Virus record (IMG/VR): IMGVR_UViG_3300042197_002234
Span: 1-64,000 of that record
Reading direction: 5' to 3' (one strand)
Length of the DNA stretch: 64,000 nt
From: a virus
In this document: positions 1 through 64,000 of the stretch, piece by piece
Layout of the letters: every line of letters begins with the position of its first letter
Position numbering within the stretch: position 1 is the stretch's first letter
The notes under the pieces: generated by a model
Seen by the model: the letters and a program-made list of their open reading frames with translations, nothing else
Databases searched by the model: none
What the model was told of the DNA's origin: nothing
Program-made: the position numbers and the translations under genes

Positions 1-3000
1 ATAACTATTAGTTATTATTTTATTTTCAACTAATAAATCATCATTAACGTTTAATAAATATGTATTTATCCTACCTATGTCATATTGTAACTCAGCTAAA
101 GTATCACTACTTGTTTGACCAACTTGTTGCTGACTAGTCTTACTAGTACCAGTAATACCATAAATTAGTGGCGTCCCTTTTTCTGTTTTTTTACCGTCAA
201 AAGCAAATGGTGATGTTGTACTAGGACTACTACCCACACCTCCATTAATAATTTGAGTTTTAATTAAATCAATTACAAAGTTTTGTTGGTATGTTGAAAG
301 TTCACTAATTATAGTTTGAATATTATTAGAGTAATCGGTGTTAACTTGGTCCAAATATTTTTTCATATTTGTTTTAATATTGGACAATTCATTTGGTTCT
401 ATATTTTTGTAATCTATTTTTAAATTTGCGATTATTGGGTTAGATTCGTCGTCAATGTCTTTATTCGCCTGATTAAATAATTTTGTAAAAGCATTTTCTT
501 TGGTACCACCAGGTGTCTCTATTAATGGTTTACCGTATATAGGACATTCTGTTTTTGGTCCATTTGAGTAAGTACTACCACTAAAATAAACTCTATTTTG
601 ATTTAATAATTGTAAAACACCATAATTATATTTAAGAACAACACTTTCTAATTGATTTGTTATTGTTGTTAAATACTCAGGACAAGATTTTAACATTTTA
701 TCCATTATTGTTTTATAAGAAATTTCGCCAGTCTCACCGCCTTCAACTCTATTAAAATTAAGAATAGTACCAATAGTATCACCAAAAGCATTTTGTGGTG
801 TATCAGTGGCTGCGGCACCATCGGTTAAAGGTTCGTTTTGTAAAATTTGTTTTTCTAAATTAGCATCAATCTTTTTAAATGAATTATCAGTCCAAACCGA
901 CCTTTCATCATAAACTTCGGTATTAGCATAATAATTAAACGATAATGCGTTTTGTAATTGTTCAACAGGTTTCGCTAACCCTTGACCACCAATAAAATCA
1001 AAACTCATGGTCACATTAGCAATCATTGGTTGAACTCCAATACCTTCAGGGTTCATGTCATAAACTAATGGTTCATAAGTAAATGAAACACTCTTAGGTA
1101 CTATTTTAGTGTGGTAAAAATCACCAATACGTAAAACTAATATTGGGGGTGTACCAAAAGAAGTGTTTCTTGCATCATTATATTTTGGCTTACCATCAAC
1201 ATCAATAATTGGTATTGTTTCACCAGGTCTAACACATTGATTTAAAAACGTTAGTCTCGCATTTAAACCTTCAGGTGTCATAGAGTGAAAAGCAGGGTTA
1301 AAGTACTTTATTTTTTCTTTTATTGAGTCATACAACATTGGTACTTCTTTTTCAATAACCTCAAAATAATCACACTCCGAAAGTAATTGTCTTAATATTT
1401 TTTTACCAATACCTTCTTTTAGGTTTTTCTCAATCCTTACTGTTGGTTGTGGTTTTTTAACTTGTACTGTTTCATCAATTGTCTTAGGTTTTTCATCAAC
1501 TACTGTGGTGTTTTGTTGATTAGTATCTGTTTTAGTACCACCTTCAGGTATTGTAACACTAACTTTAATTTTTACTCGTCTACACGCCATTGCGTCAACA
1601 GAATAAATTTGTGAATTAGAGGTTACTTTACCTGTACTACCATCAATTATATCCTGACTACAATTAACTTGACTACCATTACCATTCTCAAAAGATTTAG
1701 GTATAACATTTTGTTCAGGTGAACCAGAAGAACCAGGTGTTTCACCCAAGTTTTTACCATTAATTGTTATTTTATCTTTGAATGGGTCTAGTTTTTTATT
1801 TTGTGCGTTTAATAAATATTGTCTAACAGAATCATTTCTTCTTGCGGACAAATTAACGTTATAACTGGCACTGGCGGGTGCAGATGCGGAACCGATTAAT
1901 TCAATATTAACTCTAGCGTTTTCTTCACTAACTAATTTAAAAATACCAGCAACTAAACCATCATTTTCATTAGTTATAGTATTATAGTTATTTAAAATAA
2001 CGCTATTCCAAAAATCATTAACTTTTGAATTTTTACTACAGTATTCTACATTATTTTTACAGTACGAAGAGTTCGGATTAAATATAGAATCGGCTTTTGA
2101 TTGGTATCCAGGGAAGAATGTGTTTTGATACTCATTAAAAGTCACGTCAAAACTTTGAGTTGATGTTGTACTATTAGAATTAGGATTAGGTCTATCGTTG
2201 TGAAAATAAAAAGCTAAATCGTTAAACTTACTTTCAAAAGCTTGTGCAGTTGTTGATTGAGTATCTTTTACTGCGTTAACACTACTACCCTCATTTTTAC
2301 CGTCACCTGTACTTTGAACTGTTTGGTCAACAGGAATGGTTCTTTTTACATTTCGTAATTCCTCAGGAGTTAATTGGGGGTTATTTAATATTTCTTGATA
2401 AGTATAAAGGTCTTTAGTTGGTATTGTATTGTACTTTAAGGCTAATTGATATATGTCATATTTGGTACATCCAGCAAAAAATGAATCAATTATAGAATTC
2501 ATTTTATCTTTGTTGGTTTTTAAATGTTTGTTAACTATAGTATTTAAAATTGATGGGTGGTCAACAATTATTTTCCAAGATAGGGTTCCTGTTCTAGAAG
2601 TGTCTTTATACGTATAAATTGGTTCAGGTCTACCTAAAAAGGATTGTTGATTCCAGTTAGCCGAACTTTGGTCACTAAATTTTAAATCATAAGGTGGAAA
2701 CCACATAACTCTACCACCATTAGGACCTTTCTCACAAACAGGTAACTCGTCATACGTAAATCCAGGTCTACTTGATGTTCTCCAAGCTAAATTTTCAATT
2801 GAGAACATGTATTTTTTGGCGTATCCTCCAAGACCTTGGGCGTTATTTGGTATAATGTTAGTTGAGCCAGGATTTTTTAATGGAGCGATGTTTAGATTGT
2901 ATGTATTATCTAATATTGAATAAGAAAAACTTCTACCTGATGTTGTTATACCATCAGTTTTCTGTAAGTCAGCATACGTATAATAAGGGGTATCTTTCGT

Positions 3001-4656
3001 AAATACACGACAATATTCAATACCCTCTTCAGAACCTGTCGTAAAATCTCTATATGAAACAACTTGAGAACCTTTTGTCATTTCTTTGTATCCATCATTG
3101 AATACTTTGGATACTTGATTAATTGCATTCCCCACATGTTTTAATCTTGATATTCCTGTAACATTATCGGCAGAATCAATTAATCTTTGTGTTTGGTCAA
3201 GAATTGAACCTTCTTTAAAGTCTAAGTTTGTTGATTCGTCTCTTGTGTAATAACTACTAACCTGATTAAACTCAGGGTCTAAACTACCTGTACCACCGCC
3301 AGGGGTTGCTTTAAAACCTGCGTTATTTTTGTATTTTGGTGATGTCCAAACAAACTGACCGTCTATTCCTCCTCCATCAGATAATGGTTTACCAGCTAAA
3401 CCAAAGTTTAATGTATCTTGATTACCTTCATATAAAATACCTAACTCTGAAGGTCCGTAAACAGGAGTTTCAACTTGTTGTCCATAAGGATTAACAGGTA
3501 TTTGATTTGCGGGTGATGTAATATTAGACGGTTCGGCGTTTCTACTACCAACATAGTAACCACCAACTAGCGTACCATTTGGGTTTATTAGACTTGTTAC
3601 TAAATTAACAATACCTTGAGCAACACCCAACAATCCACCAAATTGATTATACCCTGGTTGATATTTGTTATAATCAATATTTCTAAACAACGCAGACCTT
3701 TGAGCATTACCAGTATTTGCTAAAAATATTTCTGAAGGATTTCTTTTTAAATTTAATATCGGTCCTAAAAATCCACCAGTTAATTGATTAATAACATTAA
3801 GTGCGTTTGACACTTGTTGTGATTGACCATTCACTTCATTTTCGTTAAAGTAGTCACCAGGTATTGGTGATACAGGCCAATAAGCCCCACCTAATCTTGT
3901 AATAAAATCAGCGGCCGCAACTATTGGATTTTCAGCAACTGTAATTTGCCAATTCTGATAAACTAAAGGTTCTCTACCCGTAACAATTAAACTAGCCTCA
4001 AAAGGGTCTGATAGTGATTCTAAATTAACTAACCCAATTGTGTTTTGGAATATTTCAGCATCAACTCTTTTTTGAAATAAGAAGTTTAATTGTTCCGCAC
4101 CTAATTTGGCTAAATAAGAATCTTGTGACAATAATCCATTATCACCGACAGGATTTGAGGACAGTAATATACTATAAGGTGAATAAGATGATGGTACAAA
4201 CGTTGGGGGGTCCCAATATGGTTGATATATTTTATTATTATTCTGAATGTCAGTAATAATAACCATATCGTTAAATCCACCATCAGGTCCATATCTATTT
4301 TCAATGTATGCGACATCGATATAGAATTCATTAACTAAGTCTAATACAGTATCATTTGGACTATATTCACCTTGATTTGAATTTACTGGTAATGGTGGTC
4401 CGTTGTATGTAATATTTAAATTAAACCCACCATTAGGACCATATTCATTTAATGGGTATAGTTGATTTGAATAAACTCCGTCGGTAATTAAATTATCAGG
4501 AGAATCAATAACATTTAAATTTGATTGTTCAGTTTCATAAGCAATAGGTCCTGATGGTGGTGTGTATACACCTGGTACATCATAAGGTTCCAAATTTTTC
4601 GCCAATAAAGCGTTTCTAAAAGATGAACTATTTGCAAACGATAACGGACTTGGCAT
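1..4656 (-). CDS. Large baseplate/tail-tube-initiator-like protein with OmpA-like peptidoglycan-binding insert (>1552 aa, runs off the window start)
   Basis: Not in the ORF track. ATG at 4656 (MPSPLSFANSSSFRNALLAKNLEPY). The frame was hand-checked as open over 1-1380 and spot-checked elsewhere. It contains WNQQSFLGRPEPIYTYKDTSRTGTLSW (tube-like fold) and IELIGSASAPASASYNVNLSARRNDSVRQYL (OmpA-like). TATTTAT lies 14 nt upstream. Confidence 0.8.
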   Translation of the reverse strand, partial: MPSPLSFANSSSFRNALLAKNLEPYDVPGVYTPPSGPIAYETEQSNLNVIDSPDNLITDGVYSNQLYPLNEYGPNGGFNLNITYNGPPLPVNSNQGEYSPNDTVLDLVNEFYIDVAYIENRYGPDGGFNDMVIITDIQNNNKIYQPYWDPPTFVPSSYSPYSILLSSNPVGDNGLLSQDSYLAKLGAEQLNFLFQKRVDAEIFQNTIGLVNLESLSDPFEASLIVTGREPLVYQNWQITVAENPIVAAADFITRLGGAYWPVSPIPGDYFNENEVNGQSQQVSNALNVINQLTGGFLGPILNLKRNPSEIFLANTGNAQRSALFRNIDYNKYQPGYNQFGGLLGVAQGIVNLVTSLINPNGTLVGGYYVGSRNAEPSNITSPANQIPVNPYGQQVETPVYGPSELGILYEGNQDTLNFGLAGKPLSDGGGIDGQFVWTSPKYKNNAGFKATPGGGTGSLDPEFNQVSSYYTRDESTNLDFKEGSILDQTQRLIDSADNVTGISRLKHVGNAINQVSKVFNDGYKEMTKGSQVVSYRDFTTGSEEGIEYCRVFTKDTPYYTYADLQKTDGITTSGRSFSYSILDNTYNLNIAPLKNPGSTNIIPNNAQGLGGYAKKYMFSIENLAWRTSSRPGFTYDELPVCEKGPNGGRVMWFPPYDLKFSDQSSANWNQQSFLGRPEPIYTYKDTSRTGTLSWKIIVDHPSILNTIVNKHLKTNKDKMNSIIDSFFAGCTKYDIYQLALKYNTIPTKDLYTYQEILNNPQLTPEELRNVKRTIPVDQTVQSTGDGKNEGSSVNAVKDTQSTTAQAFESKFNDLAFYFHNDRPNPNSNSTTSTQSFDVTFNEYQNTFFPGYQSKADSIFNPNSSYCKNNVEYCSKNSKVNDFWNSVILNNYNTITNENDGLVAGIFKLVSEENARVNIELIGSASAPASASYNVNLSARRNDSVRQYLLNAQNKKLDPFKDKITINGKNLGETPGSSGSPEQNVIPKSFENGNGSQVNCSQDIIDGSTGKVTSNSQIYSVDAMACRRVKIKVSVTIPEGGTKTDTNQQNTTVVDEKPKTIDETVQVKKPQPTVRIEKNLKEGIGKKILRQLLSECDYFEVIEKEVPMLYDSIKEKIKYFNPAFHSMTPEGLNARLTFLNQCVRPGETIPIIDVDGKPKYNDARNTSFGTPPILVLRIGDFYHTKIVPKSVSFTYEPLVYDMNPEGIGVQPMIANVTMSFDFIGGQGLAKPVEQLQNALSFNYYANTEVYDERSVWTDNSFKKIDANLEKQILQNEPLTDGAAATDTPQNAFGDTIGTILNFNRVEGGETGEISYKTIMDKMLKSCPEYLTTITNQLESVVLKYNYGVLQLLNQNRVYFSGSTYSNGPKTECPIYGKPLIETPGGTKENAFTKLFNQANKDIDDESNPIIANLKIDYKNIEPNELSNIKTNMKKYLDQVNTDYSNNIQTIISELSTYQQNFVIDLIKTQIINGGVGSSPSTTSPFAFDGKKTEKGTPLIYGITGTSKTSQQQVGQTSSDTLAELQYDIGRINTYLLNVNDDLLVENKIITNSY

Positions 4657-4700
4657 ATTAGTTTTTTAATATAAATAGATACCAAATGATTTTTTTATCA

Positions 4701-6629
4701 TTATGCAACAGGAATACCAGTTAACCCAGTCGAGTTATTTGTAACTACCATTTGTCTTTGTGGGTTTGGATTTGTTGCTGATAAATTATCATTCATTCTG
4801 GCTTTATTCAAGGCTGTAACCATAGCTTCTCTAACACCTGTATCATTAAGTGCTATAACTAATTGATTTGTGTCTATATTTGGTGGTGCGGTTATGTTTA
4901 GGTTAATATCTACAGGAGAATTATTAGTTTGAGTATTTGTTTGATTAGGTTGATTACCCATTGGTGTATTCGTTGGGTTATTGACATTACCCATTTGTGG
5001 GTTAGTTGTTTGGGGTGGTAAAGGTGTTGGTGTTTGTGGTGTGTTTAAATTTTGGTCAGTCATGAACATTGTTTTAACTTTATTAGCAGAATTTAAAAGA
5101 ATGTCAATAAATTGGTTGTTAGCGCCTTCTAAATTTTTAATAGATTCTGTATATTTTACAGTCATTTCATCAGCATATTTAAAAGTAAAATTTTCAAATT
5201 GTTTTCCAACATCACTCATTGTTGTTAACAATTGAGTCATAGACCCTTCACCTGAGACTAATTTATTAATGTCTGTTAATATTTTATTAGCGCCTTCATC
5301 AATACCTTTTGTTAATTTTGTAATACTAAAACTTTCAGGTCCTGTAAGAACGTTTGAAGCTTCTCGAACAATTCTTGCAGGTGCCGCTAAAGCCCCTTTA
5401 GCGGCTCTAGTTCCCGCAATAGCCATAGGTAATTGATTACTCATGGATTCAAGATATTTTGCCATTTGTTCTGACATTTTTAATTGTTCTTCGGCTAGTT
5501 TTTCCATACTTTTTGGCTGTGCAGATTCTTTTAAAGCCTCTAATAGTTTTGGGTCGTCTCTGAATTTAACCATGGCCTCATCCAAGTCCAATTTTTCAGT
5601 ACCTACCTGAATTTTAAACTTTTTATCCTCACCCATTTCAGCCATTTGAGCAATGGCGTTTTTAGTGGCCTCATCAAAATCAAAACCAGCAAAATTAATT
5701 TGTTTAAGTTTTTCATCAAGTTCCTTGGTGCCAATTGCCATTTTGGTTAATGTCTCATATGGAATATTTAATGCTGACGATATTTCTCTTAATTGTCTTT
5801 TAGCACCAGGCATTATTTCAAATTGTCCGTCTTTGTTTAATTGAACAAATTGTTCTGTCATTTTGGCCAATTGATTTTGTAACTCAGCTGGGTCGTTTTG
5901 AGCCATGTCCATTAATCTTAATGGGTCTAACAATTCAGAATTGGCAACACCTAATCTTTGCATCGCGGCTGCAACTTCAATAGCTCCTTCAGGGTCAAAA
6001 ACTTTTTCAGCAAAATTTAAAGTTTCTTTCATGTTTATTCTTAATAAACTAGCTTGACCAGCCATTTTTGCTAAACCTTCAACACCTCCCGCAAAATTAT
6101 ATTTATTAAGAGCATCCATGTTTTGTAACACAACACCGCTTACCACTTGTGTATTAACACCCATTTGACGAGTAACATCAACCACTTTCTGCATTTGACC
6201 TGTAGCCTGATAAGCCGAAAAACCAGCGTCTTTAAAAAATGTAACAATGTCTTTAGCGCTTTGACCTGTTACTTCAGAAGCGGCAAAAAGTTTTTCATAC
6301 GAATCGGTGGTTAATATTAAGTTTCTACCTAATCCTTCACCAACTTCTTTTTGTATTTTAGCAATACTTTCAAAGTTACCTCCAAGCAATGTAACTTCTC
6401 TAACCGCACCAGCCATAGCTTGGGAAAGCCCTAAAACATTCTCTCTACCTTGACCAAAAGATTTTGCAATATTTACCGCAGCGTTGTCAACTTGTTCAAC
6501 CGCACTAGCGATTCTACCCGCATCAAAATTTGATAAATAAGCCTTTCCTGCCTCCTCAACAAAACTAACAGATTCTCTAAGTTTTTTTAGTAAGCTTGAA
6601 CTATCATCAGCATTTTTTTCTTCAAACAT
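4701..6629 (-). CDS. Tail tape-measure protein
   Basis: 642 aa, Ala/Gln/Leu/Met-rich and predicted helical. It occupies the canonical position after tube and chaperone. Confidence 0.75.
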   Translation of the reverse strand: MFEEKNADDSSSLLKKLRESVSFVEEAGKAYLSNFDAGRIASAVEQVDNAAVNIAKSFGQGRENVLGLSQAMAGAVREVTLLGGNFESIAKIQKEVGEGLGRNLILTTDSYEKLFAASEVTGQSAKDIVTFFKDAGFSAYQATGQMQKVVDVTRQMGVNTQVVSGVVLQNMDALNKYNFAGGVEGLAKMAGQASLLRINMKETLNFAEKVFDPEGAIEVAAAMQRLGVANSELLDPLRLMDMAQNDPAELQNQLAKMTEQFVQLNKDGQFEIMPGAKRQLREISSALNIPYETLTKMAIGTKELDEKLKQINFAGFDFDEATKNAIAQMAEMGEDKKFKIQVGTEKLDLDEAMVKFRDDPKLLEALKESAQPKSMEKLAEEQLKMSEQMAKYLESMSNQLPMAIAGTRAAKGALAAPARIVREASNVLTGPESFSITKLTKGIDEGANKILTDINKLVSGEGSMTQLLTTMSDVGKQFENFTFKYADEMTVKYTESIKNLEGANNQFIDILLNSANKVKTMFMTDQNLNTPQTPTPLPPQTTNPQMGNVNNPTNTPMGNQPNQTNTQTNNSPVDINLNITAPPNIDTNQLVIALNDTGVREAMVTALNKARMNDNLSATNPNPQRQMVVTNNSTGLTGIPVA

Positions 6630-6673
6630 AATTAACCATTATTTTAAATATAAATACATCAAATTATGTTTTA

Positions 6674-6838
6674 CTAACCATTTTTAGGTGTATTATCCTC
6701 AATCACCCTATCAATAATATACTTTCTGATGTATGTTGGCATATTCAGAAATTCAGAATATTGCATTCTGATAAATTTAGAAAGAAAATAAAACTCTTCT
6801 ATTAAAGTTTGTCGGTATTTAGAAGAAAGGGCGAAAAA
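6674..6838 (-). CDS. Frameshift extension of the tail assembly chaperone (GT-like / T4 gp51-like segment)
   Basis: The +1 frame from the U6 run reads FFALSSKYRQTLIEEFYFLSKFIRMQYSEFLNMPTYIRKYIIDRVIEDNTPKNG*. Its only in-frame ATGs are internal (first at 6766). Confidence 0.65.
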   Translation of the reverse strand, partial: FFALSSKYRQTLIEEFYFLSKFIRMQYSEFLNMPTYIRKYIIDRVIEDNTPKNG

Positions 6839-7580
6839 ATTCAGCCCCGAAGGTGATACTAAAATTCACCAATTCTCCTGACGGGGCTTTTACTGTTTGG
6901 TTTAAATCTAAAGAAGGTACATTGTCCCTTAAAAAATTACGAATATGTTTTGAATCCATAATTGGTAATGAATTAACAAATTGAGATAAAATTTCAGGAG
7001 ATGTGTTACCATCCACTTCAATAACTTGTTTCATTAATCTCCAAGTTACTGTAGGTGCGACTCTACCTGCTGGATATTGTTCCGCCATTTTATTAATATC
7101 AATAACCTCTAAAAATGTTAAAGGTTTTAATTTAACGGTTGCTCCTGTTTTTGGTAATCTTGTTGTAAAAAAACCGTTTTCATCTGCTTTATGTTCACAC
7201 TTTTTAAGGTTTATCTCATCTAAAATAATAGTATGTTCAAATCTTTTGTCGGTTTTTGGGTCAATTAATGACACATTATATTCAGGACCAAATGAAGTAT
7301 TCCTTAAAAAAATTAAAATAGCTTCAATATCAGAATCTAACAACTCTTCAGGTCTTAAATCGTGTTCATAAATTTTACTTCTAAGTAATGACATAATAAT
7401 ACCTTCATTAGTACCCTGATTAGCGGATACTAATAGGTTCTCATCATTAGCGGTTAGATATCCAATCTTGATTGATTTCTTTTTAGATTTGTAAAAAATT
7501 CCACCAGTTGGTAGAGTTACCACATCATGTGGTAGGTTAAAATTTTGTGTTCCAGCTTCGTATACATTTGTTGGTTCCAT
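6819..7580 (-). CDS. Tail assembly chaperone / T4 gp26-like baseplate hub assembly protein
   Basis: Lies between tube and tape measure. VVTLPTGG...IKIGYLTANDENLL...LRSKI resembles the gp26-like family. Confidence 0.65.
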   Translation of the reverse strand: MEPTNVYEAGTQNFNLPHDVVTLPTGGIFYKSKKKSIKIGYLTANDENLLVSANQGTNEGIIMSLLRSKIYEHDLRPEELLDSDIEAILIFLRNTSFGPEYNVSLIDPKTDKRFEHTIILDEINLKKCEHKADENGFFTTRLPKTGATVKLKPLTFLEVIDINKMAEQYPAGRVAPTVTWRLMKQVIEVDGNTSPEILSQFVNSLPIMDSKHIRNFLRDNVPSLDLNQTVKAPSGELVNFSITFGAEFFRPFF

Positions 7581-7635
7581 GATAATGTTCTTTTATTACA
7601 AATATATTAACACATTATTTTTTTTAAATAGTAAA

Positions 7636-7665
7636 TAAAAAATCCACACTTTTGGTGCGGATTTT
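7636..7665 (-). terminator. Rho-independent terminator after the tail tube gene
   Basis: Minus strand reads AAAAUCCGCAC-CAAAA-GUGUGGAUUUUUU (one G-U pair) followed by a U-tract. Confidence 0.7.
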
Positions 7666-7689
7666 CTTTATTTTATTACTGAAATAATA

Positions 7690-8178
7690 TCAATAAACAA
7701 GTATACAACGGTCCATTCTCAACGTAGCTGAGATTGAAGCTAAAGCGTCGGTGTTATACGCTAATGAGTCAAAGTTAACATCGGACAAGAAAGTACCTTC
7801 TAATATCCACTTTTCAACAACAACACCTGTTGGGTCTAACATTTCTAAGTCAACATTCTTTTTATAACCCGCAGCATAACCCATACGACCTGTAACTGAT
7901 TCCGCACAAAGACGAACCCACTCCATTAACGCTTGTGATGCGGAAGGTCCGATTGGGTCACGGAATTTAACGTTAATAGTTCCCCAAGTAAAACGACCCG
8001 CAACGTATGTTGAAGTGTTTAAGAAGGGAATCTCTACAGGGTTAATAGTAATATGTGGTCTAGCCGTTGATTCCACGAACCATTCGTTTATTCCCAAAGT
8101 AGTTGGGAAACGAAGTATAAACCTATTCTGTCTTTTAGGTTCATACGGTATCGGCATTTTCATTAGTAAATCAGCCAT
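7690..8178 (-). CDS. Tail tube protein (T4 gp19-like)
   Basis: 162 aa; YEPKRQNRFILRF, WGTINVKFRDPI, EKWILEGTF. Downstream of the sheath gene. Confidence 0.9.
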   Translation of the reverse strand: MADLLMKMPIPYEPKRQNRFILRFPTTLGINEWFVESTARPHITINPVEIPFLNTSTYVAGRFTWGTINVKFRDPIGPSASQALMEWVRLCAESVTGRMGYAAGYKKNVDLEMLDPTGVVVEKWILEGTFLSDVNFDSLAYNTDALASISATLRMDRCILVY

Positions 8179-8277
8179 TTCAGTTTTTTTTTGTTATTTC
8201 TTGTTTATTAGTTTATTATAAATATCACCAAATAAATTTTTTCTCTTTACTTTATTTTTTTTTCAAATTATTCTTAA

Positions 8278-9099
8278 CTAGTAAGGTTTTTTTATTCCTC
8301 CTGCTGTAGAATAAGTTTTTATTATATTATCTGGTTCTTTTTCAAAATGAGATTTAACTTTTTCAACATTTCTTAAATCATCATCAGAAAAACCAATAGT
8401 TGGTAAAAATCTATTTGTTACTTTATTTTTTAAATAGGCTTTTTTGTTTATATATTTTGAAACTGATTTAACATAGTTAACAAAATCTTTTAAAGCTTTA
8501 ATTTTACCTTCTTCAGGATTGGCGGCAGAACCTTCACCAAAAGTTACAGGGTAAAATCTGCAAAGGTCTAAATATTCACGAATTATATCTTTTTTAGTTG
8601 TATTTTTATCCCCCACAATATCTCTATATTTTTCCATATTCTTAACAAGTTCATTAGAGTCTATACCATTATGGTTAGAAACTATCAAATTGTAAACAGA
8701 TTCTTTAATAACTTCGGGGTTATGTCCTCTTGCGGTCACTATTGAAAATATCGAGCCGTTATTAATAGCCTCTACAAAATCAGGCCAAGCAGGTCCTGGT
8801 TTTGCCATCATAGAATCAATTATAAATTGTTTGTTACCTTTTTCTCTAAAAAATCTAAAAGGTTCTTCAGCATAACCAACAATAGTGTGTCCCTCATATT
8901 CGAAAGGTTCTTTACCTATTTCAGTTCTATATTCCGCAAAATCCTCTGTGGACATACCAACTTCGTCACCGTCTTCATCTTTTAAAATAATTTTAGTCGG
9001 CATAATCATTATATTGTCATCCCAATCAAATGCGTAATACTTCATGTCGGGACTACCCGTTTCGTCAATACCTTCTCTGAATATATATTTTTTGTTCAT
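8278..9099 (-). CDS. HAD-superfamily phosphatase-like protein
   Basis: HAD motifs: I FDWDDNI, II IVTARG, IV GFSDDD. Confidence 0.65.
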   Translation of the reverse strand: MNKKYIFREGIDETGSPDMKYYAFDWDDNIMIMPTKIILKDEDGDEVGMSTEDFAEYRTEIGKEPFEYEGHTIVGYAEEPFRFFREKGNKQFIIDSMMAKPGPAWPDFVEAINNGSIFSIVTARGHNPEVIKESVYNLIVSNHNGIDSNELVKNMEKYRDIVGDKNTTKKDIIREYLDLCRFYPVTFGEGSAANPEEGKIKALKDFVNYVKSVSKYINKKAYLKNKVTNRFLPTIGFSDDDLRNVEKVKSHFEKEPDNIIKTYSTAGGIKKPY

Positions 9100-9116
9100 T
9101 TAAAATGATAAGGCTT

Positions 9117-9144
9117 AAAAAGGTGGGGATTAACTCCCCACCTT
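9117..9144 (-). terminator. Rho-independent terminator after the tail sheath gene
   Basis: Perfect 10-bp stem AAGGTGGGGA/TCCCCACCTT with a 5-nt loop and a U-tract on the minus strand. Confidence 0.85.
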
Positions 9145-9153
9145 ATATAATTA

Positions 9154-12100
9154 TTAGATATTCTCAAATGACGCACCTGTAGGTGTAATATAGAATGTTA
9201 TATCAATAAATTCTAATGACCTAGTTGGTTTAATGTAAATTTTACCTGTCATTTGGTTTCTGTCTAAGTCAGCAACATCTGAAGATACTGTTACACGGAA
9301 GTCGTATAAACCACGGTCTCTTCTAATTGCGTCTAAGATAGGATTAACCGCATCTAAGAAATCTTGTCTAACTTTTTGGTCGTTTTGTTCAAACAATAAT
9401 CTAACCGAAACTGCTGAAATTAACTTACGAGCTTGTAATAACAATCTTCTAACGTTAATTCTATCAAGAGCCGACTGTCTAATTTGAAGTGTTTTGTTAC
9501 CCCAAATTACAGTACCGATATCTGAGAATGTTGCGATAGGGTTAATTCTACCTTGATATAATGTATCTCTATCTTCTTGAGTTAACTTCTTACGAGCTTT
9601 AATTGAGTTTACAATACCACGAGTGTAACCCGCCGCTGCGAACCATGGGAAAGCAATGTTATCTGTTAAAGCCAAGTTTCTTGTTACCTCAGCCGTTGGT
9701 GGTAAATAAATCTGAGTGTTATTTACACTGTCACGAGTTAATACCCAAGGATAATAAGTTGCCGTGTAGTTAGAATCGATACCAGTACCGTCTAAGTTAT
9801 CTACCGCTTCTTGAGGGTAAATTAAATCTAAATTACCTTGAGTTGATGGTACAAACATATTGTAGTCAGGTGTTGTACAGATATATAATGAGTCAGCTCT
9901 ATCATTTTCAATCATATCAATAGCACTTTCAACAAGGTCTGAATGGTTAACGTAATCAACACCAGGTGTAACAAATAGATTTATGTTAACCGCTTCAGGG
10001 TTAGCAAAAGTTCTTTGTCCTAACAAGTAAGCGTAGTAGTCAGTGTTTGCGTAGTCTTGTGTGTTATCACCAACAGTAATCTGTTTGAACGCCCCCCAAC
10101 CTGTTGCTGTCGGGTATTTAATTGAAGGACAAGCCCCATTTAAATAACCGTTTCTACCTAATTTAAACCTATCTTGGTTAGTTCTATATTCTCTGTATAT
10201 ATCCCAACCGTCAAAACCTCCTTGACACAATAAAGTAAATTTACGTGCAAAAAGTCTGTAGTATGGGTTTGATTCATTATCAGGGTCTGAAGTAAATGGT
10301 GCACTACCAACATAGAATGCTGGTGTACCACTTGTTACAAATGCGTTTGGTATTGTAATACCACTTGCGTTAATATCCATGTGGAAACCTCTACTTCTAA
10401 ACGCCCAATTTTCACCTGTAGAATCAGTACAAATATCTAAAGGTAATTGTTTACCTTTATATGAGTAGTAATCAACATCGATACCAACTGTGTCTGAAAT
10501 ACCTAAATAAGTTCTACGAACATTATCACCAGCACTTCTTGTAGCGTCATCAGCTCCTGAAGATAAACCAAATGGTGGGTTATATATAACTTCACCAGGG
10601 AAATCATATTTAGCCTTTATAATAGGGAATGGAGGTCTAACACCCGCATACTCTCTAAAATTAAATCCTTCAAAACCACAAGGTAATGCGTCAACTGGTG
10701 CGTCCTCATTAATCTCAATCATAATATACTTAGAGTTTAATTGATATTCACCATCAGTAGTACCAATTTTTTTAGCTATGAATGAGTTATCGTTAGGGTT
10801 CATACTACAATTTGTGAACTTTTCAATAACAACAGGATTCGAGTCAGAATCAAAGAAATCTCTAACTAAAACATCAAAAGTTCCGTTGTTAAATGAAATA
10901 TTTGCAATAGAAACTTTAACTTCAATATTTGCCGCTTCACCATCAGCAATTGTTGTAAATTTAAATAAGTTGTAAACTTTGTTACCTCTTAATTCAGAAA
11001 CAACCCAAGGTGATGTTGGTGATTGATATTGTTCTAAATACCAAGCAATTGATGTTGGGTCATTACCTTGTCTAGCATTTGGTAAAGCGGTTAAATCACA
11101 ACTTAAACCTCTGATAAATCCTTTTCTCCAACCATAGTTTAATAAAGCTTGGAATCTTTCTTCAACAAACAAAGGAACAACCGTTCTTGGTTTTGCGAAG
11201 TTTGAAGTACCAAATACTTTTGGTAGATATTCAGGGTCCGAGTTTTGGAATGATGTTTCAAAGAAGAAGTTTTCACCATCTTTATTAGTTACATTTAATC
11301 CAAAAGTTAAATATGGATTTTTAGTTACACCTGAGTATTGACCTGTACAATCCATAGTGACATCAGTTAAACCTGACACTTCGTATACTGGACCATTATC
11401 AGTACTATAAGTCGCTAAACCTCTTGAACGAAGAGTTGCAATTACTAAATCGTCATAGTCGGTATAAGCAGTTCCTGAGAAAACATATATTCTACCAATC
11501 AAAGTACCTGTATAACAATTAACAGGTGTTGCGGTAGTTGTAGTTGTCGTACTAGTCGAAGTTGGAGTAACACAAGGATTAGTTGTAGTTGTTGTAGTTG
11601 TTCCACTTGATGTTGTAGTTGTTGTTGTACTTGGTGGTGTTAAGGTTAAACCTGTAACAATACTCCAAAACGAATAACCTGTATATGAGGCATTTCCTAA
11701 ATTATCAAATAAAGCATAATACCATGGGTCATTTTGTGGTGCTGCGTAATTAATAACTGAAGCATCCACACTATCAACACCAAACACATTTGTTTCAGCA
11801 GTAAATACAGGACTAAATCCACTATACGTATCACCTGAAATTGCACCGTAATAGTAAATTGACGAGTTCTCTAAAGTATTATCGTTTAAAATATCAAATA
11901 TTTGGTCCTGCATATTTGTTCTTAAAGTAGATGTACTACCGTCAAACAATTCATAAGGAATATCAATTCTATTAGCAATAACTGCAGGAATCTGACTTGT
12001 ATCTGTAAATGATATTGAGTTTATACTGTTTGTACAACCTGAGAAATCTATCGCAAAATCAATGGTTAAGAAATCGTTACATGCTGGTTCACAGTTTACT

Positions 12101-12489
12101 ATAACAGGGTCTTCACAATAGAAGTCCACGGTAGCTGGGTCCACATTTGCTTTTGTGGTTATAGTCCACGATGGTCCAGCGTCGTAACCTGATAATCCTA
12201 ATATTCTTGTTACGAACAATTGATTAGATTGTTGTAAATAAGATTTAGCTATATAAGCTGCCTCATACTTAGGTATTTGAGTGTTAATGAATTTTTCTGG
12301 TGAAGTATCTCCAAAGTATGTAGAAAATTCATCAAAGTTTGTGATAAAAATAGGTTCAAATGCTGGTCCTTTTTGAGTTTCACCAACAATACCTAAGGTT
12401 GTTACCCCAACACTTTGAGCTACAAAACTTAAATCTACTTCAGATGTATACACACCAGGTGATACGAATACTTTACTGTTTGTTGCCAT
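9154..12489 (-). CDS. Tail sheath protein (T4 gp18-like) with large insertions
   Basis: N-terminus VFVSPGVYTSEVDLS; C-terminus PWFAAAGYTRG, LYQGRINPI, WGNKTL, RINVRRLL, IKPTRSLEFI. Confidence 0.95.
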   Translation of the reverse strand: MATNSKVFVSPGVYTSEVDLSFVAQSVGVTTLGIVGETQKGPAFEPIFITNFDEFSTYFGDTSPEKFINTQIPKYEAAYIAKSYLQQSNQLFVTRILGLSGYDAGPSWTITTKANVDPATVDFYCEDPVIVNCEPACNDFLTIDFAIDFSGCTNSINSISFTDTSQIPAVIANRIDIPYELFDGSTSTLRTNMQDQIFDILNDNTLENSSIYYYGAISGDTYSGFSPVFTAETNVFGVDSVDASVINYAAPQNDPWYYALFDNLGNASYTGYSFWSIVTGLTLTPPSTTTTTTSSGTTTTTTTNPCVTPTSTSTTTTTTATPVNCYTGTLIGRIYVFSGTAYTDYDDLVIATLRSRGLATYSTDNGPVYEVSGLTDVTMDCTGQYSGVTKNPYLTFGLNVTNKDGENFFFETSFQNSDPEYLPKVFGTSNFAKPRTVVPLFVEERFQALLNYGWRKGFIRGLSCDLTALPNARQGNDPTSIAWYLEQYQSPTSPWVVSELRGNKVYNLFKFTTIADGEAANIEVKVSIANISFNNGTFDVLVRDFFDSDSNPVVIEKFTNCSMNPNDNSFIAKKIGTTDGEYQLNSKYIMIEINEDAPVDALPCGFEGFNFREYAGVRPPFPIIKAKYDFPGEVIYNPPFGLSSGADDATRSAGDNVRRTYLGISDTVGIDVDYYSYKGKQLPLDICTDSTGENWAFRSRGFHMDINASGITIPNAFVTSGTPAFYVGSAPFTSDPDNESNPYYRLFARKFTLLCQGGFDGWDIYREYRTNQDRFKLGRNGYLNGACPSIKYPTATGWGAFKQITVGDNTQDYANTDYYAYLLGQRTFANPEAVNINLFVTPGVDYVNHSDLVESAIDMIENDRADSLYICTTPDYNMFVPSTQGNLDLIYPQEAVDNLDGTGIDSNYTATYYPWVLTRDSVNNTQIYLPPTAEVTRNLALTDNIAFPWFAAAGYTRGIVNSIKARKKLTQEDRDTLYQGRINPIATFSDIGTVIWGNKTLQIRQSALDRINVRRLLLQARKLISAVSVRLLFEQNDQKVRQDFLDAVNPILDAIRRDRGLYDFRVTVSSDVADLDRNQMTGKIYIKPTRSLEFIDITFYITPTGASFENI

Positions 12490-12582
12490 TAGTCTTTTTG
12501 TTTTCTTGTTTTATTTTATTTTATAAATAAATATCCACTAAAAAACCAAAATACTTTACATTATATGAAGTATTTATAAATT

Positions 12583-12608
12583 AGGCAGATTATTTTCTGC
12601 CTTTTTTC
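12583..12608 (+). promoter_or_regulatory. Inverted repeat / terminator-like hairpin in the leader of the small RHH-like gene
   Basis: AGGCAGA-TTATTT-TCTGCCT followed by a T-tract, between TATTTAT (12571) and the ATG (12613). Confidence 0.5.
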
Positions 12609-12612
12609 TACC

Positions 12613-12777
12613 ATGAAACAGAACGAAAAGAAGATAAAAAATTTAAAGATTTCGGTTGAGGTTCACGATGTTTTAAAAACCTATTGTGAAAGGAGAGGTA
12701 TTAAGATGTATAAGTTTTTAGAGAAACTTATTCTTGAGAAGTGTAAAGGTAAACCTGATATCTACGGTGAGAATTAA
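12613..12777 (+). CDS. Small ribbon-helix-helix-like DNA-binding protein (54 aa)
   Basis: Hand-translated: MKQNEKKIKNLKISVEVHDVLKTYCERRGIKMYKFLEKLILEKCKGKPDIYGEN*. Shows the beta-strand/helix/G/helix pattern. Too short for the ORF track. Confidence 0.6.
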   Translation: MKQNEKKIKNLKISVEVHDVLKTYCERRGIKMYKFLEKLILEKCKGKPDIYGEN

Positions 12778-13811
12778 ATAACTAAATTAATTAGTTGTAT
12801 AGTACTTTCTTGAGTATTGTCATTTTTGGTTACAACCAATCTTAAAACATCACCAGTATTTATTTGTATTTCACTAATATCAGAACCATAATAATCGTTA
12901 TTAATGAAAACATCAAAAGTATCAACATTTGAAATATCTCCAATTGTGATATCTGTAGTATAGTCAAATAATTGATTAACAGTGTTGTTACCAACAACAA
13001 ACAAAGCCTCTAATGATACTTTTTTATTGTCTACTAAAATCTTTTTTTGTTTTTTAGTTGAACCCAATTCAAATTCAACAACCTGTAATACTCTTGAAAC
13101 TGCAGGTGAAACTTCAAACTCATCTTCATCAATTAAAAAACCTAACATTGTGAATTCATAGTTTTGAATATAATATTTTCTTTTTTCTAATTCCATTACA
13201 GATTCGTCTGAAATATTATTCATTATTATTGGAATATAATGTCCTTTAATAGTTGAGTAGGCCTGTCTTGATGCAAATTTTTCTAAAACAATTTTATTAA
13301 ATTGATTTAATTCGCGCATTCTATTGCAAATAATTTTAACTTGATAAGTGATATCAACAGGAACTGGTTGGGGTATTTTATAAACATCCATACCATTTCT
13401 TTGTCCGTCCCATGTTGGAACTTGAGCATAAAAATATTGTCTCCTATTAGGTATGTTATAAAGTATTGCAGGATTTGTTCCAAATTTAACTTCAGGAATT
13501 CTAACAACTGTTATAAATGGTGGTTCAACGTTTTTATCTATATTTTGAAAATTCCAAGTTTCGGTAAACTGAGACCAATTTTGTGTTGTTACAATAATAT
13601 CAACCATTGGAATAGTTTTACCTTCAACAACGGTTTTTAATTCTTCTTTAACAAAATCTAAAAACCCTTTGTCCAAATCAGCATGTAATAAAGATTTGGG
13701 TAGAAAAGTACCATCTTTGTTAATTTTATCAAGAAGTTCTTGTCTTCTCGGTAACAAAGTTTTAGGACTTGTTAAAGGTATATGTTTTTTTATTTTTTTA
13801 GGTAATGGCAT
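12774..13811 (-). CDS. Tail completion / sheath terminator protein (T4 gp15-like)
   Basis: PVPVDITYQVKIICNRMRELNQF resembles the gp15 family. Lies upstream of the sheath gene. Confidence 0.55.
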   Translation of the reverse strand: MPLPKKIKKHIPLTSPKTLLPRRQELLDKINKDGTFLPKSLLHADLDKGFLDFVKEELKTVVEGKTIPMVDIIVTTQNWSQFTETWNFQNIDKNVEPPFITVVRIPEVKFGTNPAILYNIPNRRQYFYAQVPTWDGQRNGMDVYKIPQPVPVDITYQVKIICNRMRELNQFNKIVLEKFASRQAYSTIKGHYIPIIMNNISDESVMELEKRKYYIQNYEFTMLGFLIDEDEFEVSPAVSRVLQVVEFELGSTKKQKKILVDNKKVSLEALFVVGNNTVNQLFDYTTDITIGDISNVDTFDVFINNDYYGSDISEIQINTGDVLRLVVTKNDNTQESTIQLINLVI

Positions 13812-13812
13812 A

Positions 13813-15318
13813 TTATTTTAGAATTATCGGGTCTTGTTTAAAAGAAACTTTGTTTTTAGACATAACTTTATAATTTTTATTATCAATAATTACACACTTA
13901 TTAATATTGGCAAATGCTATTTTATCAACTTTTTTCTTTGATGTATAATCCGACATCCCATAAGTACCTACAATATATTCGTCACCTTCGTTTTTAAAAA
14001 AAGTTAAAGGTTTTATTTGATAATTAATTCCGTCAACGGTAACATCGACACCTTGCCATCTATCCATTTTAGAACCATGTGGATAATATTTAATATTCGC
14101 AACACCTAATTTATTAATAAAACTATTAATTGCCTGTCTTTCTAATTTTAACCCATTCTCAATTGATGACCACTGTCTGTTGACTAACAATTTAGTAAAT
14201 TCGTCATCGTTTTCAAATAGATTTGACATCCAAACAACAATATCATCACCTTCACTAATTAAACCTTCCTTTAAATAATCGAAATATTTTAAATAAATTA
14301 ATGAGTGTATTTCAGGTTTTGTATCAAAATAGTTCATTATAGACCAATCTTCATCGGTACCTAATCTTTCACCTATTGTGTAAATACCTCTAAGACCTGA
14401 TGTAAATTCAGAAGATTCGTCAATCCACTCATTGGGAAACGCCAATTCTAAAGCTTTTCTAATATTAGCCGATGTAACACCAATTTTTTCGGATAGTCTT
14501 TCATTTTCTTTAAATTTAAATTTTGGATAAGATAAATCAAAATCTTGTTTTTCAATGTAGATTTTGTTATTTATACTATCAATTTTAATTACTTTTTCAT
14601 CAAAAACAAAATCACCATCACTACCAAAAACTTTTATTTTATTTGGAATTGGTGATTCGTCAGGGACTGATAAAACTTTATTAAAATAATATCTTTTTCT
14701 ACCCCATTTATCATAAAACCCCATAGTCGTATAGGTGTATTTTGTGGACTTTTCTTCAGATTCTTTTAGTACTGTAGATTTAACTTCGTTAATAACAAAT
14801 AATTTATTTTTTAAGTTAATCATATCAACTTCTTTAGCTGTATAAACAGGTTCTTTAGTATTCTTATATACAAAACTATCATGTTTATACGGATTATATG
14901 TTACTATTTTATCAGTCGGTTCTTGTGGTATATTTTCACAAGGATACTGACAATAATCAATTAAATTACCAATAACGAAGGCGTGAACATTTTTACTTTT
15001 TTCTTGTCTAACTCTTTCCTTACCACCTTTTCTAACTCTAAATTCAACATCAGAAAGTTTAACATAATCGGCATGTAAAATTACTTTGGATTTATATGTT
15101 ACAGAAAACGTATGTTTATGTAAGTTATAATAAACCATCACTCTTTTACCTATATACTCATCTTCAGCATTGTCATATCCACAATTATGACATAAATACG
15201 GGTCATCACCCCCATCGGATAATTCCCAATCCCAACCACAATTATCGCAAATAACTTTATCAGAATTTATTTTTTCTAATAATAATTTTATTTGTGATTC
15301 CGTTAAAACTATTTTCAT
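13813..15318 (-). CDS. Modular hypothetical protein: Zn-ribbon, unknown domain, C-terminal PD-(D/E)xK-like domain
   Basis: CDNC...CHNC near the N-terminus; GSKMDRWQGVD...QIKP near the C-terminus. Confidence 0.6.
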   Translation of the reverse strand: MKIVLTESQIKLLLEKINSDKVICDNCGWDWELSDGGDDPYLCHNCGYDNAEDEYIGKRVMVYYNLHKHTFSVTYKSKVILHADYVKLSDVEFRVRKGGKERVRQEKSKNVHAFVIGNLIDYCQYPCENIPQEPTDKIVTYNPYKHDSFVYKNTKEPVYTAKEVDMINLKNKLFVINEVKSTVLKESEEKSTKYTYTTMGFYDKWGRKRYYFNKVLSVPDESPIPNKIKVFGSDGDFVFDEKVIKIDSINNKIYIEKQDFDLSYPKFKFKENERLSEKIGVTSANIRKALELAFPNEWIDESSEFTSGLRGIYTIGERLGTDEDWSIMNYFDTKPEIHSLIYLKYFDYLKEGLISEGDDIVVWMSNLFENDDEFTKLLVNRQWSSIENGLKLERQAINSFINKLGVANIKYYPHGSKMDRWQGVDVTVDGINYQIKPLTFFKNEGDEYIVGTYGMSDYTSKKKVDKIAFANINKCVIIDNKNYKVMSKNKVSFKQDPIILK

Positions 15319-15833
15319 TATAATCCTCTAAATTCATTATCCACAACCGCAGAAGCTACTATTGTTCTATAATAAGGTTTAAACCCTGCGTAAGTGTGTT
15401 TATTGTCTGATATAACCCTTCCATCATTATTTACCGTGTAGTATCTAACCCTATCTTCAGTTTCGTAATATCCAATATAATCACCATAATTTATATCAAT
15501 ATTTAGTTCGTCCAATTGTTTTTGATAAACAGATATTCTAATGTTACCAGGTTCAAATTGCTCTATTTTAGAATTACCTAAATATTTATTTTCAGGTGCC
15601 ATGACTTGGACGTATGCTTTAAATTCTACAGGTGGTAAAAACTTAATTCCATCTTCAACTGTTTCACCATAAACATCATCAGTTTTAGTTTTATACCTAT
15701 CAACTCTATATAAAACCAAAGTAAAATTCATATCACCATATAACCATTCTTCACCCATAGATAGGTCAAGGTTATAATCTTCATAACCGAAAAATTTACC
15801 AATTCGTGTAATGGGTACTTTATTTGTTGACAT
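15318..15833 (-). CDS. Putative neck / head-closure protein (T4 gp14-like)
   Basis: DDVYGETVEDGIKF and DINYGDYIGY. The likely start is MSTNK at 15833, with TATTTAT 4 nt upstream, rather than 15848. Confidence 0.5.
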   Translation of the reverse strand: MSTNKVPITRIGKFFGYEDYNLDLSMGEEWLYGDMNFTLVLYRVDRYKTKTDDVYGETVEDGIKFLPPVEFKAYVQVMAPENKYLGNSKIEQFEPGNIRISVYQKQLDELNIDINYGDYIGYYETEDRVRYYTVNNDGRVISDNKHTYAGFKPYYRTIVASAVVDNEFRGL

Positions 15834-15882
15834 ATTGATAAATATCAAAAAAATTATTATTATTCTAAATAAGGTTTGTCTT

Positions 15883-17652
15883 TTGGAAAATACAACAGGA
15901 AATACTAAACCCCTACTTGAAGTTAGGGCTCTACAAACACTTGATGAATATTCAGGTGCAAATAACTATATAATTAGATTAAAGAACCAAAAAGACGGTA
16001 ATAAAAAATTTTACCCCACTAGAGCTCAATCAGATTACATAATTAATTATCACTGTACTACACCAAAGGTCGCTAAAAAATGGGTTGATTTAGACCCCTA
16101 TTTTGCTAAAAAAATTGCAGATGAAAAACTTTTTACTTTTATACCCGAAAAAGTTTACGTTGAAAAACTATTGGTTGAGAAGGACAAGAGTTATCATATT
16201 TGGGGTTGTTTTTTAGAAAATGAACAACCTTATGATTTTTGGTTACCTAAAGGTGCATTAATTAAAACTCATACTATTGAAAAAGTAGAAATTAATTACG
16301 ATAAGTATTCTCATAGACCCCCGTTATCACATCAAAAAGAAGCTATAGAATTATTAGTCGGCTCTAAAAGATTTATTTTAGCCGATGACATGGGTTTGGG
16401 TAAAACAACATCAACCATAATTGCCGCTTTAGAAACGGGTATTAAAAAAATATTAATAATTTGCCCAGCATCTTTAAAGATAAATTGGCAAAGAGAAATT
16501 GAAAATTACACAGATAGAAGTGTGTATATTGCTGAAGGTAAAAATTTTTCATTGGAGCATGATTTTGTTATTGTAAATTATGATATTCTTAAAAACTTTT
16601 ATGATTTAAAGGATAAAGATAACTCACCAATAACAAAAGGTGAGTTTGATTTGATAATTATCGATGAAGCTCATTACATTCAAAACGCTCAAGCTCAGAG
16701 GACAAAATTAGTTAACAGTTTTGTTAAAAAAGTCAAAAGGTTATGGTTATTAACAGGAACCCCAATGACATCAAGACCTATGAATTATTTCAATCTTTTA
16801 AGCTTGATTGAAAGTCCTGTAGCTCAAAATTGGATGGCGTATGCAATTAGGTACTGTCAAGGATATCAGTTTAATGCGGGTAAAAGAAAAGTTTGGAATG
16901 TTACGGGGGCTTCTAATTTAGAAGAATTAAGAGATAGGACATCTAGACAAGTTTTAAGAAGATTAAAAACCGATGTGTTAGATTTACCAGATAAGATTAT
17001 ATCCCCAGTATACTTGAGATTAAAATCGAAACTATATGAAGGTTTGATGGGTGAGTACTATGATTGGTATGAAAACAAAACAAGTGAGTCTTCTTCTCTA
17101 ACTGTTCAGTTTAGTAAACTTATGAAAGTTAGACAAGTGATTGCCGAAGAAAAAATAAACAACACAATTGAATTAGCTGAAAACATAATTGAACAAGGTA
17201 AGAAGGTTATTATATTTACAAACTTCACTGAAACCTTGAATAAAATTGCCGACCACTTTGGCAAACAATCTGTTAGGTTAGATGGGTCAACATCTAAACC
17301 TCAAAGACAATACGCGGTCGACCAATTTCAAGAAAACGATAAAATAAAAGTCTTTGTTGGTAACCTTAAAGCCGCAGGAGTTGGATTGACATTAACCGCG
17401 GCTGAGGCTGTGATTATGAATGACTTATCGTTTGTTCCGTCTGACCATTCACAAGCGGAAGATAGAGCTTACAGATACGGTCAGAAATCTAATGTATCAA
17501 TATATTATCCAATATTTGAAAATACGATTGAGGGTGCTATTTACGACATTCTCATTAAAAAGAAAAATATATTTGAAACTGTTATGGGAGATAACTTAGA
17601 TAGGGGTGATTTTATAGAAGAGGTGATGAATAGAATTAATCAAAGGAGATAA
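15883..17652 (+). CDS. SNF2-family (SMARCAL1/HARP-like) helicase
   Basis: LADDMGLGKT, DEAH, LTGTP and QAEDRAYRYGQ motifs. Probable TTG start at 15883 (the track uses 15811). Confidence 0.9.
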   Translation: MENTTGNTKPLLEVRALQTLDEYSGANNYIIRLKNQKDGNKKFYPTRAQSDYIINYHCTTPKVAKKWVDLDPYFAKKIADEKLFTFIPEKVYVEKLLVEKDKSYHIWGCFLENEQPYDFWLPKGALIKTHTIEKVEINYDKYSHRPPLSHQKEAIELLVGSKRFILADDMGLGKTTSTIIAALETGIKKILIICPASLKINWQREIENYTDRSVYIAEGKNFSLEHDFVIVNYDILKNFYDLKDKDNSPITKGEFDLIIIDEAHYIQNAQAQRTKLVNSFVKKVKRLWLLTGTPMTSRPMNYFNLLSLIESPVAQNWMAYAIRYCQGYQFNAGKRKVWNVTGASNLEELRDRTSRQVLRRLKTDVLDLPDKIISPVYLRLKSKLYEGLMGEYYDWYENKTSESSSLTVQFSKLMKVRQVIAEEKINNTIELAENIIEQGKKVIIFTNFTETLNKIADHFGKQSVRLDGSTSKPQRQYAVDQFQENDKIKVFVGNLKAAGVGLTLTAAEAVIMNDLSFVPSDHSQAEDRAYRYGQKSNVSIYYPIFENTIEGAIYDILIKKKNIFETVMGDNLDRGDFIEEVMNRINQRR

Positions 17653-17690
17653 AATTAAATTTCAGCTTATTTATAGTAAAATAAGCCAAA

Positions 17691-19229
17691 ATGAAAAAAC
17701 TAGAAAATAAAGTAAAAATCATAAAGGAGCAGATTGTTGAAGTTGAGAAAAACGAAAACAAAAAAATGTTCTTAAATGAAATGAAAAAAATTGGTATAGA
17801 AAAATTGCCATACGCCTATTCAGCATTAAAACAGTTTATTGATGCTGAAACTATGAGTTATCATTATAACAAACATTACAAGGGTTATGTTGATAAATTA
17901 AATAACGCGTTAAAAAAGAAAAAATACGGTGATTTAGAATTAGAACAAATTATTAAATCAATAAGTCGTTTCGATAAAACTATTAGAAACAATGCTGGTG
18001 GAGCTTTTAATCACGCTTTGTTTTGGAAAATGTTATCTCCTGAAACACAAAATCCCACAGGACCTATTTTAGAAAAAATAAAAAAAGATTTTAAAACTTA
18101 CCAAGAGTTTAAAAAGAAATTTGAAGAGATTGCTAAGGAAAGATTTGGTTCTGGTTGGGTGTGGTTAGTTTTAACCAAAAACAATAGATTAAAAGTAGTT
18201 TCAACCCCAAATCAAGATAATCCATTAATGAATGTGATTGAAGATGGTGGTTATCCTTTGTTAGGATTGGATTTATGGGAACACGCATATTATCTAAAAT
18301 ACAGAAATAAAAGAGACGAATACATTAAAAATTTTTGGAAGTGTGTTAATTGGGAGTTTGTTAACAAATTGTACACAATGAAAGTAGAGTCAAAGTTAAA
18401 CGAAAGTGTGACTTTAAAAACAATTCTTTCTGAAGGTAAATCCGAAAGATGTAGTAAAGAAGAAACTGAGGCAATTAGATTTGTGTTCAACGTAAACCCA
18501 ATAATTAAAGACACTTTTAAGTTATCTGTAAACAAAATATTAAAGGAAGTTTTTTCTGAAAATTACTTTGAGGGTGACGAATACGAGATTGGTGAAACCG
18601 CAGGTGTTTATAATTTAGAAAAAGAAGGTCGTTCAGTTATTAACAAACTAAACACTAACTACAGTTGTTTTTGTATAATTTTAAGTGATATTAATAAAGT
18701 TCTAAAAAGCGAAGGACTGGAAGAAATTAAAATAATTGGTTTAACACCCAAAGAACAACTAATACAAACTAAAAAATTGGTAAAACTAATAGATAAATAC
18801 AAGTTTAGAATCTTTGATAGAGAATCAAGTACTTTTCAAAATATCATGAGAGTATTAATTCAGACCGATAGTTGGGGTCAAAAAAGAGAAGATGAAACTA
18901 TTAAAATTTTAAAGAAAAAATTTGGTGAGGAGAATGTAATTGCTGTTGGTAAATTAGGTAGTAAAGAAGATATGATTGGTGGTATTGACTGTGAAATAAT
19001 TATAAAAGGTAGAAAGTTAACCTGTCAAATTAAACCCTTTACATCATTCAAAAAAATTGACAATGAATTGGTTATTTATGGTTCTGCAAATGTAAAAAAA
19101 TATAATACGGACTGGCTAATCTTCACAAAAAATAATAAAGAAGTTTTAATTTTTAGAAATCAAAATACTAAGATTGTTGGGGGTGATTATGTTTTTCCTG
19201 ATAATGATTTAATTTATACTCTATCATAA
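17691..19229 (+). CDS. sodA: Fe/Mn superoxide dismutase (Mn-type signature) fused to a PD-(D/E)xK-like domain
   Basis: LPYAYSAL, HYNKHYKGY, NNAGGAFNHALFW, FGSGWVWL, NQD and DLWEHAYY: all four metal ligands are present. About 270 extra C-terminal residues. Confidence 0.9.
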   Translation: MKKLENKVKIIKEQIVEVEKNENKKMFLNEMKKIGIEKLPYAYSALKQFIDAETMSYHYNKHYKGYVDKLNNALKKKKYGDLELEQIIKSISRFDKTIRNNAGGAFNHALFWKMLSPETQNPTGPILEKIKKDFKTYQEFKKKFEEIAKERFGSGWVWLVLTKNNRLKVVSTPNQDNPLMNVIEDGGYPLLGLDLWEHAYYLKYRNKRDEYIKNFWKCVNWEFVNKLYTMKVESKLNESVTLKTILSEGKSERCSKEETEAIRFVFNVNPIIKDTFKLSVNKILKEVFSENYFEGDEYEIGETAGVYNLEKEGRSVINKLNTNYSCFCIILSDINKVLKSEGLEEIKIIGLTPKEQLIQTKKLVKLIDKYKFRIFDRESSTFQNIMRVLIQTDSWGQKREDETIKILKKKFGEENVIAVGKLGSKEDMIGGIDCEIIIKGRKLTCQIKPFTSFKKIDNELVIYGSANVKKYNTDWLIFTKNNKEVLIFRNQNTKIVGGDYVFPDNDLIYTLS

Positions 19230-19250
19230 TATTTATATAGAAAAGATATT

Positions 19251-20372
19251 ATGGCTATAATACCACAAAACGAAAGAGAATCTCTTTATAAAAAAGTTAG
19301 ACACATTTTAGGGGCACCACTTCGCTCGGTTGAGTTAGAAGATGAACAAATGGATTCGTTACTTGAATTTGCCATTGACGATTACTCACAATATGTTCAA
19401 AATTGGTTAATAGAATCACAATGGGCTAGTTTGTGGAATTTAAATTTAGACACTCAGTCACTATCAAGAGCATTTTTAACTAAAAGTTTAGATTTTGAAA
19501 CAAGATATACATACGCTTATTCTAAAATTGTTGGATTACAAGCGGGCGGAGATTGGGTTTTAAAGAAAGATTATATTCAATTAGTTCCAAACCAACAAAT
19601 ATATGAAATTCCTGCTGGTAGAGAATTAAACGAATTATTATGGTTTACACCATCAGAACTTAATAACTTGTTATTTGACCCTTGGACTTTCGGAGCCTTG
19701 GGTGGTGCTGGATTAGGTGGTCCTGCGGGATATTCTCAAATGGGATATTCAGGTTCTTATTTTATGATGCCAGCATTTGACATGTTATTGAGGATGCAAG
19801 AAATTAACATACAAAGAAGAATTATTGCGGGTGATTTAACTTATCGTGTAACCGCTTTACCTGATGGTAAAAAGGGTATTCACCTTATGAATACACCTGG
19901 TGGTAAATTTGACTTTGGTAATGCAACATTAATGAGAGGTAAAGTTTGGTATTGGTATTATGATGTTGGTCCTGACGATAGAGATAAATGTTTAAAAGAC
20001 AATCCTGACATTATTAAATTACCCTCTGATGTTCCATTTGATAAAATATCTTGGATTGATTTAAATAATCCCGCACAACAATGGGTTAGAAGATATTTTA
20101 TCGCTAGTTGTAAAGAAACTTTGGGTCGTGTTAGAGGTAAGTTTAGTGGTAATATAAAAACACCTGATAGCGAATTAACAATGGATTATCAAAGTTTATT
20201 AACTGAAGGTAAAGACGAAAAATTAAAATTAGTTGAGGAATTAATCGGTGCTGAAGGTACTTTAGCCAGATTAAAACCTGATAAAGTTATGGAAAGAGAA
20301 GCTTTATTGGCCGAAAATTTAAATAAACAACTCAAGTTCAGAGCAATGCCTCGTCAAATATATGTAATTTAA
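19251..20372 (+). CDS. Neck protein (T4 gp13-like)
   Basis: LGAPLRSVELEDEQMDSLLEFAIDDY and WVRRYFIASCKETLGRVRGKF are typical of the gp13 family. Confidence 0.75.
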   Translation: MAIIPQNERESLYKKVRHILGAPLRSVELEDEQMDSLLEFAIDDYSQYVQNWLIESQWASLWNLNLDTQSLSRAFLTKSLDFETRYTYAYSKIVGLQAGGDWVLKKDYIQLVPNQQIYEIPAGRELNELLWFTPSELNNLLFDPWTFGALGGAGLGGPAGYSQMGYSGSYFMMPAFDMLLRMQEINIQRRIIAGDLTYRVTALPDGKKGIHLMNTPGGKFDFGNATLMRGKVWYWYYDVGPDDRDKCLKDNPDIIKLPSDVPFDKISWIDLNNPAQQWVRRYFIASCKETLGRVRGKFSGNIKTPDSELTMDYQSLLTEGKDEKLKLVEELIGAEGTLARLKPDKVMEREALLAENLNKQLKFRAMPRQIYVI

Positions 20373-20373
20373 T

Positions 20374-20754
20374 ATGTCATCTTTTAGAAGAAATTTAGGT
20401 AGAAAACAAGTTAGTGATAAAAATTATTTATTTGATTTAGAAACTTTAAATCAAATAAAAAAAATAGAACCAGTTAGTAATAACACTAAGATTGTCCATA
20501 CAGAACAATATAGTGTTACTAACGAAGATTTATTATTGGTTAAAACTAAAGATTCTGCAACAATTTATTTAAATGAAAATAGTAGTGATTTTATAATAAT
20601 CAAATCATTAACCAACACCACAATTAAACCTACTAATTCAAAAATTGATGAACTATATGATGAATTAAGTATTGGTGTAGGAGCTTGTGTTGAACTTCAG
20701 AAAATTGAAAATAGTTGGTACGTAATGTCTTCTGACGGTGTTAAGGTTGGTTAA
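20374..20754 (+). CDS. Hypothetical, probably structural beta-rich protein
   Basis: 126 aa, co-transcribed with the neck gene. The IDE...L...VEL...W pattern recalls baseplate/fibre beta domains. Confidence 0.45.
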   Translation: MSSFRRNLGRKQVSDKNYLFDLETLNQIKKIEPVSNNTKIVHTEQYSVTNEDLLLVKTKDSATIYLNENSSDFIIIKSLTNTTIKPTNSKIDELYDELSIGVGACVELQKIENSWYVMSSDGVKVG

Positions 20755-23465
20755 ATAACATGTTCCTCCCATCCAGGTTCCGCTAAGTCATATATATAAT
20801 CAGGACTCATTCCTCTTTTTTCCCAATACCTTAATTCGGATTCACTAATATCTAAAACATCTTCCTTTAATCTGTCTTGGTCACCTTCCTTAAACGGTAA
20901 ACCATTTATAAGTTCACATTGGTCTTTAGTGAAGAGCCCTCTTTGTTCAGGGTCAGTCACCAATAAGGATTCTCTAATCTCTTCTTTAAACACAACAAGT
21001 AGAGGTTCAATTCGTTTGTTAAATGTAACTATTGCTCGAGGAACATTATAATCACCTTTCATTTCAGGATTATTCTCAATCTCACTTTGGTCTAACATAT
21101 AACAATTTAAAACAATATCCTCTTTCTTTTTTTGAACATCACCATGAGAGGCTCTACTACCATTATTAACATAATGTATAACATCACCTAACTGTACATT
21201 TAACCCATGGTGTATTGCAAGTTCCATATGAGCCATTCTACTCATTAATGAACCACCCTTAGTTTTTTGAGTACATCGTAATCTATAATCTTCTAAAGAT
21301 AATTTAACTTTAGCTCTTTGAGCGATTTTCATTAATGGGATATCTTTATTAAAAATTTTTGTAAGATATTCGTAATACCACTCAACAAATTCCTGACCTT
21401 TACCCTCTAATAATTGTTTAATCCCCTTATCTAAGAAGTCCTCAATGTATAATGGAAGTTTTTTAGATTTAATGGTGTTACCAGTAAGTTTAATTTTACC
21501 ACTTGCTTCCATAACCGCATAGTTTTTACGGGCTAAGTTAATACATGATGGCCAAGTTCCGTCAGTATCTAAAGCCATCTCACCTCTCATAAATAAATCA
21601 TTAAACTCGGCAACATCAGCATCGTCACCCGTATATTCTTCACCCTTTTTAACTTTCCAATTTAAACCTTTACCTATGTAACGTCTATTCTCCCATCCAT
21701 CGGGTTTAGAGAAGTTTACACCGTCAGTATCCATCACAAGTGGTGTATAACCACGTTTCATGAAAAACTTAATCATCTGACGAAGATATTGGCGACCTGT
21801 ACAAGTAATCTGTTCACCCATATACATATCACCCCACGCAAACACCTGTGGTGCAGATAACGCGCCGAACATTGAGTTAATAAAAATCTTAATCGGTAGT
21901 TGTTTACGGTCATAAGAAAGTGACTTCTTTTTATCTTTATCATACCACTCAGATGCCAAGTTTTTATACATGATACGAGCGTTACGGAAATAAGATAACA
22001 TTCCTTTCATACCACCAAGAACGTCACACTTAGGGAATACGTCATGAACCAACTGAATTGATGGGTATAGTGACGAGTAGTCAAGTTTTAGTACGTTTCT
22101 TGAATAACCTACCTTAAGTAGTCGTGAAAGACCGCCAACAAATTCTGTTTTACTTTCTTTTTCAGGTATAGCAAGTTTGTGTTTGTAACTCCAAGCCAAC
22201 ATAATCATTTTCCATAGAGTTGCTGTACCCATAGTACTAACTCTTTCATATGTTGTTGGTACCATTGATGCCAGTAGAAACGTACCCTGATTAAATTCTT
22301 CATCTACTGCCAAGGTTTCTTCTAAGTCATCATCAAGATATCTCTCAACTATATTGTCACCTGTAACTTTTATATAAGTACCTGGGAATCTTTTGTCTAA
22401 ATCTTTAAACTCAGGTTTGTCGGTTTTTTTGTATTTACCGTTTTTAACATTTAACCAATACTCATTCTTATCTTTATACATAGAACCAATATCCTCATGA
22501 GCTATGTAAACTCGGTCAGGAGCTTCAGCTTCAATATATTGTGTAATATATTTCAAACCCGCAGATTTTATTGATGAATTAATTGCTTGAGCACGTCTAA
22601 CGGAATGAATAATATCAACAACATTATAACCCCATATACTTGTCTGAGTATATTTTTCAACCTCATTTGCAAGTTTTAACATACCATCTTTTTGAGTGAT
22701 GGTTCTTTGGGGGTTTAATGATTTACAAATTCTTTTAATGTCAATATTGAGTGATTTACATCTCTCAACAATCCAGTACCAGTCGAAGTTAAATGAGTTA
22801 TATCCACCAATAATCGATGGTTTAATATCATCAAGTACATTGAAAAACTCAACCAAACCTCTTCTTTCTTCATCCTCATTTGAACACTCAATAACCTTTT
22901 GATACCCTTTATTAGTTTTAATTCCAATCATGAATATACGACCGTCTTTAGGTTCTAGTGCGGTCGTCTCTAAGTCGAATACAAACCTTGTTAGGTCATT
23001 ATATTCTTCATACCCTTTGAATAATCTTTTTTCTCTTTGTATTAGATATTGTTCAACGGGTGGTAAAACTAAAATTTTATCTTTAACCCTTTCCGACCAA
23101 GGGTCTATTCCTCCATCTCTAAAAAACTGAATTAATGAACGATACCCTCTTAGAGATTTAACTAAAAATTTTAAACCTTTTTCTAATCTTTCATCACCCT
23201 TTGTTTCTAATTTATCTATGACAATACCATATTTGGTCATGGATTGTTTTTGTAAATCTTTTGAGGTTTGATAAAAGTTTAATCCTCTTAGGTCTCCAAC
23301 CCAAGCAAATGCGGTAAAGGTGTCTTTTTTAATAACCTTACCTGTACCAGGAATTTCTTTAATTTTGTAAATGGAATCTGTGACATAATCGAACTCTATA
23401 GCCACAATGTGTTCTTCAGGGTCATTACCCTCAAGAAAAGATTTAATTTCTTCTTGACTAATCAT
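20751..23465 (-). CDS. polB: Family B DNA polymerase
   Basis: Exo I FDLETT, Exo II GYNSFNFDW, LDYSSLYPS, KIFINSMFG, MDTDG. No intein is visible. Confidence 0.97.
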   Translation of the reverse strand: MISQEEIKSFLEGNDPEEHIVAIEFDYVTDSIYKIKEIPGTGKVIKKDTFTAFAWVGDLRGLNFYQTSKDLQKQSMTKYGIVIDKLETKGDERLEKGLKFLVKSLRGYRSLIQFFRDGGIDPWSERVKDKILVLPPVEQYLIQREKRLFKGYEEYNDLTRFVFDLETTALEPKDGRIFMIGIKTNKGYQKVIECSNEDEERRGLVEFFNVLDDIKPSIIGGYNSFNFDWYWIVERCKSLNIDIKRICKSLNPQRTITQKDGMLKLANEVEKYTQTSIWGYNVVDIIHSVRRAQAINSSIKSAGLKYITQYIEAEAPDRVYIAHEDIGSMYKDKNEYWLNVKNGKYKKTDKPEFKDLDKRFPGTYIKVTGDNIVERYLDDDLEETLAVDEEFNQGTFLLASMVPTTYERVSTMGTATLWKMIMLAWSYKHKLAIPEKESKTEFVGGLSRLLKVGYSRNVLKLDYSSLYPSIQLVHDVFPKCDVLGGMKGMLSYFRNARIMYKNLASEWYDKDKKKSLSYDRKQLPIKIFINSMFGALSAPQVFAWGDMYMGEQITCTGRQYLRQMIKFFMKRGYTPLVMDTDGVNFSKPDGWENRRYIGKGLNWKVKKGEEYTGDDADVAEFNDLFMRGEMALDTDGTWPSCINLARKNYAVMEASGKIKLTGNTIKSKKLPLYIEDFLDKGIKQLLEGKGQEFVEWYYEYLTKIFNKDIPLMKIAQRAKVKLSLEDYRLRCTQKTKGGSLMSRMAHMELAIHHGLNVQLGDVIHYVNNGSRASHGDVQKKKEDIVLNCYMLDQSEIENNPEMKGDYNVPRAIVTFNKRIEPLLVVFKEEIRESLLVTDPEQRGLFTKDQCELINGLPFKEGDQDRLKEDVLDISESELRYWEKRGMSPDYIYDLAEPGWEEHVI

Positions 23466-23573
23466 ATTTTATAATTTTAAGTGGTGTATTAGCTGCCGTA
23501 CCAAGACGACATTTACCTTACCCTAATAAATATAAAACTATAAAACAATTATGTCAAACATGAAGAATAAATT

Positions 23574-24314
23574 TTACGGTGTTGTTACTCCTCTTTTTGA
23601 GACTACTTTGGAACTCATTTCATTTGCAAAAGTCATAGATTTTGGAACATCTTGGGTTTCATAATATTTTAAAATAAAAGAAGCGGTAAATGTATCGCCA
23701 GCACCACTAACATCAATTGTTTCTTTTGGGTTTAGAACTGGATATAAAACTTTATCGTATGTTGAACCTTTAGAACCTAGTGTCGCAATTATATTTTTAA
23801 ATGATGAAAAATTTTTATTATTATTCATTTCATTTTCATTTAATTTTACAAAAGTAAATGACTCTATAATTTCTTCATTTAGTTTTCTCTTGGAATCTAA
23901 AATTGAAAGTTTTGAGTTCTTACCAATAAAAACTAAATCTTCGTCAGTTAAAAATCCTTTGTTGTAATCACTAACTATTACAATATCAAATGAGTTTATA
24001 TATTTACCATCACTAAACTCAATACTGATAGGTTTTATTTTGTACTCACCTTCATCAAGCCTAATAAACATGTGATTACTTTTGGACTCAACAAATCTTG
24101 TTTTAGTTATTTGTTCTGTTTGGAACCAATGTATAATGTCCAAATCTTTAGATAACGATTTTAAATTTTCAACTACGTTGCCCGACATACCACTATTTTC
24201 AATAGTATTCATTGGTTTTAATACAGGTACAGGAGCTTCAGGGCAAACTCTAGTTACTTCAGAATATATAAATCTATCTAAACAAGATTCTCCAATTACT
24301 AATATTTTTATCAT
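23574..24314 (-). CDS. PfkB-family kinase, HldE/RfaE kinase-domain-like (heptose-7-phosphate kinase)
   Basis: VIGESCLDRF...RVCPEAPVPVL (cf. RISPEAPVPV of HldE), VSDYNKGFL, DVSGAGDTF. Confidence 0.85.
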   Translation of the reverse strand: MIKILVIGESCLDRFIYSEVTRVCPEAPVPVLKPMNTIENSGMSGNVVENLKSLSKDLDIIHWFQTEQITKTRFVESKSNHMFIRLDEGEYKIKPISIEFSDGKYINSFDIVIVSDYNKGFLTDEDLVFIGKNSKLSILDSKRKLNEEIIESFTFVKLNENEMNNNKNFSSFKNIIATLGSKGSTYDKVLYPVLNPKETIDVSGAGDTFTASFILKYYETQDVPKSMTFANEMSSKVVSKRGVTTP

Positions 24315-24316
24315 AA

Positions 24317-24709
24317 TTATAAATTATTTTGAGAGTCGCCTTTCCATACTCTATATGAATCAGAATTAAAGTGTTCTGTCGAAACCTCGAAAATAACACC
24401 ATCAGTCAATGCTTCTAATTGATGTGGTTGACCAGGATATTGACGGACGGTATCACCAGGGTTTAAAGTTATTTCATTAACTTCTGCGGTTTCGGTATCA
24501 ATCCATCTATAAATAAAATAACCTTCATTTACATACCAAGTTTCATCTTTAATCATATGGTAGTGCATAGAAAATTTACAACCTTTTTTAAAGTTTAACA
24601 ATTTACCACAATATAATTCATTGTTTTCAAATATAATTTCATGTCCCCACCCTTTTGGAATATTACATTCTTTACACTCAAAGGCATTATAAATTATAGG
24701 TTTTTCCAT
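24317..24709 (-). CDS. Cupin (sugar isomerase-like)
   Basis: KGWGHEI, SMHYHMIKDETWYV, PGQPHQLEA cupin motifs. Confidence 0.8.
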   Translation of the reverse strand: MEKPIIYNAFECKECNIPKGWGHEIIFENNELYCGKLLNFKKGCKFSMHYHMIKDETWYVNEGYFIYRWIDTETAEVNEITLNPGDTVRQYPGQPHQLEALTDGVIFEVSTEHFNSDSYRVWKGDSQNNL

Positions 24710-24743
24710 ACCTAAATTTAATAACCAAAATAAAATAAGTAAA

Positions 24744-25301
24744 TTAAATAGTTGTTGTTGTAGTTGTTACTGGTATTGTTGTGGTAGTCGTAACAGGTGA
24801 TGTTGTTGTAGTTGTTATTGGAATTGTTGTAGTGGTAGATGTACAAGGACAACATTCTGTGGTTGTGGTTGTAGTAAAAGGTCCATTAACACAACATGGA
24901 AACTCGGAAGTATAACAAGCGTTATATTCTAAATCATCAGCAATGAATGATTCTTGTACATTTATTAGTAATTTTTCTCTAATTGGTAATATAAGAACAC
25001 CATCATCGTTTCTAAGCATAAATTGACCTTCATATCTACCAACCCTGTTAGTATCTTTTGGGGTAAACTGATAATAAATGTAATATTCTGGTTCTGCGTT
25101 TGGGTCTAAAAAAGTTTTTTCAACAAATCCTGCAGGTCTTGAACTTATTTTTGGAACGCCAGTTTCAATATCAACCATAGAAAAGAAAATGGCTGATAAT
25201 TCAATAGTTTTCATAAAACTATAATAATCACTTCTACCATCTTTAACTACTTGTAATTTTAATACAGGTAATGTTGCGTTCTTTTTGATGAAAAAATCCA
25301 T
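24744..25301 (-). CDS. BppU-N-like structural protein with a Thr-rich C-terminal tail
   Basis: FFIKKNATLP.LKLQV...YYQFTPKDT..VGRYEGQF, followed by about 40 aa of mostly Thr. Confidence 0.55.
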   Translation of the reverse strand: MDFFIKKNATLPVLKLQVVKDGRSDYYSFMKTIELSAIFFSMVDIETGVPKISSRPAGFVEKTFLDPNAEPEYYIYYQFTPKDTNRVGRYEGQFMLRNDDGVLILPIREKLLINVQESFIADDLEYNACYTSEFPCCVNGPFTTTTTTECCPCTSTTTTIPITTTTTSPVTTTTTIPVTTTTTTI

Positions 25302-25349
25302 TGAATGTTTTTATTCTATAAATACTTTACTTTACAGAAATAAATAATA

Positions 25350-27023
25350 TTAGGACTCTTTTCTTAACTTTCCATCATAATGGTCGAATCTATCGTGTTC
25401 TGTTGGTGTTAATAAAAGTAAACCAGGGTTTAACTCGCCCTTTTTAGTTAATTGATACATATGTGACATCCATGTTTGTTCAAACGGATGAGCCCAAGTA
25501 GTTTCCAAAAACATTTTTTTATTACCTGTTCTTGATACTATCTGAGGCCAATTGCAATAATATATTTCACCTTTAACATATGGTATACCACCATAAGAAT
25601 TAATTGAAGTTATTTTTGTTTTGGGCGCGTTTGGGTCCAACCCTTGTTTTGGTAACATTGGTTTTTCGGGCCAATACTCTTCTCTAATATTTTGAGGTAC
25701 ATTATACCATGACCATTGAGTTGAGTTATCACCATAAAACTCGGTAAAATTTAACTTTAAAAAATCAAAATTATTTTTTTTGGTTATCATTAAACTTTTA
25801 TCGTACAATCCGTCAATATACCTATTAAACCCGTTTTTACATGTTTCACCTTTATTAGGATAAAAAAACATATCGTCTTCAAAAAACAAATAATAATCTA
25901 AGTCTGTTGACTCAAAGTGTTCCGCAATAAATTGTCTACCACCACATATACCTAAATTTTCTTTTTTAATATGTTCAAAACCATATTCTTCACAAATTTT
26001 AGTATATTCATCATTTGTTGATAAATCTGTAGAATTATTTAATAAAAATTTTTTAGTTTTATTAATATAATTTGAATCATACTCCAACATAGATGTGATA
26101 AGAGTTTTGAACTGTTTAGGACTATTAAATGTTATTACATATAACCCCACTTTATTTGGGTCTAAGTTATTTTCAATAACGACAGGACTTTCGTTTTTTA
26201 TTTTTAAATTATCGTTCTTTAAATCTTCAAAAAATTTCCACACCATACCATCACCATTAATATCAAAATAATTTATAATATCTGAATGTTTATAACACAT
26301 TATACTGAATATAGATTCTTCAGTACCCATAAAACCTTCGTCTAATGTTGATGAAAGTAGCCCATAATAAATTGAGTTAATATCTGATACTGTGTTTTTA
26401 GGTCCACCAAAAAAACCACCTCTAGCAACTTTGGTAACTTTTTTACCTGACAGTTCATTTAATTTTTGATAATTAAAACCATGAATTTCTGTATTTGCTT
26501 CATAAGGAAAACAAACAAAAGAAAATTTATTAATATATTTTGGTAGTTTTTCAAAAACTTTATCATGTGTAAAATATCCAGGGTGTACTGTATTTGTTAA
26601 TCCAGCATCAATCCAAAAAAGATATTCTGAATTAAATTTATCAAGAATTTTTGCATCATGTAGTAAAAAAACTTTTGACATAACAAGTGGATTATACATT
26701 TCAAGTTTTGCTTGTGTGGAGTCTTTTAACCACCCTGTTTGATTATACCAAAATTCTTTATTTCTAATAGTCTGAATTTTATTGTAAAATTCATTGTTTT
26801 TAAACCAATTAATATCTCTAACGATAAATTGAGTATTCTCAACATTTCTTTTTTTGAATACAAATTCTTGTAATTCTTTATCACCAAAAATAATCATGTT
26901 ATTTGGTGTATCTAATAACTGATTAAACTTATCTAAATAATGTTGGTATGTTCTTGACCATCCTTCGGATAAATAACCTCTACCAATATCCCATAATCCT
27001 GTAACTAAAGTAACCCCCTTCAT
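25350..27023 (-). CDS. HtrL/YibB (WlaTC)-family glycosyltransferase fused to a GT-A domain
   Basis: TLVTGLWDIGR, YNPLVMSK, FWIDAG and GGFFGG, then a second domain with GGRQFIA and FFEDDM. Confidence 0.75.
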   Translation of the reverse strand: MKGVTLVTGLWDIGRGYLSEGWSRTYQHYLDKFNQLLDTPNNMIIFGDKELQEFVFKKRNVENTQFIVRDINWFKNNEFYNKIQTIRNKEFWYNQTGWLKDSTQAKLEMYNPLVMSKVFLLHDAKILDKFNSEYLFWIDAGLTNTVHPGYFTHDKVFEKLPKYINKFSFVCFPYEANTEIHGFNYQKLNELSGKKVTKVARGGFFGGPKNTVSDINSIYYGLLSSTLDEGFMGTEESIFSIMCYKHSDIINYFDINGDGMVWKFFEDLKNDNLKIKNESPVVIENNLDPNKVGLYVITFNSPKQFKTLITSMLEYDSNYINKTKKFLLNNSTDLSTNDEYTKICEEYGFEHIKKENLGICGGRQFIAEHFESTDLDYYLFFEDDMFFYPNKGETCKNGFNRYIDGLYDKSLMITKKNNFDFLKLNFTEFYGDNSTQWSWYNVPQNIREEYWPEKPMLPKQGLDPNAPKTKITSINSYGGIPYVKGEIYYCNWPQIVSRTGNKKMFLETTWAHPFEQTWMSHMYQLTKKGELNPGLLLLTPTEHDRFDHYDGKLRKES

Positions 27024-27769
27024 TATTTTTCTAAATAACCTAATTTATACCATGTATCAGCATTGTCGTTTACATTTTCATTTCTAAACCAAAAACACCC
27101 ACCTTTTTCATTAGGTAAGTGACCTACAATAGGGAACGATTCCACTCTAGGTCTGAAGTCGGTGTCTTTATCGTAATTCATTACTATTTTTTGGATATTG
27201 TGTTTACCTAAGTATGATGATAATAATATGTCATCACTCCAAGATTTACCGACAAATTCCTCAAAAAAATCTTGTCTAAAAAAATTATTTTTATATGAAA
27301 TTGTTTTATAACCTTCTAATATTTTCACTTTAGTGTCTTTATTTATTGTAGTACAAAAATGACAACTACCGTCCAATGCCGACAAACCAGCGAACCCTAA
27401 AGCTGAGTTAGGATAAAGTTTTCTTTTTTTCAAATGATACTCAATAAAACCATCAATGTATTCCAAGTCATCATCAATTGTTATTAGAATTGTTTCATCA
27501 TTTCTATCTAACCTCATAATTGTTGGTAAAATTTTAGTTAAAGACCCATAATCCTCGGTTCTAAAAATTTTAAGTTTTGTATTACTAATTAAAATTAACC
27601 ATTCTGGTATAACATATTTTTCGTTTGTTTTATTACACAAATAGGGAATATTTAGGTGTATCTCATAATTTTGATATGTTAAATTTAATAACTTGTCAAT
27701 CACAATTTTGAATGAGTTATTGATTAGTCTATTAGGTATTGTTGTTAAAGTTAAAATTACTTTGTCCAT
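27023..27769 (-). CDS. GT-A glycosyltransferase
   Basis: LTLTTIPNRL, DYGSLTKILP, ITIDDD, WSDDI. Confidence 0.75.
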   Translation of the reverse strand: MDKVILTLTTIPNRLINNSFKIVIDKLLNLTYQNYEIHLNIPYLCNKTNEKYVIPEWLILISNTKLKIFRTEDYGSLTKILPTIMRLDRNDETILITIDDDLEYIDGFIEYHLKKRKLYPNSALGFAGLSALDGSCHFCTTINKDTKVKILEGYKTISYKNNFFRQDFFEEFVGKSWSDDILLSSYLGKHNIQKIVMNYDKDTDFRPRVESFPIVGHLPNEKGGCFWFRNENVNDNADTWYKLGYLEK

Positions 27770-28440
27770 TTTAAAAAAAGTGTTTGTCTACCATTAAATA
27801 ATGGGGTATAATCGTGCTCAATTAAAAAAGGTGATAATAAATTATCTTTACCACCATCAGATGTTAAGTAATCAGTATCATCAATTAGAATTAAATGTGT
27901 GTCTGAAAGTTTATCTTTAGCGGCTAAATAAGCTTCTAAATGTTTTTCCGCATATTTTGGAGTCCCTTTATCCCACCCATCTAAAAAAAGAACATCAATT
28001 TTTTTATCAAATTCGTTTAAAAATTCAATACCGTCCTTAGGTATGTTTATATTAATATTACTCGGTAATGTTCGATTTAAATTCGAATATGACCATTTTA
28101 TTCCGTTTATACAATTTGTATCAATATCTACAGTGTAGACCTCAAAACCTGATTCGGCCCAAAAAAAACCACCATGGCCGTCACAACAACAAGGGGGTGA
28201 TAGATACGCATTATTTTTTTCATTATAATAATCAATACATTTTTGTGTTACGGCAAACCTAGTTGAGCCAATTTCAACAACGGTATTTAAACCCAATACT
28301 TTTGCAATCTCAATAGAAGTTTTTAAATACGGTGCAGGTTTTGAGCGTTTGATGTCATAATCTTCACCTGTTAGATTATCATAAGTCCAAAATTTTTTAT
28401 CTATTTTAAAATTATGTATTATTTTGTATATTTCTTTCAT
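27757..28440 (-). CDS. Class I SAM-dependent methyltransferase
   Basis: VVEIGS, YTVDID, IDVLFLDG, ILIDDT. Confidence 0.8.
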   Translation of the reverse strand: MKEIYKIIHNFKIDKKFWTYDNLTGEDYDIKRSKPAPYLKTSIEIAKVLGLNTVVEIGSTRFAVTQKCIDYYNEKNNAYLSPPCCCDGHGGFFWAESGFEVYTVDIDTNCINGIKWSYSNLNRTLPSNININIPKDGIEFLNEFDKKIDVLFLDGWDKGTPKYAEKHLEAYLAAKDKLSDTHLILIDDTDYLTSDGGKDNLLSPFLIEHDYTPLFNGRQTLFLKWTK

Positions 28441-28441
28441 A

Positions 28442-29689
28442 TTACAAATTACCTGTTATTCTATCACACCAACCTTTTGATTCTGAGTGAGGCCAAACAA
28501 CCCAATATTTTGGTTTATGTGTTGTTTGAAAATCTCTCCAAATTTTACAATAACCATCAGGGTCGGTCTTCATTCTTTTTATTTCATTTTTATCAGCGTC
28601 TTTCCTAAAGATAGTTTCGTCTTTATCGTCATGAAACGCAACCACCCAAAAATCATAGTCATCTTCAGGTACTTGTGAAAAACTTACATCTATACAGTGT
28701 TTGAATATTGATGCAAAACTATTTTCCCACACCTCTTCAGTTTCATATATTGTAGGATTGGGTGGGTAATGTTTGTCTAATGTGTATTGTTGAACGGCTC
28801 TTCTTGAAAACTTTAATCCCGCATAAATTTCATATTCTTTTAAAGTTCTAACAGAACCGAAACCATAAGGACCTTCATGACCTTCTTGAATTTCACCGTC
28901 CATACCAAATAATTTTCTGTTTGTTAAATGAGAGTGGTTATTTTTATTAACCCACTCTTTATCATCATCCCACTGTTTGGTTCTTCCTTTACGAGTATAT
29001 TCATGCCAAATCAAAACTTTATGTGGATGAAACAAATCATAACCCCAAGTGTAAGCACGTACCGCAATAGATATCTCCTCACCATGAAAATAGTATTCAG
29101 GGTTGTGTTGTACTTCTTTACTAAACTGACCTAATGTAAAACAAAAATGAGCAGAATAAAACCTGGCAGGGACAGGTTCTGTCATTTCTTGCCAACCAGG
29201 AATTGTTTCGGGTAAAAAGAAAACAGCCCCTTCGGGAATGAATCTATCAAAAGACATTCTCCAAGGTTCTCTAACTCTACCCTCGGGGTCGTTATCGGGG
29301 TCAAATGAAGAAACATATGCGGTTAATAAAGGTTTCTCAAAACCTTTTTCCTGTAATTGTTTAATCATTTTGATAAATTCAATATCCCACTCTTTTTCAA
29401 ATCGCATGTGGGAGTCTATTTGAAGGGTGTATTCTTCACCATCATATAGTTGTTGTACTTGATTTCTCGCCCAACAAACACCTTTTGATTCTGTGTATAA
29501 AACATCTAAGACTCTAAATCTATCATCATTTTTATATTTGTCTAAGTTGTCAAAACCATCTTCAGGATGATACTGACGACAAATACCAATACGTAAGTTC
29601 TTTGGAAACTTAGCGTATTTTAACATTGATTCAATTGTTGGAATAAGTTGCGGGTCCCTATACGAGGCTATTTGAACAAATATTTTCAT
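28442..29689 (-). CDS. GT60 / Gnt1-like (Skp1-type) polypeptide GlcNAc transferase
   Basis: IFVQIASYRDP, GVCWARN, LQIDSHMRF, FHGEE...RAYTWGYD. Confidence 0.85.
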   Translation of the reverse strand: MKIFVQIASYRDPQLIPTIESMLKYAKFPKNLRIGICRQYHPEDGFDNLDKYKNDDRFRVLDVLYTESKGVCWARNQVQQLYDGEEYTLQIDSHMRFEKEWDIEFIKMIKQLQEKGFEKPLLTAYVSSFDPDNDPEGRVREPWRMSFDRFIPEGAVFFLPETIPGWQEMTEPVPARFYSAHFCFTLGQFSKEVQHNPEYYFHGEEISIAVRAYTWGYDLFHPHKVLIWHEYTRKGRTKQWDDDKEWVNKNNHSHLTNRKLFGMDGEIQEGHEGPYGFGSVRTLKEYEIYAGLKFSRRAVQQYTLDKHYPPNPTIYETEEVWENSFASIFKHCIDVSFSQVPEDDYDFWVVAFHDDKDETIFRKDADKNEIKRMKTDPDGYCKIWRDFQTTHKPKYWVVWPHSESKGWCDRITGNL

Positions 29690-29818
29690 AGACTTTCTTT
29701 TTATTGAAAAATAGATAAAAAAATAAAAAAGTTAAGATTAATAAATCTTGTTTAAAACAAAAATATCCGAATAGATTGAGTTTAATGGACTACTAGAACT
29801 AAATTGGGCAGTAACATC

Positions 29819-30343
29819 TTAAGGTAAACCTGGTGTATTTGATGGTGTTGGGGTCGATGTTGGTGTTAATAAAGGTGGTGGACATGTATTACCGACACAA
29901 GGTAAACCAATACTAATTACTACTTCTGGGTCCGCACTTGGTAATTTACCACAATAATAAACCGACGTGCCTGAATATACCACAGAATACAATATGGTCC
30001 CATCGCATTGAGTTAAACTAAAGTTATAATCAGTCACACCTGTTAAATTATCAAATGTGATACAATTACAATCAACAACCATACTTGGTGTAGGAGTTGG
30101 GGTAAGTGTTGGTGTAGGTGTGGGTGTGACACAGGTATATAATTGAAAGTGTTCACATCCATAAGCATCAACAAGTTTTACTATTAGTTGTTGTATACCT
30201 GATAATGGTGATGGTACATTTACTGTGATAGGTAGTGATGATACTCCTGTAGCAACCAAATAACAATATGTTAATGTTATATCACATATTGTAATACTAA
30301 ATGGCGTTGTTCCAGTAAATGATGTAATTTCAATAGTATACAT
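29819..30343 (-). CDS. Cys-rich virion-type protein with TPTP tracts
   Basis: 174 aa. Its N-terminal domain is paralogous to 50840-51142; it carries two (TP)n tracts. Confidence 0.65.
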   Translation of the reverse strand: MYTIEITSFTGTTPFSITICDITLTYCYLVATGVSSLPITVNVPSPLSGIQQLIVKLVDAYGCEHFQLYTCVTPTPTPTLTPTPTPSMVVDCNCITFDNLTGVTDYNFSLTQCDGTILYSVVYSGTSVYYCGKLPSADPEVVISIGLPCVGNTCPPPLLTPTSTPTPSNTPGLP

Positions 30344-30435
30344 TCCTATAAATATAACACGATACCGTTTACCATAAATAGATAATTAGTTAAACTTGGT
30401 ATGTAATTTTTGTCTTTTTTATTTATTATTCATGT

Positions 30436-31377
30436 ATGAAAAAGGTTTGTTTAAATTTAAGTGAGTCTAACGCTATTGGCGATACCTTATGTTCAACACC
30501 TGTTTTAAGAAAATTGTATCAATCATACAATTCAAAAATCATTGTTGTTACAAAATATCCCGAATTATTTAAACACAATCCTTATGTTGAAAAAGTTTAC
30601 GAATCAAATTCAATTAATTTAGATTATATTAATGAAAATTTTATAACACATAATTCATTTTACGAAAACGGTCAAAAAAATAATCGTGGTGTTGAATATA
30701 AACATAACACAATTGATATTAGACAATATCACGCAATCAAACTTGGTTTCATGTTAACCAAAGATGAAATGGAATTAGATTATATTCCTGACGAATTTGA
30801 ACAAATTAAAAATCTACCCGAAAAATATATTTTAATTCATCCAGTTCAGAATTGGCCAAGTAGAACATGGTCAGCATCTAATTGGATGGAGCTAACTAAA
30901 AGATTAAATGATAACAATATTAATGTTGTATCAGTAGGTAAAGACTCAAGTGAAACAGGATTTTTTAATGTTAAAAAACCAATTTTCAACTTTAAAATTG
31001 ATAAAGGTTTTAATTTGATGAACAAAACTAGTTTAAGTCAAAGTTGGCATCTAATTCAAAAGTCTTCTTGTTTTGTCACTATGGATTCTGGTTTATTACA
31101 TTTAGCGGGAACTACAGATGCTAATATAATACAATTAGGTAGTTCAATAAATCCTGAATTTAGAGCACCATATAGAAATGGTGGACAAACATATAAATAC
31201 CACTACGTTGGTGGTACATGTCCTTTAATGTGTGCTTCTGATATGAAATATGGTGTTAAAGAATGGGGTGACATACAGGGAGTTCCACCATTGATTGGGT
31301 GTTTAGAAGGTAAAAAAACTTTTGAATGTCACCCGTCTGTAGATAAAGTTTTTGAAAAAATAATGGAAATTATATGA
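30436..31377 (+). CDS. GT9-like (heptosyltransferase-like) glycosyltransferase
   Basis: IGDTLCSTP, WSASNWMEL, FVTMDSGLLHLAG. Confidence 0.85.
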   Translation: MKKVCLNLSESNAIGDTLCSTPVLRKLYQSYNSKIIVVTKYPELFKHNPYVEKVYESNSINLDYINENFITHNSFYENGQKNNRGVEYKHNTIDIRQYHAIKLGFMLTKDEMELDYIPDEFEQIKNLPEKYILIHPVQNWPSRTWSASNWMELTKRLNDNNINVVSVGKDSSETGFFNVKKPIFNFKIDKGFNLMNKTSLSQSWHLIQKSSCFVTMDSGLLHLAGTTDANIIQLGSSINPEFRAPYRNGGQTYKYHYVGGTCPLMCASDMKYGVKEWGDIQGVPPLIGCLEGKKTFECHPSVDKVFEKIMEII

Positions 31378-32408
31378 AGATAGGTATTTTATTTTCTGCT
31401 TATAACTCTGAAAAATATATTGATGGGTGTTTAACGCCATGGTTTAATTTAAAAAATGAATTTGACATTGTTATTGGATGTAATAGTGGAATGTATTCCG
31501 ACTATGTTAATTTTGGTATAGAACCTAAAAACAAATCGACCTTAAAAAAATTGGTTGAGTATGATTTGGATTTTTTAATCTCCACAGGTCCTAAATCATT
31601 ATTAGATGAGAATTCTAGTAAAAATTCAGTACTACATGTTTTAAAGAATTCTTGCGATATCATATGGATTTTAGACTCTGATGAATTTTACACTGAAAAT
31701 GAAATTAGAAATATTATAACATATATACAAAGAACCCCTGAATATGATTGGTATACTGTTAATTTTAAAAATTTAACTTTAACCGATAGAATGTTTATGG
31801 ACGGATTTAATCGCCCTAGAATTTTTAGAACAGACAGAAATGGGGGTATTAATGAATTTTATTTTGATAATCATATCACATATAACGATGGTGAGACTTT
31901 TGAATCCAAACCTCACACATCAATACCAAGAACGGTTGCTTGGGTAGCTCATTACTCTTGGTTGAATGGGGATGTTAGGTCTAAAGAAAAAATAACATAT
32001 CAAAATAATAGATTTTTAAATGGTTGCTCTTTTGAGTGGGATAGCGAAAACAACAAGTTAAGATTTTCTAAAGATTTTTATAATAGAGTTAATTTAGATA
32101 TACCAATTTTACATGAAGAAATTGATATTTTTTCTGATGAGTTTACAATTGATTTTAAAAGAAGTGAAAATAAATTTTATGTACAAAACATAGTAAAACC
32201 ACAAACTTTAACATTTAAAATATATGATTGTATTACTGGTGGATTAATATATGAAACAACCATGGAATTAATTCCTCAATATAATTATTTCATTTATCCA
32301 TCACAAAATAACTTTGATAGTGATGAGAATTTTAAAAAATTTAGAGTTGAGGTCTTGAAAGAAAATCAAATAATACATAATGAATTTATACATTTAAAAT
32401 ATGAATAA
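31374..32408 (+). CDS. GT2-like glycosyltransferase
   Basis: SAYNSEKYI and WILDSDEFY (DxD). Confidence 0.75.
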   Translation: MKIGILFSAYNSEKYIDGCLTPWFNLKNEFDIVIGCNSGMYSDYVNFGIEPKNKSTLKKLVEYDLDFLISTGPKSLLDENSSKNSVLHVLKNSCDIIWILDSDEFYTENEIRNIITYIQRTPEYDWYTVNFKNLTLTDRMFMDGFNRPRIFRTDRNGGINEFYFDNHITYNDGETFESKPHTSIPRTVAWVAHYSWLNGDVRSKEKITYQNNRFLNGCSFEWDSENNKLRFSKDFYNRVNLDIPILHEEIDIFSDEFTIDFKRSENKFYVQNIVKPQTLTFKIYDCITGGLIYETTMELIPQYNYFIYPSQNNFDSDENFKKFRVEVLKENQIIHNEFIHLKYE

Positions 32409-33345
32409 TGTTTTTAAAATAGTTAATATAGAACCTGAAGGTAAAATACATTTTGTTTTTTCAGGGGATGAGTCGGAATGTGAAATATCCATAATAGATA
32501 AAAACACAGATTTAGTTGTTCACAAGACAAATATTTGGTTAACCCAAGATGTGACTTACTGGATTTCAACAGGTGAAAAAAATGCTAAAAGATTAAAAAA
32601 TGTGATTTTTAGAGTTAATTACAACGGTAAAAATTATGATGAGGAATTAAATTTTTCTGGTGAGAATAGATTTTTAGTTATTAATTCTGAACAAATAAAA
32701 CTTAACAATTGTGGTGATGATTTATTTCCAATAGTGTGTGAAATATTTTACGATAAAGTTTATGAAAGAGATTTTGTAAAAGTAGGAATTGATGATATAG
32801 TTGTTGATATTGGGGCTAACTATGGAGTTTTTTCATTGTACACTCAAATGTTCAAACCAAAAAAAGTATATTCTGTAGAACCTGTTAGAACCACCTTTAA
32901 ACAAATGAAAAAAAATTTAGACAAATATGGTGTTGTATGTATCAACAAATCAATAAGTTCAGAAAACGGTTATGAGTCTTTTGCTATTACCGATGTTAAT
33001 GGTAATAACTACGCATTGAAAAATATTGATGGGTATCACCCATCGTCTATAAAAAACCAAGAAATTGTTGAGACAACCACAATAAACCAATTAATATCTG
33101 ATTATGATATACCTCACATAAATTTCTTAAAAGTAGATTGTGAAGGTGGTGAGTATGATTTATTTACAACAATAGATAAAGAATATTTAAAAAATAAAAT
33201 ACAGAAAACCGCAATAGAATACCACTCAAGTAATATTAAAGATACTGTGGTTTCAACACTTTTGGAAAACGGGTTTGTTGTTGAAGATATCATAGGTGAA
33301 CCTGAAATAGGATTAATATACGCATACAACAAAAACTTTAATTAA
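32401..33345 (+). CDS. FkbM-family methyltransferase
   Basis: VVDIGANYG, YSVEP, FLKVDCEGGE. Confidence 0.9.
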   Translation: MNNVFKIVNIEPEGKIHFVFSGDESECEISIIDKNTDLVVHKTNIWLTQDVTYWISTGEKNAKRLKNVIFRVNYNGKNYDEELNFSGENRFLVINSEQIKLNNCGDDLFPIVCEIFYDKVYERDFVKVGIDDIVVDIGANYGVFSLYTQMFKPKKVYSVEPVRTTFKQMKKNLDKYGVVCINKSISSENGYESFAITDVNGNNYALKNIDGYHPSSIKNQEIVETTTINQLISDYDIPHINFLKVDCEGGEYDLFTTIDKEYLKNKIQKTAIEYHSSNIKDTVVSTLLENGFVVEDIIGEPEIGLIYAYNKNFN

Positions 33346-33346
33346 T

Positions 33347-36031
33347 ATGGTAAAGAAAAAACTTTTAGTTGTTACGCCTCACTTAAGTACTGGTGGTGCC
33401 CCTCAAGTTACTTTAAATAAAATAAAATTGTTGATAAATGATTATGAAATTAAGTGTGTTGAGCACGATTTTGTTGCGTGGAGTTTTGTTGTGCAAAGAA
33501 ACCAAATTCAAGAAATGTTGGGTGAAAATTTTATTTCATTAGGTCAAGATAAGTCTCAACTATTATCAATTATTGATGAGTTTAAACCTGATGTAATTTA
33601 TATGGAGGAGTTTCCTGAATTTTTTATGCCAGACGATGTTACAAAAATAATATATTCAAAAGATAGAAAATATACTATTTTAGAAACAACACATGACTCC
33701 AGTTTTCCTGTAAACTCAAAAAGGTGGTTTCCTGATAAATTTATTTTTGTAAGTGCGTTTAATGGTTTTAGATATTCGGTCTATGATGTACCATATGAAA
33801 TTGTTGAGTATCCTGTAGATTATAAAGAAAAAAATAAAACAGAAAATCAAAACTTATTGAATTTTGACCCGTCATATAAACATGTGTTAAATGTTGGTCT
33901 GTTTACGAGGAGAAAAAATCAAAGTTATATTTTTGAAATTGCAAAACTATTAAAAAACTATAAAATAAAATTTCACTTTTTAGGTAATCAAGCCGATAAC
34001 TTTAAAGATTATTGGGAACCTTTAATTAATGACAAACCTGAAAATTGTGTAGTATGGGGAGAAAGAAAAGACGTTCAAAGTTTTATTGAGGCATCAGATT
34101 TATTCTTTTTTGCGTCAAAGGGGGACAGACATAATAAAGAATTAAACCCTATAGCATTAAAAGAGGCTTTAGAATATAAAATACCTATGATGATGCACAA
34201 TTTAGATGTGTATTGTGGTAAGTATAACAATTACGATAATATAACATTTTTAACTGGTGATGTGAACAAAGATAGTCAAAAATTATTGGAACTATTAAAA
34301 CCATATAAAGAAAATTATGAAAACGAGTTGGTCATGATTGGTACTTATCCTAACACCAAATCAAGAGAAAAACTAACTTTAGATTGTATTGATTCTGTTA
34401 AAAAATTAGGTAGAAAAGTTATGTTAGTGTCTCACTACACTGTTTCATCCGAAATTCAAGAAAAGGTCGATTACTATGTGTATGACAAATATAATCCAAC
34501 AACTGAACATTCATACTATACAAGATTTTATAATTACAAACATGATTTTGATGTCGAAATAAATATTAATGGTTTAAAAAATACAAACCAATCTTTACCC
34601 GTACTAACAAATTTAATTAATGGTTTTAGAGCCGCAAAAGATTTAAACTTTGAAAAAGTATTTTACATAACTTACGATGTTATTTTAAACCCTAACGACA
34701 TTGAACACGTTAACAATTCATTTATTGAGGTTGATAGTCACAACGCATATCTATGTACATTACCAACCCCTTTTGGATATGGTATTGAAACTACCGCAAT
34801 GACTTTTAAAACTGATTATTTCTTGCAAAAATTAGAACATATTAGAACACCTAATGATTATAAATTATCAGTTAATAAATTTAATTGTCATAACTTTTTA
34901 GAGGATTTTTTTTGGAATGTATTTTCAAATGAGAATAATGTTAAAATTATCACAAATGAACAAAGCACATTTTTGATAAATTCAGGTAAAGGAGTTTCAT
35001 CTAATTCAGAATATTACTCTATCGTACCAATTAAAAATACAACAGATAAATGGGTGTTTTATTTTTATACCTATAATATTGATAATAGATGTGTTAATGT
35101 TGAGGTTATTGAAAATGGTGATATTTCTTTTTCTAAAAAATTTAAGATTTCAGAACAAAGGGAGTTTTTAAAAGAATTAAAATATAATGGAAATCAGATA
35201 GAAATTACATTAACTTTTTATGAAGATAATATTGTTTATAAAACAGAAAAATATGTTTTAAATAATCAAACAATAACCCAACATAAAAATAACGGATGGT
35301 TTAAATATAAAAAACTACCAAATATTAAATTAGTTCATATACAGACAACTAATAACGATGAGAGAGAACAACTCTCAAGACAATCACTACAACAAGTTAT
35401 TCCACACGGAATTAAATATACTTTACATACTAATGAATTATATAAATCACTTCCACCATCACATAATTGTGTGAGACCTCAATGCGTTTCAATGGAGTTA
35501 TTTGATGAAGAACAGGTTAAACAATTTGGTACCGCTCTAACACCCGCTCACTACGGTTGTTATGAATCTTTTAAAAATGCGATACTGTCTGAATTTGATG
35601 ACGATTTAGATTTTCTAATAGTTTGCGAAGGTGATTGTATTATTGAAGTACCAATTGATGATTTTATTCAAAAATTAAATCAGTCATGTGAAATAATTAG
35701 CCAAGCAAATATTGAGTATTTTTCTTTTGGTGATACTAAAACTTTAGATTTTGGTTGGCATCAGTCAAATGTTATTGAGGATATCCCAAATCAAGATTTA
35801 TTATTTATTACCGATAAAATAATTGGGTTACAGTGTATTATGTTTCCTCGTAAAACTAAAGAATTTTTACATCAACAATTAAGAACTCATAAGTGGGATT
35901 GTGCCGACACTTATTTTAATATGATTTTTGCTGAATATGGTTTAAAAATGGGTATACTAAAAAATAGAATAACTACACAGGCTGACGGTGTATCGTTAAT
36001 AGATAAAGAATATAAAACATTTATAAAATAA
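33347..36031 (+). CDS. Three-domain glycosyltransferase (GT4 + unknown GT-A-like + GT25-like)
   Basis: PHLSTGGAPQV, VGLFTRRKNQ and KEALEY (GT4); a middle domain paralogous to 36031-37011; HYGCYES...VCEGD (GT25-like). Confidence 0.8.
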   Translation: MVKKKLLVVTPHLSTGGAPQVTLNKIKLLINDYEIKCVEHDFVAWSFVVQRNQIQEMLGENFISLGQDKSQLLSIIDEFKPDVIYMEEFPEFFMPDDVTKIIYSKDRKYTILETTHDSSFPVNSKRWFPDKFIFVSAFNGFRYSVYDVPYEIVEYPVDYKEKNKTENQNLLNFDPSYKHVLNVGLFTRRKNQSYIFEIAKLLKNYKIKFHFLGNQADNFKDYWEPLINDKPENCVVWGERKDVQSFIEASDLFFFASKGDRHNKELNPIALKEALEYKIPMMMHNLDVYCGKYNNYDNITFLTGDVNKDSQKLLELLKPYKENYENELVMIGTYPNTKSREKLTLDCIDSVKKLGRKVMLVSHYTVSSEIQEKVDYYVYDKYNPTTEHSYYTRFYNYKHDFDVEININGLKNTNQSLPVLTNLINGFRAAKDLNFEKVFYITYDVILNPNDIEHVNNSFIEVDSHNAYLCTLPTPFGYGIETTAMTFKTDYFLQKLEHIRTPNDYKLSVNKFNCHNFLEDFFWNVFSNENNVKIITNEQSTFLINSGKGVSSNSEYYSIVPIKNTTDKWVFYFYTYNIDNRCVNVEVIENGDISFSKKFKISEQREFLKELKYNGNQIEITLTFYEDNIVYKTEKYVLNNQTITQHKNNGWFKYKKLPNIKLVHIQTTNNDEREQLSRQSLQQVIPHGIKYTLHTNELYKSLPPSHNCVRPQCVSMELFDEEQVKQFGTALTPAHYGCYESFKNAILSEFDDDLDFLIVCEGDCIIEVPIDDFIQKLNQSCEIISQANIEYFSFGDTKTLDFGWHQSNVIEDIPNQDLLFITDKIIGLQCIMFPRKTKEFLHQQLRTHKWDCADTYFNMIFAEYGLKMGILKNRITTQADGVSLIDKEYKTFIK

Positions 36032-37011
36032 TGAAAAAATTAATTGTTATTGGGGCTTACCCAAATACACCAAAAAAGAAAGAAGTTTTAGTTGATGAAA
36101 TAAAATCGTTAAAATCTTTAGATTTTGATTTTATGTTGGTCACACATTATCCTACTCCTGTATATATACAGGAAATGTTTGATTACTACATTTATGATAA
36201 AAATCAAACTTTAACACCATTAGATAAAACAACATATTTTTGGTTTAATAGTGGTTCTTTTCTTGTTAGAATAAATAACTCAAGGCACGCTTTACCTATA
36301 AGTCAAAGTATGTTTAACGCTTTTAAATTTTCTGAAATAAAAAACTATGATTTTGTTTATTTTATTGAAAACGATAATTGGTTTTCAGAGAATGATTCTA
36401 AAAAACTTTCTGATTTGGTTACCACTATGTTTGAAAATAACAAAAAATGTATTTTTTTTAAACCTGAAAGTTATAGAGACAATGGTTCTTACGTTTACGA
36501 AACTCAGTTATTTGGAATAACCCCAAAATATTTTAATCAAGTTTTTAATTTACCTATAACAGAAGAAGAGTACTTTTCACATCCAACATATCCCGTTAGT
36601 TTAGAGTTAGGTTTTTATCAAAAACTTTCTGAGTTTGAAGATGATTTTTTAATAATAAATGAACACTCCTATCAATATTTTAATGAAAGTAAAATTAATA
36701 TTTTTAGGGTTGAAAATTTATTAATAGATTTAGTTTATAATAGTAAAAATCCTGCTCAACCTGTTTTGTTTTGTTATGGTAATAGAGTTTTTGACGACTT
36801 ATATAGAGTAATTGTAAGGTTAAATAACATTATAATTAATGATAGAAATTTACATTCAAACAATTGGTTTTATCAAACATTTGATTTGGATGGTAGTAAT
36901 TTGGTTTTTGAAATTTATAACAATGATGTACTACAAGAAAAAAAATCTTATACTTTAGATGAACACTTAATAGATAATTTAAAAGATAAAGGTATAATAG
37001 ATTTTAATTAA
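36031..37011 (+). CDS. Hypothetical glycosylation protein, paralog of the middle domain of the upstream GT
   Basis: LIVIGAYPNT...MLVTHY aligns with LVMIGTYPNT...MLVSHY. Confidence 0.65.
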   Translation: MKKLIVIGAYPNTPKKKEVLVDEIKSLKSLDFDFMLVTHYPTPVYIQEMFDYYIYDKNQTLTPLDKTTYFWFNSGSFLVRINNSRHALPISQSMFNAFKFSEIKNYDFVYFIENDNWFSENDSKKLSDLVTTMFENNKKCIFFKPESYRDNGSYVYETQLFGITPKYFNQVFNLPITEEEYFSHPTYPVSLELGFYQKLSEFEDDFLIINEHSYQYFNESKINIFRVENLLIDLVYNSKNPAQPVLFCYGNRVFDDLYRVIVRLNNIIINDRNLHSNNWFYQTFDLDGSNLVFEIYNNDVLQEKKSYTLDEHLIDNLKDKGIIDFN

Positions 37012-37012
37012 T

Positions 37013-37558
37013 ATGGCACACAACCAACAACAAAATTTTTACGGTAGGGTTAAAAATAAATTTCCAAAATATTTTAGAGATGTTAAAGTACTTGATATAG
37101 GTTCTTTAGACATAAATGGTAATACAAAACATTTTTTTTCACATCCACTATATTATGTCGGTGTGGACCTTTCAGAAGGTAATAACGTAAATGTGGTTTG
37201 TCCTGGTCACCTTTATGATTCAGGATTCCAATTTGATGTTGTAATGTCTTCTGAGTGTTTTGAACATGATATGTATTACCCAAGGACAATATCAAATATG
37301 ATTAAACTATTAAAACCAAATGGATTAATGATATTTACTTGCGCATCTACAGGAAGACCTGAACATGGTACATTAAGGTCAAATCCTACCGACGCACCAT
37401 TTTTACAAAATATTGATGAAAAATGGGCGAATTATTATAAAAATTTAACAGAGGATGACATTAGAGCAATTATAAATGTTGAAGACATTTTCAGTGATTA
37501 CGGTTTTGAATATGAACCATCTTCATGTGATTTATATTTTTGGGGAATTAAAAAATAA
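37013..37558 (+). CDS. Class I SAM methyltransferase
   Basis: VLDIGSLDING, YVGVD, FDVVMSSECFEH, LKPNG. Confidence 0.9.
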   Translation: MAHNQQQNFYGRVKNKFPKYFRDVKVLDIGSLDINGNTKHFFSHPLYYVGVDLSEGNNVNVVCPGHLYDSGFQFDVVMSSECFEHDMYYPRTISNMIKLLKPNGLMIFTCASTGRPEHGTLRSNPTDAPFLQNIDEKWANYYKNLTEDDIRAIINVEDIFSDYGFEYEPSSCDLYFWGIKK

Positions 37559-37564
37559 TAATTA

Positions 37565-38251
37565 ATGAATGTTGATGTAATTTGTTTAACTAACACATAC
37601 GATTACAGTATGTTTGAAGTAACAAAAAGAGTTATTAAGTCATTACATTTGTCTGAAAAAAATATTAAGTTTAATATTATTCTATTAGAAAGCAATAAAA
37701 ACAATCCATATGTATATACGGATGTTGATTTTTATATAAAACCTGAAGAAGATTTTAATTATAACAAATATTTAAATATCGCAAATAAATACCTAACATC
37801 AGATTGGGTTTTGATTACAAATAATGATGTAATCTATCAAAGAAATTGGTTTTCAAAAATATTAGAGATATATAATAAACGACCTGATATAGAATCTTTC
37901 TCACCTAAAGAAGTACTTTTTTATTCAACAATATACGGAGACCATTTTGATTCTGACGATGAATATTGGGAAAATTATAAAGTAACCGAAGGTCTTTTAG
38001 GATGGTCTTTATTAATGAAAAAAAAAGTTTGGGATGAGGTTTATCCGTGGGACGAACAATTCGATTTTTTTTATCAAGATAATGATTATGCAAAAATAAT
38101 AGAATCAAAAGGTATTAAACACGCAATAGTTAGAGATTCATTGACTTTACATATAGGTAATTTAAATTTCTTTAAAGATGTTGTTGACCACGAAAGAAAT
38201 ACAAAAATGAAAGAAGGGTATAATAAATTTTTAAATAAATGGGGTAATTAA
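37565..38251 (+). CDS. GT2-family glycosyltransferase
   Basis: FNYNKYLN, ITNNDV, WDEQFDFFYQDND. Confidence 0.8.
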   Translation: MNVDVICLTNTYDYSMFEVTKRVIKSLHLSEKNIKFNIILLESNKNNPYVYTDVDFYIKPEEDFNYNKYLNIANKYLTSDWVLITNNDVIYQRNWFSKILEIYNKRPDIESFSPKEVLFYSTIYGDHFDSDDEYWENYKVTEGLLGWSLLMKKKVWDEVYPWDEQFDFFYQDNDYAKIIESKGIKHAIVRDSLTLHIGNLNFFKDVVDHERNTKMKEGYNKFLNKWGN

Positions 38252-40357
38252 ATGAGAATAATACACGTAACACCAGGAATGATACCAATCCCACCTAATG
38301 GATGGGGTGCGGTAGAAAAAATAATTTGGGAATACCATAAAAATTTACAGAAGTTAGGTTATGAATCTGAAATTAGATACCTAAATGAGGTTAACTATAA
38401 AGATGGTGACATCGTACACATCCACATAGCCAATTTAGCTTTGGAGACATATGAAAGAGGAATACCATATATTTTCTCATTACATGACCACCATGTGGTA
38501 TATAATGGAAAAGATTCTTTTAATTATAAACAAAACTTAGAAGCAATTAAAAAATCAGTAGTTTCATTCTGTCACGCAGAATATTTGGTTGATTATTTTG
38601 ATGAAACCGATAAGTTGTTTTATTTGTCGCATGGTGTAAACACAGATTTCTTTAAAGTAGAAAATCCATACAGAAGTGAACATCGTTTATTGTGTTTAGC
38701 TAATAACGGAATCGGTGGTGATTCATCTTATGATAGGAAAGGTTTCAGATATGCAATTGAAGCTGCAAAAAAATTAAATTTACCAATCACTGTCGCGGGC
38801 CCCGATAACAACAAAAACTTCTTTCAACACCATTTAGATTTAATGGATTATGATAAACTAACATTGTTGTTTGATAATCCAAATGAAGACAGTATTTTAG
38901 AGTTGTATAAAAATCACTCAATATTTTTACACCCATCTTCATTAGAAGCTGGTCATCCAAATTTAACATTATTAGAGGCGATATCTTGTAATCTACCAAT
39001 AGTTGGAACTTACGAAGGTAATAGAAAAATACACGGTATGATTGTGACTGAAAGAGATTCAAATCGTGTTGCAAACTCAATTCAAGAAATAATATCAAAT
39101 TATGAATATTATGTTAATGAAACTTTTAAAAATAAAGAAAATTTTGATTGGTCTACAATAACAAATAGATTATCAAAAATGTACAATTTAGTTAGTATTA
39201 TTAAAAAAGAGTATAATTCTGAAGAAACAAAAAGTTTATTAATTAATAATATTGAAAATACATCAAGGTTTGATTATAAAAAAGATAATAACTTAACATT
39301 TAATGTTCATTTTGTAAACAACCCGTTTTTTGAAATTTTAGGTGATTCAGATAAAGAATATAATGTTCTTTTTTATGATAATGATGAACTAATTTATTCA
39401 ACAAAACTTAGAGCCAATATGTGGTCAAAACTTAATAGGTCATATTATACAAATTGGATAATTGAGGTTTACGATGAAGACAAATTAATTTATAGATACA
39501 CAACTAACTTTACAGGTAAAAGAGTTTTTATTTCATTTGACTCAAAGTCATTAGGGGATAATGTATCTTGGATACCGTATGTGTTAGAATTTAAGAAAAA
39601 ACACAATTGTAATGTTGTTGTTTCAACATTTTGGAATAAACTATTTAAGGATGTGTATCCCGAACTCGAGTTTGTTGAGCCAGGTAGTGTTGTGGATGAT
39701 TTAGTCGCAATGTATAGAATAGGATGGTTTTATGATAATAATCAAGAACCAGTTTTACCAAGTACTATTCCACTACAAAAAGCAATTACAAATATTTTGG
39801 GATTAGAGTTTGAGGAAATAAGACCAAGAATTCACTTTGAACCAAAAGAAAGATTGTTTGAGGAAAAGTATATCACAATCGCAAATGAATCTACTGCAGG
39901 TTTAAAGTTATGGAACAATCCTAATGGTTGGCCAGAATTAGTATCATATTTAAAATCAAAAGGTTATAGAGTGGTTAATGTATCTAAAAATGGTGAAAGA
40001 TTAAAAGGTGTTACACAACTAAAAGACACGTCAATTGAAAATACCATGAATGCTATTTATCATAGTGAGTTCTTTATTGGTTTATCTAGTGGGTTGTCTT
40101 GGTTAACATGGGGGTTAGGTAAACATGTAGTTATGATTTCAAACTTCACTGAGTATGACCATGAATTTACTTCAAACTGCACAAGAATTACAAACCCATC
40201 TGTCTGTCATGGATGTTGGAATAACCCTATGTTTAAGTTTGATAAGGGTGATTGGAATTGGTGTCCTGAGCATAAAGGAACTGAAAGACATTTTGAATGT
40301 CATAAATCAATAACTGCGGAAATGGTTATAGAAAAAATAAAACATTTATTACAATGA
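38252..40357 (+). CDS. GT4 fused to an Aah/TibC-type protein O-heptosyltransferase
   Basis: N-terminal GT4 (GWGAVEKI, EAGHPNLTLLEA). C-terminal half: SLGDNVSWIPY..EF..KHNC, FFIGLSSGLSWLTW, CHGCW...WCP.H..T.R.FEC, matching the TibC pattern including four Fe-binding Cys. Confidence 0.9.
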   Translation: MRIIHVTPGMIPIPPNGWGAVEKIIWEYHKNLQKLGYESEIRYLNEVNYKDGDIVHIHIANLALETYERGIPYIFSLHDHHVVYNGKDSFNYKQNLEAIKKSVVSFCHAEYLVDYFDETDKLFYLSHGVNTDFFKVENPYRSEHRLLCLANNGIGGDSSYDRKGFRYAIEAAKKLNLPITVAGPDNNKNFFQHHLDLMDYDKLTLLFDNPNEDSILELYKNHSIFLHPSSLEAGHPNLTLLEAISCNLPIVGTYEGNRKIHGMIVTERDSNRVANSIQEIISNYEYYVNETFKNKENFDWSTITNRLSKMYNLVSIIKKEYNSEETKSLLINNIENTSRFDYKKDNNLTFNVHFVNNPFFEILGDSDKEYNVLFYDNDELIYSTKLRANMWSKLNRSYYTNWIIEVYDEDKLIYRYTTNFTGKRVFISFDSKSLGDNVSWIPYVLEFKKKHNCNVVVSTFWNKLFKDVYPELEFVEPGSVVDDLVAMYRIGWFYDNNQEPVLPSTIPLQKAITNILGLEFEEIRPRIHFEPKERLFEEKYITIANESTAGLKLWNNPNGWPELVSYLKSKGYRVVNVSKNGERLKGVTQLKDTSIENTMNAIYHSEFFIGLSSGLSWLTWGLGKHVVMISNFTEYDHEFTSNCTRITNPSVCHGCWNNPMFKFDKGDWNWCPEHKGTERHFECHKSITAEMVIEKIKHLLQ

Positions 40358-40734
40358 AAATAGAAGTATCAATTGGTGAGATTGTTGACAAATTAACAAT
40401 TTTGGAAATTAAAAAAGATAAAATAAAGGATGAAAATAAATTGGTTGATATCTTAAAAGAGTATAACTATTTAAAAGATGTTGTAACAAATGAAATTGGA
40501 TTTTCATTAGAATCCGAAGAATATAAAGATTTATTGGAAACAAATAAAAAACTTTGGGATATTGAAGACCATATTAGAAATAAAGAAAAAAGAAAATCTT
40601 TTGATATTGAATTTATTGAGTTGGCTAGAAATGTGTATATTACAAATGATGTTAGAGCATCACAAAAAAAAGATATAAATCTGAAACTTAATTCAGAATT
40701 TATAGAACACAAATCATATTCTGACTATAAATAA
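40354..40734 (+). CDS. DUF6165-like protein
   Basis: IEVSIGEIVDKLTILEIK...LWDIEDHIR...FIELARNVYITND.R...K..IN. Confidence 0.7.
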   Translation: MKIEVSIGEIVDKLTILEIKKDKIKDENKLVDILKEYNYLKDVVTNEIGFSLESEEYKDLLETNKKLWDIEDHIRNKEKRKSFDIEFIELARNVYITNDVRASQKKDINLKLNSEFIEHKSYSDYK

Positions 40735-40768
40735 AAAAAGGGGGGTTTTAAAACTCCCTTTTTTTATA
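40729..40768. terminator. Bidirectional terminator between the GT operon and the giant repeat gene
   Basis: ATAAAAAAAGGGGGGTTTT/AAAACTCCCTTTTTTTAT inverted repeat with A/T tracts on both sides, between convergent genes. Confidence 0.8.
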
Positions 40769-43700
40769 ATGGGTCATTACATTCGTTATAAACTAATGTG
40801 TATGTAAAATATCTAGGACCCGCATTAGTACCATCTGAGTTAAAACCAACTATAATGTTTGTGTTACATTCAAGTATTTCGTCCTGTAATGTAAGGGTAA
40901 AACAAGCCACGCCAGCGGCGTTAAATGAGGTAACATCACTTGCTATTTCAGTTATAGTAAATGTAGATGATGTTAAATCATCACATTCGTATTTAAAAAG
41001 ATATGCGGTTACACTATTAGCCAAACCATCAACAGGACTTGTTACAGTACCACACAATTTTATAGTTCCAGAACTTAACATGTCGATAGGTACTGGTACA
41101 CCTATAAATCCTTGTGTTCTGGTATCGAAGGGTGATATTCCATCCCAAGCGATATCCCAAGGACATCCATTCCAACCACAAGTATTATTGGCGATGTAAA
41201 CGTCAGTATCATTAGGTCCTTGTGTCCAACTACCTGAATTTGATGCTAATAAAAATTGTCTTTTAATGTTAATTGTTGCATCACCTGTAGTGCCTTCAAC
41301 AATACCACAAGACCCCGCAACTGTTAAACCTGTGACACTAGTTACCGTAGTAGCACCATCGGTGACAGTTAAAGAACCACCACCACTTGATGTACCCGAA
41401 CTACCCGAGGTTCCTGATGAACCTGTTTGACCTGCAGTACCTGAACTACCTGAACTACCACTTGAACCTGAGGTACCGCTAGCCCCACTAACACCACTTG
41501 TGCCCGCAGTTCCATTAGCTCCGCTAGTACCTGAAGTTCCTTTAGTTCCTGAGGTTCCACTAGACCCTGAAGTACCCGAACTACCTGAAGAACCACTTGA
41601 ACCTGATGTTCCACTTGTTCCTGAAGTACCGTTAACTCCTGAAGTACCACTTGTACCATTAACTCCTGAAGTACCACTTGTACCAATCGAACCATCACAA
41701 CCATTACAACATACTTTGAAACATAATACATCACCATAAGAGAATGGACTTGCGGAACTTGAAGATGCGAATATCGGACCTTCAATAAAGAAGGAAGTAG
41801 AATTCAATCTTCCAACACCAGACCAATCTGAATAGTGTACAAATTTTGTTGGGTCTGCTTGATTATATATTGTTAAATTTCCACCACAAATACATTTGTT
41901 GAAAACTTCATATTGATTTACACCATTGTTATCAAAATCATAGAAGTGTAAATATGTTGCTGCCGATACAGTTAACGTAGTTGCTGAAGAACCTGTGATA
42001 AACGCAAATTCACCATTAGAATCAGGAGTACTATCGTTTGTTAACGTATATGGTAAACAATAAGCTGATACCCCACTAGTTCCTGATGTTCCACTTGTTC
42101 CTGAACTACCTGACGTTCCTCTAGTTCCTGATGTTCCTGAAGAGCCGCTGCTGCCACTTGAGCCCGAAGAACCCGACGTTCCACTTGTTCCTGATGAACC
42201 ACTTGAACCTGAACTACCTGATGTTCCACTTGAACCTGAAGAACCTGAACTTCCTGATGAACCACTGCTACCACTAGTACCAGATGTACCCGAACTACCT
42301 GATGAACCACTTGAACCTGAAGAACCGCTACTTCCACTTGTGCCTGATGTACCTGAGCTACCTGATGTTCCGCTAGTTCCTGAACTACCTGATGAGCCGC
42401 TTGAACCTGACGAACCACTAGTGCCTGATGTTCCTGAAGAACCACTACTTCCACTAGAACCTGAACTTCCTGAAGAACCACTTGTGCCCGAAGTACCACT
42501 ACTTCCGCTAGACCCTGAACTTCCGCTCGAACCTGAAGTACCCGAAGAACCGCTACTACCGCTTGTTCCTGATGTTCCACTTGAGCCTGACGTTCCGCTA
42601 GTCCCTGAAGAACCACTTATACCTGAAGTTCCTGAACTACCTGATGTTCCTGAAGAGCCAGATGACCCCGAAGAACCTGAGCTACCTGATGAACCGCTAG
42701 ACCCACTTGTACCCGCAGTCCCTGAACTTCCTGATGTTCCACTTGTTCCTGATGAGCCACTTGTACCGCTCGAACCTGAGGAACCACTATTTCCACTTGA
42801 ACCCGACGTTCCACTTGTTCCTGAAGAACCACTACTACCGCTTGAGCCCGAGCTACCTGAAGTACCACTAGTTCCTGAACTTCCTGAAGAGCCGCTACTA
42901 CCACTTGACCCTGAAGAACCGCTACTACCGCTTGTTCCTGAAGTTCCACTATTTCCTGAAGAACCACTTGAACCACTACTACCGCTAGAACCCGATGTTC
43001 CACTAGTTCCTGAACTTCCTGAAGAGCCGCTACTACCACTTGACCCTGATGTTCCGCTAGTCCCTGAAGAACCTGAAGTACCACTTGTACCACTAGTTCC
43101 CGAACTACCTGATGAACCACTACTACCGCTAGAACCTGATGAACCGCTAGTTCCACTTGAACCTGAAGAGCCAGAACTTCCTGAAGAACCACTACTACCG
43201 CTCGAACCTGAACTACCTGATGTCCCACTTGTACCTGAAGAACCGCTTGTACCTGACGTGCCGCTTGAGCCTGATGACCCACTACTTCCTGAACTACCGC
43301 TAGAACCTGAAGTTCCTGAACTGCCAGAAGAACCACTACTACCGCTAGAACCTGAAGTTCCTGAAGAACCTGATGTTCCGCTAGTACCTGATGACCCTGA
43401 ACTTCCACTACTACCTGAAGAACCGCTTGTACCGCTAGTACCCGAACTACCTGAAGTTCCACTTGTTCCTGATGACCCTGAACTTCCACTACTACCGCTA
43501 GAACCTGATGTTCCACTAGTTCCCGAAGAGCCGCTTGTACCGCTTGTTCCTGAACTACCCGAAGAACCACTACTACCGCTTGAGCCCGAGCTACCTGAAG
43601 TTCCGCTTGTTCCTGACGAGCCGCTACTACCCGAACTTCCACTACTACCCGATGTTCCACTCGTTCCTGATGAGCCACTTGTGCCACTAGAACCTGAGCT

Positions 43701-46700
43701 ACCTGAAGAACCGCTAATTCCACTTGTTCCCGAAGAACCTGAACTTCCTGAAGAACCACTACTTCCTGATGTACCGCTAGTACCGCTAGTACCTGAACTA
43801 CCGCTAGAACCTGAACTTCCTGAAGAACCGCTGCTACCACTAGAGCCTGATGTGCCGCTAGTTCCCGAACTTCCACTTGTACCGCTAGTTCCTGAAGAAC
43901 CTGAACTACCACTAGAACCCGAAGCACCGCTTGTACCTGATGAGCCGCTTGAACCTGAAGAGCCTGATGAACCACTACTACCGCTAGTTCCTGATGTACC
44001 ACTTGACCCACTACTACCGCTTGAACCTGAACTTCCTGATGAGCCTGATGTACCGCTTGTTCCTGAAGAACCACTTGAGCCTGAACTTCCCGATGAACCA
44101 CTACTACCGCTAGTTCCTGATGAGCCACTACTACCACTTGTACCAGATGTACCTGAACTTCCTGAAGTACCACTAGTTCCTGATGTTCCCGAACTACCAC
44201 TCGTACCCGAACTTCCTGAAGAACCGCTAGTACCTGCAGTACCTGAAGAACCCGATGTTCCACTTGAACCTGAGCTACCTGATGAACCGCTACTACCGCT
44301 AGTTCCTGATGAACCACTAGTACCGCTAGTACCTGAACTACCGCTTGAACCTGAAGAACCACTACTTCCACTTGTGCCGCTAGTACCTACAGTTCCTGAT
44401 GAACCACTAGTACCGCTAGTACCTGAACTACCGCTTGAACCTGAAGAACCACTACTTCCACTAGTACCCGAAGTACCTGAACTTCCTGATGTACCGCTTG
44501 AGCCTGAACTACCCGATGTTCCACTAGTTCCTGAAGAACCACTAGACCCTGAACTACCTGAAGTTCCGCTAGTTCCTGAAGAACCTGATGTTCCGCTAGT
44601 TCCTGAAGAACCACTAGACCCTGAACTACCTGAAGTTCCGCTAGTTCCACTTGAGCCTGATGACCCTGAACTTCCACTACTACCTGAAGAACCACTTGTA
44701 CCGCTAGTACCCGAACTACCTGAAGTTCCACTTGTTCCTGAAGAGCCTGATGAACCACTACTACCGCTTGAGCCCGAGCTACCTGAAGAGCCGCTTGTTC
44801 CTGCAGTTCCTGAACTACCTGAAGAACCACTACTACCTGATGTTCCACTAGTTCCTGATGAACCACTTGTACCGCTAGTTCCACTTGAACCACTACTACC
44901 TGAAGTACCTGAAGAGCCACTAGACCCTGAACTTCCGCTACTACCGCTTGAACCCGATGTTCCACTTGTACCGCTAGTTCCTGATGTTCCTGAAGAACCT
45001 GATGTTCCGCTTGTTCCTGAACTACCTGATGAACCACTACTACCACTAGTCCCTGAAGTACCACTAGTTCCTGAAGTACCACTAGTTCCCGAACTTCCTG
45101 AAGACCCTGATGTTCCGCTAGTACCTACAGTACCTGATGTTCCTGAAGAACCACTTGTACCGCTTGTACCTGACGAACCACTAGACCCACTAGAACCTGA
45201 ACTACCACTTGTTCCTGAACTTCCTGAAGTCCCACTAGTACCTGATGAACCTGATGTTCCACTAGTTCCACTTGAACCTGAACTTCCTGAAGAGCCACTT
45301 GTACCGCTAGTTCCTGATGTTCCACTAGACCCTGAACTTCCTGATGAACCCGAAGTTCCACTAGTTCCTACAGTACCACTACTTCCGCTAGACCCTGAAC
45401 TTCCGCTCGAACCTGAAGTACCCGAAGAACCGCTACTACCGCTTGTTCCTGATGTACCTGACGAGCCTGATGTTCCACTAGACCCTGAACTTCCTGAAGT
45501 CCCACTAGTACCAGAACTTCCTGATGTTCCGCTAGTTCCTGAACTACCGCTTGTTCCTGATGTACCTGACGAGCCTGATGTTCCACTAGACCCTGAACTT
45601 CCTGATGTTCCGCTAGTACCACTTGTACCCACAGTTCCTGAGCTTCCTGACGTACCGCTTGAGCCTGAGCTTCCTGAAGTCCCACTAGTACCAGAACTTC
45701 CTGATGTTCCGCTAGTTCCTGATGAACCGCTTGAACCTGAGCTACCTGAAGAACCTGATGTTCCACTTGTACCCGAACTTCCTGAAGACCCTGAACTTCC
45801 ACTACTACCGCTAGAACCTGATGTTCCACTAGTTCCCGAAGAGCCGCTTGTACCGCTTGTTCCTGAAGTTCCACTTGAACCTGAAGTACCGCTAGAACCA
45901 GAAGAGCCGCTACTACCACTAGAACCTGATGTTCCACTTGTACCCGCAGTACCTGAGCTTCCTGATGAACCGCTACTACCTGATGAGCCACTTGTACCGC
46001 TTGTTCCTGAACTACCCGAAGAACCACTACTACCGCTAGAACCTGATGTTCCACTTGTACCCGAAGTACCTGAGCTTCCTGACGTTCCACTAGTTCCCGA
46101 AGAACCACTAGACCCTGAAGAGCCTGAACTACCTGAAGTTCCACTAGTTCCTGATGAGCCACTTGTGCCCGAAGTTCCACTTGAACCTGAACTTCCTGAT
46201 GAACCGCTACTACCTGATGTCCCACTTGTACCTGAAGAACCACTAGTTCCTGATGAACCACTACTACCACTTGTACCAGATGTACCTGAACTACCACTTG
46301 TACCTGATGTTCCTGAAGAACCGCTTGACCCTGAAGAACCTGAGCTACCTGAAGTTCCGCTTGTTCCCGAAGAGCCTGATGTACCACTTGTGCCTGAAGT
46401 TCCACTTGAACCTGAACTTCCTGATGAACCTGACGTACCGCTAGTTCCTGAAGAACCACTACTTCCGCTTGAACCTGAGGTTCCACTTGTACCTACAGTC
46501 CCTGATGTACCTGAACTACCTGATGTTCCGCTACTTCCACTAGAACCTGAACTTCCGCTTGTTCCTGATGTTCCTGAACTACCACTTGTACCGCTAGTTC
46601 CTGATGAACCACTTGAACCCGAACTTCCTGATGAACCACTACTACCGCTAGTACCATTAGTTCCACTTGTTCCCGAAGAACCTGATGTTCCACTTGACCC

Positions 46701-49700
46701 ACTACTACCACTTGTACCTGATGTTCCTGAAGAACCGCTTGACCCTGAAGAACCTGAGCTACCTGAAGTTCCGCTTGTACCGCTTGTTCCCGAACTTCCT
46801 GATGTACCGCTAGTTCCTGAAGAACCACTTGTTCCTGAAGTTCCACTTGAACCTGAACTTCCTGATGAGCCACTACTACCGCTTGAACCTGAGGAACCGC
46901 TACTACCGCTAGTTCCTGATGAACCACTACTTCCACTAGAACCTGATGTTCCGCTAGTACCTGAACTACCGCTCGAGCCTGATGTACCGCTAGTACCCGA
47001 ACTACCTGATGAACCACTACTACCACTTGAACCTGAGCTACCTGATGTTCCGCTAGTTCCAGAAGAACCACTAGACCCTGAACTTCCACTACTTCCTGAT
47101 GAACCTGATGTTCCACTAGTACCTACAGTCCCACTTGAGCCAGATGTACCCGAACTACCTGACGAACCACTAGAACCTGAACTACCACTTGTTCCGCTAG
47201 TTCCTGATGTTCCACTTGTTCCTGAAGTCCCACTAGTACCTGATGAACCTGATGTTCCACTTGTTCCCGAAGAGCCTGATGTACCACTTGAGCCTGAACT
47301 ACCAGAAGACCCCGATGTACCACTACTTCCACTTGTGCCGCTAGTTCCTGATGAACCATCTGTTCCACTAGTACCTGAGCTACCTGAAGTGCCGCTAGTT
47401 CCTGATGAACCACTTGACCCTGATGTTCCGCTAGTTCCTGAAGTTCCGCTAATACCCGAAGTACCACTTGTACCGCTAGTACCTGATGTTCCTGAAGAAC
47501 CATCAGTTCCACTTGTTCCTGAAGTACCACTACTACCATCTGTTCCTGATGTTCCACTTGACCCTGATGTACCCGAAGTTCCTGAGCTACCATCAGTACC
47601 TGAAGTTCCGCTTGAACCCGATGTTCCTGATGAACCACTAGTTCCTGATGAACCACTAGTTCCTGATGAACCACTAGTTCCGCTAGTTCCTGATGAGCCA
47701 TCAGTACCACTACTACCGTCTGTACCACTAGAACCTGATGTTCCGTTAGTTCCACTTGTACCATTACTACCGTCAGTACCTGAACTCCCACTAGAACCTG
47801 ATGTTCCGCTAGTTCCACTTGTACCATTACTACCGTCAGTACCTGAAGTTCCGCTTGTTCCCGAACTACCACTAGTACCTGATGTTCCACTAGTTCCTGA
47901 CGAACCACTGCTACCACTAGTACCTGATGTGCCATTACTACCATCAGTTCCTGATGAACCTGAAGTTCCACTAGTTCCGCTACTACCATCTGTTCCGCTT
48001 GTTCCTGAAGTACCGCTTGAACCTGATGTTCCACTTGTTCCTGAAGTACCGCTTGAACCTGAAGTTCCACTTGTTCCTGAAGAACCTGAGGTACCACTAC
48101 TTCCGTCAGTACCGCTACTACCATCTGTTCCGCTTGTTCCCGATGAACCACTTATACCTGAAGTACCGCTACTACCATCTGTTCCACTAGTTCCTGAAGT
48201 ACCACTACTACCATCAGTTCCGCTAGTTCCACTTGTTCCTGATGAACCATCTGTTCCGCTAGTTCCGCTTGAACCTGAAGTTCCGCTAGTTCCCGAAGAA
48301 CCTGATGTACCACTAGTACCACTACTACCATCTGTTCCTGATGTACCACTAGTTCCTGAAGTACCATTACTTCCATCAGTTCCGCTTGAACCTGATGTAC
48401 CACTTGTTCCTTTAGAACCATTTACACCGCTAATACCTGAAGAACCTGATGTACCATTAGTTCCTGAAGTTCCACTTGTTCCTGATGAACCATCTGTTCC
48501 GCTAGTTCCACTTGAACCATCTGTTCCGCTAGTTCCACTTGTTCCTGATGAACCGCTTGTTCCTGAGGTTCCACTTGTTCCAGAACTTCCATCAGTACCA
48601 CTTGTTCCTGAAGTTCCTGATGAACCATCTGTTCCGCTAGTACCTGATGTTCCTGAAGAGCCATCCGTTCCGCTATTACCCGAAGTTCCCGATGAACCAT
48701 CTGTTCCTGAATTTCCGCTAGTTCCCGATGAACCATCTGTTCCTGAAGTTCCGCTAGTTCCGCTTGAACCATCTGTTCCTGAAGTTCCGCTAGTTCCGCT
48801 TGAACCATCCGTACCTGAAGTTCCACTAGTTCCCGATGAACCATCTGTACCTGAAGTTCCACTAGTTCCCGATGAACCATCCGTTCCGCTAGTACCCGAA
48901 GTTCCCGATGAACCATCCGTTCCGCTAGTACCACTAGTTCCTGATGAACCATCTGTTCCGCTAGTACCACTAGTTCCTGATGAACCATCTGTTCCTGACG
49001 TACCACTAGTTCCTGATGAACCATCTGTTCCACTGGTTCCTGAAGAACCGCTTGTCCCACTACTACCATCCGTACCTGAACTACCACTTGTTCCTGAAGT
49101 GCCGCTACTACCATCAGTACCTGAAGTTCCACTAGTACCACTTGAGCCATCAGTACCTGATGAACCATCCGTACCACTAGTACCACTAGTTCCTGAAGTT
49201 CCGCTTGAACCTGATGTTCCACTAGTTCCTGAAGTACCATTACTTCCGTCAGTTCCGCTTGAACCTGATGTTCCACTAGTTCCTGAACTTCCATCAGTAC
49301 CACTTGTTCCTGAAGAACCATCAGTTCCGCTAGTACCTGAAGTTCCACTTGTTCCTGAAGAACCGTCTGTCCCACTAAAACCACTTGTCCCTGAAGTTCC
49401 ATTTGAACCATCTGTACCTGAAGTACCACTTGTTCCTGAAGAACCACTAGTACCCGAAGAACCGTCAGTTCCGCTTGAACCTGATGTGCCGCTACTACCA
49501 TCAGTCCCTGAACTACCATCAGTCCCTGAACTACCATCAGTCCCTGAACTACCATCAGTCCCTGAACTACCTGACGTACCACTAGTTCCTGATGTACCAT
49601 TAGAACCATCCACACCACTTATTCCTGAAGAACCTGAAGAACCACTTGTTCCTGAAGAACCGTTTGTCCCACTAGAACCACTTGTCCCTGAACTTCCATC

Positions 49701-50795
49701 TGTACCACTAGAACCACTTGTCCCTGAACTTCCATCTGTACCACTAGTACCACTTGTTCCTGAAGAACCGTCTGTTCCACTCGAGCCACTTGTTCCTGAA
49801 GAACCGTCTGTTCCACTAGAGCCACTTGTGCCTGAACTTCCATCTGTTCCTGACGAACCATCAGTACCTGAACTTCCACTTGTCCCTGAACTTCCATCCG
49901 TACCTGATGAACCATCAGTACCTGAACTTCCTGAAGAACCACTAGTTCCTGAACTACCATCAGTACCTGAACTTCCATCAGTTCCGCTTGTACCTGAAGA
50001 ACCACTTGTACCTGAAGAACCACTTGTACCTGAACTTCCGCTTGTTCCTGATGAACCTGAAGTTCCTGATGAACCACTTGAGCCTGAACTTCCTGATGTA
50101 CCTGAACTTCCTGATGTACCGCTAGTTCCTGATGACCCACTTGAACCTGAAGTTCCGCTTGTTCCTGAACTACCATCTTGACCGCTAGTCCCTGATGTAC
50201 CATCTTGACCGCTAGTACCTGAACTACCATTTGTACCTGAAGACCCACTACTTCCGCTAGACCCTGAACTACCGCTACTACCTGAACTACCGCTACTACC
50301 TGAACTTCCTGAAGTTCCACTAGTACCTGAACTACCATCTTGACCGCTAGTCCCTGATGTGCCATCTTGACCGCTAGTACCTGAACTACCTGGAGAGCCA
50401 GTACCGCTTGTTCCCGAAGACCCACTACTACCTGGAGAGCCAGTACCGCTTGTTCCCGAAGACCCACTACTACCTGAAGTTCCTGACGAACCACTATTTC
50501 CACTTAAACCTGAACTACCTGAAGTACCGCTACTACCCGAAGACCCACTTGTACCTGAACTACCATCAGTACCTGATGTGCCATCAACACCACTTGTTCC
50601 TGAGCTACCGTCAATACCACTTGTTCCTGAAGTTCCACCTAAAGCCAAAGCATCTGCAACTTGTTTTATGGTTGCTTTATATGATGAGCCTGCAGGATTT
50701 TGGGAAGTGTCCCCTGTTATTACTATGTGGATTACGTCGTTTTCCGAAACTCCTGTTGCTAGTACCCTGTCTGTAAGTCTTTGATAATTCGGCAT
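40764..50795 (-). CDS. Giant Ser/Thr collagen-like (Gly-X-Y) fibre protein, 3343 aa
   Basis: 53-aa N-terminal head, about 2850 aa of GTS/GSS/GTD triplets, a Cys-rich domain, a second roughly 100-aa GXY run, and a C-terminal domain of about 205 aa. Confidence 0.9.
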   Translation of the reverse strand: MPNYQRLTDRVLATGVSENDVIHIVITGDTSQNPAGSSYKATIKQVADALALGGTSGTSGIDGSSGTSGVDGTSGTDGSSGTSGSSGSSGTSGSSGLSGNSGSSGTSGSSGSSGTSGTGSPGSSGSSGTSGTGSPGSSGTSGQDGTSGTSGQDGSSGTSGTSGSSGSSGSSGSSGSSGSSGSSGSSGTNGSSGTSGQDGTSGTSGQDGSSGTSGTSGSSGSSGTSGTSGSSGTSGSSGSSGSSGTSGSSGTSGSSGTSGSSGTSGSSGTSGTDGSSGTDGSSGTSGSSGSSGTDGSSGTDGSSGTSGSSGTDGSSGTDGSSGTSGSSGTDGSSGTSGSSGTDGSSGTSGTSGTDGSSGTSGSSGTDGSSGTSGSSGTNGSSGTSGSSGSSGISGVDGSNGTSGTSGTSGSSGTDGSSGTDGSSGTDGSSGTDGSSGTSGSSGTDGSSGTSGSSGTSGTSGTDGSNGTSGTSGFSGTDGSSGTSGTSGTSGTDGSSGTSGTDGSSGTSGTSGSSGTDGSNGTSGTSGTSGSSGTSGTSGTSGTDGSSGTDGSSGTSGTSGTDGSSGTSGTSGSSGTDGSSGTSGSSGTSGTDGSSGTSGTSGTDGSSGTSGTSGTDGSSGTSGTSGTDGSSGTSGTSGTDGSSGTSGTSGTDGSSGTSGTSGTDGSSGTSGTSGTDGSSGTSGTSGTDGSSGTSGNSGTDGSSGTSGNSGTDGSSGTSGTSGTDGSSGTSGTSGTDGSSGTSGTSGTSGSSGTSGTSGTDGSSGTSGTDGSSGTSGTSGTNGTSGSSGISGVNGSKGTSGTSGSSGTDGSNGTSGTSGTSGTDGSSGTSGTSGSSGTSGTSGSSGTSGTDGSSGTSGTSGTDGSSGTSGTSGTDGSSGTSGISGSSGTSGTDGSSGTDGSSGTSGSSGTSGTSGSSGTSGTSGTSGSSGTSGTSGTDGSSGTSGTSGSSGTDGSNGTSGTSGSSGSSGTSGTSGTSGSSGTSGTSGTDGSNGTSGTSGTSGSSGSSGTDGSNGTSGTNGTSGSSGTDGSSGTDGSSGTSGTSGSSGTSGSSGTSGSSGTSGSSGTSGTDGSSGTSGTSGSSGTSGTDGSSGTSGTSGTDGSSGTSGTSGTSGTSGISGTSGTSGTSGSSGSSGTSGTSGSSGTSGTDGSSGTSGTSGSSGTSGSSGSSGSSGTSGSSGTSGTSGSSGTSGTSGTSGTSGTSGTSGSSGSSGSSGSSGTSGSSGTVGTSGTSGSSGSSGSSGSSGSSGTSGTSGSSGSSGSSGSSGSSGTSGTSGSSGSSGTSGTSGSSGSSGSSGTSGSSGSSGSSGSSGSSGSSGSSGTSGTSGSSGTSGTSGSSGTSGTSGTSGSSGSSGSSGSSGTSGTSGSSGSSGTSGSSGTSGTNGTSGSSGSSGSSGSSGSSGTSGTSGSSGTSGTSGSSGSSGSSGTSGSSGTSGTVGTSGTSGSSGSSGSSGTSGTSGSSGSSGSSGTSGTSGTSGSSGTSGTSGSSGSSGSSGSSGTSGTSGSSGTSGTSGSSGSSGTSGSSGTSGTSGSSGSSGSSGSSGTSGTSGSSGTSGTSGSSGSSGSSGSSGTSGTSGSSGTSGTSGTSGSSGSSGSSGSSGTSGTSGSSGSSGSSGSSGTAGTSGTSGSSGSSGSSGSSGTSGSSGTSGTSGTSGSSGTSGTSGSSGSSGSSGSSGSSGTSGTSGSSGSSGSSGSSGTSGTSGSSGTSGTSGSSGSSGTSGSSGTVGTSGTSGTSGSSGSSGTSGSSGTSGTSGSSGTSGTSGSSGTSGTSGSSGSSGTSGSSGTSGTSGSSGSSGTSGSSGSSGSSGSSGTVGTSGTSGSSGSSGSSGTSGTSGTSGSSGSSGSSGTSGTSGSSGTSGTSGSSGTSGSSGSSGSSGSSGTSGTSGSSGTSGTVGTSGTSGSSGSSGTSGTSGTSGTSGTSGSSGSSGSSGTSGTSGSSGTSGTSGTSGTSGSSGSSGSSGSSGSSGTSGSSGSSGTSGTSGSSGTSGTSGSSGSSGSSGTAGTSGSSGSSGSSGSSGSSGSSGTSGTSGSSGTSGTSGSSGSSGSSGSSGSSGTSGTSGSSGSSGSSGTSGTSGSSGTSGTSGSSGSSGSSGTSGTSGSSGSSGTSGSSGTSGTSGSSGSSGSSGSSGTSGTSGSSGTVGTSGTSGSSGSSGSSGSSGTSGTSGSSGTSGSSGSSGSSGSSGTSGSSGTAGTSGSSGSSGTSGSSGTSGTSGTSGSSGTSGTSGSSGSSGTSGSSGSSGSSGSSGSSGTSGTSGSSGSSGSSGSSGSSGTSGTSGSSGSSGSSGSSGSSGTSGASGSSGSSGSSGTSGTSGSSGTSGTSGSSGSSGSSGSSGSSGSSGTSGTSGTSGSSGSSGSSGSSGTSGISGSSGSSGSSGTSGSSGTSGTSGSSGSSGSSGSSGTSGTSGSSGSSGSSGSSGSSGTSGTSGSSGTSGTSGSSGSSGSSGSSGTSGTSGSSGTSGTSGSSGSSGSSGSSGTSGTSGSSGTSGSSGSSGSSGSSGTSGSSGSSGSSGSSGSSGTSGTSGSSGTSGTSGSSGSSGSSGSSGSSGSSGSSGTSGSSGSSGSSGSSGSSGTSGTSGTSGSSGTSGTSGSSGSSGSSGSSGTSGTSGSSGSSGSSGSSGNSGTSGTSGSSGSSGSSGSSGSSGSSGTSGTSGSSGSSGSSGSSGTSGTSGSSGNSGSSGSSGTSGSSGTSGTSGSSGTAGTSGSSGSSGSSGSSGSSGSSGTSGSSGTSGISGSSGTSGTSGSSGTSGTSGSSGSSGTSGSSGSSGSSGSSGTSGTSGSSGSSGSSGSSGSSGTSGTSGSSGSSGSSGSSGTSGTSGSSGTSGTSGSSGSSGSSGSSGSSGTSGTSGSSGSSGSSGSSGSSGTSGSSGSSGSSGTSGTSGSSGSSGSSGSSGTSGTRGTSGSSGTSGTSGTSGVSAYCLPYTLTNDSTPDSNGEFAFITGSSATTLTVSAATYLHFYDFDNNGVNQYEVFNKCICGGNLTIYNQADPTKFVHYSDWSGVGRLNSTSFFIEGPIFASSSSASPFSYGDVLCFKVCCNGCDGSIGTSGTSGVNGTSGTSGVNGTSGTSGTSGSSGSSGSSGTSGSSGTSGTKGTSGTSGANGTAGTSGVSGASGTSGSSGSSGSSGTAGQTGSSGTSGSSGTSSGGGSLTVTDGATTVTSVTGLTVAGSCGIVEGTTGDATINIKRQFLLASNSGSWTQGPNDTDVYIANNTCGWNGCPWDIAWDGISPFDTRTQGFIGVPVPIDMLSSGTIKLCGTVTSPVDGLANSVTAYLFKYECDDLTSSTFTITEIASDVTSFNAAGVACFTLTLQDEILECNTNIIVGFNSDGTNAGPRYFTYTLVYNECNDPL
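41385..41693 (-). repeat. Second short Gly-X-Y segment of the fibre protein
   Basis: GSIGTSGTSGVNG...GTSS, about 100 aa between the two globular domains. Confidence 0.85.
42066..50636 (-). repeat. Degenerate 9-bp-period tandem repeat encoding about 950 Gly-(Ser/Thr)-(Ser/Asp) triplets
   Basis: aa 54-2910 is 2857 residues, which equals 951 triplets plus two GT dipeptide slips near the N-terminus. The antisense shadow ORF has Pro at every third residue over 2613 aa. Confidence 0.95.
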
Positions 50796-50839
50796 TTTAT
50801 TTTATTCTATAAATATAAAAGGTATTGTTTTTAATGGTA

Positions 50840-51142
50840 TTATTGACCTTCAAATATATAAATATTAGCATCCATGAAAATGAATATCTCACCGTCTTGA
50901 TAAATCTTAGCTTTTTCATCACAATATATAATTCCGAATTTTTCACAACCAATAGAATCAATTAATTTTAACCCCAATGCGGGGGCGGTGTTAAATTGAA
51001 TTGGTAGTGTAATAACTAATGATGGTGGTATTGAGGTGTTTATAGTGGCAATTAAAACACATTGATTTCCATACACATCACACGCGAATAGATTGAATGG
51101 TAATGATACCCCTGTTACTGATGTAATTTCTATTTGAGTCAT
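50840..51142 (-). CDS. Small virion-type protein, paralog of 29819-30343
   Basis: IEITS.TG..PF....CD....C.L.AT...KL.D..GCE is shared between the two. Confidence 0.7.
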   Translation of the reverse strand: MTQIEITSVTGVSLPFNLFACDVYGNQCVLIATINTSIPPSLVITLPIQFNTAPALGLKLIDSIGCEKFGIIYCDEKAKIYQDGEIFIFMDANIYIFEGQ

Positions 51143-51168
51143 ACATCAATAAATACTCAATAATTTAT

Positions 51169-53838
51169 TTAACAACTACCAACCGAAGGTGATGGTGTTG
51201 GAGTTTGTGTTGGAGTTTTACTTGGTTTTGGGGTTTTACTTGGGTCAGGACAACCGCATGGATTTGTACAAGTTACTGACGGTGTAGGGGTATTTGTTGA
51301 AGTAGGGGTTTGAGTCATTGTTGGTGTTGGTGTTGGACTTGGAACTTTACAAGGGTCAAAAGAAGGTGTTGGGGTTACAGTTGGAGTAACTGTAGGTGTA
51401 GGTGTTTTAGTAGTTGTTGGTGTTGGGGTTGGTGTAGGTGTTGGTCTATTAACATATAAAACAAAATTGCATGTTGGGTCACAACTACCTGGTACAGTAG
51501 TTAATGTATAAGAACCATAAACCTCTCTTGGTGGAACTAACAAATACGGTCTAAATAAAAATGGTATTGTATGTTCACCTAAATTAATTATTATATCTTC
51601 ATTATCAGGTTTAAAAATAATGTTCATTAATTCACCATCATAGTTATTACTATCAATAATAATTTCATTAGTCGAACCTGAACTACCTGATATTACATAC
51701 GTAAAATCATCTTCTAAACATTCTGTAGTACAATCGGGACAATCAGGGTTAAACATCCTGAATGTATTTTTTAATAAATTAAAATTGTGTTTAACCTCAG
51801 GTGCGGATAGAGGTGTTACATACATTCTAAATTGTGATATACCACCTTCAAACGTCCCTGCAAAATTTTGTTCTATTAATATATGGTTATCCATACCATT
51901 AAATGTTGTACCTGTTAAATCATTAACAGGAAAACATTCAGGGTCTTGAATGTATGGTCCGTTTGGTAAAGTTGTTGATGAAAAAACAAGATTTTCTCTT
52001 AACCCTTGTGTTCCGCCACCCCAAGAAATATTAAATGGTACCCCAACTTGTCGTTCTTTATCAGTGTTTAAAGCTCTTGGAATTATCTCTTCAAAATCTT
52101 CTATGGTATGAAATAATTTACCGTTAATGTAAATTTTTAATCTACCACTTCTCATTTTCTTTTCTAACAACCATTTGTCATTTAAATTGACAATTTGAAT
52201 TGTTTCAGGTGTTTTACCGTTAATATTAGTGTATGGTATTGTTATTAATGACGCTGCGTTATTGGCTAAACTTTCCAAATGTAGTGTTTCGGTAATGTCA
52301 CCCAATCCACCTCTATACCACAAATCACAAACATCTAACCATGTGTATCGTTCCCAAACCGCATCAAACTGAAACCATCTTTCAATATCTAACCATGATG
52401 GACAAACTTCTGCACAGAACGGGTATATTGGTGTAGTACAATAATCAAATATTGTATATCCTGTTGTGAATGTTGTTCCTGTATTTTCACAAGAACCCGT
52501 AGTTGTACAATCACCAGTAAATCTTAAAACTCTAATACCTATTGATGGATTCTTTGGGTCACCACATAATCTAAACGACATTGCGTTAGACATTGAATCG
52601 TATAACGGGTCTTTTTCACACGTATTTTCTATTGAGGTAAAACCTGTATAACAATCCACACAATCATCACAAGTATCACAATTTGTACATGTTGGAGTAC
52701 AAGTTGGTTCTGGTTTCCAACAATCAGGAGTAGGACTTGGTGTCGGTGTAGGCGTGGGGGTTGGTATTATTATATTTGCACACTCATGTTTTTGACATTC
52801 CCAACCACAAGTTTCACAAGGATAATCATTACAATCACATCCACAACTTATTGTTTTTTGTGGGTCACCTTTACAAAAATCACAACCGTAATTTACATGA
52901 GGGTCATGAATGTTATTTACTGACCTTGGTGGGTAAACATAGATACATCTACTATTTGTTATAGTTCTATTACAACAAGCACAAGTTTCAAGTTTTGTTA
53001 AACCTGAAGTAACTCTATTATAGTTTGGGAAACATTTTGGGTTACCATCAGCGTGATGCCAAAATTTATTTTCCGACCTCGTTCCAAAATAAAAGAAAGT
53101 ATTTTTATTGTTTGGATATATTTCATTTAAAGTTGTTTCATTAGGTCCTGGTGTATATTCATTAACCAATCTAGGTTTTAATAACATTTCAATAGCCCAA
53201 CCTTTGTTTGTCCTTTCAGGAAAAACCTCATAATCATACCCAAATAATTTATAAAATCCTTGATAAAATCCACCATATAATTCATGATACATTCCTTCAT
53301 ACGGACTAGTTTTTGACACAACTTCATATAATACAGTTTTGTTAAAACCCGAAAATCTAACATTGGGTGAAGTACTCGTATATCCAGTGACTTGGAAAAG
53401 TTTCAGTCTTCTGTCAAAATACAACCTATTAAATTTTAGAAAATCACTAAACAATCCTTCAGTAAAGGTTATAGTTTCACCTGTTAATTTGGTTACTAAT
53501 CCGTTATCAGTACCAACTAATCCTATATCACAAGATGTGTTTGCCGAAAAACAAGCTAAATCTTTATTTTCAGGATTATAATAATTTTGAGAAACAAAAA
53601 TATTGTTGTAATTATATTGTTTATAATTTAATGTTAATTTTTGTGATGTTAATGGATTGTTGGTATCAAAATATATAGGTAATCTATTCCCATATGTTTG
53701 AGCGATTAAATACGGTGAGAATATTACTTCTTCATTATAATCTCTTTCATCGGTAGACAATGACATATCATTGGACTCTAAACTAAAACTTAAAGACCAA
53801 TTCGGACGAGGATATTGATTAATATTTTGACTCGGCAT
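51169..53838 (-). CDS. Cys-rich virion protein with a LamG/concanavalin-like domain and TPTP tracts
   Basis: LKIYINGK...[22 protein letters not shown] is LamG-like. Dense Cys clusters and two (TP)n linkers. Confidence 0.7.
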
Positions 53839-53888
53839 CTTTTTTATGATAAATAGTATAAAACGAAGTATTTATTGTTAAAAGCATC

Positions 53889-54737
53889 ATGATAACTTTT
53901 AATAAAGAGTACTTTGGTAATAATTATTATTTCTTCTTGAAAGAATCAGAAGAAAAGATAAGTTTATATTACTCTGTTGCCGAAACTTTAACGGAATCGA
54001 GAAAAAAAGATAAAAAAATGGATTTTGATAAAAGAGACGATAAAAAAATTAAAAAAATTGTGGACGACCTTTTAAATTCAAAAGACAAACCATCATTGAA
54101 AAAAGTTGAGGATAAACTTAAATCGGTAAAGAAAAAAGGTGAAATTGAAGAATTGGTTGATTATGATGGCACAATGTTGAGTTCAAGAATACCATTTTTA
54201 AATTTAACTTTAACACCGAGAAAAACTATGGACCAAACGGTTGCTATGTCAAGAGTAACTAACGACCCTGTAACTAGAGGTTACCGTGTTTATTGGGGTG
54301 AAAGTGAAGATAAAGAAGATGATGTTTTGTCCGAAGTTGATTTTTCAGATGCTTTTGGGTATGAAGAAACTGAATTTAAAGATTTTAAAGATTCAGTAAA
54401 AACATTAAAAGATATGGGTGTTGATAATCCTGTTGAAAGAACTTTAGACTTTGGTAAAATAAAAGGTGAAAAAGTTAAAAAAAACAGAAAAGGACAAAAA
54501 GTTTTAAAACAAAGGTTATCTGAAAAAGATTCAATTGAAGAACAACAAAGACAGGAAATGATTAAAATGGTTGAGGATATGTTAGCCAAAAAATCAAAGT
54601 CAGATTCTGATGTTGTAGGTAAAGAAAAACCAATTAGTAAAATATTAACTAAAAATTTAGAATCAATTAAAAAAATTGCTGATAAAGAAGGTATTAGTAT
54701 TAATAAATTAATAAACATTCTTAAAAAAGGTGAATAA
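53889..54737 (+). CDS. Hypothetical protein (possible head-associated protein)
   Basis: 282 aa, K/E-rich, TATTTAT upstream, several L-x-E motifs. Confidence 0.65.
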   Translation: MITFNKEYFGNNYYFFLKESEEKISLYYSVAETLTESRKKDKKMDFDKRDDKKIKKIVDDLLNSKDKPSLKKVEDKLKSVKKKGEIEELVDYDGTMLSSRIPFLNLTLTPRKTMDQTVAMSRVTNDPVTRGYRVYWGESEDKEDDVLSEVDFSDAFGYEETEFKDFKDSVKTLKDMGVDNPVERTLDFGKIKGEKVKKNRKGQKVLKQRLSEKDSIEEQQRQEMIKMVEDMLAKKSKSDSDVVGKEKPISKILTKNLESIKKIADKEGISINKLINILKKGE

Positions 54738-55200
54738 AGATTTATACGGACATAAAGTACCACTACCTGAAGATGTTGTAACTTATTTAGAACAATGTTA
54801 TAACGCAGCGTCTAATGCCGACGAAACAACTGAAGGGTATAAAAGAAATAAAGAATTAAGGGATTCTAAAGAAGTTACATACCAACAATTAAAAAGAATG
54901 AAAAATTGGTTTGATTCTTTTGATGGAAATGAAAATGATTTACCTTATATATTAAATGGTGGTCACTATGTTAAAAATTGGGTAGACAATACTTTAGGGT
55001 CTATGAGAAATAATGTTGATATGGGTAAAAAAATAAAATCTGAAGTTTTACCAAACCAATATATTAAAAATCACGAAAAGGGTGATTTAAGAAATATGCA
55101 CAGACCCAGTAAAAGTCACAAATCCTCGGTAGAAAAATACGATACAGCAGTTACTGAAAGCCTAAAAAGAATAAACGAACTAATAAAAAAAATAATTTAA
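54730..55200 (+). CDS. Hypothetical protein
   Basis: 156-aa ORF whose start overlaps the previous stop. Confidence 0.65.
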   Translation: MNKDLYGHKVPLPEDVVTYLEQCYNAASNADETTEGYKRNKELRDSKEVTYQQLKRMKNWFDSFDGNENDLPYILNGGHYVKNWVDNTLGSMRNNVDMGKKIKSEVLPNQYIKNHEKGDLRNMHRPSKSHKSSVEKYDTAVTESLKRINELIKKII

Positions 55201-55204
55201 AAAT

Positions 55205-55498
55205 ATGGCAACACAAGAACCATTAAATTTTGAACAACCCGCAAATGAACTTTCGGCTATCGCTGAAATGGAAAGAGCTAAATTGTTACCAAAAAACGAT
55301 TTTAAACCAACAAACCAATATTCGTCCGTAAACCCTGACGCTTTAGCTGATGGTGATGACATGGGTAAAGGTACTGGTGAGTTTTTAGATGTATACAATC
55401 AAAATGCGGGGGCTATCCAAGACATTCTTGAAAGAAAGGCTGAAATAGTTATTAACGAATATCAACCAAACAAACCGTACACAACACCGAGCGCGTAA
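55205..55498 (+). CDS. Hypothetical protein with an internal two-fold repeat
   Basis: ERAKLLPKNDFKPTNQYS versus ERKAEIVINEYQPNKPYT. Confidence 0.6.
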   Translation: MATQEPLNFEQPANELSAIAEMERAKLLPKNDFKPTNQYSSVNPDALADGDDMGKGTGEFLDVYNQNAGAIQDILERKAEIVINEYQPNKPYTTPSA

Positions 55499-55887
55499 TG
55501 AAACTTTACAACACAGTTAAATCTCTTATCTTAGAAGTAGCATCAGTAGACTCTATTGTTAAAGCTATTAAAAATAAAGATAAAGTAATAATTTACTATG
55601 ATGGTGATGAACCAGGCGGTAGAGGTTTACGCGAGATTGAACCTGTTTGTTTTGGTTATAGTAAAGCTAATAACCCTGTTCTTAGAGCTTGGGATAACGA
55701 AGGGGCTTCTCACACAGGTTACAAAGGTGAACAACCGTTACCTGGTTGGAGATTATTTAGGGTTGATAAAATCTTATCTTTTAAGCCTACGGGTGAAAAA
55801 TTTGCACAGATGAAACCAAATTATAATCCTAATGGGGACAAGAGTATGAATAGGGTAATAATAAACGCAGTTTTTGAAAATCAATAA
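55498..55887 (+). CDS. Stand-alone WYL-domain protein
   Basis: IIYY...REIEPVCFG...VLRAW...WRLFRVDKI is a WYL/Sm-like pattern. Confidence 0.8.
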   Translation: MKLYNTVKSLILEVASVDSIVKAIKNKDKVIIYYDGDEPGGRGLREIEPVCFGYSKANNPVLRAWDNEGASHTGYKGEQPLPGWRLFRVDKILSFKPTGEKFAQMKPNYNPNGDKSMNRVIINAVFENQ

Positions 55888-55895
55888 TATTAAAT

Positions 55896-56489
55896 ATGTC
55901 ATCAGAAAATGAATTAATTAAAAAACTAATGGTATCTAAAGCCATTATGGATAAACACAAAGAAATACCAAGAACTGGTAATTCTTCGGGGGTGATTAAT
56001 ACCCCTGCGGTAGAATCTTTTAACGCTCCTGAGGCAAAATACAATTTACCTTCAGAATTTTTAGAAGAAAGTACACCTAAAAAAGTTGTTAAAAATGAAA
56101 TACCAACAACAGATAGAATAATGTCATCAAAACTACCTGATGAAATTAAACGATTAATGATTGAGCATCCAATAACCCAATCAAACCCAATGACAGGTCC
56201 AACTTTATCAAATGATTTAATTGATAAAGCAGCTAGATTAATGAATGTCGATGCTAGCGGTAAACAAGTAGGTGAAATTCCTAAAAGAAAACCTCAAGGA
56301 CAAAATGTCTTTGAGAATGTCTCTGAAACATCAAATTTAAAGAGTTTATTAAAAGAGGTTGTTGAGGAAGTTTTATTAGAAAATGGTATACTATCTGAAT
56401 CAAGTCAAAGAACTAATGATGTTTTTAGTTTTAAGGTGGGTAAACATATTTTTGAAGGTAAAGTTACAAAAATTAAAAAGATTAAATAA
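55896..56489 (+). CDS. Hypothetical protein
   Basis: 197-aa ORF closing the operon before a terminator. Confidence 0.65.
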   Translation: MSSENELIKKLMVSKAIMDKHKEIPRTGNSSGVINTPAVESFNAPEAKYNLPSEFLEESTPKKVVKNEIPTTDRIMSSKLPDEIKRLMIEHPITQSNPMTGPTLSNDLIDKAARLMNVDASGKQVGEIPKRKPQGQNVFENVSETSNLKSLLKEVVEEVLLENGILSESSQRTNDVFSFKVGKHIFEGKVTKIKKIK

Positions 56490-56510
56490 TTTTAAAAATA
56501 GTATTTTTCT

Positions 56511-56538
56511 AAACCCTCCATTTAATGGGGGGTTTTTT
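56511..56538 (+). terminator. Rho-independent terminator
   Basis: AAACCCTCCATT-TA-ATGGGGGGTTT followed by a T-tract. Confidence 0.75.
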
Positions 56539-56582
56539 ATTTTACCACAGTTACCTTTTGATAGAACGGGATATTTATATTT

Positions 56583-57344
56583 ATGGATGGAAAAACAAGA
56601 AAAAAAATTATTTCAGAATACAAGAAAGGTAAAAGTAGTTTAGATATTGTTAAAATAGTTAAACTATCAAAACCAACAATTCTTAAAGTTTTAAATGAAG
56701 AGGGATTAGTTAGAAAAAGAGATAGGTGTTCTAAATTAAAGATAGATAAGGTTGGTAAGAATTATGTTGTTAATAGAACTTGTCCAAAATGCGGTAAGTT
56801 TATTAAAACAAAATCTAAGGATAAGATAATCGCTTGTAGAAATCATTTTAACAAACTGAATAATTCTTCATTATGTAAACCATGTTCTTTAAAATTACAG
56901 GTGGGTGAGGGAAATCCTTTTTACGGTAAAAAACATACTAAAGATAGTTTGATAAAAATGACTAAAACTTTAACAAATTCACCAAGAAAATTTAGTTCAT
57001 CATCAAAACCTGAAAAAGTTATATATAATATTTTAAAAGAATTAAATTATTCCGTAAAAAAATCATACCGAATTGATAGGTATATTTGTGATATATTCAT
57101 AGAAAAGTTAAATCTAATTATAGAATATAATGGTGATTACTGGCATTGTAATCCAAAAAAATATGACAGAAATTATATACATCCACATAAAAAAAAGACG
57201 GCATATAAAATTTGGGAAGAAGACAATATTAGGATTGATAATTTAAGGAATATGGGTTATACTTTAATTGTTATATGGGAATCGGAATTTGATTCCATTA
57301 ACACAATTAAAAGTATATTAAAAGAATATGACACAAAAGATTAA
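56583..57344 (+). mobile_element. Free-standing homing endonuclease (HTH + Zn ribbon + NUMOD3 + DUF559/Vsr-like nuclease)
   Basis: CPKC...CKPC, GEGNPFYGKKHT (NUMOD3), CDIF...IIEYNGDYWH, GYTLIVIWESE. Confidence 0.8.
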
Positions 57345-58548
57345 CGTATTAGTTCTCCCAAGCGACAAAACTGGGTGTGGTAAGTTTAGGTCCGTAGAAC
57401 CTCACATCTTCTTACAAAATCTTTATCCAAATGATTTTCATGTTGATATAGATTATGAACCAAAAATAAACGATATAAACTATTGGAAGAAATACCAAAT
57501 AGTTCATGTGCATAGAAGTATTGGGAGTAACTATGACGCATCACCAGCAATAATTAAAGGTTTAAAACAATTAGGTATTCAGGTTGTTGTTGATATTGAT
57601 GATTATTGGTTACCCACCAAAGAACATCCAATACATCAATTAATTGTTAAAGAACAAATTGATAAAAAAATTATTGCAAATTTAAAAGAAGCGTCATATG
57701 TAACAACAACTACTAATTTATTTGCCAACGAAATAAAAAAAATAAACAAAAATGTTGTTGTATTTCCAAACGCCATTAATCCAAACGAAGGTCAGTTTAA
57801 TCAAAAAACAGAATCTTCAGATAAGATTAGAGTTGGTTGGTTAGGTGGGTCATCTCACTTACATGATTTAAAACTATTAGAAGGTTTTATATCAAAAAAC
57901 GGTTCAGAATTAAATAACAAATTACAATATGTTATTTGTGGGTTTGATACTAGAGGTGTTGTAACTGAAATAAATCCACAAACAGGAGAACAAAGAAGAA
58001 GAGATATTTTACCACACGAGACCGTATGGGCGAGATACGAAGAAATATTTACAGACAACTACAGAATTGTTGACGATAACTATAAAAATTTCTTACTTCA
58101 ATATAAAGAAGAAGAATATAAGAGTACTGAAGAATTACCTTATGTTCGTGTTTGGACAAAACCAGTTACATCATACGCCATGAACTATTCTAAATTTGAC
58201 ATTTCATTAGCACCTATTAAAAACCACATGTTTAACAGAATGAAATCTCAACTTAAAGTAATTGAAGCTGGTTTCTATAAAAAAGCGTTAATCGCGTCAG
58301 ATATTGGTCCGTATACTATTGATTTAAAACACTGTTTGAAAAATGGTGAATTTGTTGACGGTAATGCGATGTTAGTGTCTGAAAATAGAAATCATAGTGA
58401 TTGGGCTAAATTTATTAAAAGATTAGTTAATAACCCAAACCTAATTACTGACATGGGTGAACGTCTTTACGAAACAGTTAAAAATAAATACGACCTTTCT
58501 ATTGTGTCTAAAAATAGAGCAGAATTTTACAAAACAATAATTAAATAA
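57328..58548 (+). CDS. GT4-like glycosyltransferase
   Basis: DIDDYW, VGWLGGSSHLHDL, DISLAP...FNRMKSQLKVIEAG. Confidence 0.85.
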   Translation: MTQKINVLVLPSDKTGCGKFRSVEPHIFLQNLYPNDFHVDIDYEPKINDINYWKKYQIVHVHRSIGSNYDASPAIIKGLKQLGIQVVVDIDDYWLPTKEHPIHQLIVKEQIDKKIIANLKEASYVTTTTNLFANEIKKINKNVVVFPNAINPNEGQFNQKTESSDKIRVGWLGGSSHLHDLKLLEGFISKNGSELNNKLQYVICGFDTRGVVTEINPQTGEQRRRDILPHETVWARYEEIFTDNYRIVDDNYKNFLLQYKEEEYKSTEELPYVRVWTKPVTSYAMNYSKFDISLAPIKNHMFNRMKSQLKVIEAGFYKKALIASDIGPYTIDLKHCLKNGEFVDGNAMLVSENRNHSDWAKFIKRLVNNPNLITDMGERLYETVKNKYDLSIVSKNRAEFYKTIIK

Positions 58549-58550
58549 TC

Positions 58551-59282
58551 ATGATTAATATTCCAATTACTAAAATTTTATTTTTGGACATTGAGACCGT
58601 TGGTAGGTGTCCTGACTATGAATCTTGTCAAAAATTTAGTCCTGAAATTGCGGACCAATTTGAAAAGTATTACGATTGGTTTCAAAAAAGATTTCCAGAA
58701 GACCATTTAACGACACCTAAAAACATTAAAGAATCTGAAACAAAAAAAGATGAAGTTTTTAGAAAAAGAGCGGCTTTAGTACCTGAATTTGCAAAAATAG
58801 TTTGCGTGTCAATGGCTTTCGTTATGGATAGTGGTGATATCAAAAAACAAACATTTTCAGGTGACGATGAGAAAAAATTGTTAACCGATGTTAGAAATCT
58901 TCTTGACCGTTGTCATAAATTGGATTTCTTTTTGTGTGGACATAATTTAAAAAACTTTGATATCCCTATGTTAGCTAAACGTATGATAATTAACGGTATT
59001 ATGCCGTCAAAGATTCTTCCATCCTATGATACCAAGCCTTGGGAGGTTAAAGCTATTGATACAAAAGAAATTTGGCAATACGGTGCTTACAGTTCTATAG
59101 GGTCTCTTGATTTAGTTTGTTCCACTATGGGAATTCCAACACCAAAAGAAGGTGAAGTTACAGGGGCGACAGTTCATGAGTCATATTGGGAAAAACAAAT
59201 GTTATCAAAAATTGCGGAATATTGTGAAAAGGATGTTGAGGTTTTAATTGATTTTATAAAAAAATTAAAGGATTTAAAATGA
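58551..59282 (+). CDS. PolB-related 3'-5' exonuclease (DEDD, DnaQ-like)
   Basis: FLDIET, GHNLKNFDIP, YCEKDV. Confidence 0.85.
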   Translation: MINIPITKILFLDIETVGRCPDYESCQKFSPEIADQFEKYYDWFQKRFPEDHLTTPKNIKESETKKDEVFRKRAALVPEFAKIVCVSMAFVMDSGDIKKQTFSGDDEKKLLTDVRNLLDRCHKLDFFLCGHNLKNFDIPMLAKRMIINGIMPSKILPSYDTKPWEVKAIDTKEIWQYGAYSSIGSLDLVCSTMGIPTPKEGEVTGATVHESYWEKQMLSKIAEYCEKDVEVLIDFIKKLKDLK

Positions 59283-59890
59283 TAGATAAATTAAAAGATT
59301 TAGGGTCTTTAAAAGACATGGCCGACAAATTAGAGCAAATGCTTAAAGAAAATAATGCGGATGAGTTAAGTTTAGATAAAATTTACGATGAGTTTGGTTT
59401 AGACATTAAAAAACTTGATGAAGATATGAGGAACTATAAACCTAAACTTTATTTAGGTTTTACAAAACTACATCCTGATGCTTTTACCCCTAAGTACAAC
59501 TATTCATCTGACTCAGGATTTGATTTACATTCAGTTGAGGATGTAACTATAGGTCCTTTTGGTAGAGCTTTGGTACCAACAGGATTATCTTTCGATATTA
59601 AAGACGGGTATGAAATTCAAGTACGCTCAAAAAGCGGTTTAGCGATTAACCAAGGACTCATGGTTTTAAATTCACCAGGTACTGTTGATAACGGGTATAC
59701 TGGTGAAGTAAAAGTTATAGTATTTAATACTAACAATAATGAAGTTAACATAACTAAAGGTATGAAAATTGCTCAAGCCGTTTTATGTCCTGTGGTTAAC
59801 GGTGGATGGGTTGATTTAGAAGAAAACGATACTGTAGAAAACAAAGATAGAGGAAATAAAGGATTTGGTTCAACTGGAATATTTGCATGA
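59279..59890 (+). CDS. dut: dUTPase (trimeric)
   Basis: SGFDL, RSKSGLA, GTVDNGYTGE, KIAQ, RGNKGFGSTG. Confidence 0.97.
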   Translation: MIDKLKDLGSLKDMADKLEQMLKENNADELSLDKIYDEFGLDIKKLDEDMRNYKPKLYLGFTKLHPDAFTPKYNYSSDSGFDLHSVEDVTIGPFGRALVPTGLSFDIKDGYEIQVRSKSGLAINQGLMVLNSPGTVDNGYTGEVKVIVFNTNNNEVNITKGMKIAQAVLCPVVNGGWVDLEENDTVENKDRGNKGFGSTGIFA

Positions 59891-61401
59891 TAACAATAAT
59901 TTACTCAACACACAAAGATGAAAATTACAATAACAAATTTAGACAACATTTGTTAAAAACTGTTGGGTTAAAAAATGTGCAAATATTACAGTATATTAAT
60001 CATAATCAATACAGTTTATCTGAATTATATAATAAAGGAATTGAAGAATCTGAGTTTGATATTGTTGTTTGTTGTCACAATGATATTAAACTTGACAATG
60101 GTTGGGGTAAAAAATTATTTAGGGATTTTGAAAATAACCCTAATTATGCTATTATAGGTAAAGCGGGTTCGTGTTATTTTCCTGAATCAGGAATATATTG
60201 GGAAAGAATGGGTCAGACCATGGTAGGTCAAGTTTATCACCAACCTGAAGGCGTTAAAAAATGGTTGAGTCCTTATTCATCTAAATTTTCGTTTTTGATT
60301 CCTGTTGTCACGATAGATGGTTTATTCATATCTTTTAACAAAACAAAAATTAAACACGGATTTGATGAAACTATTGGTAAGTTTCATTTTTATGACCATC
60401 CATTCTGTTTATCAAATTATTTGGATGGTGTTAATATAGGTGTGACAAGTTCATTTGAAATAACTCACGAATCTGTTGGTAGACCAAATGAAGAGTTTTT
60501 TAAATCAAAAGAAAAATTTTTAGAAAAATACGGTAAAAATTTACCTTTGGATTTACCACCAACAGAAATATACTTTGAGGTTTCAAAAGAAAAACCAATC
60601 AAAAAAATAGGTAAAATAGCGATTATAATACCAACAAAAGGTAAAATTGAAATGTTGTTTGATTGCGTAAACTCATTTTATGAACACTGTAATCCTGAGT
60701 TATTTGATATTTTTATTGCGGATACGGGTTCATCTGAAAGTGAAAAAGAATGGATTAAATCTAATATTCTCAATTTAGGTAATATTAAACTACTCGAGTA
60801 TGATTACTACAATTTTGCAAAAATAAATAATGACGTTGTAAAAAATCATATTGATAACAAATACGAATTTTTATTATTTTGTAATAATGATATTAAAATT
60901 ATTAATAATGTTATTTATGAAATGTTAAAAGTTTACCAAACAAATCATAGAGTAGGCACTGTGGGTGCTAGATTACATTTTAAAAATAATACAGTACAAC
61001 ATAGCGGTATTGTTATATTTTATTCTAATAAAACAAAAGAAATTGGTATTAATCATTTAGGTATAAATTCTTATTATAATTATAATAAGAATGTTAATGA
61101 GGTTATTGGGAATACTGCGGCTCTTTTAATGATTAAGAAATATTTATTTTTAAAATCAGGTATGTTTAATGAAAGTTACATTGGTTGTTTTGAGGATGTC
61201 GAATTAAATTTAAAATGTGTTATTTTGGGATATAAGAATTATTTTGCAGGTAACGCGGTTTCATATCATTATGAATCACAAACAAGAAATGAAGATGATG
61301 AAAATTTAAAAAAACAAAAATATGATTATAATAATGTTTTACTTCCTTTTATAATTGAAAATTTAGAAAAAATAAAAAAAAATATAAAAATAATGAATTA
61401 A
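59887..61401 (+). CDS. Tandem GT2 glycosyltransferase
   Basis: Two GT-A domains (CCHND...FDE..FHFYD and FCNND...FNESY...EDVEL). Confidence 0.85.
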   Translation: MITIIYSTHKDENYNNKFRQHLLKTVGLKNVQILQYINHNQYSLSELYNKGIEESEFDIVVCCHNDIKLDNGWGKKLFRDFENNPNYAIIGKAGSCYFPESGIYWERMGQTMVGQVYHQPEGVKKWLSPYSSKFSFLIPVVTIDGLFISFNKTKIKHGFDETIGKFHFYDHPFCLSNYLDGVNIGVTSSFEITHESVGRPNEEFFKSKEKFLEKYGKNLPLDLPPTEIYFEVSKEKPIKKIGKIAIIIPTKGKIEMLFDCVNSFYEHCNPELFDIFIADTGSSESEKEWIKSNILNLGNIKLLEYDYYNFAKINNDVVKNHIDNKYEFLLFCNNDIKIINNVIYEMLKVYQTNHRVGTVGARLHFKNNTVQHSGIVIFYSNKTKEIGINHLGINSYYNYNKNVNEVIGNTAALLMIKKYLFLKSGMFNESYIGCFEDVELNLKCVILGYKNYFAGNAVSYHYESQTRNEDDENLKKQKYDYNNVLLPFIIENLEKIKKNIKIMN

Positions 61402-61412
61402 TACACAATAAA

Positions 61413-62066
61413 ATGGCACAAGGAGTACACAAAATAACAGAGGACTTTGAGAGGAAGTTGTCTGAGTACACGGGAGCGAAATATGTCGTAACTGTCGATA
61501 ATCAAAGTAATGCACTATTTTTAGCACTGTATTACGAAAATCACATTAAAAATAGTATCGGAGAGAGTGTTATTATACCCTCAAGAACTTACCCATCAGT
61601 ACCTTGCGAAATTATCCATGCAGGACTTGAGGTTAAATTTTACCCTGTTAGTGGTGAAACAATTAAAGGTGCTTATCAGTTATTAGGTAGTAATGTTTAT
61701 GATTCGGCACTTAGATTCACTTCAAATATGTATATACCTGAAACTCATATGTGCGTTTCATTCACTGGTCCATACAAACATTTAAAATTAGGTAAGGGTG
61801 GGGCTATATTAACAGATAGTGAAGATGCTTATAAATGGTTTAAAAAAGCAAGATTTAGTGGTAGAGATGAATGTAGTTATCATGATGATAATTTTGATAT
61901 TAATCCTGTTGTTGGTTGGAATTTCTACATGATGCCAGAAATATCCGCGAGAGGTTTATTATTAATTTCTCAATTTTATGATAGTAATGGGAATCCAAAA
62001 CATAATGAGGATTTAGAATTACCATACCCTGATTTATCAAAATTTCAAATCTATAATTCTAATTAA
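61413..62066 (+). CDS. DegT/DnrJ/EryC1/StrS-type PLP aminotransferase, short form
   Basis: ALFLAL, PSRTYPSV, SFTGPYKHLKLGKGGAILTD, VGWNFYM. Only 217 aa. Confidence 0.8.
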   Translation: MAQGVHKITEDFERKLSEYTGAKYVVTVDNQSNALFLALYYENHIKNSIGESVIIPSRTYPSVPCEIIHAGLEVKFYPVSGETIKGAYQLLGSNVYDSALRFTSNMYIPETHMCVSFTGPYKHLKLGKGGAILTDSEDAYKWFKKARFSGRDECSYHDDNFDINPVVGWNFYMMPEISARGLLLISQFYDSNGNPKHNEDLELPYPDLSKFQIYNSN

Positions 62067-62068
62067 AA

Positions 62069-62194
62069 ATGAAACCAAAAATTTTATGTGTTCTTAATGT
62101 TTTCATGAATTACGAACATTATGAATGGAAAAAAAATAATCAGTGGGTACTTACCGCACATAGAAAAGAGACAAAATTTAATCAAGTGATATGA
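62069..62194 (+). CDS. Possible 41-aa peptide
   Basis: MKPKILCVLNVFMNYEH... fills the gap exactly and its stop overlaps the next ATG. Confidence 0.3.
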   Translation: MKPKILCVLNVFMNYEHYEWKKNNQWVLTAHRKETKFNQVI

Positions 62195-62859
62195 AAGTAG
62201 CGATAATGCAACCTTATTTTTTCCCCTATATTGGATATTTTCAACTAATTAAAAGTGTTGATGTTTATATTAACTTAGACCACGTTTCATTTATGAAACG
62301 CAGTTACATGACAAGAAATGAATTAAAAAATAAAACAAGTATAAATTTGAATGTAACTAAAGGAAGTCAAAATAAAAGTTGTATTGAAACATTTGTTAAT
62401 GTTGATGAAGATTATATTAATAAATTCAAAAAAACTTTATATCATTTATACGGTAAGACATCCCATTATGACGAAATTATAAATGAAATTATTAATCCGT
62501 GTTTTACAGTTGGAAATGTAAATATTTCCACGTTCAATTTGAAAGTATTAAAAAAAATTTGTTCTTTTTTAGAAATAAACACAAAAATTGTTGATTCATC
62601 ATTCGGTATGACAGAAAGAAAAAAAGGTGATGGTATTATCGACATTATAAAGAAATTTAATTCTACCGAATACATTAACGCTATTGGGGGTAAAAAATTA
62701 TACAACAAAGAATACTTTAAAAACAATGGAATTAATTTATATTTTATAGAAATGTTAGACGTAAATTTTGAAAATCCGTATTCATCAATACTTGACTTAT
62801 TATTCACGTACGAAAAAAAACACATAATTCAAAATTTAGACAAGTATAAATTGACATGA
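62191..62859 (+). CDS. wbqC: WbqC-family protein
   Basis: VAIMQPYFFPYIGYFQLI, YINAIGG..LY, SILDLLF. Confidence 0.9.
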   Translation: MKVAIMQPYFFPYIGYFQLIKSVDVYINLDHVSFMKRSYMTRNELKNKTSINLNVTKGSQNKSCIETFVNVDEDYINKFKKTLYHLYGKTSHYDEIINEIINPCFTVGNVNISTFNLKVLKKICSFLEINTKIVDSSFGMTERKKGDGIIDIIKKFNSTEYINAIGGKKLYNKEYFKNNGINLYFIEMLDVNFENPYSSILDLLFTYEKKHIIQNLDKYKLT

Positions 62860-63470
62860 AATATTTGGAAATAGCTAAACATTATCAAGAATGTTTTAAA
62901 AAACACGGTGACAATAATTTTGGTGTTGATTGGCCAAACTTCGAAGATACTTTAACTAGACATCAAATTATGTTTGAAATTACCAAACATACGGACAATA
63001 ATATTTCTTTTTTAGATTTTGGATGTGGTTTAGGACATTTTAAAGAATGGCTAAATAAAAATTCACAGTCAAATATTAACTATTTTGGGTTAGACATTAA
63101 TAAAGACTTTACCGATTTATGTCAAAAAAAATTTCCTGACTCTAAATTTTATTGTAAAGACATTTTAATTGATGACAAAATACCTAATTTTGATTACATT
63201 ATATGTAATGGTACTTTTACAGAAAAAAGAAATTTAACTCAACTTGAAATGATGAGTTATTTTCAAGAAATAATTAAAAAACTATGGAATAAATGTGATA
63301 AAGGGATTTCATTTAATCTTATGTCGAAATACGTAGATTGGGAAAGAGAAGATTTATTTCATGTTTCATTAGATGAACTTAGTTGGTTTTTAACAAAAAA
63401 TTTATCAAGAAATTTTGTATATAGAAACGACTATAAATTATACGAATTTACAACATATGTCTATAAATAA
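62856..63470 (+). CDS. Class I SAM methyltransferase
   Basis: FLDFGCGLG, YFGLDI, FDYIICNGTF. Confidence 0.9.
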   Translation: MKYLEIAKHYQECFKKHGDNNFGVDWPNFEDTLTRHQIMFEITKHTDNNISFLDFGCGLGHFKEWLNKNSQSNINYFGLDINKDFTDLCQKKFPDSKFYCKDILIDDKIPNFDYIICNGTFTEKRNLTQLEMMSYFQEIIKKLWNKCDKGISFNLMSKYVDWEREDLFHVSLDELSWFLTKNLSRNFVYRNDYKLYEFTTYVYK

Positions 63471-64000
63471 AAAAGTAATAATTTTTGGAGTTAAAGATTT
63501 GGCCGAATTAGCACATTATTATTTAACAAATGACAGCGATTATGAAGTCATTGCATTCACAATAAATAAAAGTTATTTAAATTCAACAATATTTATCCCA
63601 AAAGGGTCGGATACTGAATATCCTGTTGTTGAATTTGAAACCATCGAAAAAATTTATCCTCCAACTGAATATAGTTTATTTGCACCAATGACAGGTGTAA
63701 ATATGAACCAATCAAGAAAAAAAATATTTGAAGATGGTAAAAGTAAAGGGTACCAGTTTATATCTTATATTTCATCAAAATCGACCAGTTTTAATAATAA
63801 AATAGGTGAAAATTGTTTTATATTAGAAGATAATACTTTACAACCTTTTACAGAAATTGGTAATAATGTTGTTATGTGGAGCGGTAATCACATTGGTCAC
63901 CATGGTAAAATTGAAGACCATGTTTTTTTCACATCCCATGTCGTGTTATCAGGTCATTGTCACGTTAAAGAAAGAGCTTGGTTTGGTGTCAATTCTACAA
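63457..64000 (+). CDS. NeuD/PglD-like hexapeptide acetyltransferase (truncated by the window end)
   Basis: Not in the track. Hand-translated MSINKKVIIFGVKDLAELAHYYL...IGENCFILEDNTLQPFTEIGNNVVMWSGNHIGHHGKIEDH. Confidence 0.85.
   Translation, partial: MSINKKVIIFGVKDLAELAHYYLTNDSDYEVIAFTINKSYLNSTIFIPKGSDTEYPVVEFETIEKIYPPTEYSLFAPMTGVNMNQSRKKIFEDGKSKGYQFISYISSKSTSFNNKIGENCFILEDNTLQPFTEIGNNVVMWSGNHIGHHGKIEDHVFFTSHVVLSGHCHVKERAWFGVNST

Follow-up and report, generated by a model that had tools for sequence, protein, structure and literature searches.

Thr-rich Gly-X-Y repeats bearing O-linked sugars build the hair-like surface layers of the Bacillus anthracis exosporium, where the protein is BclA, and of Mimivirus, in its fibrils and collagen-like proteins. 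The CAZy GT60 polypeptide α-GlcNAc-transferase Gnt1 of Dictyostelium acts on hydroxyproline of Skp1. The same family adds α-GlcNAc to Thr of the Thr-rich mucins of Trypanosoma cruzi (PMC3769586). The Escherichia coli pairs TibC-TibA and Aah-AIDA-I (TIGR04414; PDB 4RAP/4RB4; PMC4358343) combine a soluble cytoplasmic enzyme with a target encoded beside it, and in TibC a catalytic Asp, phosphate-binding Thr/Lys, iron-finger Cys and an adenine-contacting Arg have been assigned (PMC4358343). O-glycosylation of the virion itself has been published for mycobacteriophages (Freeman et al. 2023, Cell Host Microbe, as cited in PMC12619734 and PMC11256854); in the account of these citing papers it was demonstrated experimentally, with capsid and tail-tube C-termini as acceptors. 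An initial annotation of the DNA considered here had held that phage glycosyltransferases are usually described as modifying DNA or host O-antigen, a statement that this literature makes outdated (PMC12619734).

We analyzed a 64,000-nucleotide stretch (the window) of IMG/VR record IMGVR_UViG_3300042197_002234, from a large uncultured freshwater phage whose contig has a CheckV completeness estimate of 65%. The glycosylation-related region covers 23.5-64 kb of the window and runs on to ~70.7 kb of the contig, and within 23.5-70.7 kb lie ~12 glycosyltransferase genes, three methyltransferase genes, a heptose-kinase-like gene and an amino-sugar module. Genes for Thr/TP-tract proteins and for a 3343-aa Gly-[Thr/Ser]-Ser protein are interleaved with these, so that the acceptor candidates sit within the rows of transferase genes, and genes for PolB, an exonuclease, a dUTPase, PhoH and a homing endonuclease are interspersed among the transferases. 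No membrane segment was found in any protein encoded at 23.5-71.5 kb, glycosylation proteins and candidate acceptors included, which fits modification in the cytoplasm ahead of assembly. The inventory of the initial annotation was recovered in part: its enzymes, candidate acceptors and amino-sugar module stand, a shared upstream motif does not, and its four methyltransferases become three by Pfam within the window. Its "about ten further" glycosyltransferases are reached if sub-threshold Pfam matches and three genes past the window end are counted, and not otherwise.

The 701-aa protein encoded at 38252..40357 (plus strand) is a fusion of a GT4 domain at the N-terminus and, at residues ~371-698 toward the C-terminus, a domain of the TibC/Aah type (BAHT). 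Its C-terminal half scores 286.6 bits against TIGR04414 (cut-off 200) and matches PDB 4RB4/4RAP at E 1e-49, placing it in the curated-profile family of TibC and Aah, as the initial annotation had proposed. The positions of TibC Asp-110, Lys-230 and Cys-339/342/358/370 are invariant in 75 of 75 distinct phage homologues, and those of Thr-226 and Trp-305 are kept in 73 and 74 of them, respectively; the catalytic Asp, the phosphate-binding Thr/Lys, the sugar-contacting Trp and the four iron-finger Cys are thus common to the phage and E. coli enzymes. The match covers TibC residues 44-380 only, including part of the N-terminal β-barrel, and the position of TibC Pro-300 is Ser in the phage enzyme, as in Aah. 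The adenine-contacting Arg-286, by contrast, is replaced by Thr here and by Thr or Val in most phage homologues, so that use of ADP-heptose is not assured. Unlike TibC and Aah, the phage enzyme is fused to a GT4 domain and encoded amid genes for additional transferases and methyltransferases, an arrangement that points to sugar chains and not to lone heptoses. TibC-type genes are present in records of 66 to 735 kb (G043, complete, and LR756501, respectively), on stretches of 30-55% GC.

Convergent with this gene lies that of the 3343-aa protein (40764..50795, minus strand), a proline-poor "collagen-like" polypeptide with a 53-aa N-terminal head and a C-terminal domain of ~200 aa. It corresponds to the Gly-X-Y fibre of the initial annotation and contains 983 triplets, in which X is mostly Thr (480) or Ser (473) and Y mostly Ser (883) or Asp (65); the entire protein has only 17 Pro residues. 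As in the E. coli pairs, the enzyme gene thus stands beside a long repetitive Ser/Gly-rich protein that is predicted to be a many-site target, although this neighbor is a proline-poor Gly-X-Y protein and not an autotransporter β-helix. With BclA and the Mimivirus proteins it shares the Thr-rich Gly-X-Y repeat, but its repeats are Gly-Thr/Ser-Ser with almost no Pro and the priming enzyme belongs to a different family. We regard the 3343-aa protein, a putative virion component, as a candidate acceptor of the TibC-type enzyme, and the 701-aa fusion, from its family and its gene neighborhood, as the candidate Ser-priming enzyme for this fibre.

The pairing of TibC-type and G-[TS]-S genes turns up again in numerous phages of unrelated background, with more than one gene order, and this recurrence is the best-supported part of the proposal. 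Of 63 related TibC loci whose downstream flank extends to 3 kb or more, 42 have a G-[TS]-S ORF that starts within 6 kb downstream of the TibC-type gene; in these ORFs X is always Thr/Ser and Y always Ser, and lengths run from 228 to 3122 aa. An ORF of this type is present in the upstream flank of only three loci. The repeat gene is either convergent with the TibC-type gene or directly downstream on the same strand. In the cultured Microcystis phage Mel-JY01, 1.7 kb separate the TibC-type fusion gene from a G-[TS]-S ORF that is 1016 aa or longer. A search that began from the repeat (IMG/VR records with at least eight consecutive matches to the codon pattern GGN-WSN-WSN, n=44) found a TibC-type gene in 12 records, 10 of them above cut-off. 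The co-occurrence expected by the initial annotation is incomplete, however: 21 of the 63 loci have no G-[TS]-S ORF within 6 kb, five of the nine repeat carriers that are at least 80% complete lack a TibC-type gene, and LR756504 has the enzyme gene and no strict-pattern repeat. Two near-complete relatives have both genes and one has neither, and one more has the repeat at a contig end. A single large lineage supplies most of these co-occurrences, and the counts are not phylogenetically independent.

The second candidate priming enzyme, for Thr, is a 415-aa GT60-family glycosyltransferase (28442..29689, minus strand) that scores 224.8 bits against PF11397 (cut-off 21; E 2.8e-66), in agreement with the initial annotation, which had named these two enzymes as members of protein-glycosylating families. 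It shares this Pfam family with the protist CAZy GT60 enzymes and is soluble; in contrast to them it is encoded by a bacterial virus, its candidate acceptors are tail- or fibre-like and its activity and sugar are putative. The gene belongs to the core set of this phage's lineage. In IMG/VR, 258 stretches match it at 74-81% identity, and genes of Xanthomonas and Stenotrophomonas jumbo phages are 46-50% identical. A T/TP tract is found in the ORF directly upstream of GT60 at 51 of 72 loci, compared with 69 of 787 other ORFs, and this upstream ORF varies between 200 and 2648 aa in length. Of 80 GT60 loci, 77 have one or more tract ORFs within 8 kb. The predicted association of GT60 with Thr-repeat proteins is accordingly conserved as an adjacency within the lineage, and the Thr-rich, mucin-like tracts of the neighboring proteins recall the T. 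cruzi system (PMC3769586). In the window the upstream gene encodes a 174-aa protein (29819..30343, minus strand) composed of two small Cys-containing β-sandwich domains with a TP linker between them and a TP tail. Its AF2 model (pLDDT 79) has a disordered linker, and in an alignment of the family, whose mean identity is 57%, linker residues Thr77, 79, 81 and 83 are invariant. This putative virion component is a candidate GT60 acceptor. A PhyH-like oxygenase gene lies 35 kb away, outside the window.

Thr/TP tracts elsewhere on the contig are confined to a few proteins, namely the sheath and the 185- and 889-aa proteins, which the initial annotation had correctly listed with the 174-aa protein, and a 375-aa structural-like protein encoded at the contig's other end; two others have weak tracts. 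The 1111-aa tail sheath (9154..12489, minus strand; PF04984/PF17482; phrog_23, E 7e-56) has an insertion that carries its poly-Thr/TP tract (residues 284-319), a position at which 56 of 65 distinct sheath homologues also have one, and it is a further candidate acceptor. In the 185-aa protein (24744..25301, minus strand) a conserved N-domain of ~135 aa precedes a poly-Thr tail. Sixty of 80 related loci encode this domain at 54-90% identity, with T/TP tails that vary and additional C-domains. AF2 models it as an Ig-like sandwich (pLDDT 79) with matches to BppU_N, baseplate and minor-tail proteins, and the baseplate or a fibre is the probable attachment site of this candidate acceptor. The genes for the Cys-rich 889-aa protein with four TP tracts and for a 100-aa ORF (50840..53838, minus strand) share the strand of the fibre gene and lie upstream of it. 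We found no Pfam or PHROG match to the 889-aa protein, a putative virion component; atlas scores of 0.84-0.85 and a BLASTP match (E 0.011) to the LamG protein of the same contig provide a lead to a possible LamG-like domain.

The remaining transferases include several relatives of lipopolysaccharide enzymes. A 557-aa putative glycosyltransferase (25350..27023, minus strand) has an HtrL/YibB-like N-terminal half (PF09612, E 2.6e-19), from a family that stems from LPS-core loci, and keeps its synteny with GT60 at 71 of 80 loci. The plus-strand row at 30436..40734 encodes, by Pfam, a GT9 protein (313 aa; best matches LPS heptosyltransferases I/II), a GT2-like protein (344 aa), an FkbM methyltransferase (314 aa), a GT4-containing protein (894 aa), an unknown protein (326 aa), a methyltransferase (181 aa), a GT2-like protein (228 aa), the GT4+TibC fusion and a DUF6165 protein (126 aa); its ORF ends overlap or abut in tight packing. 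Of 80 TibC loci, 73 have matches to the 894-aa protein and 36 have DUF6165 homologues. Further along the plus strand are a sub-threshold 406-aa GT-B-like protein (57328..58548; PF13692, E 0.0021, 18.7 bits against a cut-off of 27) and a 504-aa double GT-A protein (59887..61401; Glyco_tranf_2_5, PF13712, E 5e-18, and GT2, PF00535, E 3e-9).

Donor supply, as originally envisaged, is present only in part. The presumed heptose kinase (23574..24314, minus strand; PF00294, E 1e-12) is a shortened, 246-aa PfkB-family protein that is heptose-7-phosphate-kinase-like: its best NCBIfam match, rfaE_dom_I, reaches 114 bits where the cut-off is 345. Neither gmhA nor a heptose-1-P adenylyltransferase gene was found in the contig (65% complete), nor gmhA in near-complete relatives or the adenylyltransferase in most of them; in contrast to the TibC and Aah systems, the contig encodes no ADP-heptose pathway past the kinase-like gene, and supply is not self-sufficient. 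The adjacent 130-aa cupin (24317..24709, minus strand; PF07883, E 4e-7; weak WbuC-cupin match) is possibly a sugar isomerase or epimerase. The amino-sugar module (61413..64000, plus strand) comprises a short DegT aminotransferase of only 217 aa (PF01041), a WbqC-like protein (PF08889, 156.5 bits), a 204-aa methyltransferase (PF08242) and a NeuD/PglB/VioB-type acetyltransferase (TIGR03570, 140 bits, under the cut-off of 160.8) whose gene crosses the end of the window and stops at contig position 64137. The TATTTAT motif, which had been read as shared by the system, is a generic, genome-wide upstream element: the window holds 52 copies against 42.8 ± 6.1 expected, copies peak at -11 to -30 ahead of start codons, and 79 of 241 genes contig-wide are preceded by one, small non-glycosylation genes among them, so it is not a marker of this system.

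Several of these genes would also suit a phage that remodels the host surface (LPS core, O-antigen or capsule), for instance to block superinfection or progeny adsorption, with the tracts and repeats serving as unglycosylated fibre linkers and spacers in a variable host-recognition region. TP tracts commonly link domains and can do so unglycosylated, G-[TS]-S fibres do occur without TibC-type genes, and HtrL/YibB, GT9, WbqC, DegT, the NeuD-type acetyltransferase and the rfaE-like kinase are all of LPS/O-antigen type. Pelagimyophages provide a precedent, as they mix glycosyltransferases and rfaE with tail-fibre genes, which their authors read as host O-chain modification (PMC7029224). We nevertheless consider this explanation rather unlikely, since it leaves unexplained why the two best-conserved enzymes come from families whose characterized members glycosylate proteins and why TibC-type and G-[TS]-S genes travel together, in different orders, in unrelated phages. 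The region also encodes no initiating phosphoglycosyl transferase, flippase, polymerase, ligase or Gtr-type membrane protein, its products lack membrane segments, and the 174-aa family keeps its linker Thr residues without exception.

It is less probable still that the TibC-type enzyme and its fibre form the only enzyme-substrate module, with GT60 and most other transferases serving other targets, for example phage DNA or a non-virion protein of phage or host, and no single "glycocalyx" in existence. Such a division would accommodate the replication and nucleotide-metabolism genes scattered among the transferases, the location of XacN1 GT60 beside a carbamoyltransferase gene and no adjacent TP protein, and one relative that keeps GT60 though its sheath and its 185-aa homologue are both tract-less. 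A thymidylate-synthase-family gene elsewhere on the contig makes base modification conceivable, but its product aligns with the ordinary ThyA profile over the full length (327 bits), which suggests plain thymidylate synthesis; to our knowledge no characterized GT60 member acts on DNA, which likewise counts against DNA as the target, and the prevalence of tract ORFs directly upstream of GT60 and within 8 kb of it would go unaccounted for.

Because both priming enzymes come from protein-glycosylating families and each is encoded beside a plausible acceptor, the phage probably sugar-coats its own particle. We therefore favor, at a probability of roughly 0.55, a scheme in which the phage glycosylates some virion proteins while they are still unassembled in the host cytoplasm, by at least two priming routes. 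On the fibre, the TibC/Aah-type domain of the 701-aa fusion would set the first sugar, by family a heptose with the nucleotide part of its donor uncertain, on Ser and perhaps Thr of the 3343-aa protein, and the fused GT4 domain and neighboring transferases and methyltransferases may lengthen and cap it. On the tracts, GT60 would set the first sugar, by family GlcNAc, on Thr of poly-Thr/Thr-Pro segments in the 174-aa protein and the 185-aa baseplate- or fibre-anchor-like protein; the 889-aa protein and the insertion in the sheath may be further targets. The other ~10 transferases may act on the same glycans, all within one "glycocalyx". The interpretation given in the initial annotation is thereby upheld for its two enzyme families beside plausible acceptors and their recurring pairings, and not for the motif or the donor supply.

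If the favored reading is correct, the phage would resemble the mycobacteriophages, as described in the papers citing that work, in using its own glycosyltransferases on its own structural proteins to coat the particle with glycan; it would differ in host, in enzyme families and in having far more transferases, with a giant collagen-like fibre, a baseplate-anchor-like protein and linker tracts as candidate acceptors. The coat may protect against proteases, stiffen the fibre or promote adhesion, and shielding, buoyancy or capsule mimicry are pure speculation. Virion glycosylation itself is already known from mycobacteriophages; the enzyme families and the acceptors would be different here.

The stretch under study is the first 64 kb of a single linear contig of 195,527 bp (31.6% G+C) with a CheckV completeness estimate of 65%, from which we take it to be a fragment of a phage of ~300 kb. 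Because a tail sheath, a tube-like protein, a T4-type baseplate protein and a family-B DNA polymerase are all present, this phage is assigned to the myoviruses; the closest cultured sheath, at 32% identity, is that of Microcystis phage Mel-JY01. Near-identical DNA or close relatives occur in freshwater, lake, lagoon and wetland metagenomes from at least 10 studies other than the probable source, and contigs binned with Sediminibacterium and 'Bacteroides' MAGs carry TibC-type genes that are 52-58% identical, a binning that weakly suggests a host of Bacteroidota type.

Pfam and NCBIfam searches and ORF reading recovered nearly all of the components that the initial annotation had assembled into a virion glycosylation system, among them a GT60 (PF11397) enzyme, a GT9 enzyme, GT2-like and GT4 proteins, a GT4+TibC fusion, a double GT-A protein, a cupin and an HtrL/YibB-like protein. 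The amino-sugar module is supported as a short DegT, a WbqC and a NeuD-type acetyltransferase. Some counts had to be trimmed: the figure of about ten further glycosyltransferases is reached only when sub-threshold matches and genes past the window end are included, three of the four methyltransferases were verified and the fourth was not, and the heptose kinase is a PfkB kinase for which the HldE heptose-7-P kinase domain is the best match, below threshold. The cluster does not end with the window: up to ~70.7 kb it adds three transferases and a PhyH-like oxygenase. The oxygenase (2OG-Fe(II) type, contig 65025-65759) lies inside this continuation and could be a protein or sugar hydroxylase, which is of interest because the Dictyostelium GT60 enzyme acts on hydroxyproline.

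Several other genes of the window have unusual features. The DegT-type aminotransferase (61413-62066) has only 217 aa against the usual ~360-370 aa; the next gene begins too close to leave space for the remainder, so the enzyme may be truncated or without activity. An HNH/NUMOD3-type homing-endonuclease-like gene (56583-57344) is inserted in the plus-strand row directly before a transferase gene, and the first ~230 residues of a 512-aa protein (17691-19229) make up an entire Fe/Mn superoxide dismutase, with no family assigned to the C-terminal half. Beside the baseplate and tube genes, a minus-strand ORF (1-4656; more than 1552 aa) runs off the window start, with a weak, sub-threshold OmpA-like peptidoglycan-binding domain at residues ~893-953 (23.3 bits against a cut-off of 27.2). 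Searches of Pfam, PHROGs and NCBIfam gave no match for the 185-, 174-, 889-, 100-, 248-, 326- and 282-aa proteins, and tblastn against 50,697 phage records gave none for the N-domain of the 185-aa protein or for the 889-aa protein.

The TibC-like assignment is well founded. Residues 372-698 of the 701-aa GT4+TibC fusion (38252-40357, plus strand) match TIGR04414, the bacterial autotransporter heptosyltransferase (BAHT) family of TibC and Aah, with 286.6 bits against a cut-off of 200 over profile positions 31-373 of 374, and residues 371-693 align with TibC residues 44-380 (E 1e-49). This alignment starts at TibC residue 44, compared with an N-terminal beta-barrel at TibC 1-97, and a GT4 domain lies upstream instead. 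Residue roles were taken from the TibC structure paper (PMC4358343) and conservation was read from an alignment of 75 distinct phage homologues: the catalytic base Asp-110 corresponds to D436 (75/75), the beta-phosphate ligands Thr-226 and Lys-230 to T548 (73/75) and K552 (75/75), and the heptose-O4 ligand Trp-305 to W617 (74/75), while the iron-finger residues Cys-339, 342, 358 and 370 correspond to C652, C655, C671 and C683 and are invariant in the 75 homologues. Arg-286, which in TibC contacts adenine N1 and thereby confers specificity for an ADP-activated sugar (PMC4358343), is not kept; in a pairwise-alignment placement its position is occupied by Thr598 here, and by T in 50, V in 13 and R in only 4 of the phage homologues. 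The TibC proline responsible for selectivity toward D,D-heptose (PMC4358343) is a serine in the phage enzyme, as in Aah. This residue pattern points to a genuine BAHT member in fold and chemistry, with a donor nucleotide-sugar that is not fixed by sequence. The TibC-type domain keeps the profile match, the catalytic and ligand residues and the iron-finger cysteines of the family but not the adenine-contact arginine, and its neighbor is not an autotransporter.

No complete ADP-heptose pathway encoded by the phage was recovered. No gmhA, rfaE domain II or cytidylyltransferase-like gene was found on the contig at its 65% completeness, and the five near-complete relatives lack gmhA and contain, in one of them, one weak domain-II or adenylyltransferase-like match. 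Bar that one weak match, these absences imply that the phage alone cannot make ADP-heptose.

Convergent with the TibC-type gene lies the Gly-X-Y fiber gene, present as first described: an ORF at 40764-50795 on the minus strand encodes 3343 residues with 983 Gly-X-Y triplets, 926 of them in the longest uninterrupted run. Position X is Thr in 480 and Ser in 473 triplets, and Y is Ser in 883 and Asp in 65, so that we refer to it as the G-[TS]-S protein. With 17 prolines in 3343 residues and X and Y almost only Thr, Ser or Asp, its composition does not provide for collagen-like stabilization. The non-repeat parts (the N-terminal end, the C-terminal end and a stretch of ~120 aa at 2911-3031 that interrupts the repeats) gave no match in Pfam, PHROGs or NCBIfam, and the C-terminal domain has one distant IMG/VR relative at 32% identity. 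The protein has neither signal peptide nor membrane segment, and in this it departs from the beta-helical autotransporter passengers; the adjacency of enzyme and candidate acceptor genes is nevertheless kept, with the G-[TS]-S protein as the neighbor.

This adjacency recurs well beyond the window. IMG/VR holds at least 101 relatives of the TibC-type enzyme at 50-86% identity, and a G-[TS]-S ORF starts within 6 kb in 42 of the 63 TibC loci with enough downstream sequence, whereas such ORFs are nearly missing from the upstream flanks. The neighboring ORFs keep a constant X/Y composition over lengths of 228-3122 aa. In the reciprocal, repeat-first search, which called at least 8 consecutive matches to the codon pattern GGN-WSN-WSN, 12 of 44 searchable records carrying the pattern also had a TibC-type gene. 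The 12 include phages of 66 kb (complete, with terminal repeats), 170 kb and 299 kb as well as a 73-kb record with 55% G+C around the enzyme gene. Adjacent pairs are either convergent or on the same strand, with the fiber gene starting 2 nt past the enzyme gene. The two genes lie 5 kb apart in the 735-kb phage LR756501, and in cultured Mel-JY01 a plus-strand G-[TS]-S ORF of at least 1016 aa lies 1.7 kb from the enzyme, a 1227-aa GT4-methyltransferase-TibC fusion. The pair stays together despite changes in order, orientation, genome size and base composition, as expected of an enzyme and its substrate, and the pairing mirrors tibC-tibA and aah-aidA.

The co-occurrence of the TibC/G-[TS]-S pair is not universal: a TibC-type gene is missing from five of the nine nearly complete records that bear the repeat. 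One third of TibC loci have no nearby repeat ORF, LR756504 has none, and in four near-complete relatives the TibC/repeat profile is present for both in two, absent for both in one, and marked in the fourth by a repeat at the very contig end. Because repeats and TibC-type genes also occur apart, the fiber cannot be strictly dependent on the enzyme, and other acceptors may exist.

Contigs also start or stop inside G-[TS]-S repeats, as seen at the ends of two near-complete relatives (G046, 57-1324 and 294786-294910; G048, 219081-219475). Since these genes break assemblies, metagenomic presence/absence counts are biased downwards. They are also prone to strand errors in gene calling. The Mel-JY01 record (PP395634.1), for example, is linearized within the plus-strand Gly-Thr/Ser-Ser ORF (positions 1-3052), and its annotation of that interval lists 'hypothetical proteins' on the minus strand, where translation gives a sequence rich in Pro, Val and Glu. 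At 9152-9986 the same record has another small G-[TS]-S ORF, apparently frameshifted or mis-called.

The second proposed priming enzyme, the 415-aa GT60-like protein (28442-29689, minus strand), matches PF11397 with 224.8 bits against a cut-off of 21 (residues 55-294, profile 96-350 of 352), which confirms its family. Within the lineage few genes are better conserved (258 stretches, 74-81% identity), and Xanthomonas and Stenotrophomonas jumbo phages carry homologues at 46-50% identity; a profile search aimed at more distant GT60 relatives did not reach past this lineage (again 74-81% identity). The Dictyostelium member of GT60 transfers alpha-GlcNAc to hydroxyproline of Skp1. The T. cruzi member transfers alpha-GlcNAc to Thr of Thr-rich mucins (PMC3769586).

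Thr or Thr-Pro tracts were found where they had been claimed, in a sheath insertion and in the 185-, 174- and 889-aa proteins; the rest of the contig has three further carriers, a structural-like protein of 375 aa at its opposite end and two proteins with weak tracts. In the minus-strand row of the window the 174-aa TP protein (29819-30343) comes first, GT60 second and the 185-aa poly-Thr protein (24744-25301) further down. Across loci, the ORF directly upstream of GT60 varies from 200 to 2648 aa and carries a T/TP tract in 51 of 72 cases, compared with 69 of 787 other ORFs. Family membership and this upstream tract ORF make GlcNAc transfer from UDP-GlcNAc to Thr or Hyp of a polypeptide the candidate activity of the phage enzyme. 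In the 174-aa family four linker threonines are invariant at a mean identity of 57%, a stronger constraint than spacing alone would require. All of this linkage evidence between GT60 and Thr tracts comes from within one lineage.

Downstream of GT60 an HtrL-like gene is found in 71 of 80 loci and the 185-aa gene in 60 of 80. The N-domain of the 185-aa family is conserved and its tail variable, consisting of poly-Thr, TP repeats or extra domains including a papain-like one, so that the N-domain is a putative anchor for varied displayed modules. Among the ORFs that follow the HtrL-like gene in relatives, some (367 aa) join the N-domain to a C-terminal papain-like peptidase, and others have Asp/Asn-rich repeats in place of the Thr tracts. 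The AF2 model of the 185-aa protein is an Ig-like sandwich (pLDDT 79) whose viral and PDB structural neighbors include BppU_N proteins, baseplate components and minor tail proteins, and on this ground it is probably a virion protein at the baseplate or fiber; the family profile found nothing significant among PDB sequences. Of 65 distinct sheath homologues, 56 have a tract at the position seen here, its sequence varying between poly-Thr, TP and poly-Pro, and one relative retains GT60 with a tract-free sheath. Xanthomonas phage XacN1 has no TP protein adjoining GT60; a 3313-aa baseplate-adjacent protein 9 kb away carries TP tracts. This protein (ORF325) lies beside baseplate wedge genes, with its TP tracts near the C-terminal end and no Gly-X-Y repeats, and the order PolB ... 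GT60 ... GT9 ... giant protein (AP018399.1, 7371-17312) is common to both phages.

A TATTTAT motif had been proposed to mark the glycosylation genes as one system. Its 52 occurrences in the window are within chance of the 42.8 +/- 6.1 expected, and we rejected it as a system marker, as it precedes 79 of 241 genes contig-wide, i.e. a third. It is positional, at -11 to -30 relative to start codons, and is a general promoter or leader element. The element has the form [A/G]TATTTAT[A/T], with distance classes from the ATG of ~-11/-12, -20 to -30 and -40 to -46 (examples at 12523-12533, 25318-25346, 30348-30426, 50809-50815 and 53849-53875), and the -11 class could give leaderless or very short-leader mRNAs.

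Glycosyltransferase clusters of this type in aquatic myophages are customarily interpreted as remodeling the host surface, and those in fiber modules have been read as host O-antigen modification (PMC7029224). That explanation agrees with the LPS-type genes of the cluster but leaves both the two protein-type priming enzymes and the mobile enzyme-fiber pair unexplained. A hydropathy scan of 23.5-71.5 kb detected no membrane segment in any protein, and in the same interval of the ~65% complete contig we found no flippase, polymerase, ligase or initiating phosphoglycosyl transferase, nor the membrane parts of O-antigen or LPS modules (Gtr-type flippase/transferase, Wzx/Wzy). This lack makes it less likely that a lipid-linked polysaccharide pathway operates with membrane components taken from the host. 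The enzymes and candidate acceptors are all predicted to be soluble, which would fit cytoplasmic modification ahead of assembly, as with TibC and Dictyostelium Gnt1.

Glycosylation of DNA, a minor rival, is an unlikely role for the TibC-type and GT60 families but may be the role of some of the other transferases, which sit among replication genes. The thymidylate-synthase-family gene of the contig resembles an ordinary ThyA with an insertion. That protein (contig 162795-163988, minus strand) has ~400 aa, and since the 266-position profile matched end to end it must hold an insertion of ~130 residues. It is quite possible that only some of the ~12 transferases serve protein glycosylation.

The boldest reading of these data, to which we give a probability of roughly 0.3, is that large freshwater phages of Bacteroidota-type hosts direct two independent cytoplasmic O-glycosylation pathways at their own particles. 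The TibC-type pathway would turn the Pro-free Gly-Thr/Ser-Ser protein into a glycan-stabilized fiber, which if triple-helical might reach ~0.8 micrometer (983 triplets at ~0.29 nm per residue), and the GT60 'mucin-type' pathway would coat the Thr/Pro stalks of tail, baseplate and sheath proteins. Everything past family membership and gene linkage is what we infer. Mechanistically, the proposal resembles TibC and Aah with their adhesins, the mucin-type initiation of protist GT60 enzymes, and the virion glycosylation of mycobacteriophages cited in PMC12619734. Those citations also make outdated the initial premise that phage glycosyltransferases act on DNA or O-antigen. Our literature search found no paper linking TibC-type or GT60 enzymes to phage proteins, and what the window adds is the occurrence of both pairings in one lineage, each enzyme with its own neighbor.

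If the two-pathway reading is true, the glycosylated fibrils of giant viruses would have a counterpart in viruses of prokaryotes, and GT60 mucin-type systems a first example beyond eukaryotes. The TibC/Aah family would gain a second, non-autotransporter substrate class and the protist GT60 family a prokaryotic-virus branch. The presence of the TibC-type/fiber pair in a cultured phage, Mel-JY01, opens the reading to direct test. Virion glycosylation would then be a common trait of abundant freshwater phages and no mycobacteriophage curiosity, and it would explain the many glycosyltransferases kept within the fiber modules of aquatic myophages.

Follow-up and report, generated by a model that had tools for sequence, protein, structure and literature searches.

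The 64,000-nucleotide window analysed here (positions 1 to 64,000 of IMG/VR record IMGVR_UViG_3300042197_002234) encodes a GT60-family glycosyltransferase (28442..29689, minus strand) within a glycan island, and the gene content around it suggests that this phage probably decorates its tail and fibre proteins with sugars. In the reading that we favour with moderate confidence, this enzyme places a HexNAc on Thr residues of the phage's own Thr/Pro or poly-Thr tracts, and other island enzymes extend it. The GT60 protein would act as a soluble cytoplasmic retaining GT-A enzyme that adds a HexNAc (alpha-GlcNAc with UDP-GlcNAc as donor, if it follows the family precedent) to Thr in short tracts of phage structural and fibre proteins ahead of or during virion assembly. 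Chain extension from this sugar would then fall to an HtrL/YibB-like partner, together with the island's variable glycosyltransferases and methyltransferases. We infer the sugar donor, the linkage, the acceptor residue and the identity of the modified proteins: the donor and the retaining alpha-linkage from characterised protist members only, and a polypeptide (Thr or hydroxyproline) acceptor from the gene linkage to tract proteins seen in phages and in several bacterial phyla.

The 415-aa product (ATG start) matches Pfam PF11397 ('GlcNAc', CAZy GT60) over residues 1-294 with an E-value of 2.8e-66 and 224.8 bits, relative to a cut-off of 21 bits, a match repeated in the genome scan, and matches PHROG 24687 ('glycosyltransferase', category 'moron/AMG/host takeover') over its full length (E 1.5e-167). 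Profile positions 45-95 of PF11397 have no counterpart in the phage protein. Within an alignment of 45 sequences with 37-91% identity to the window protein, an N-terminal IFVQIASYRD block is nearly invariant, and its conservation is why we prefer the 415-aa start over the database's 394-aa call. Residues D92 and H94 of a DxH motif (D92-S93-H94; 29408..29416, minus strand), the predicted metal/UDP-sugar site, are invariant in the same alignment, as are E204-E205 (GEE) and H229, 25 residues apart in the segment at 29003..29080 (minus strand), the presumed counterparts of the WGGENxE motif and the third Mn ligand of ppGalNAc-T2. The replacement of the GT-A DxD by DxH is the signature of GT27 and GT60, two sister families (PMC7185993), and is found in the phage protein. 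Hence, the GT60-like motif set described in the initial annotation is borne out by the PF11397 match and by the invariant DxH, GEE and distal His. Hydropathy reaches a maximum of only 0.62 in a 19-residue window, with neither a membrane segment nor a type II anchor, and the protein is predicted to be soluble and cytoplasmic. More than 7500 close homologues of the gene exist, abundant in freshwater metagenomes; the source of the window is a large uncultured freshwater phage.

Searches of the PDB by sequence returned no relative, either by phmmer with the GT60 protein (no chain at E<=10) or with the 45-sequence profile (just two unrelated chains near E 0.5), so that the resemblance to ppGalNAc-Ts was found by fold comparison alone. 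The GT-A catalytic domain (residues 1-294 by the Pfam span; 28808..29689, minus strand) was modelled by AF2 with a pLDDT of 95, and the 29 PDB entries closest to the GT60 model are all ppGalNAc-Ts (VIA-align Z 19.5-22.5, 259-284 residues aligned; Foldseek E 5.5e-11 and below), at 11-14% sequence identity to the solved GT27 folds. Generic GT-A enzymes score Z 18.3 or lower, and the teichoic-acid and polysaccharide GlcNAc-transferases TarS, TarP, K4CP and heparosan synthase about 16-18. A kinship with ppGalNAc-Ts, as initially claimed, is thus supported by the PF11397 match, by the fold and by the sister relationship of GT60 and GT27 (PMC7185993). The C-terminal domain (residues about 327-415; 28445..28711, minus strand) is a seven-strand beta-sandwich in an AF2 model of residues 291-415 (pLDDT 92), for which the best matches are FN3 domains at a middling Z of 7.6 over 78 residues, and Foldseek found no match at E<=0.001. 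This domain is also conserved in bacterial GT60 homologues. A ricin-type (beta-trefoil) lectin was considered for it and ruled out by the sandwich topology of the model.

On the minus strand, the genes of the 174-aa TP protein and GT60 are followed by two small genes, then by the HtrL-like gene, that of the 185-aa protein, a cupin and a kinase, all co-directional and separated by gaps of at most 129 nt, such that two tract proteins (174 and 185 aa) share the gene run of GT60. The 557-aa HtrL/YibB-like protein (25350..27023, minus strand; PF09612, E 2.6e-19) is a putative second-step transferase, and its gene is, besides GT60, the sole island gene that XacN1 also carries (43% identity). Relatives of the phage in culture are the Xanthomonas phages XacN1 and Xoo-sp13 and the Stenotrophomonas phages CM1 and RAS14. 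Between it and GT60, the two small genes (248 and 227 aa; 27023..28440, minus strand) overlap or abut their neighbours, have no match in a Pfam search and are found in few related loci. The run ends with an RfaE-domain-I-like sugar kinase and the cupin (23574..24709, minus strand; PfkB E 1.1e-12, Cupin_2), the kinase matching TIGR02198 at E 7e-33, under the cut-off of that family. A plus-strand arm (30436..40734), whose genes vary among related phages, carries Pfam matches to GT9-like, two GT2-like, GT4, DUF6165 and methyltransferase families (FkbM and others), including a GT4 of 894 aa and a GT4+TibC-like fusion of 701 aa. The gene at 38252..40357 scores 286.6 bits against the Aah/TibC O-heptosyltransferase model TIGR04414 (cut-off 200), which identifies a true TibC-type protein O-heptosyltransferase in the same island as GT60, a point in favour of protein glycosylation. 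Several GT60 neighbours belong to LPS-core-type families (GT9, HtrL/YibB, RfaE-like kinase). A hydropathy scan detected membrane segments in none of the island proteins, and we therefore see no lipid-carrier, flippase or polymerase route. The island sits among structural genes, between sheath/neck genes and fibre genes, and adjoins the DNA polymerase gene. A sigma-70 promoter scan of the operon stayed at chance level, and a minus-strand terminator search within it gave nothing convincing.

For comparison, we assembled 80 related phage loci, all from one clade, which is why they amount to about one observation. GT60 is kept in 80/80 of these at about 79% identity and the HtrL-like gene in 73/80, while the remaining transferases vary; these loci thus display what reads as an initiator-plus-variable-extender pattern, with GT60 and the HtrL-like gene as the constant part. 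A strict T/P-tract ORF lies within 10 kb of GT60 in 78/80. Among the candidate acceptors in the window, the 174-aa protein with TPTPTP linkers (29819..30343, minus strand) is encoded immediately upstream of GT60 and in the same direction, with homologues of 162-880 aa in 43/80 loci and TP tracts in 35. The 185-aa protein (24744..25301, minus strand), with a C-terminal poly-Thr tail, has homologues in 61/80 (tracts in 32), and the 889-aa protein (51169..53838, minus strand), in which a tract scan found five T/P tracts, in 23/80 (tracts in 20). The ESM Atlas offers weak leads for the last two, BppU_N at 0.83 for the 185-aa protein and LamG at 0.85 for the 889-aa protein. The same tract scan located a Thr-rich tract (11533..11646, minus strand) at residues 282-319 of the 1111-aa tail sheath, whose gene (9154..12489) was identified by PHROG 23 (E 7e-56).

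All four proteins had been named in the initial annotation, and every one of these tracts is real; two more, beyond those earlier named, are one short T/P tract in a 642-aa protein (4701..6629, minus strand) and that of a 375-aa protein at 194359..195486 of the contig. As to the further claim that the tracts are acceptors, linkage in both phages and bacteria speaks for it, but the sheath gene is 16 kb from GT60 and tied to it by composition only. The proposed 'eukaryote-like mucin coat' is an overstatement, given that the phage tracts are short (10-30 residues) and that the family is widespread in prokaryotes, with 4472 clusters at 50% identity, and so not peculiar to eukaryotes. T/P tracts are also common flexible linkers and may accompany fibre proteins for other reasons. 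A possible further acceptor, recognised from its translation, is a 3343-aa collagen-like (Gly-Ser/Thr-Ser)n protein (40764..50795, minus strand), whose gene has about 50% GC compared to about 30% in its surroundings.

The pairing of GT60 with tract proteins recurs in bacteria of several phyla. Strict tract ORFs were found near GT60 in 19/80 bacterial or MAG loci (17.8 per Mb), and 20 control regions from the same genomes (400 kb) contained 0; the other 61/80 loci have no strict tract within 8 kb of GT60. These bacterial tract proteins are mutually unrelated, and include VgrG, BNR/fn3, LamG, a crAss-muzzle-like protein and a peptidase. Across nine bacterial genomes, picked since a tract had already been seen close to GT60, most or all of the genome-wide TP-tract pattern matches fall inside the GT60 locus (52/53, 31/31, 11/11, 4/6, 5/5, 3/3, 26/27, 1/2 and 15/15). 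In Burkholderiales, a T6SS VgrG spike bears the tract as its (TP)n tail, and in Ralstonia the GT60 homologue lies within the core T6SS cluster (TssE-F-G-A ... VgrG-TagF-TssM), with the C-terminal tail of VgrG holding the 52/53 (TP)6 matches of the genome. If GT60 modifies (TP)n-tailed VgrG, it would be a glycosylated T6SS component, of which we found no description in the literature. A Gemmatimonadaceae chromosome carries a TP protein, GT60 and an HtrL-like gene in the same order as the phage, and the HtrL-like gene is adjacent or fused to GT60 in 26/80 bacterial loci. More tentatively, GT60 and its HtrL-like partner might form a cassette for 'mucin-type' O-glycosylation in the cytoplasm, widespread among prokaryotes and acting on the Thr/Pro tails of surface fibres and of contractile-injection machines (phage sheaths and fibres, T6SS VgrG), and the mucin-initiating GT60, and perhaps GT27, enzymes of protists might derive from a system of this kind in a phage or bacterium; we regard this broader scenario as possible rather than probable.

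The main alternative to modification of the phage's own tracts is a non-protein acceptor, with the enzyme helping to make or alter a glycan such as a soluble oligosaccharide, capsule or the LPS core of the host, for instance as part of a host-surface change in infection. Such a role would suit the LPS-core-type neighbours (GT9 heptosyltransferase-like, HtrL/YibB and the RfaE-domain-I-like kinase), the 'moron/AMG/host takeover' category of the PHROG and a fold that also resembles TarS, TarP, K4CP and heparosan synthase (Z 16-18), and our literature search returned no characterised prokaryotic GT60, nor any biochemical or proteomic work on prokaryotic or phage members. We nonetheless consider it unlikely: in the fold comparison ppGalNAc-Ts clearly outscore all other enzymes, the linkage to tract proteins spans phyla, the island includes no Wzx, Wzy or lipid-carrier step and no protein with a membrane segment, and the C-terminal half of the 701-aa protein, GT9-like at first sight, belongs to the TibC type, which glycosylates proteins. 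A soluble, cytoplasmic enzyme could also serve as a takeover factor or effector on proteins of the host or target cell, like GT-A toxin glycosyltransferases, and the Burkholderiales homologue does lie beside a VgrG gene, a typical position of T6SS cargo. Yet the Ralstonia homologue is embedded in the core T6SS cluster whose VgrG tail concentrates the (TP)6 matches, the tract association extends outside of T6SS contexts, and GT60 has a second transferase as its partner in 26/80 bacterial and 73/80 phage loci, which suggests chain building; we accordingly view an effector role as quite unlikely.

Glycosylated collagen-like fibres are known, e.g. BclA of Bacillus anthracis, and the adjacent 3343-aa fibre, whose gene borders the island and which offers thousands of Ser/Thr, could by this precedent be the main GT60 acceptor instead of the T/P tracts. 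This is very unlikely, since a collagen-like ORF is found no more than 10 kb from GT60 in just 8/80 related phage loci, the TibC-type transferase encoded next to the fibre is a nearer candidate enzyme, and in bacteria GT60 is accompanied by TP tracts and not by collagen repeats. On the same 8/80 count, the collagen-like fibre was rejected as a conserved GT60 partner. Finally, phage glycosyltransferases often glycosylate modified DNA bases (reviewed in PMC12619734), and with a DNA polymerase gene adjoining the island, GT60 could be imagined to do so as a means of evading restriction. We hold this to be extremely improbable: the single thymidylate-synthase-family gene, 130 kb from the island, has canonical ThyA motifs (PPCH, PFNIASY), a result on which this route was discarded, bacterial chromosomal homologues occur in T6SS and surface-protein contexts, and the fold is of the polypeptide-transferase type.

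If the polypeptide acceptor is correct, Thr is likelier than hydroxyproline to be the modified residue. A prolyl hydroxylase had been suggested as something to look for in this genome, and no P4H-type enzyme (PF13640, PF03171) was detected in the 195-kb contig, which is about 65% complete; this, together with the presence of pure poly-Thr tracts, argues for Thr. The contig does encode a PhyH-type dioxygenase, at 65052-65648. Gnt1, which modifies Skp1 in Dictyostelium and Toxoplasma, belongs to the same family, is also soluble and cytoplasmic, and acts on a folded protein (PMC6939170), but it requires the prolyl 4-hydroxylase PhyA and a single Skp1 hydroxyproline, whereas the phage contig lacks a P4H-type gene.

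In the literature surveyed, GT60 enzymes are characterised in protists only, and virion glycosylation is demonstrated in mycobacteriophages. The phage enzyme shares PF11397 and the DxH motif with the protist alpha-GlcNAc-transferases (mucin-initiating in Trypanosoma cruzi, Golgi in Dictyostelium), for which Thr-rich, Pro-containing tracts are known acceptors, as we infer for the phage, and differs from them in being soluble without a membrane anchor, in its extra C-terminal beta-sandwich and in the absence of profile positions 45-95. The animal and apicomplexan GT27 ppGalNAc-Ts, which come nearest among solved folds (Z up to 22.5, with about 270-280 residues aligned), have in common with it the DxH and a GEE/GEN-type motif, and initiate O-glycans on Thr/Pro-rich tracts, the role proposed for the phage enzyme; unlike them, the latter has no type II anchor and an FN3-like sandwich instead of a ricin-type lectin, at only 11-14% identity and with no sequence-level PDB match. 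If the phage enzyme O-glycosylates Thr/Pro tracts, it would, as a soluble enzyme of bacterial type, offer glycoengineers mucin-like O-glycosylation in the E. coli cytoplasm.

As described in two articles (PMC12619734, PMC10877033, citing Freeman et al. 2023), the C-termini of mycobacteriophage capsid and tail-tube subunits carry glycans, and the proposal is that transferases encoded by these phages modify their own structural proteins, as we propose here. The layout is similar in the window, where transferase genes lie among structural genes, the sheath contains a Thr tract, and the 185-aa protein ends in a poly-Thr tail reminiscent of those C-terminal glycans, although that system involves another host phylum and other acceptor proteins, and glycosylation is shown there and would here follow from gene content. 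If this holds, many uncultured jumbo phages would have sugar-coated tail and fibre proteins, with possible consequences for host recognition, particle stability, grazing and immune recognition. TibC/Aah (TIGR04414) provides context rather than a relative: this bacterial enzyme works in the cytoplasm, where it glycosylates structural proteins rich in repeats, comes from a GT9-like family unrelated to GT60 and uses heptose and another acceptor residue, and a member of it is encoded 9 kb away in the island.

Model score, motif and fold all place the product of the 415-aa ORF at 28442-29689 (minus strand) in GT60. The initial annotation had read a GT60-like motif set in this ORF, and both were borne out: residues 1-294 match the Pfam GT60 model (PF11397 'GlcNAc', E 2.8e-66), PHROG 24687 covers the protein end to end (E 1.5e-167), and D92 and H94 (DxH), E204-E205 and H229 are invariant in an alignment of 45 sequences sharing 37-91% identity with the window protein. 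The GEE and the distal His are 25 residues apart and the DxH lies ~135 residues from that His, spacings that, as distances along the sequence, parallel those of E334/H359 and of D224/H226 versus the distal His in human GalNAc-T2. A DxH replacing DxD is a signature common to GT60 and GT27 (PMC7185993). The public gene call for the protein (P0001) is 394 aa long; because the first 12 residues of the longer form are conserved in homologues, we consider the 415-aa start at 29689 correct.

Searches with the AlphaFold model of this protein (pLDDT 95, pTM 0.89) ranked polypeptide GalNAc-transferases (ppGalNAc-Ts) first in Foldseek (E 5.5e-11), and the 29 best VIA-align entries were all ppGalNAc-Ts (Z 19.5-22.5, 259-284 residues, rmsd 3.1-3.8), with generic GT-A enzymes below them (Z ≤18.3); sequence searches of the PDB found no relative. 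The C-terminal residues 291-415 are modelled as a beta-sandwich (pLDDT 92), with FN3 domains as best matches at a Z of only 7.6; it is not the ricin-type lectin of GT27. The protein displays no hydrophobic segment. Since it has no lectin trefoil, membrane anchor or sequence-level match to GT27, the window enzyme is not a GT27; unlike protist GT60s it is soluble and carries an added beta-sandwich, and unlike Gnt1 it has no P4H-type hydroxylase partner on the contig. No paper addressing what a bacterial or phage GT60 does was found in a literature search, and the chemistry and acceptor discussed here are proposals.

We propose that this enzyme probably initiates O-glycosylation of tail and fibre proteins of the phage itself, on Thr residues within their T/P or poly-Thr tracts. 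The first sugar would be added in the host cytoplasm, and the chain would then be extended by the HtrL-like enzyme and variable island enzymes. Thr is favoured over hydroxyproline as acceptor because several tracts are nearly pure Thr and because the prolyl hydroxylase search suggested in the initial annotation yielded no P4H-type enzyme on the contig. A PhyH-family 2OG dioxygenase (E 1.2e-14) is encoded just past the window, within a sugar-tailoring cassette (contig 65052-65648, plus strand; L191); its possible action as a peptidyl hydroxylase leaves a small doubt on this preference. Any assignment of the donor sugar and anomeric linkage would follow protist precedent (PMC6939170). Mycobacteriophages provide the known case of virion glycosylation in phages (Freeman 2023, cited by PMC12619734 and PMC10877033).

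The 17-kb glycan island (23.5 to 40.7 kb) encodes no protein with a hydrophobic segment, and thus has no lipid-carrier, flippase or polymerase route; it looks like a soluble enzyme set acting on a cytoplasmic acceptor. Its minus-strand run, with intergenic gaps of at most 129 nt and several overlapping genes, comprises in order the 174-aa TP protein, GT60, proteins of 227 and 248 aa, the 557-aa HtrL/YibB-like protein, the 185-aa protein with a poly-Thr tail, a cupin and an RfaE-domain-I-like kinase. The plus-strand arm encodes GT9-like, GT2-like and GT4 enzymes along with methyltransferases, and a 701-aa GT4-TibC fusion (38252-40357, plus strand), the C-terminal half of which is a genuine Aah/TibC protein O-heptosyltransferase (TIGR04414, 286.6 bits vs a cut-off of 200) and which is a second protein-glycosylation initiator of the island. 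The adjoining gene (40764-50795, minus strand) encodes a 3343-aa collagen-like protein made nearly entirely of Gly-Ser/Thr-Ser triplets, almost proline-free, with globular Cys-containing C-terminal parts and a local GC of ~50% in a 30% GC genome.

All Thr/Pro tracts listed in the initial annotation are present, and two further ones were found. Among 80 related IMG/VR loci, GT60 is universal (80/80, ~79% identity), the HtrL-like gene and the 185-aa protein are frequent (73/80 and 61/80), and each remaining island transferase occurs in 0-14 loci; a conserved first enzyme followed by variable later ones fits an initiator-plus-extenders design. In 43 of these loci the gene immediately upstream of GT60 encodes a homologue of the 174-aa protein (162 to 880 aa), with TP tracts in 35 of them, and a strict T/P-tract ORF occurs within 10 kb of GT60 in 78/80, although the 80 loci form one clade and represent roughly one evolutionary observation.

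A broader sample came from a scan of species-representative genomes, which provided 80 bacterial GT60 loci from many phyla. With a single ORF-based detector, strict T/P-tract ORFs were identified in 19 of these (17.8 per Mb) vs 0 of 20 control regions (400 kb) from five of the GT60-bearing genomes. The tract proteins, homologous neither to each other nor to the phage ones, include VgrG spikes, a BNR/fn3 protein, a LamG protein, a crAss-muzzle-like protein and a kumamolisin/S8-like peptidase. Genome-wide DNA pattern searches placed most or all TP-tract pattern hits within the GT60 locus in Ralstonia (52/53 hits), Achromobacter (31/31), Paraherbaspirillum (11/11), Acidimicrobiaceae (4/6), Opitutaceae (5/5), Vicinamibacterales (3/3), an alphaproteobacterium (26/27) and Prosthecobacter (15/15), and one of two in Gemmatimonadaceae, leaving 6 hits at 5 sites elsewhere in ~41 Mb. 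A tract close to GT60 was already known in these nine genomes when they were picked, and the unbiased figures are therefore the 19/80 vs 0/20 comparison and the low density of hits across whole genomes. In Gemmatimonadaceae (L101, L104, ~7215-10966), a 241-aa TP-tract protein, GT60 and a homologue of the 557-aa HtrL-like protein follow the phage gene order, although the two TP proteins are not homologous. On Burkholderiales chromosomes (L147, L146, L113, L142, L136), GT60 lies 1-4 kb from a VgrG gene whose product has a long terminal tail of (TP)n, (TEPPP)n or (TPEP)n at its C-terminus. Both genes of Ralstonia sp. 25C (L147:7950-13131) sit within the core T6SS cluster (TssE, TssF, TssG, TssA, a fimbrial-like gene, GT60, VgrG, TagF, TssM), and the VgrG tail, which holds 52 of the 53 (TP)6 pattern hits in the genome, is a terminal run of ~60 TP repeats and not a linker to a further domain. 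A Ginsengibacter MAG (L105:2643-4955) encodes, near a 667-aa GT60 ORF, a kumamolisin/S8-peptidase-like protein with ~12 tandem TPPPTTTKKP repeats, similar to the Thr-Lys-Pro repeats found in T. cruzi mucins.

These associations also bear on other possible acceptors. The LPS-type neighbours of GT60 would suit a non-protein glycan acceptor, which we nonetheless consider unlikely given the lack of a membrane step in the island, the fold ranking led by ppGalNAc-Ts and the linkage to T/P tracts. The VgrG neighbourhood could likewise indicate an effector modifying host or target proteins, yet the position of GT60 inside a core T6SS cluster, the near-uniqueness of the TP tail in its genome and the paired second transferase make this improbable. 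That the collagen-like fibre is the main acceptor seems quite improbable, its gene being poorly conserved as a GT60 neighbour and the TibC-type enzyme being encoded nearer to it, and glycosylation of DNA, for which no supporting pathway was found, is highly improbable.

GT60 is very large in metagenomes (>7500 proteins at E ≤0.001, the best 120 sharing 78-100% identity) and falls into 4472 clusters when grouped at 50% identity, among them giant fusions that contain GT60 stretches two to four times over; P0123, P0124, P0126 and other such multi-domain proteins reach 2461 aa. Among cultured phages, carriers were limited to the Xanthomonas jumbo phages XacN1 and Xoo-sp13 and the Stenotrophomonas phages CM1 and RAS14 (46-50% identity). 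XacN1 has counterparts of just two genes of the window island, GT60 (49%) and the HtrL-like one (43%), and the two DNA polymerases do not match, so this pair of genes appears to travel together. Adjoining the XacN1 GT60/GT9 island, ORF325 (L089:7371-17312) encodes a 3313-aa non-collagen giant with an 11-residue tract near its C-terminus.

The parent contig is a 195,527-bp IMG/VR viral sequence (~30% GC, ~65% complete by CheckV estimate), and genes for a tail sheath, head-tail adaptor-like protein, helicase and DNA polymerase in the window indicate a large tailed phage. The closest organism-named GT60 copies (64-82% identity) come from MAG contigs with the labels Saprospiraceae, Bacteroidia, Bacteroidetes and Lewinellaceae, and hint at a Bacteroidota host. 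MAG contigs of Saprospiraceae, Bacteroidia, Lewinellaceae and Cytophagaceae (L090-L096, L100; one of them 230 kb) carry GT60 copies at 59-82% identity, and are probably relatives of the window phage binned into Bacteroidota MAGs, which gives the host hint. Elsewhere on the parent contig (162795-163988, minus strand; L170), a thymidylate synthase displays canonical motifs and long insertions in an open frame of 411 aa.

Follow-up and report, generated by a model that had tools for sequence, protein, structure and literature searches.

A GT4-TibC/Aah-type fusion protein encoded beside a giant collagen-like fibre in a large tailed phage

A tailed phage from a metagenomic virus record encodes a 701-aa protein (P0001) whose C-terminal domain is, by sequence and predicted fold, a member of the TibC/Aah family of protein O-glycosyltransferases, and whose gene converges on that of a giant Ser/Thr-rich collagen-like fibre (P0002). 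The reading that we favour, and hold to be reasonably likely, is that P0001 is a bifunctional O-glycosyltransferase which sugar-coats the adjacent fibre, while the genes of the surrounding block extend and methyl-cap the glycan. The TibC-like domain, a variant within a known enzyme family, would then probably be an O-glycosyltransferase of collagen-like fibres. For P0001 itself the fibre is proposed as substrate through guilt by association, and this pairing of an enzyme with a Ser/Thr/Gly fibre recurs across 43 non-redundant viral lineages and in a bacterial genome.

To our knowledge, the capsid and tail-tube tails of mycobacteriophages are the one case to date in which phages have been shown to glycosylate virion proteins of their own. 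If the favoured reading is true, a second and widespread phage virion-glycosylation system would be added, in which a TibC-family enzyme acts specifically on collagen-like fibres; TibC-like sequences occur on at least 521 IMG/VR contigs and in 2220 clusters (90% identity) of metagenomic protein sets. The family, so far known solely for glycosylating adhesins of pathogens, would gain a new class of acceptor, and the folding of proline-free collagens would have a natural answer. An Arg-to-Thr change in the active site offers a handle on donor specificity, and the system is testable directly in E. coli.

The fusion gene, its block and the neighbouring fibre

The window, that is the whole stretch of DNA analysed, consists of the first 64,000 nucleotides of IMG/VR virus record IMGVR_UViG_3300042197_002234, which is 195,527 bases long with a CheckV completeness of 65%. 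Tail sheath, family-B DNA polymerase and helicase genes mark the record as that of a large tailed phage, in agreement with the original prediction of a phage-encoded enzyme; the DNA polymerase, at ~24-29% identity to those of isolated phages, did not place it in a named phage group or point to a host. The fusion gene is the ninth of ten tightly packed genes for glycosyltransferases, methyltransferases and proteins of unknown function that converge on P0002, and the seven genes upstream of it (30436-38251, plus strand) abut or overlap. The features are as follows, with assignments from Pfam and PHROG unless stated otherwise:

28442-29689, minus strand: GT60/Gnt1-type polypeptide GlcNAc-transferase-like gene (PF11397, E 2.8e-66; phrog_24687, E 1.5e-167)
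30436-31377, plus strand: GT9-like (LPS-heptosyltransferase-type) gene, head of the block
31374-32408, plus strand: GT2-like gene
32401-33345, plus strand: FkbM methyltransferase gene
33347-36031, plus strand: gene for a GT4-containing protein of 894 aa
36031-37011, plus strand: gene without assigned function (ORF list)
37013-37558, plus strand: SAM methyltransferase gene
37565-38251, plus strand: GT2-like gene
38252-40357, plus strand: GT4-TibC fusion gene P0001 (open ORF, 701 aa; Pfam GT4-type and TIGR04414 matches)
38252-39196, plus strand: GT4-type (GT-B, Glycos_transf_1) domain, aa 1 to ~315 (PF00534, PF13692, phrog_33732)
39284-40354, plus strand: TibC/Aah-like domain, aa 345-701 (TIGR04414, PDB TibC match, AF2 model)
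40354-40734, plus strand: DUF6165 gene, 126 aa (PF19662, E 1.4e-9), its start overlapping the fusion-gene stop
40735-40763, no strand: A-run, G-rich hairpin and T-run between the convergent genes (read from the sequence; terminator-like in both directions)
40764-50795, minus strand: giant collagen-like fibre gene P0002 (ORF, 3343 aa; Pfam Collagen, PHROG tail-fibre families)

The frame at 38252-40357 had been described as an Aah/TibC-type enzyme fused to a GT4, and both halves were confirmed. Its translation contains all the motifs quoted for it (YYTNWIIEV, KRVFISF, SLGD, WIPY, FIGLSSGLSWLTW and CHGCW...WCPEH...FEC), and the HMM search that had been suggested as a check matched aa 372-698 to NCBIfam TIGR04414 (hepto_Aah_TibC, an equivalog with a curated cut-off of 200 bits) at 286.6 bits (E 2.7e-85), a match reproduced on the whole genome at 285.5 bits. 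With phmmer against PDB sequences, aa 371-693 matched TibC itself (4RB4/4RAP, E 1e-49); in a PHROG search the TibC-like domain was covered by no family. In the N-terminal half, aa 161-287 matched both PF00534 (Glycos_transf_1; 39.4 bits, Pfam cut-off 26.4) and PF13692 (Glyco_trans_1_4; 39.6 bits, Pfam cut-off 27), and aa 1-151 matched the glycosyltransferase family phrog_33732. A GT4 domain lies directly N-terminal of the TibC-like domain in 8/8 long homologues scanned, the megaphage LR756501 has the same architecture at 45% identity to P0001, and some relatives fuse methyltransferase, GT2 and GT32 modules with GT4-TibC in one chain.

The AF2 model of the TibC-like domain (pLDDT 90.2) recovers the protomer fold of TibC, and model and sequence together give an N-terminal beta-barrel, a GT-B-like catalytic core and an inserted four-Cys finger. 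Its top Foldseek matches are the TibC structures 4RAP and 4RB4 (TM 0.88, rmsd 2.7 Å, ~370 columns), and the TM against WaaC/WaaF is about 0.4-0.5. The model of the full-length 701-aa chain has a pLDDT of 68.9, with the GT4 half and linker below 50, and domain packing was not read from it.

The Ser/Thr/Gly fibre predicted next to the enzyme does exist, and the 3′ end of its gene lies 406 bases beyond the end of the fusion gene. P0002 contains 983 Gly-X-Y triplets, 926 of them in a single run, in which X is Thr or Ser and Y is Ser or Asp (mostly Ser); 1927 of its 3343 residues are Ser or Thr and 17 are Pro, and a triple helix is predicted from the uninterrupted Gly-X-Y periodicity. The protein matches the Collagen family (PF01391, E 1.3e-31) and PHROG tail-fibre families, and has two C-terminal non-repeat domains; a Pfam search of its first 60 and last 559 aa gave a match in the last 559 aa only, to the Collagen family only. 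Its repeats are degenerate at the DNA level (63-90% matches), and it is the sole Gly/Ser/Thr repeat ORF in the 195.5-kb record. The hairpin between the two genes was missed by a consensus scan for sigma-70 promoters and terminators, whose promoter-like sites were no more frequent than in shuffled sequence.

Active site, assembly and donor sugar

The catalytic base of TibC, Asp-110, corresponds to D436 of P0001 (in SLGD) and is found in 44/44 viral-contig representatives and 74/74 bacterial homologues, while Thr-226 and Lys-230, which contact the beta-phosphate in TibC, correspond to T548 and K552 and are invariant in the 44 representatives; Trp-305, which contacts heptose O4, is W617, retained in 43/44 (residue roles in TibC from PMC4358343). 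The finger cysteines Cys-339/342/358/370 (C652, C655, C671 and C683) are also invariant among the viral-contig representatives; the finger of P0001 is intact and predicted to bind iron.

A different picture emerges at Arg-286, which in TibC contacts adenine N1 and is the basis of ADP-sugar specificity, and whose replacement (R286A) abolishes or strongly reduces activity (PMC4358343). The equivalent residue in P0001 is T598, and Thr, Val or Ala occupies this position in 46/48 members of the viral clade, whereas 72/74 bacterial homologues have Arg, the two exceptions being those beside collagen-like genes. The beta-hairpin thumb, which builds the ring dodecamer of TibC (PMC4358343), is likewise reduced, with a median of 13 residues in the viral clade against 23 in the bacterial homologues (~10 shorter) and no hairpin at this site in the AF2 model. 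In a phylogenetic tree the split between the viral clade and the bacterial enzymes has an SH-aLRT support of 100%. Because most of the thumb hairpin is gone, the viral clade probably works in an assembly other than the TibC 12-mer. An Fe-binding, oligomeric enzyme had been predicted; the invariant cysteines favour the first attribute, and the shortened thumb leaves the dodecamer in doubt.

The name heptosyltransferase is not supported as originally given, both in view of the Arg-286 to Thr change and of the gene content of the phage. Domain searches of the record (195.5 kb, 65% complete) found no GmhA, RfaE domain II or NTP_transferase gene, and an Epimerase search gave one match, in a 237-aa open frame at ~113.8 kb; nor was GmhA found in five larger relatives, of which two are complete. 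The host must supply the donors, as a nucleotide-sugar pathway is lacking from the record, and GmhA- and RfaE-II-like genes are present in MAGs that hold near-identical phage contigs and are candidate hosts. By analogy with TibC the first sugar may be heptose, but since the Arg by which TibC recognises the adenine of ADP-heptose is gone from the viral clade, another nucleotide sugar is about equally likely. With Arg-286 and ~10 thumb residues missing from the viral clade, and no heptose-pathway gene found in the phage, neither heptose nor a ring oligomer is proven.

These observations bear on the possibility that P0001 is a canonical ADP-heptose-dependent, dodecameric Aah/TibC-type heptosyltransferase, in which the loss of Arg and the shorter thumb are neutral drift. 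Such an enzyme would be expected to score above the equivalog cut-off and to keep Asp-110, Thr-226, Lys-230, Trp-305 and the finger cysteines, as P0001 does, and the heptose-pathway genes of the candidate hosts fit it too, as does the Ser found at the position of TibC Pro-300, which is shared with Aah, a user of ADP-L,D-heptose (PMC4358343). We nevertheless consider it unlikely, though far from negligible: drift does not sit easily with the effect of R286A on TibC and the near-complete absence of this Arg from the viral clade, nor with the short thumb and the full support for the split from the bacterial enzymes.

Association with Ser/Thr-rich fibres

Within 10 kb downstream of the enzyme, a convergent ORF with Ser/Thr Gly-X-Y repeats or a Gly/Ser/Thr-rich composition is present in 25/34 non-redundant relatives (each with 6 kb or more of sequence downstream) and upstream in only 6/35, counts which are inflated by conserved synteny because most of the associated loci belong to related phages. 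Nine of the 34 representatives have no such ORF within 10 kb downstream; in 4/5 'negative' records, repeats were present just beyond the fetched sequence. One of the nine represents an abundant lineage, L084, whose exact protein occurs on 101 contigs and whose enzyme lies inside a large glycan-building cluster; aminotransferase and acetyltransferase genes are part of this cluster, and within 10 kb there is no fibre.

The association was also approached from the fibre side. A TibC-like gene was found in 12/44 viral records picked solely for (Gly-Ser/Thr-Ser/Thr)x7 DNA versus 0/47 control records picked for Gly-Pro-X repeats (Fisher p = 6.7e-5), the base rate being 521 TibC-like stretches in 2.9 million contigs; this result speaks against the possibility, raised with the original prediction, that TibC-like genes occur in phages regardless of Ser-rich repeat proteins. 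A 238-kb Pseudobdellovibrionaceae contig carries same-clade TibC-like, LamG and collagen-repeat genes together. In some relatives the nearby fibre has 15-residue repeats matching a beta-roll Pfam family and terminates in a Peptidase_S74 domain, which suggests that the type of acceptor varies among relatives while the pairing persists. The adjacent fibre, proposed from the outset as the substrate, remains the best candidate on the combined evidence of the viral lineages, the bacterial genome and the fibre-side search with its Gly-Pro control.

The enzyme and its block might instead glycosylate other virion proteins (capsid, sheath or Thr/Pro-rich proteins) or host LPS or capsule, the fibre being merely a late-region neighbour. 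The PHROG class of related transferases is 'moron, auxiliary metabolic gene and host takeover', the block is headed by an LPS-heptosyltransferase-type gene, the L084 enzyme stands apart from any nearby fibre, and the known mycobacteriophage virion glycosylation targets capsid and tail-tube subunits (as cited in PMC12619734). However, each characterised member of the TibC family glycosylates an adjacently encoded repeat protein (PMC4358343), the fibre-side search links the enzyme to Ser/Thr repeats and not to fibres or structural modules generally, and the link is also seen in a bacterial chromosome context, so that we regard this alternative as rather improbable. That the TibC-like domain is catalytically dead, serving the fibre only as a chaperone or docking module, is scarcely credible, because invariance of catalytic, donor-binding and metal-binding residues across lineages 48-86% identical to the P0001 domain is expected only under selection for catalysis, and nothing specific favours it beyond the loss of Arg-286, which could be read in this way.

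Proposed mechanism and comparison with known systems

In the fibre-coating mechanism that we favour, the TibC-like domain would act in the host cytoplasm during infection, using donors supplied by the host to attach a first sugar to the Ser/Thr hydroxyls in Gly-(Thr/Ser)-Ser triplets of P0002. The glycan would then be lengthened and capped with methyl groups by the fused GT4 domain, which the recurrent fusion suggests may add the second sugar, along with the remaining transferases and three methyltransferases of the block, so that the fibre would end up densely coated with sugars. A different assembly would suit a rod-like trimeric acceptor, not a beta-helix threaded through a ring, and if known glycosylated collagens are a guide, the sugars may stabilise or solubilise the proline-free triple helix. 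A more far-reaching version, doubtful at present, is that the viral clade has dispensed with both the contact to the adenine of ADP and the 12-mer ring and has specialised in coating collagen-like or, in some phages, beta-roll-like fibres, with sugars that would let nearly 1000 proline-free triplets fold into a stable ~0.8-micrometre bottlebrush on aquatic phages.

The nearest known systems are TibC-TibA and Aah-AIDA-I of E. coli (BAHT), which the P0001 domain resembles in HMM family, predicted fold, catalytic Asp and Thr/Lys/Trp donor contacts, and in its place beside a very long Ser-rich repeat protein, its presumed acceptor. It differs from them in being phage-encoded and fused to a GT4 domain, in having Thr at Arg-286 and a thumb ~10 residues shorter, in belonging to a separate clade, and in a gene that converges on its partner, where the TibC/Aah gene precedes its partner in an operon. 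Its presumed acceptor is also of another kind: a Gly-X-Y collagen-like fibre takes the place of the autotransporter beta-helix, whereas canonical TibC acts on beta-helix strand-loop-strand repeats and not on collagen triplets (PMC4358343).

Glycosylated collagen-like proteins offer further parallels. The triplet repeats of BclA carry O-linked oligosaccharides, some of whose sugars are methylated, made by dedicated neighbouring genes. These collagen-like GXT repeats belong to the Bacillus anthracis exosporium (Daubenspeck et al., 2004, pmid 15152001, cited in PMC11923368), and P0002 is also a microbial collagen-like filament with triplet repeats; BclA differs in being a spore protein with short Gly-Pro-Thr repeats and enzymes that are not TibC-like. 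In the cuticle collagen of Riftia, Thr residues at the Y position are galactosylated (Mann et al., 1996, pmid 8757292, cited in PMC11923368), a precedent for sugar on Thr replacing hydroxyproline in stabilising the helix that is relevant to a P0002 with 17 Pro; that collagen is made by an animal, its enzymes are unrelated, and by sequence the Y position of P0002 is mostly Ser. Mycobacteriophage glycosyltransferases O-glycosylate their own structural proteins (Freeman et al., 2023, pmid 37329881, cited in PMC12619734), but they modify capsid and tail-tube subunits at their C-terminal tails, do not belong to the TibC family and involve no collagen-like acceptor. No paper describing the pairing emerged from literature searches that combined TibC or heptosyltransferase with phage, or collagen-like fibres with phage glycosyltransferases; the 'moraphage' paper names core glycosyltransferases and mentions neither collagen nor heptose (PMC12619734).

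Two further genes near the enzyme may be noted. A DUF6165 homologue is found in 19/43 related loci, directly downstream of the enzyme gene (as in L084) or at the head of the cluster, a frequency and an inconstant adjacency that rule it out as an obligatory partner. The GT60/Gnt1-type gene at 28442-29689 is possibly a second starter of protein O-glycosylation, to judge from its sequence matches.

The fusion protein and its phage

The 701-aa protein encoded by the ORF at 38252-40357 (+) was placed by the original prediction in the autotransporter heptosyltransferase family, and an HMM search against that family agreed. TIGR04414 (NCBIfam), the equivalog model for the Aah/TibC 'autotransporter strand-loop-strand O-heptosyltransferase', matched aa 372-698 with 286.6 bits (cut-off 200), a match also recovered in a search of the genome. 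TibC (4RB4/4RAP) was the sole significant PDB-sequence match (phmmer, E ~1e-49, aa 371-693), and all of the TibC-pattern motifs claimed for the ORF were found in its translation. A GT4-type C-terminal Rossmann half lies at aa 161-287 (Pfam PF00534, 39.4 bits; PF13692, 39.6 bits; both exceeding their cut-offs), which bears out the predicted fusion of an Aah/TibC-family domain to a GT4, and a weak Pfam GT9 match covers aa 533-642. That the gene is phage-encoded is confirmed by the tail sheath, family-B DNA polymerase and helicase genes of the window and by the IMG/VR virus record itself (195,527 bases, CheckV completeness 65%), whose first 64 kb make up the window. The polymerase shares only ~24-29% identity with its counterparts in isolated phages, and the phage therefore represents an uncultured lineage.

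Features of the window
9154-12489, minus strand: tail sheath gene, a phage marker
20751-23465: family-B DNA polymerase gene, a phage marker
28442-29689, minus strand: GT60/Gnt1-type polypeptide GlcNAc-transferase-like gene (PF11397, E 2.8e-66; phrog_24687, E 1.5e-167)
30436-40734, plus strand: ten abutting or overlapping genes, including the fusion gene
Between this block and the fibre gene: A-run, hairpin and T-run, 29 bases
40764-50795, minus strand: collagen-like fibre gene, 3343 aa (Pfam Collagen, E 1.3e-31)

The sheath-family match of the 1111-aa tail sheath protein is limited to the last ~300 residues, and the protein thus carries a large N-terminal extension with no such match.

Catalytic residues and the viral branch

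In TibC, Asp-110 is the catalytic base, Thr-226 and Lys-230 contact the beta-phosphate, Trp-305 contacts heptose O4, and Cys-339/342/358/370 hold a ferric ion (PMC4358343). The window protein keeps all of these (D436, T548, K552, W617, C652, C655, C671 and C683); the TibC numbering was verified on the alignment, where the D110A mutant chain has Ala and the other chain Asp. The Asp, Thr, Lys and four Cys do not vary among 44 non-redundant viral-contig sequences, 43 of which also have the Trp. The window protein lacks, however, Arg-286, which contacts adenine N1 as the stated basis for ADP-sugar use, and whose mutation (R286A) abolishes or strongly reduces activity (PMC4358343); T598 takes its place. 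This position is Thr, Val or Ala in 46/48 viral-clade members and Arg in 72/74 bacterial homologues, the two exceptions (L090 and L091) both adjoining collagen-like genes. The TibC Pro-300 position is Ser, as in Aah.

TibC protomers join hand in hand into a dodecamer through a beta-hairpin thumb (PMC4358343). The thumb region is shorter in the viral clade (median 13 residues, versus 23 in bacteria), and aa 345-701, modelled by AlphaFold2 from a 39-sequence alignment (pLDDT 90.2, pTM 0.89), show no hairpin at this site. The model superposes on TibC with TM 0.88 and rmsd 2.7 Å, the next folds being WaaC/WaaF (TM ~0.4-0.5). In a maximum-likelihood tree of 122 sequences, all viral sequences and six low-GC MAG contigs are separated from 72 bacterial enzymes (SH-aLRT support 100%). 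The domain is thus a real family member, in a separate branch without two functionally defined TibC features; judged by its residues and predicted fold, it is probably catalytically active.

Pairing with Ser/Thr-rich fibres

The candidate acceptor, as originally proposed, is the adjacent fibre, whose gene converges with the block across the A-run/hairpin/T-run. The protein holds 983 Gly-X-Y triplets (longest run 926), with Thr (480) or Ser (473) at X and Ser (883) or Asp (65) at Y; Ser and Thr total 1927 residues and Pro 17. Its collagen part has matches among the PHROG tail-fibre families, and the 195.5-kb record has no second ORF of this kind. Its repeats are degenerate in DNA sequence (63-90% matches; periods multiples of 9), which speaks for selection acting on the protein and against faulty assembly. 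Between 42000 and 50000, G+C is ~0.48-0.50 in the fibre repeats against ~0.27-0.33 elsewhere, with strongly negative GC skew, an effect of the Gly, Ser and Thr codons that the minus strand carries. The other frames and the opposite strand contain long spurious ORFs. No Pfam or PHROG family matches the 889-aa ORF at 51169-53838 (-), which lies immediately downstream of the start of the fibre gene.

The opposing possibility, that phages carry TibC-like genes whether or not they have Ser-rich repeats, was not borne out in four tests (relatives of the enzyme, type of acceptor, a search from the fibre side, and loci outside phages). The 101 IMG/VR contigs with close relatives formed 43 clusters at 90% identity; of the 34 cluster representatives that extend 6 kb or more past the gene, 25 have a convergent Ser/Thr Gly-X-Y or Gly/Ser/Thr-rich ORF within 10 kb downstream. 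On the upstream side only 6/35 representatives have such an ORF. Four of five 'negative' records searched whole contained (Gly-Ser/Thr-Ser/Thr) repeats, just past the stretch first examined or at the contig end. Conversely, 12/44 viral records chosen solely for (GGN-WSN-WSN)x7 carry a TibC-like gene (10 of the 12 above the cut-off; mostly open frames of ~700-780 aa, like that of the window), versus 0/47 records chosen for Gly-Pro-X periodic repeats (2.60 and 1.78 Mb in total, respectively; Fisher p 6.7e-5). Across 2.9 million contigs there are 521 TibC-like stretches, which sets the base rate. The association is specific, short of proof, the loci being mostly from related phages and one abundant lineage (L084) showing no fibre in view.

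Features of related loci
L049:14466-20954, minus strand: fibre with repeats matching a beta-roll family (LbR_Ice_bind), ending in a Peptidase_S74 chaperone domain
L031:16998-21044, minus strand: fibre with repeats matching a beta-roll family (LbR_Ice_bind)
L091:9932-13608, on a 238-kb Pseudobdellovibrionaceae MAG contig: TibC-like, LamG-domain and 534-aa collagen-repeat genes together

In some related phages (L049, L031) the TibC-like gene lies 3-6 kb from a giant fibre of a non-collagen kind. Its 15-residue Gly/Ser/Thr/Asn repeats match the beta-roll Pfam family LbR_Ice_bind, a repeat type nearer in character to the classical adhesin acceptor. The L091 contig has ordinary bacterial genes, and its TibC-like gene is of the viral clade, with Val at the Arg-286 position. 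The 735-kb megaphage LR756501 (L003:9208-17178) encodes a GT4-TibC fusion (45% identity, Arg-286 kept) two genes from a 699-aa GTS/GSS collagen-like protein, with a 1161-aa ORF between, in a record that carries no annotation. At typical bacterial loci a giant Gly/Ser/Thr-rich ORF follows the enzyme gene on the same strand within 250 bases; a giant Ser-rich ORF in this place is known for Aah and TibC. A literature search for a TibC-like enzyme paired with a collagen-like fibre in phages found no paper; the JGI pipeline already labels homologues Aah/TibC-type.

A putative glycosylation pathway, its donor and its host

The block comprises GT9-like, GT2-like, FkbM methyltransferase, 894-aa GT4-containing, unknown, SAM methyltransferase, second GT2-like, GT4-TibC fusion and DUF6165 genes. 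Just upstream, on the opposite strand, the GT60/Gnt1-type gene may encode a second starter of protein O-glycosylation. The SAM methyltransferase and GT2-like protein are separate genes directly upstream of the fusion gene; in all eight longer homologues scanned, a GT4 immediately precedes the TibC-like domain at its N-terminal side, with methyltransferase, GT2 or GT32 modules fused further upstream. That these modules are found now fused, now separate, speaks for one shared pathway, and it is reasonable to infer that the GT4 domain would add the second sugar, as predicted. Fibre Ser/Thr residues would be O-glycosylated in the cytoplasm, and the glycan extended by the GT4 domain and other transferases and methyl-capped. 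The enzyme would work as a putative non-ring assembly suited to a rod-like trimer. By analogy, the sugars may keep a proline-free triple helix stable or soluble; glycosylated BclA (pmid 15152001) and glycosylated Riftia collagen (pmid 8757292), both as cited in PMC11923368, are precedents.

The record contains no GmhA, RfaE domain II or NTP-transferase genes, and GmhA is absent from five larger relatives (two complete), so the donors are taken to be host-made. Chitinophagaceae and other MAGs holding near-identical phage contigs encode GmhA- and RfaE-II-like genes, which makes host ADP-heptose a plausible donor, binning being weak evidence for the host. Since the adenine contact is lost, the case for heptose as the first sugar is about evenly balanced.

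In the abundant L084 lineage, whose own TibC-like protein recurs unchanged on 101 contigs, the enzyme lies in a large glycan cluster with the fibre not in view. This cluster holds DegT, PglD-like and acetyltransferase genes and, at 15221-19515 (-), 2OG-Fe(II) oxygenase domains, one of them joined to a GT2, recalling collagen hydroxylase-glycosyltransferase enzymes. Three short low-GC contigs (L086, L087 and L088), nearly identical to viral contigs L046 and L030, are binned in Sediminibacterium, Chitinophaga and 'Bacteroides' MAGs, and represent phage DNA binned in error or else hint at Bacteroidota hosts.

Follow-up and report, generated by a model that had tools for sequence, protein, structure and literature searches.

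Collagen is held to owe its stability to hydroxyproline, proline and charge pairs. In the exosporium glycoproteins BclA and BclA3 (Bacillus, Clostridioides), a short N-terminal anchor precedes a collagen-like region with many hydroxy amino acids, and a trimeric knob of the TNF/C1q type forms the C-terminus; glycosyltransferase genes lie nearby. BclA repeats the triplet Gly-Pro-Thr some tens of times, so placing Thr in Y. Giant viruses reportedly carry glycans on their fibrils. The glycans of BclA are cited in PMC11923368, and BclA3 with SgtA is described in PMC7157674. According to PMC11923368, (Gly-Pro-Thr)10 is a coil unless galactosylated, and Mann 1996 and Bann 2000 are cited there for Riftia cuticle collagen and (Gly-Pro-Thr(Gal))10, which illustrate that a sugar on a hydroxy amino acid can replace hydroxyproline as stabiliser of the triple helix.

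Among phages, the trimeric fibres and spikes that recognise the host can have stalks of Gly-X-Y (Smith et al. 1998, as cited in PMC1079782); examples are P-SSM2 orf028, PRD1 P5 and proteins of the PHROG class 'collagen like minor tail'. In P-SSM2 orf028, Gly-X-Y makes up 49%, and the X and Y positions are often occupied by Pro, Ser or Thr. Stalks of this kind contain Pro and run from tens of triplets to a few hundred, and none has been reported with a dedicated protein-glycosylation enzyme. Virus-encoded glycosylation of particles is known from mycobacteriophage capsids and tail tubes (Freeman 2023, cited in PMC12619734) and the cultured phage XacN1 has virion glycoproteins (PMC5852040); such viruses use soluble glycosyltransferases of their own and tailoring enzymes (aminotransferase, methyltransferases) for particle proteins. 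A different enzyme family serves the BAHT systems of E. coli, TibC-TibA and Aah-AIDA-I (PDB 4RAP/4RB4; PMC4358343), where a soluble cytoplasmic enzyme modifies many acceptor sites per substrate and its gene adjoins that of a long, repetitive, Ser-rich surface protein. We describe a phage locus in which a relative of the BAHT enzymes adjoins the gene of a giant collagen-register protein.

The giant Gly-X-Y gene and its modules

The window analysed is a stretch of 64,000 nucleotides; its source is an uncultured giant lake phage, represented by a 195-kb record that is 65% complete. The giant fibre gene, P0001, is a single ORF with an ATG start at 40764-50795 on the minus strand and encodes 3343 aa. 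It is a real ORF of extreme, strictly periodic composition: four runs (residues 54-119, 122-133, 136-2910 and 3032-3136) together hold 986 G-X-Y triplets. Thr (482) and Ser (474) dominate at X and Ser at Y (886, or 90%, beside 65 Asp and 16 Asn). Of the 17 Pro residues in the whole protein, one falls in the main run, which keeps its Gly through 926 successive triplets without exception and contains no [KR]G[ED] pair; apart from that Pro, the usual collagen stabilisers (imino acids at X/Y, Lys-Gly-Glu/Asp salt bridges) are absent from the 926 triplets. When the 195-kb record was scanned, Pfam Collagen (PF01391) gave 64 matches above its curated cut-off, all within P0001. A sequence-only reading had described a 3343-aa Gly-X-Y protein almost without Pro, with about 950 triplets, a short head and two Cys-containing globular domains, and our analysis confirms it, with 986 triplets in place of about 950; its figure of well over 1500 hydroxyl acceptors is also correct, since Ser and Thr together number 1927. 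The protein has 15 Cys in all. A plus-strand ORF at 42340-50181 (2613 aa, 33% Pro) begins inside the repeat, lacks the flanking domains and is a shadow frame.

The N-terminal adaptor head (residues 1-53; 50637-50795, minus strand) has 210 relatives at 60-85% identity in diverse phage fibre-like genes, and no relative among 185,579 prokaryote species genomes. Its partners in these genes include Peptidase_S74, YadA_head and tail-fibre PHROGs, all three in one relative (L148), with collagen and tail-fibre PHROGs in another (L114), so that the N-terminal module of P0001 is one common to proteins with tail-fibre hallmarks. The main Gly-[Thr/Ser]-[Ser/Asp] stalk follows (residues 54-2910; 42066-50636, minus strand), in which the register slips by one residue near residue 119 and again near 133 before the unbroken run. 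Its proximal third is acidic, with Asp at Y in about every fourth triplet, and its distal two thirds are neutral, a zone in which no long-range Thr versus Ser periodicity was found. An orphan globular domain (residues 2911-3031; 41703-42065, minus strand; 7 Cys by eye) had no BLAST relative in any fetched locus and only unnamed viral clusters in the Atlas, and its single-sequence AF2 model (pLDDT 41.5) was unusable. A second stalk of 35 triplets (residues 3032-3136; 41388-41702, minus strand; Pfam Collagen 2e-14) leads to the C-terminal region (residues 3137-3343; 40767-41387, minus strand), which has 8 Cys and a jelly-roll core at about 3177-3343.

The fold of this tip was predicted with confidence as a TNF-like jelly roll resembling the knobs of trimeric phage fibres. 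The AF2 model (pLDDT 86.8) gave Foldseek E values of about 1e-4 to 1e-5, and it matched RANKL/4-1BBL, the tail-fibre domain of cyanophage A-1(L) and PRD1 P5 with Z 9.0-9.5 and rmsd 3.0-3.5 A over 119-125 aligned residues, the P5 knob at Z 9.0. Four Cys are invariant in the core of the alignment of its relatives (A1), of which there are 36 among 1.84 billion representatives. The tip belongs to no Pfam family and matched nothing in 50,697 phage records, and no cultured relative has the fibre gene; a word-index search among longer proteins was empty, and the sequences in alignment A1 diverge too far to support scanning genomes with it. No sequence relation was detected between the tip and the BclA knob, and the absence of BclA and C1q from the 50 best VIA matches of the tip proves nothing. 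The anchor, stalk and knob of P0001 recall BclA in layout; unlike BclA, its repeats are nearly free of Pro and carry Thr in X and Ser in Y over about 950 triplets.

The head common to tail-fibre-like genes and the knob known from trimeric fibres support the earlier view of P0001 as a fibre protein, which may be the whisker proposed in that reading or else a fibre of the tail or baseplate. Its size is out of the ordinary for such a particle, which would suit a protein that is made but stays off the virion, whether as a decoy or as a polymer set free at lysis to act as matrix or adhesive; the shared head, the resemblance of the tip to phage receptor-binding knobs and the tail genes in the same window make this highly improbable.

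A repetitive region of this length invites the suspicion that length or reading frame is an artefact of assembly, which the sequence-only reading had itself named as grounds for its rejection. The P0001 DNA does contain a local 36-base tandem array and exact repeats, the longest of 84 bases, so its exact length is uncertain, and many related contigs break off inside such genes. Yet there is no recurring 91-mer and no long near-identical block, so that a simple repeat created in assembly does not account for P0001. Relatives complete at 2733, 3192 and 3726 aa are known; the DNA of one 9.4-kb relative is identical in the five records compared, with equal ORF coordinates in 10 of 10, and conserved domains stand in frame at both ends of P0001. 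We therefore consider an artefact hardly credible. The in-register DNA identity of the repeats (0.579, against 0.583 predicted from codon usage) and the missing 91-mers indicate fully scrambled repeat DNA, and therefore a pattern maintained in the protein. While head and tip stay the same, the stalk ranges from 0 to about 950 triplets; in P0043 (L119) a P0001-type head is joined directly to a P0001-type tip.

The TibC/Aah-type neighbour and the sugar island

The product of the gene at 38252-40357 (plus strand), which matches Pfam GT1 and GT9, combines a GT4 domain with a protein O-heptosyltransferase domain of the TibC/Aah type (residues 372-698). The gene is convergent with P0001, from whose 3' end it is separated by 407 bases. 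The match to TIGR04414 (2.7e-85, 286.6 bits) exceeds the equivalog cut-off of 200, and PDB 4RB4 (TibC) is matched over residues 44-380 at 1.2e-49. When aligned to TibC, for which the catalytic, sugar-binding and four iron-finger Cys residues are described in PMC4358343, the phage enzyme retains Asp110, Thr226, Lys230, Trp305 and Cys339/342/358/370; the sugar-binding Arg286 is Thr, and Ser294/Pro300 also differ. By these matches the fusion enzyme is a true member of the TibC/Aah family. It differs from the described BAHT enzymes in being phage-encoded and fused to GT4, in the replaced Arg286 and in a donor, ADP-heptose, that is putative here. The putative substrate differs as well: known BAHT substrates are beta-helical autotransporters of strand-loop-strand repeats, whereas P0001 has no autotransporter barrel and no strand-loop-strand passenger, and would offer its Gly-X-Y stalk.

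The pairing recurs. In 42 of 80 related phage loci a Ser/Thr Gly-X-Y ORF lies less than 10 kb from a TibC-type enzyme, mostly convergent and with a gap of 38-800 bases, and the pairing was also found in all five records picked independently via the head. In a set of 50 records that are fragmentary and mutually related, TibC-family matches were found in 5 of 19 with a stalk versus 1 of 31 without, a contrast to which we give no weight for that reason. A tblastn search with the TibC-like protein had no match in the 41-kb XacN1 stretch examined.

The fusion gene is part of a sugar island of about 38 kb made up of soluble enzymes. Its left arm (25350-40357) encodes an HtrL/YibB-like protein, a GT60, a GT9, a weak GT2 match, an FkbM methyltransferase, an 894-aa GT4, a SAM methyltransferase, a GT2-like protein and the fusion enzyme, and its right arm (57328-63470, plus strand) a glycosyltransferase, a double GT2, a piece of a DegT-type aminotransferase, a WbqC-like protein and a methyltransferase. 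Soluble glycosyltransferase domains around the fusion enzyme number at least 10, and a transmembrane segment is predicted in none of the island proteins. The GT60-type (PF11397) enzyme (28442-29689, minus strand; Pfam 2.8e-66, phrog_24687 1.5e-167) is 49% identical to ORF334 of XacN1, a phage with both GT60 and GT9 relatives. Neither it nor the HtrL-like protein has a solved relative by sequence. A heptose-7-phosphate-kinase-like PfkB kinase (23574-24314, minus strand) matches rfaE_dom_I at 7e-33, under the equivalog cut-off, and the 65%-complete record yielded no adenylyltransferase or GmhA-type/SIS isomerase. The soluble transferases and tailoring enzymes resemble those of other viruses that glycosylate their virions, but the enzyme families differ, and so does the putative acceptor, a collagen-register repeat with about 1900 hydroxyls.

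These enzymes could instead leave the fibre unglycosylated and act on host lipopolysaccharide, as a block to superinfection, or on phage DNA, their nearness to P0001 reflecting a shared variable region for host recognition. Aquatic T4-like phages are reported to have many glycosyltransferases among their tail-fibre genes, which were read as modifying O-chains (PMC7029224), DNA-modifying phage glycosyltransferases are known, and no Gly-X-Y gene is present in about 25 anchor loci whose flanks are complete. However, the adjacent enzyme fits a curated model of protein-serine heptosyltransferases and not those of LPS enzymes, the island has no membrane protein, flippase or polymerase, and the convergent pairing with Ser/Thr Gly-X-Y genes holds across 42-85% enzyme identity. 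The lead of DNA hypermodification was dropped: no Tet/JBP match was found in the 195-kb record, which is weak evidence because the search was equally silent in control genomes, and the single ThyA-family gene, at a distance of 120 kb, scores as an ordinary thymidylate synthase. On balance we judge a target other than the fibre improbable.

Probable glycosylation and possible form of the stalk

From what the analysis shows of the gene, its composition and modules, the predicted fold of its tip and the identity and linkage of the enzymes, we infer a trimeric virion fibre heavily O-glycosylated by the neighbouring enzymes and possibly forming a collagen-type triple helix; the probability of this reading is roughly 0.55. 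The phage would probably build a sugar-stabilised fibre of up to about 0.85 micrometre, because a relative of an adhesin-glycosylating enzyme adjoins the gene. The 53-aa adaptor would dock the fibre to the particle, the roughly 950 Gly-[Ser/Thr]-Ser triplets would be a spacer of freely evolving length, and the TNF-like knob would trimerise the chains and probably bind the host. The stalk hydroxyls may be heavily O-glycosylated while still in the host cytoplasm, most likely by the TibC/Aah-type neighbour, its fused GT4 and other soluble island enzymes (GT60, GT9, GT2, methyltransferases). Because imino acids and salt-bridge pairs are both lacking in the stalk, its stiffness, solubility and protease resistance probably come from the sugars. 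With their help the chains, in strict Gly-X-Y register, may close up from the C-terminal knob as a collagen-type triple helix, which would be about 0.85 micrometre long when fully extended. The earlier idea of glycosylation has become a concrete hypothesis, through the adjacent TibC/Aah-family gene, its recurrent pairing and the island, while the sugar itself, type included, we still infer. The GT60 of the island, the virion glycoproteins of XacN1 and the behaviour of the (Gly-Pro-Thr)10 peptide also speak for it. Our literature search found no paper describing such a sugar-coated Gly-X-Y phage fibre.

Whether the stalk is a triple helix is a separate matter. On host-guest peptide scales Gly-Thr-Ser and Gly-Ser-Ser are low in triple-helix propensity, and a natural triple helix as long as this without imino acids is not known to us. 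We advance as a tentative possibility that this imino-free, salt-bridge-free chain forms a stable triple helix only through phage-encoded cytoplasmic glycosylation (TibC-type, GT60 and others) of most of its residues, giving virion fibres of about 0.85 micrometre, longer than the particle, with a length set by the repeat number; this would represent a third way to make collagen. The comparison with Riftia made earlier is a loose one: the principle may be shared, but Riftia and BclA have Thr in Y after Pro, and it is the Thr in Y that is glycosylated in them and in (Gly-Pro-Thr(Gal))10, whereas the main stalk of P0001 carries its Thr in X and is essentially imino-free.

The same fibre, equally glycosylated, might instead have a stalk that tethers adaptor to knob as a leash or glycan brush, either flexible and mucin-like or as a single polyproline-II chain. 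The low-propensity residues and the want of Pro and charge pairs would suit such a tether, as would the mucin-like Pro-Thr or poly-Thr tracts elsewhere in virion genes and the substrates of characterised GT60 enzymes, which add GlcNAc onto Thr of mucin-like proteins (PMC9472816). A disordered linker, however, requires no Gly at every third position, and here 926 consecutive Gly are kept; diverged relatives retain 677-1102 triplets while their X/Y residues and DNA drift, and the stalk ends in a fold that is trimeric in the matched structures. We regard a tether as rather unlikely.

The stalk has none of the accepted stabilisers of collagen, so it could show whether glycosylation alone drives triple-helix folding, and the modular head-stalk-tip design offers a natural length series from 0 to about 1100 triplets. 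If the preferred reading of a sugar-stabilised virion fibre is true, the BAHT family would move from bacterial adhesins into viruses. Virion glycosylation would also reach beyond a few mycobacteriophage proteins to a widespread clade of aquatic jumbo phages, with appendages several times longer than a typical tail and consequences for host encounter rates.

Other genes around the fibre gene

Specific co-variation of GT60 with stalk-bearing genes was rejected: GT60 is clade-wide (15 of 50 records) and also present where the head-bearing gene has no stalk. ORF325 of XacN1 (3313 aa), which lies near the sugar genes of that phage, is globular and not collagen-like. The 642-aa ORF at 4701-6629, earlier taken as the tape measure, matched no PHROG family.

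A DUF6165 protein (40354-40734, plus strand) is encoded by the final gene of the plus-strand sugar operon. Between the convergent genes lies a putative bidirectional terminator (40737-40766: A-run, GGGGGG stem, loop, CTCCC stem, T-run), which was read directly from the sequence and is absent from the list of the consensus scan. Upstream of the fibre gene and on its strand are P0004 and P0005 (50840-53838, minus strand). P0004 has 889 aa with 42 Cys, Pro-Thr linkers and a Pro-Thr tail of about 100 aa; P0005 is a conserved 100-aa protein, a relative of which adjoins the GT60 gene of another locus (L009). An exonuclease gene and a dUTPase gene are interspersed in the right arm of the sugar genes. 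Poly-Thr or Pro-Thr tracts in the tail sheath, in P0004 and in the ORF at 24744-25301 are other possible acceptors.

Sequence and length of the fibre gene

The sequence-only reading had described a giant Gly-X-Y protein almost free of proline, and both points were confirmed. The gene (40764–50795, minus strand) is a single ORF of 3343 aa with an ATG start, and a script counted 986 triplets, a figure that comes from an assembly and whose exact value is less secure. After two register breaks of one residue each, near residues 119 and 133, there are 926 uninterrupted triplets containing one Pro and no Lys/Arg-Gly-Glu/Asp motif. In the stalk, position X is occupied by Thr (482) and Ser (474), and position Y by Ser (886), Asp (65) and Asn (16). 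The 926-triplet run holds 1746 of the 1927 Ser and Thr residues of the whole protein. Asp at Y recurs about every fourth triplet in the proximal third of the stalk, and the distal two thirds are neutral. Outside the repeat are a 53-aa head, a 121-aa Cys-containing domain (residues 2911–3031) and a 207-aa C-terminal region, the last two separated by a second stalk of 35 triplets. The source is an IMG/VR phage contig of 195.5 kb (CheckV completeness estimate 65%), in which all 64 matches to the Pfam Collagen model above cut-off fall in this gene. An opposite-strand ORF of 2613 aa, wholly within the repeat, was rejected as a shadow frame.

Numerous related contigs stop within such genes, so assemblies evidently have trouble here, and the length might be suspected to be an artefact. 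The longest exact repeat within the gene is 84 bases, no 91-mer recurs in it, and its kilobase-scale self-alignments have 65–67% identity. Ungapped in-register DNA identity averages 0.579, against 0.583 predicted from position-specific codon usage alone; hence no DNA-level homology is retained in the repeat except in a local array of 36-base units. Both AGY and TCN serine codons are used at the same positions. These sequence features indicate that the Gly-X-Y pattern is maintained by protein-level selection rather than recent duplication. For a similarly repetitive 9.4-kb relative (3117 aa), ten IMG/VR records from different samples give the same ORF coordinates, and its DNA is identical across the five records compared. 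Further complete relatives have 2733, 3192 and 3726 aa; the largest (L181:2234–13411, plus strand), a complete ORF with 1102 Ser/Thr Gly-X-Y triplets, exceeds the window gene in size and is convergent with a 985-aa TibC-type fusion. The overall length scale is thus well supported, and an assembly artefact is extremely improbable.

Head, stalk and tip

The head has 210 relatives among viral contigs (60–85% identity) and none in 185,579 prokaryotic genomes searched, and it is far more conserved than any region behind it. Head-bearing proteins range from 150 to more than 2000 aa, and 33 of the 80 fetched from those relatives carry a Ser/Thr Gly-X-Y stalk. One such gene (L148) has YadA-head repeats, a C-terminal Peptidase_S74 chaperone and matches to tail-fibre PHROGs (phage protein families); another (L114) matches collagen and tail-fibre PHROGs. 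Ten contigs (L153–L160, L170, L171) have a degenerate head copy at 6001–6234 that stops after 78 codons, exactly where the repeat should begin; a frameshift that made it a pseudogene, an error in sequencing the repeat, or recoding might account for this.

The tip has 36 relatives in 1.84 billion representatives, mostly contig-end fragments and often preceded by Gly-X-Y. An AF2 model built from the relatives' alignment (pLDDT 86.8) has a TNF-like jelly-roll core. Its VIA Z is 9.5–9.3 against RANKL and 4-1BBL (rmsd 3.0–3.5 Å over 119–125 residues), 9.3 against the cell-binding domain of the cyanophage A-1(L) short tail fibre, 9.0 against the PRD1 P5 knob and 8.4 against a trimeric lectin. As far as known, the proteins matched by this fold function as trimers. 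The middle Cys-containing domain is an orphan. In some relatives (L009:10600–11854; residues 230–661 of P0043 in L119) the TNF-like domain is followed by a tandem series of six or seven Cys-rich modules, each about 62 aa long, which have no family assignment and are absent from the window's fibre protein.

Head homology and the modeled tip would mark the gene product as a fibre, and the phage, a myovirus distantly resembling T4, has sheath, tube and baseplate-hub genes at 6.8–12.5 kb. A polymer outside the virion is accordingly a very unlikely role for the protein. In P0043 the same head is joined straight to the same tip with no stalk between them, which makes the stalk a spacer of 0 to about 1100 triplets. 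A second giant, of at least 2052 aa and with a window-type head, is present in the phage with the 3117-aa giant (L100–L111 with L021–L029); it begins about 7.8 kb upstream of the first on the same strand and probably abuts it. Together with a similar pair in L009, this indicates that two giants per genome occur.

The TibC-type enzyme and the sugar-enzyme region

A 701-aa GT4+GT9 fusion (38252–40357, plus strand), convergent with the fibre gene, ends 407 bases from its stop; a DUF6165 gene and a terminator-like hairpin lie between. Residues 372–698 match TIGR04414, the NCBI equivalog model of Aah/TibC autotransporter O-heptosyltransferases, with 286.6 bits (cut-off 200), and the sequence of the TibC crystal structure at 1.2e-49. 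With the catalytic and iron-finger residues taken from PMC4358343, Asp110, Thr226, Lys230, Trp305 and all four iron-finger cysteines are identical in the phage fusion, and Arg286 is replaced by Thr. TibC and Aah each act on a repetitive adhesin encoded next door, whose serines they hyperglycosylate (PMC4358343).

The fusion matched 119 viral stretches, from which 80 loci (42–85% identity) were fetched. A Ser/Thr-type Gly-X-Y ORF lies within 10 kb of the fusion relative in 42 of them, mostly convergent and 38–800 bases apart; 13 of the other 38 have less than 4 kb of downstream flank. In five more records, found via the head module and then TIGR04414, such an ORF stands beside each TibC-type gene. 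L009, a second relative, repeats this arrangement: its two tandem giants are accompanied by a fusion of GT4, GT9-type and FkbM parts (the GT9-type part shares 44% identity with the TibC-like half of the window's fusion), a GT9, a LamG protein, a protein of about 100 aa, a GT60 and a carbamoyltransferase. GT60 is clade-wide, and its tracking with stalk presence was ruled out. GT60 and GT9 relatives occur in the cultured jumbo phage XacN1, for which its authors reported at least two glycoproteins in the virion; the XacN1 stretch examined contains no TibC-type gene and no collagen giant.

Sugar-enzyme genes abound across the roughly 38 kb in which the fibre gene lies. One side carries HtrL/YibB-like, GT60 (PF11397, 2.8e-66) and GT9 genes, a weak GT2 match, an FkbM methyltransferase, an 894-aa GT4, a SAM methyltransferase, a GT2-like gene and the fusion; on the other are a glycosyltransferase, a double GT2, a DegT-type aminotransferase piece, a WbqC-like gene and a methyltransferase. 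None of the proteins of this region has a transmembrane segment. A heptose-7-phosphate-kinase-like gene lies at 23574–24314; a search of the record as assembled turned up neither an adenylyltransferase nor a GmhA-type isomerase. The region might instead act on host LPS or DNA and leave the fibre unglycosylated; host-LPS action was proposed for pelagimyophage host-recognition clusters (PMC7029224). Given the pairing of TibC-type genes with stalks, we regard this as unlikely.

Folding of the stalk and other glycan acceptors

The most strongly supported reading is a trimeric fibre of the virion, with a stalk that would be O-glycosylated in the cytoplasm by the adjoining TibC-type enzyme and partner enzymes. 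Many diverged relatives keep Gly strictly in register for hundreds of triplets, which points to a structure requiring period three and favours a triple helix, which the C-terminal trimer would nucleate, over a disordered linker. Known triple-helix stabilisers are absent from the stalk, and a glycosylated tether that is not helical is a less probable alternative that nonetheless deserves consideration. At the textbook collagen rise of about 0.29 nm per residue, a triple-helical stalk of 2857+105 residues would be about 0.85 micrometre long. A (Gly-Pro-Thr)10 peptide folds solely when galactosylated (PMC11923368); by analogy, sugar-dependent folding of the stalk is plausible. Residue positions in the stalk differ from those of Riftia and BclA.

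Collagen-like phage fibres, including Ser/Thr-rich ones in cyanophage P-SSM2 (PMC1079782), prokaryotic collagen-like proteins of up to about 2000 triplets and Thr-rich triplets in viruses (PMC11923368), BAHT enzymes (PMC4358343) and phage virion glycosylation (as cited in PMC12619734) were already described. Our literature search found nothing linking a TibC-type enzyme to phage fibres and no description of proline-free giant stalks of the Gly-Ser/Thr-Ser kind.

Additional acceptors probably exist in the poly-Thr and Pro-Thr tracts of three other proteins. The tail sheath (9154–12489, minus strand, 1111 aa) has a mucin-like poly-Thr/Ser/Pro insert with runs of 6–7 Thr, possibly a second acceptor for the GT60-type enzyme. 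The last 50 or so residues of a 185-aa ORF (24744–25301, minus strand), between a heptose-kinase/cupin pair and an HtrL-like gene, are poly-Thr blocks mixed with Cys and Pro. P0004 (51169–53838, minus strand, 889 aa) contains 42 densely clustered Cys, Pro-Thr linkers and a C-terminal Pro-Thr tail of about 100 aa; a LamG-like motif was seen by eye, and there is no family match.

P0004 is directly upstream of P0005, the operon partner of the fibre gene. This conserved protein of about 100 aa adjoins the fibre gene (50840–51142, minus strand) and, in L009, the GT60 gene (L009:16888–17190), and a longer paralogue (29819–30343, minus strand) lies beside the window's GT60. The small protein may serve as an assembly factor or as a partner of the fibre. 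The DegT-type ORF (61413–62066, plus strand, 217 aa) aligns with the family models over only some 80 residues close to their N-terminus and may be split or truncated. Among the sugar genes, 56583–57344 (plus strand) is homing-endonuclease-like, with NUMOD3 and MTES_1575/DUF559-type endonuclease motifs.
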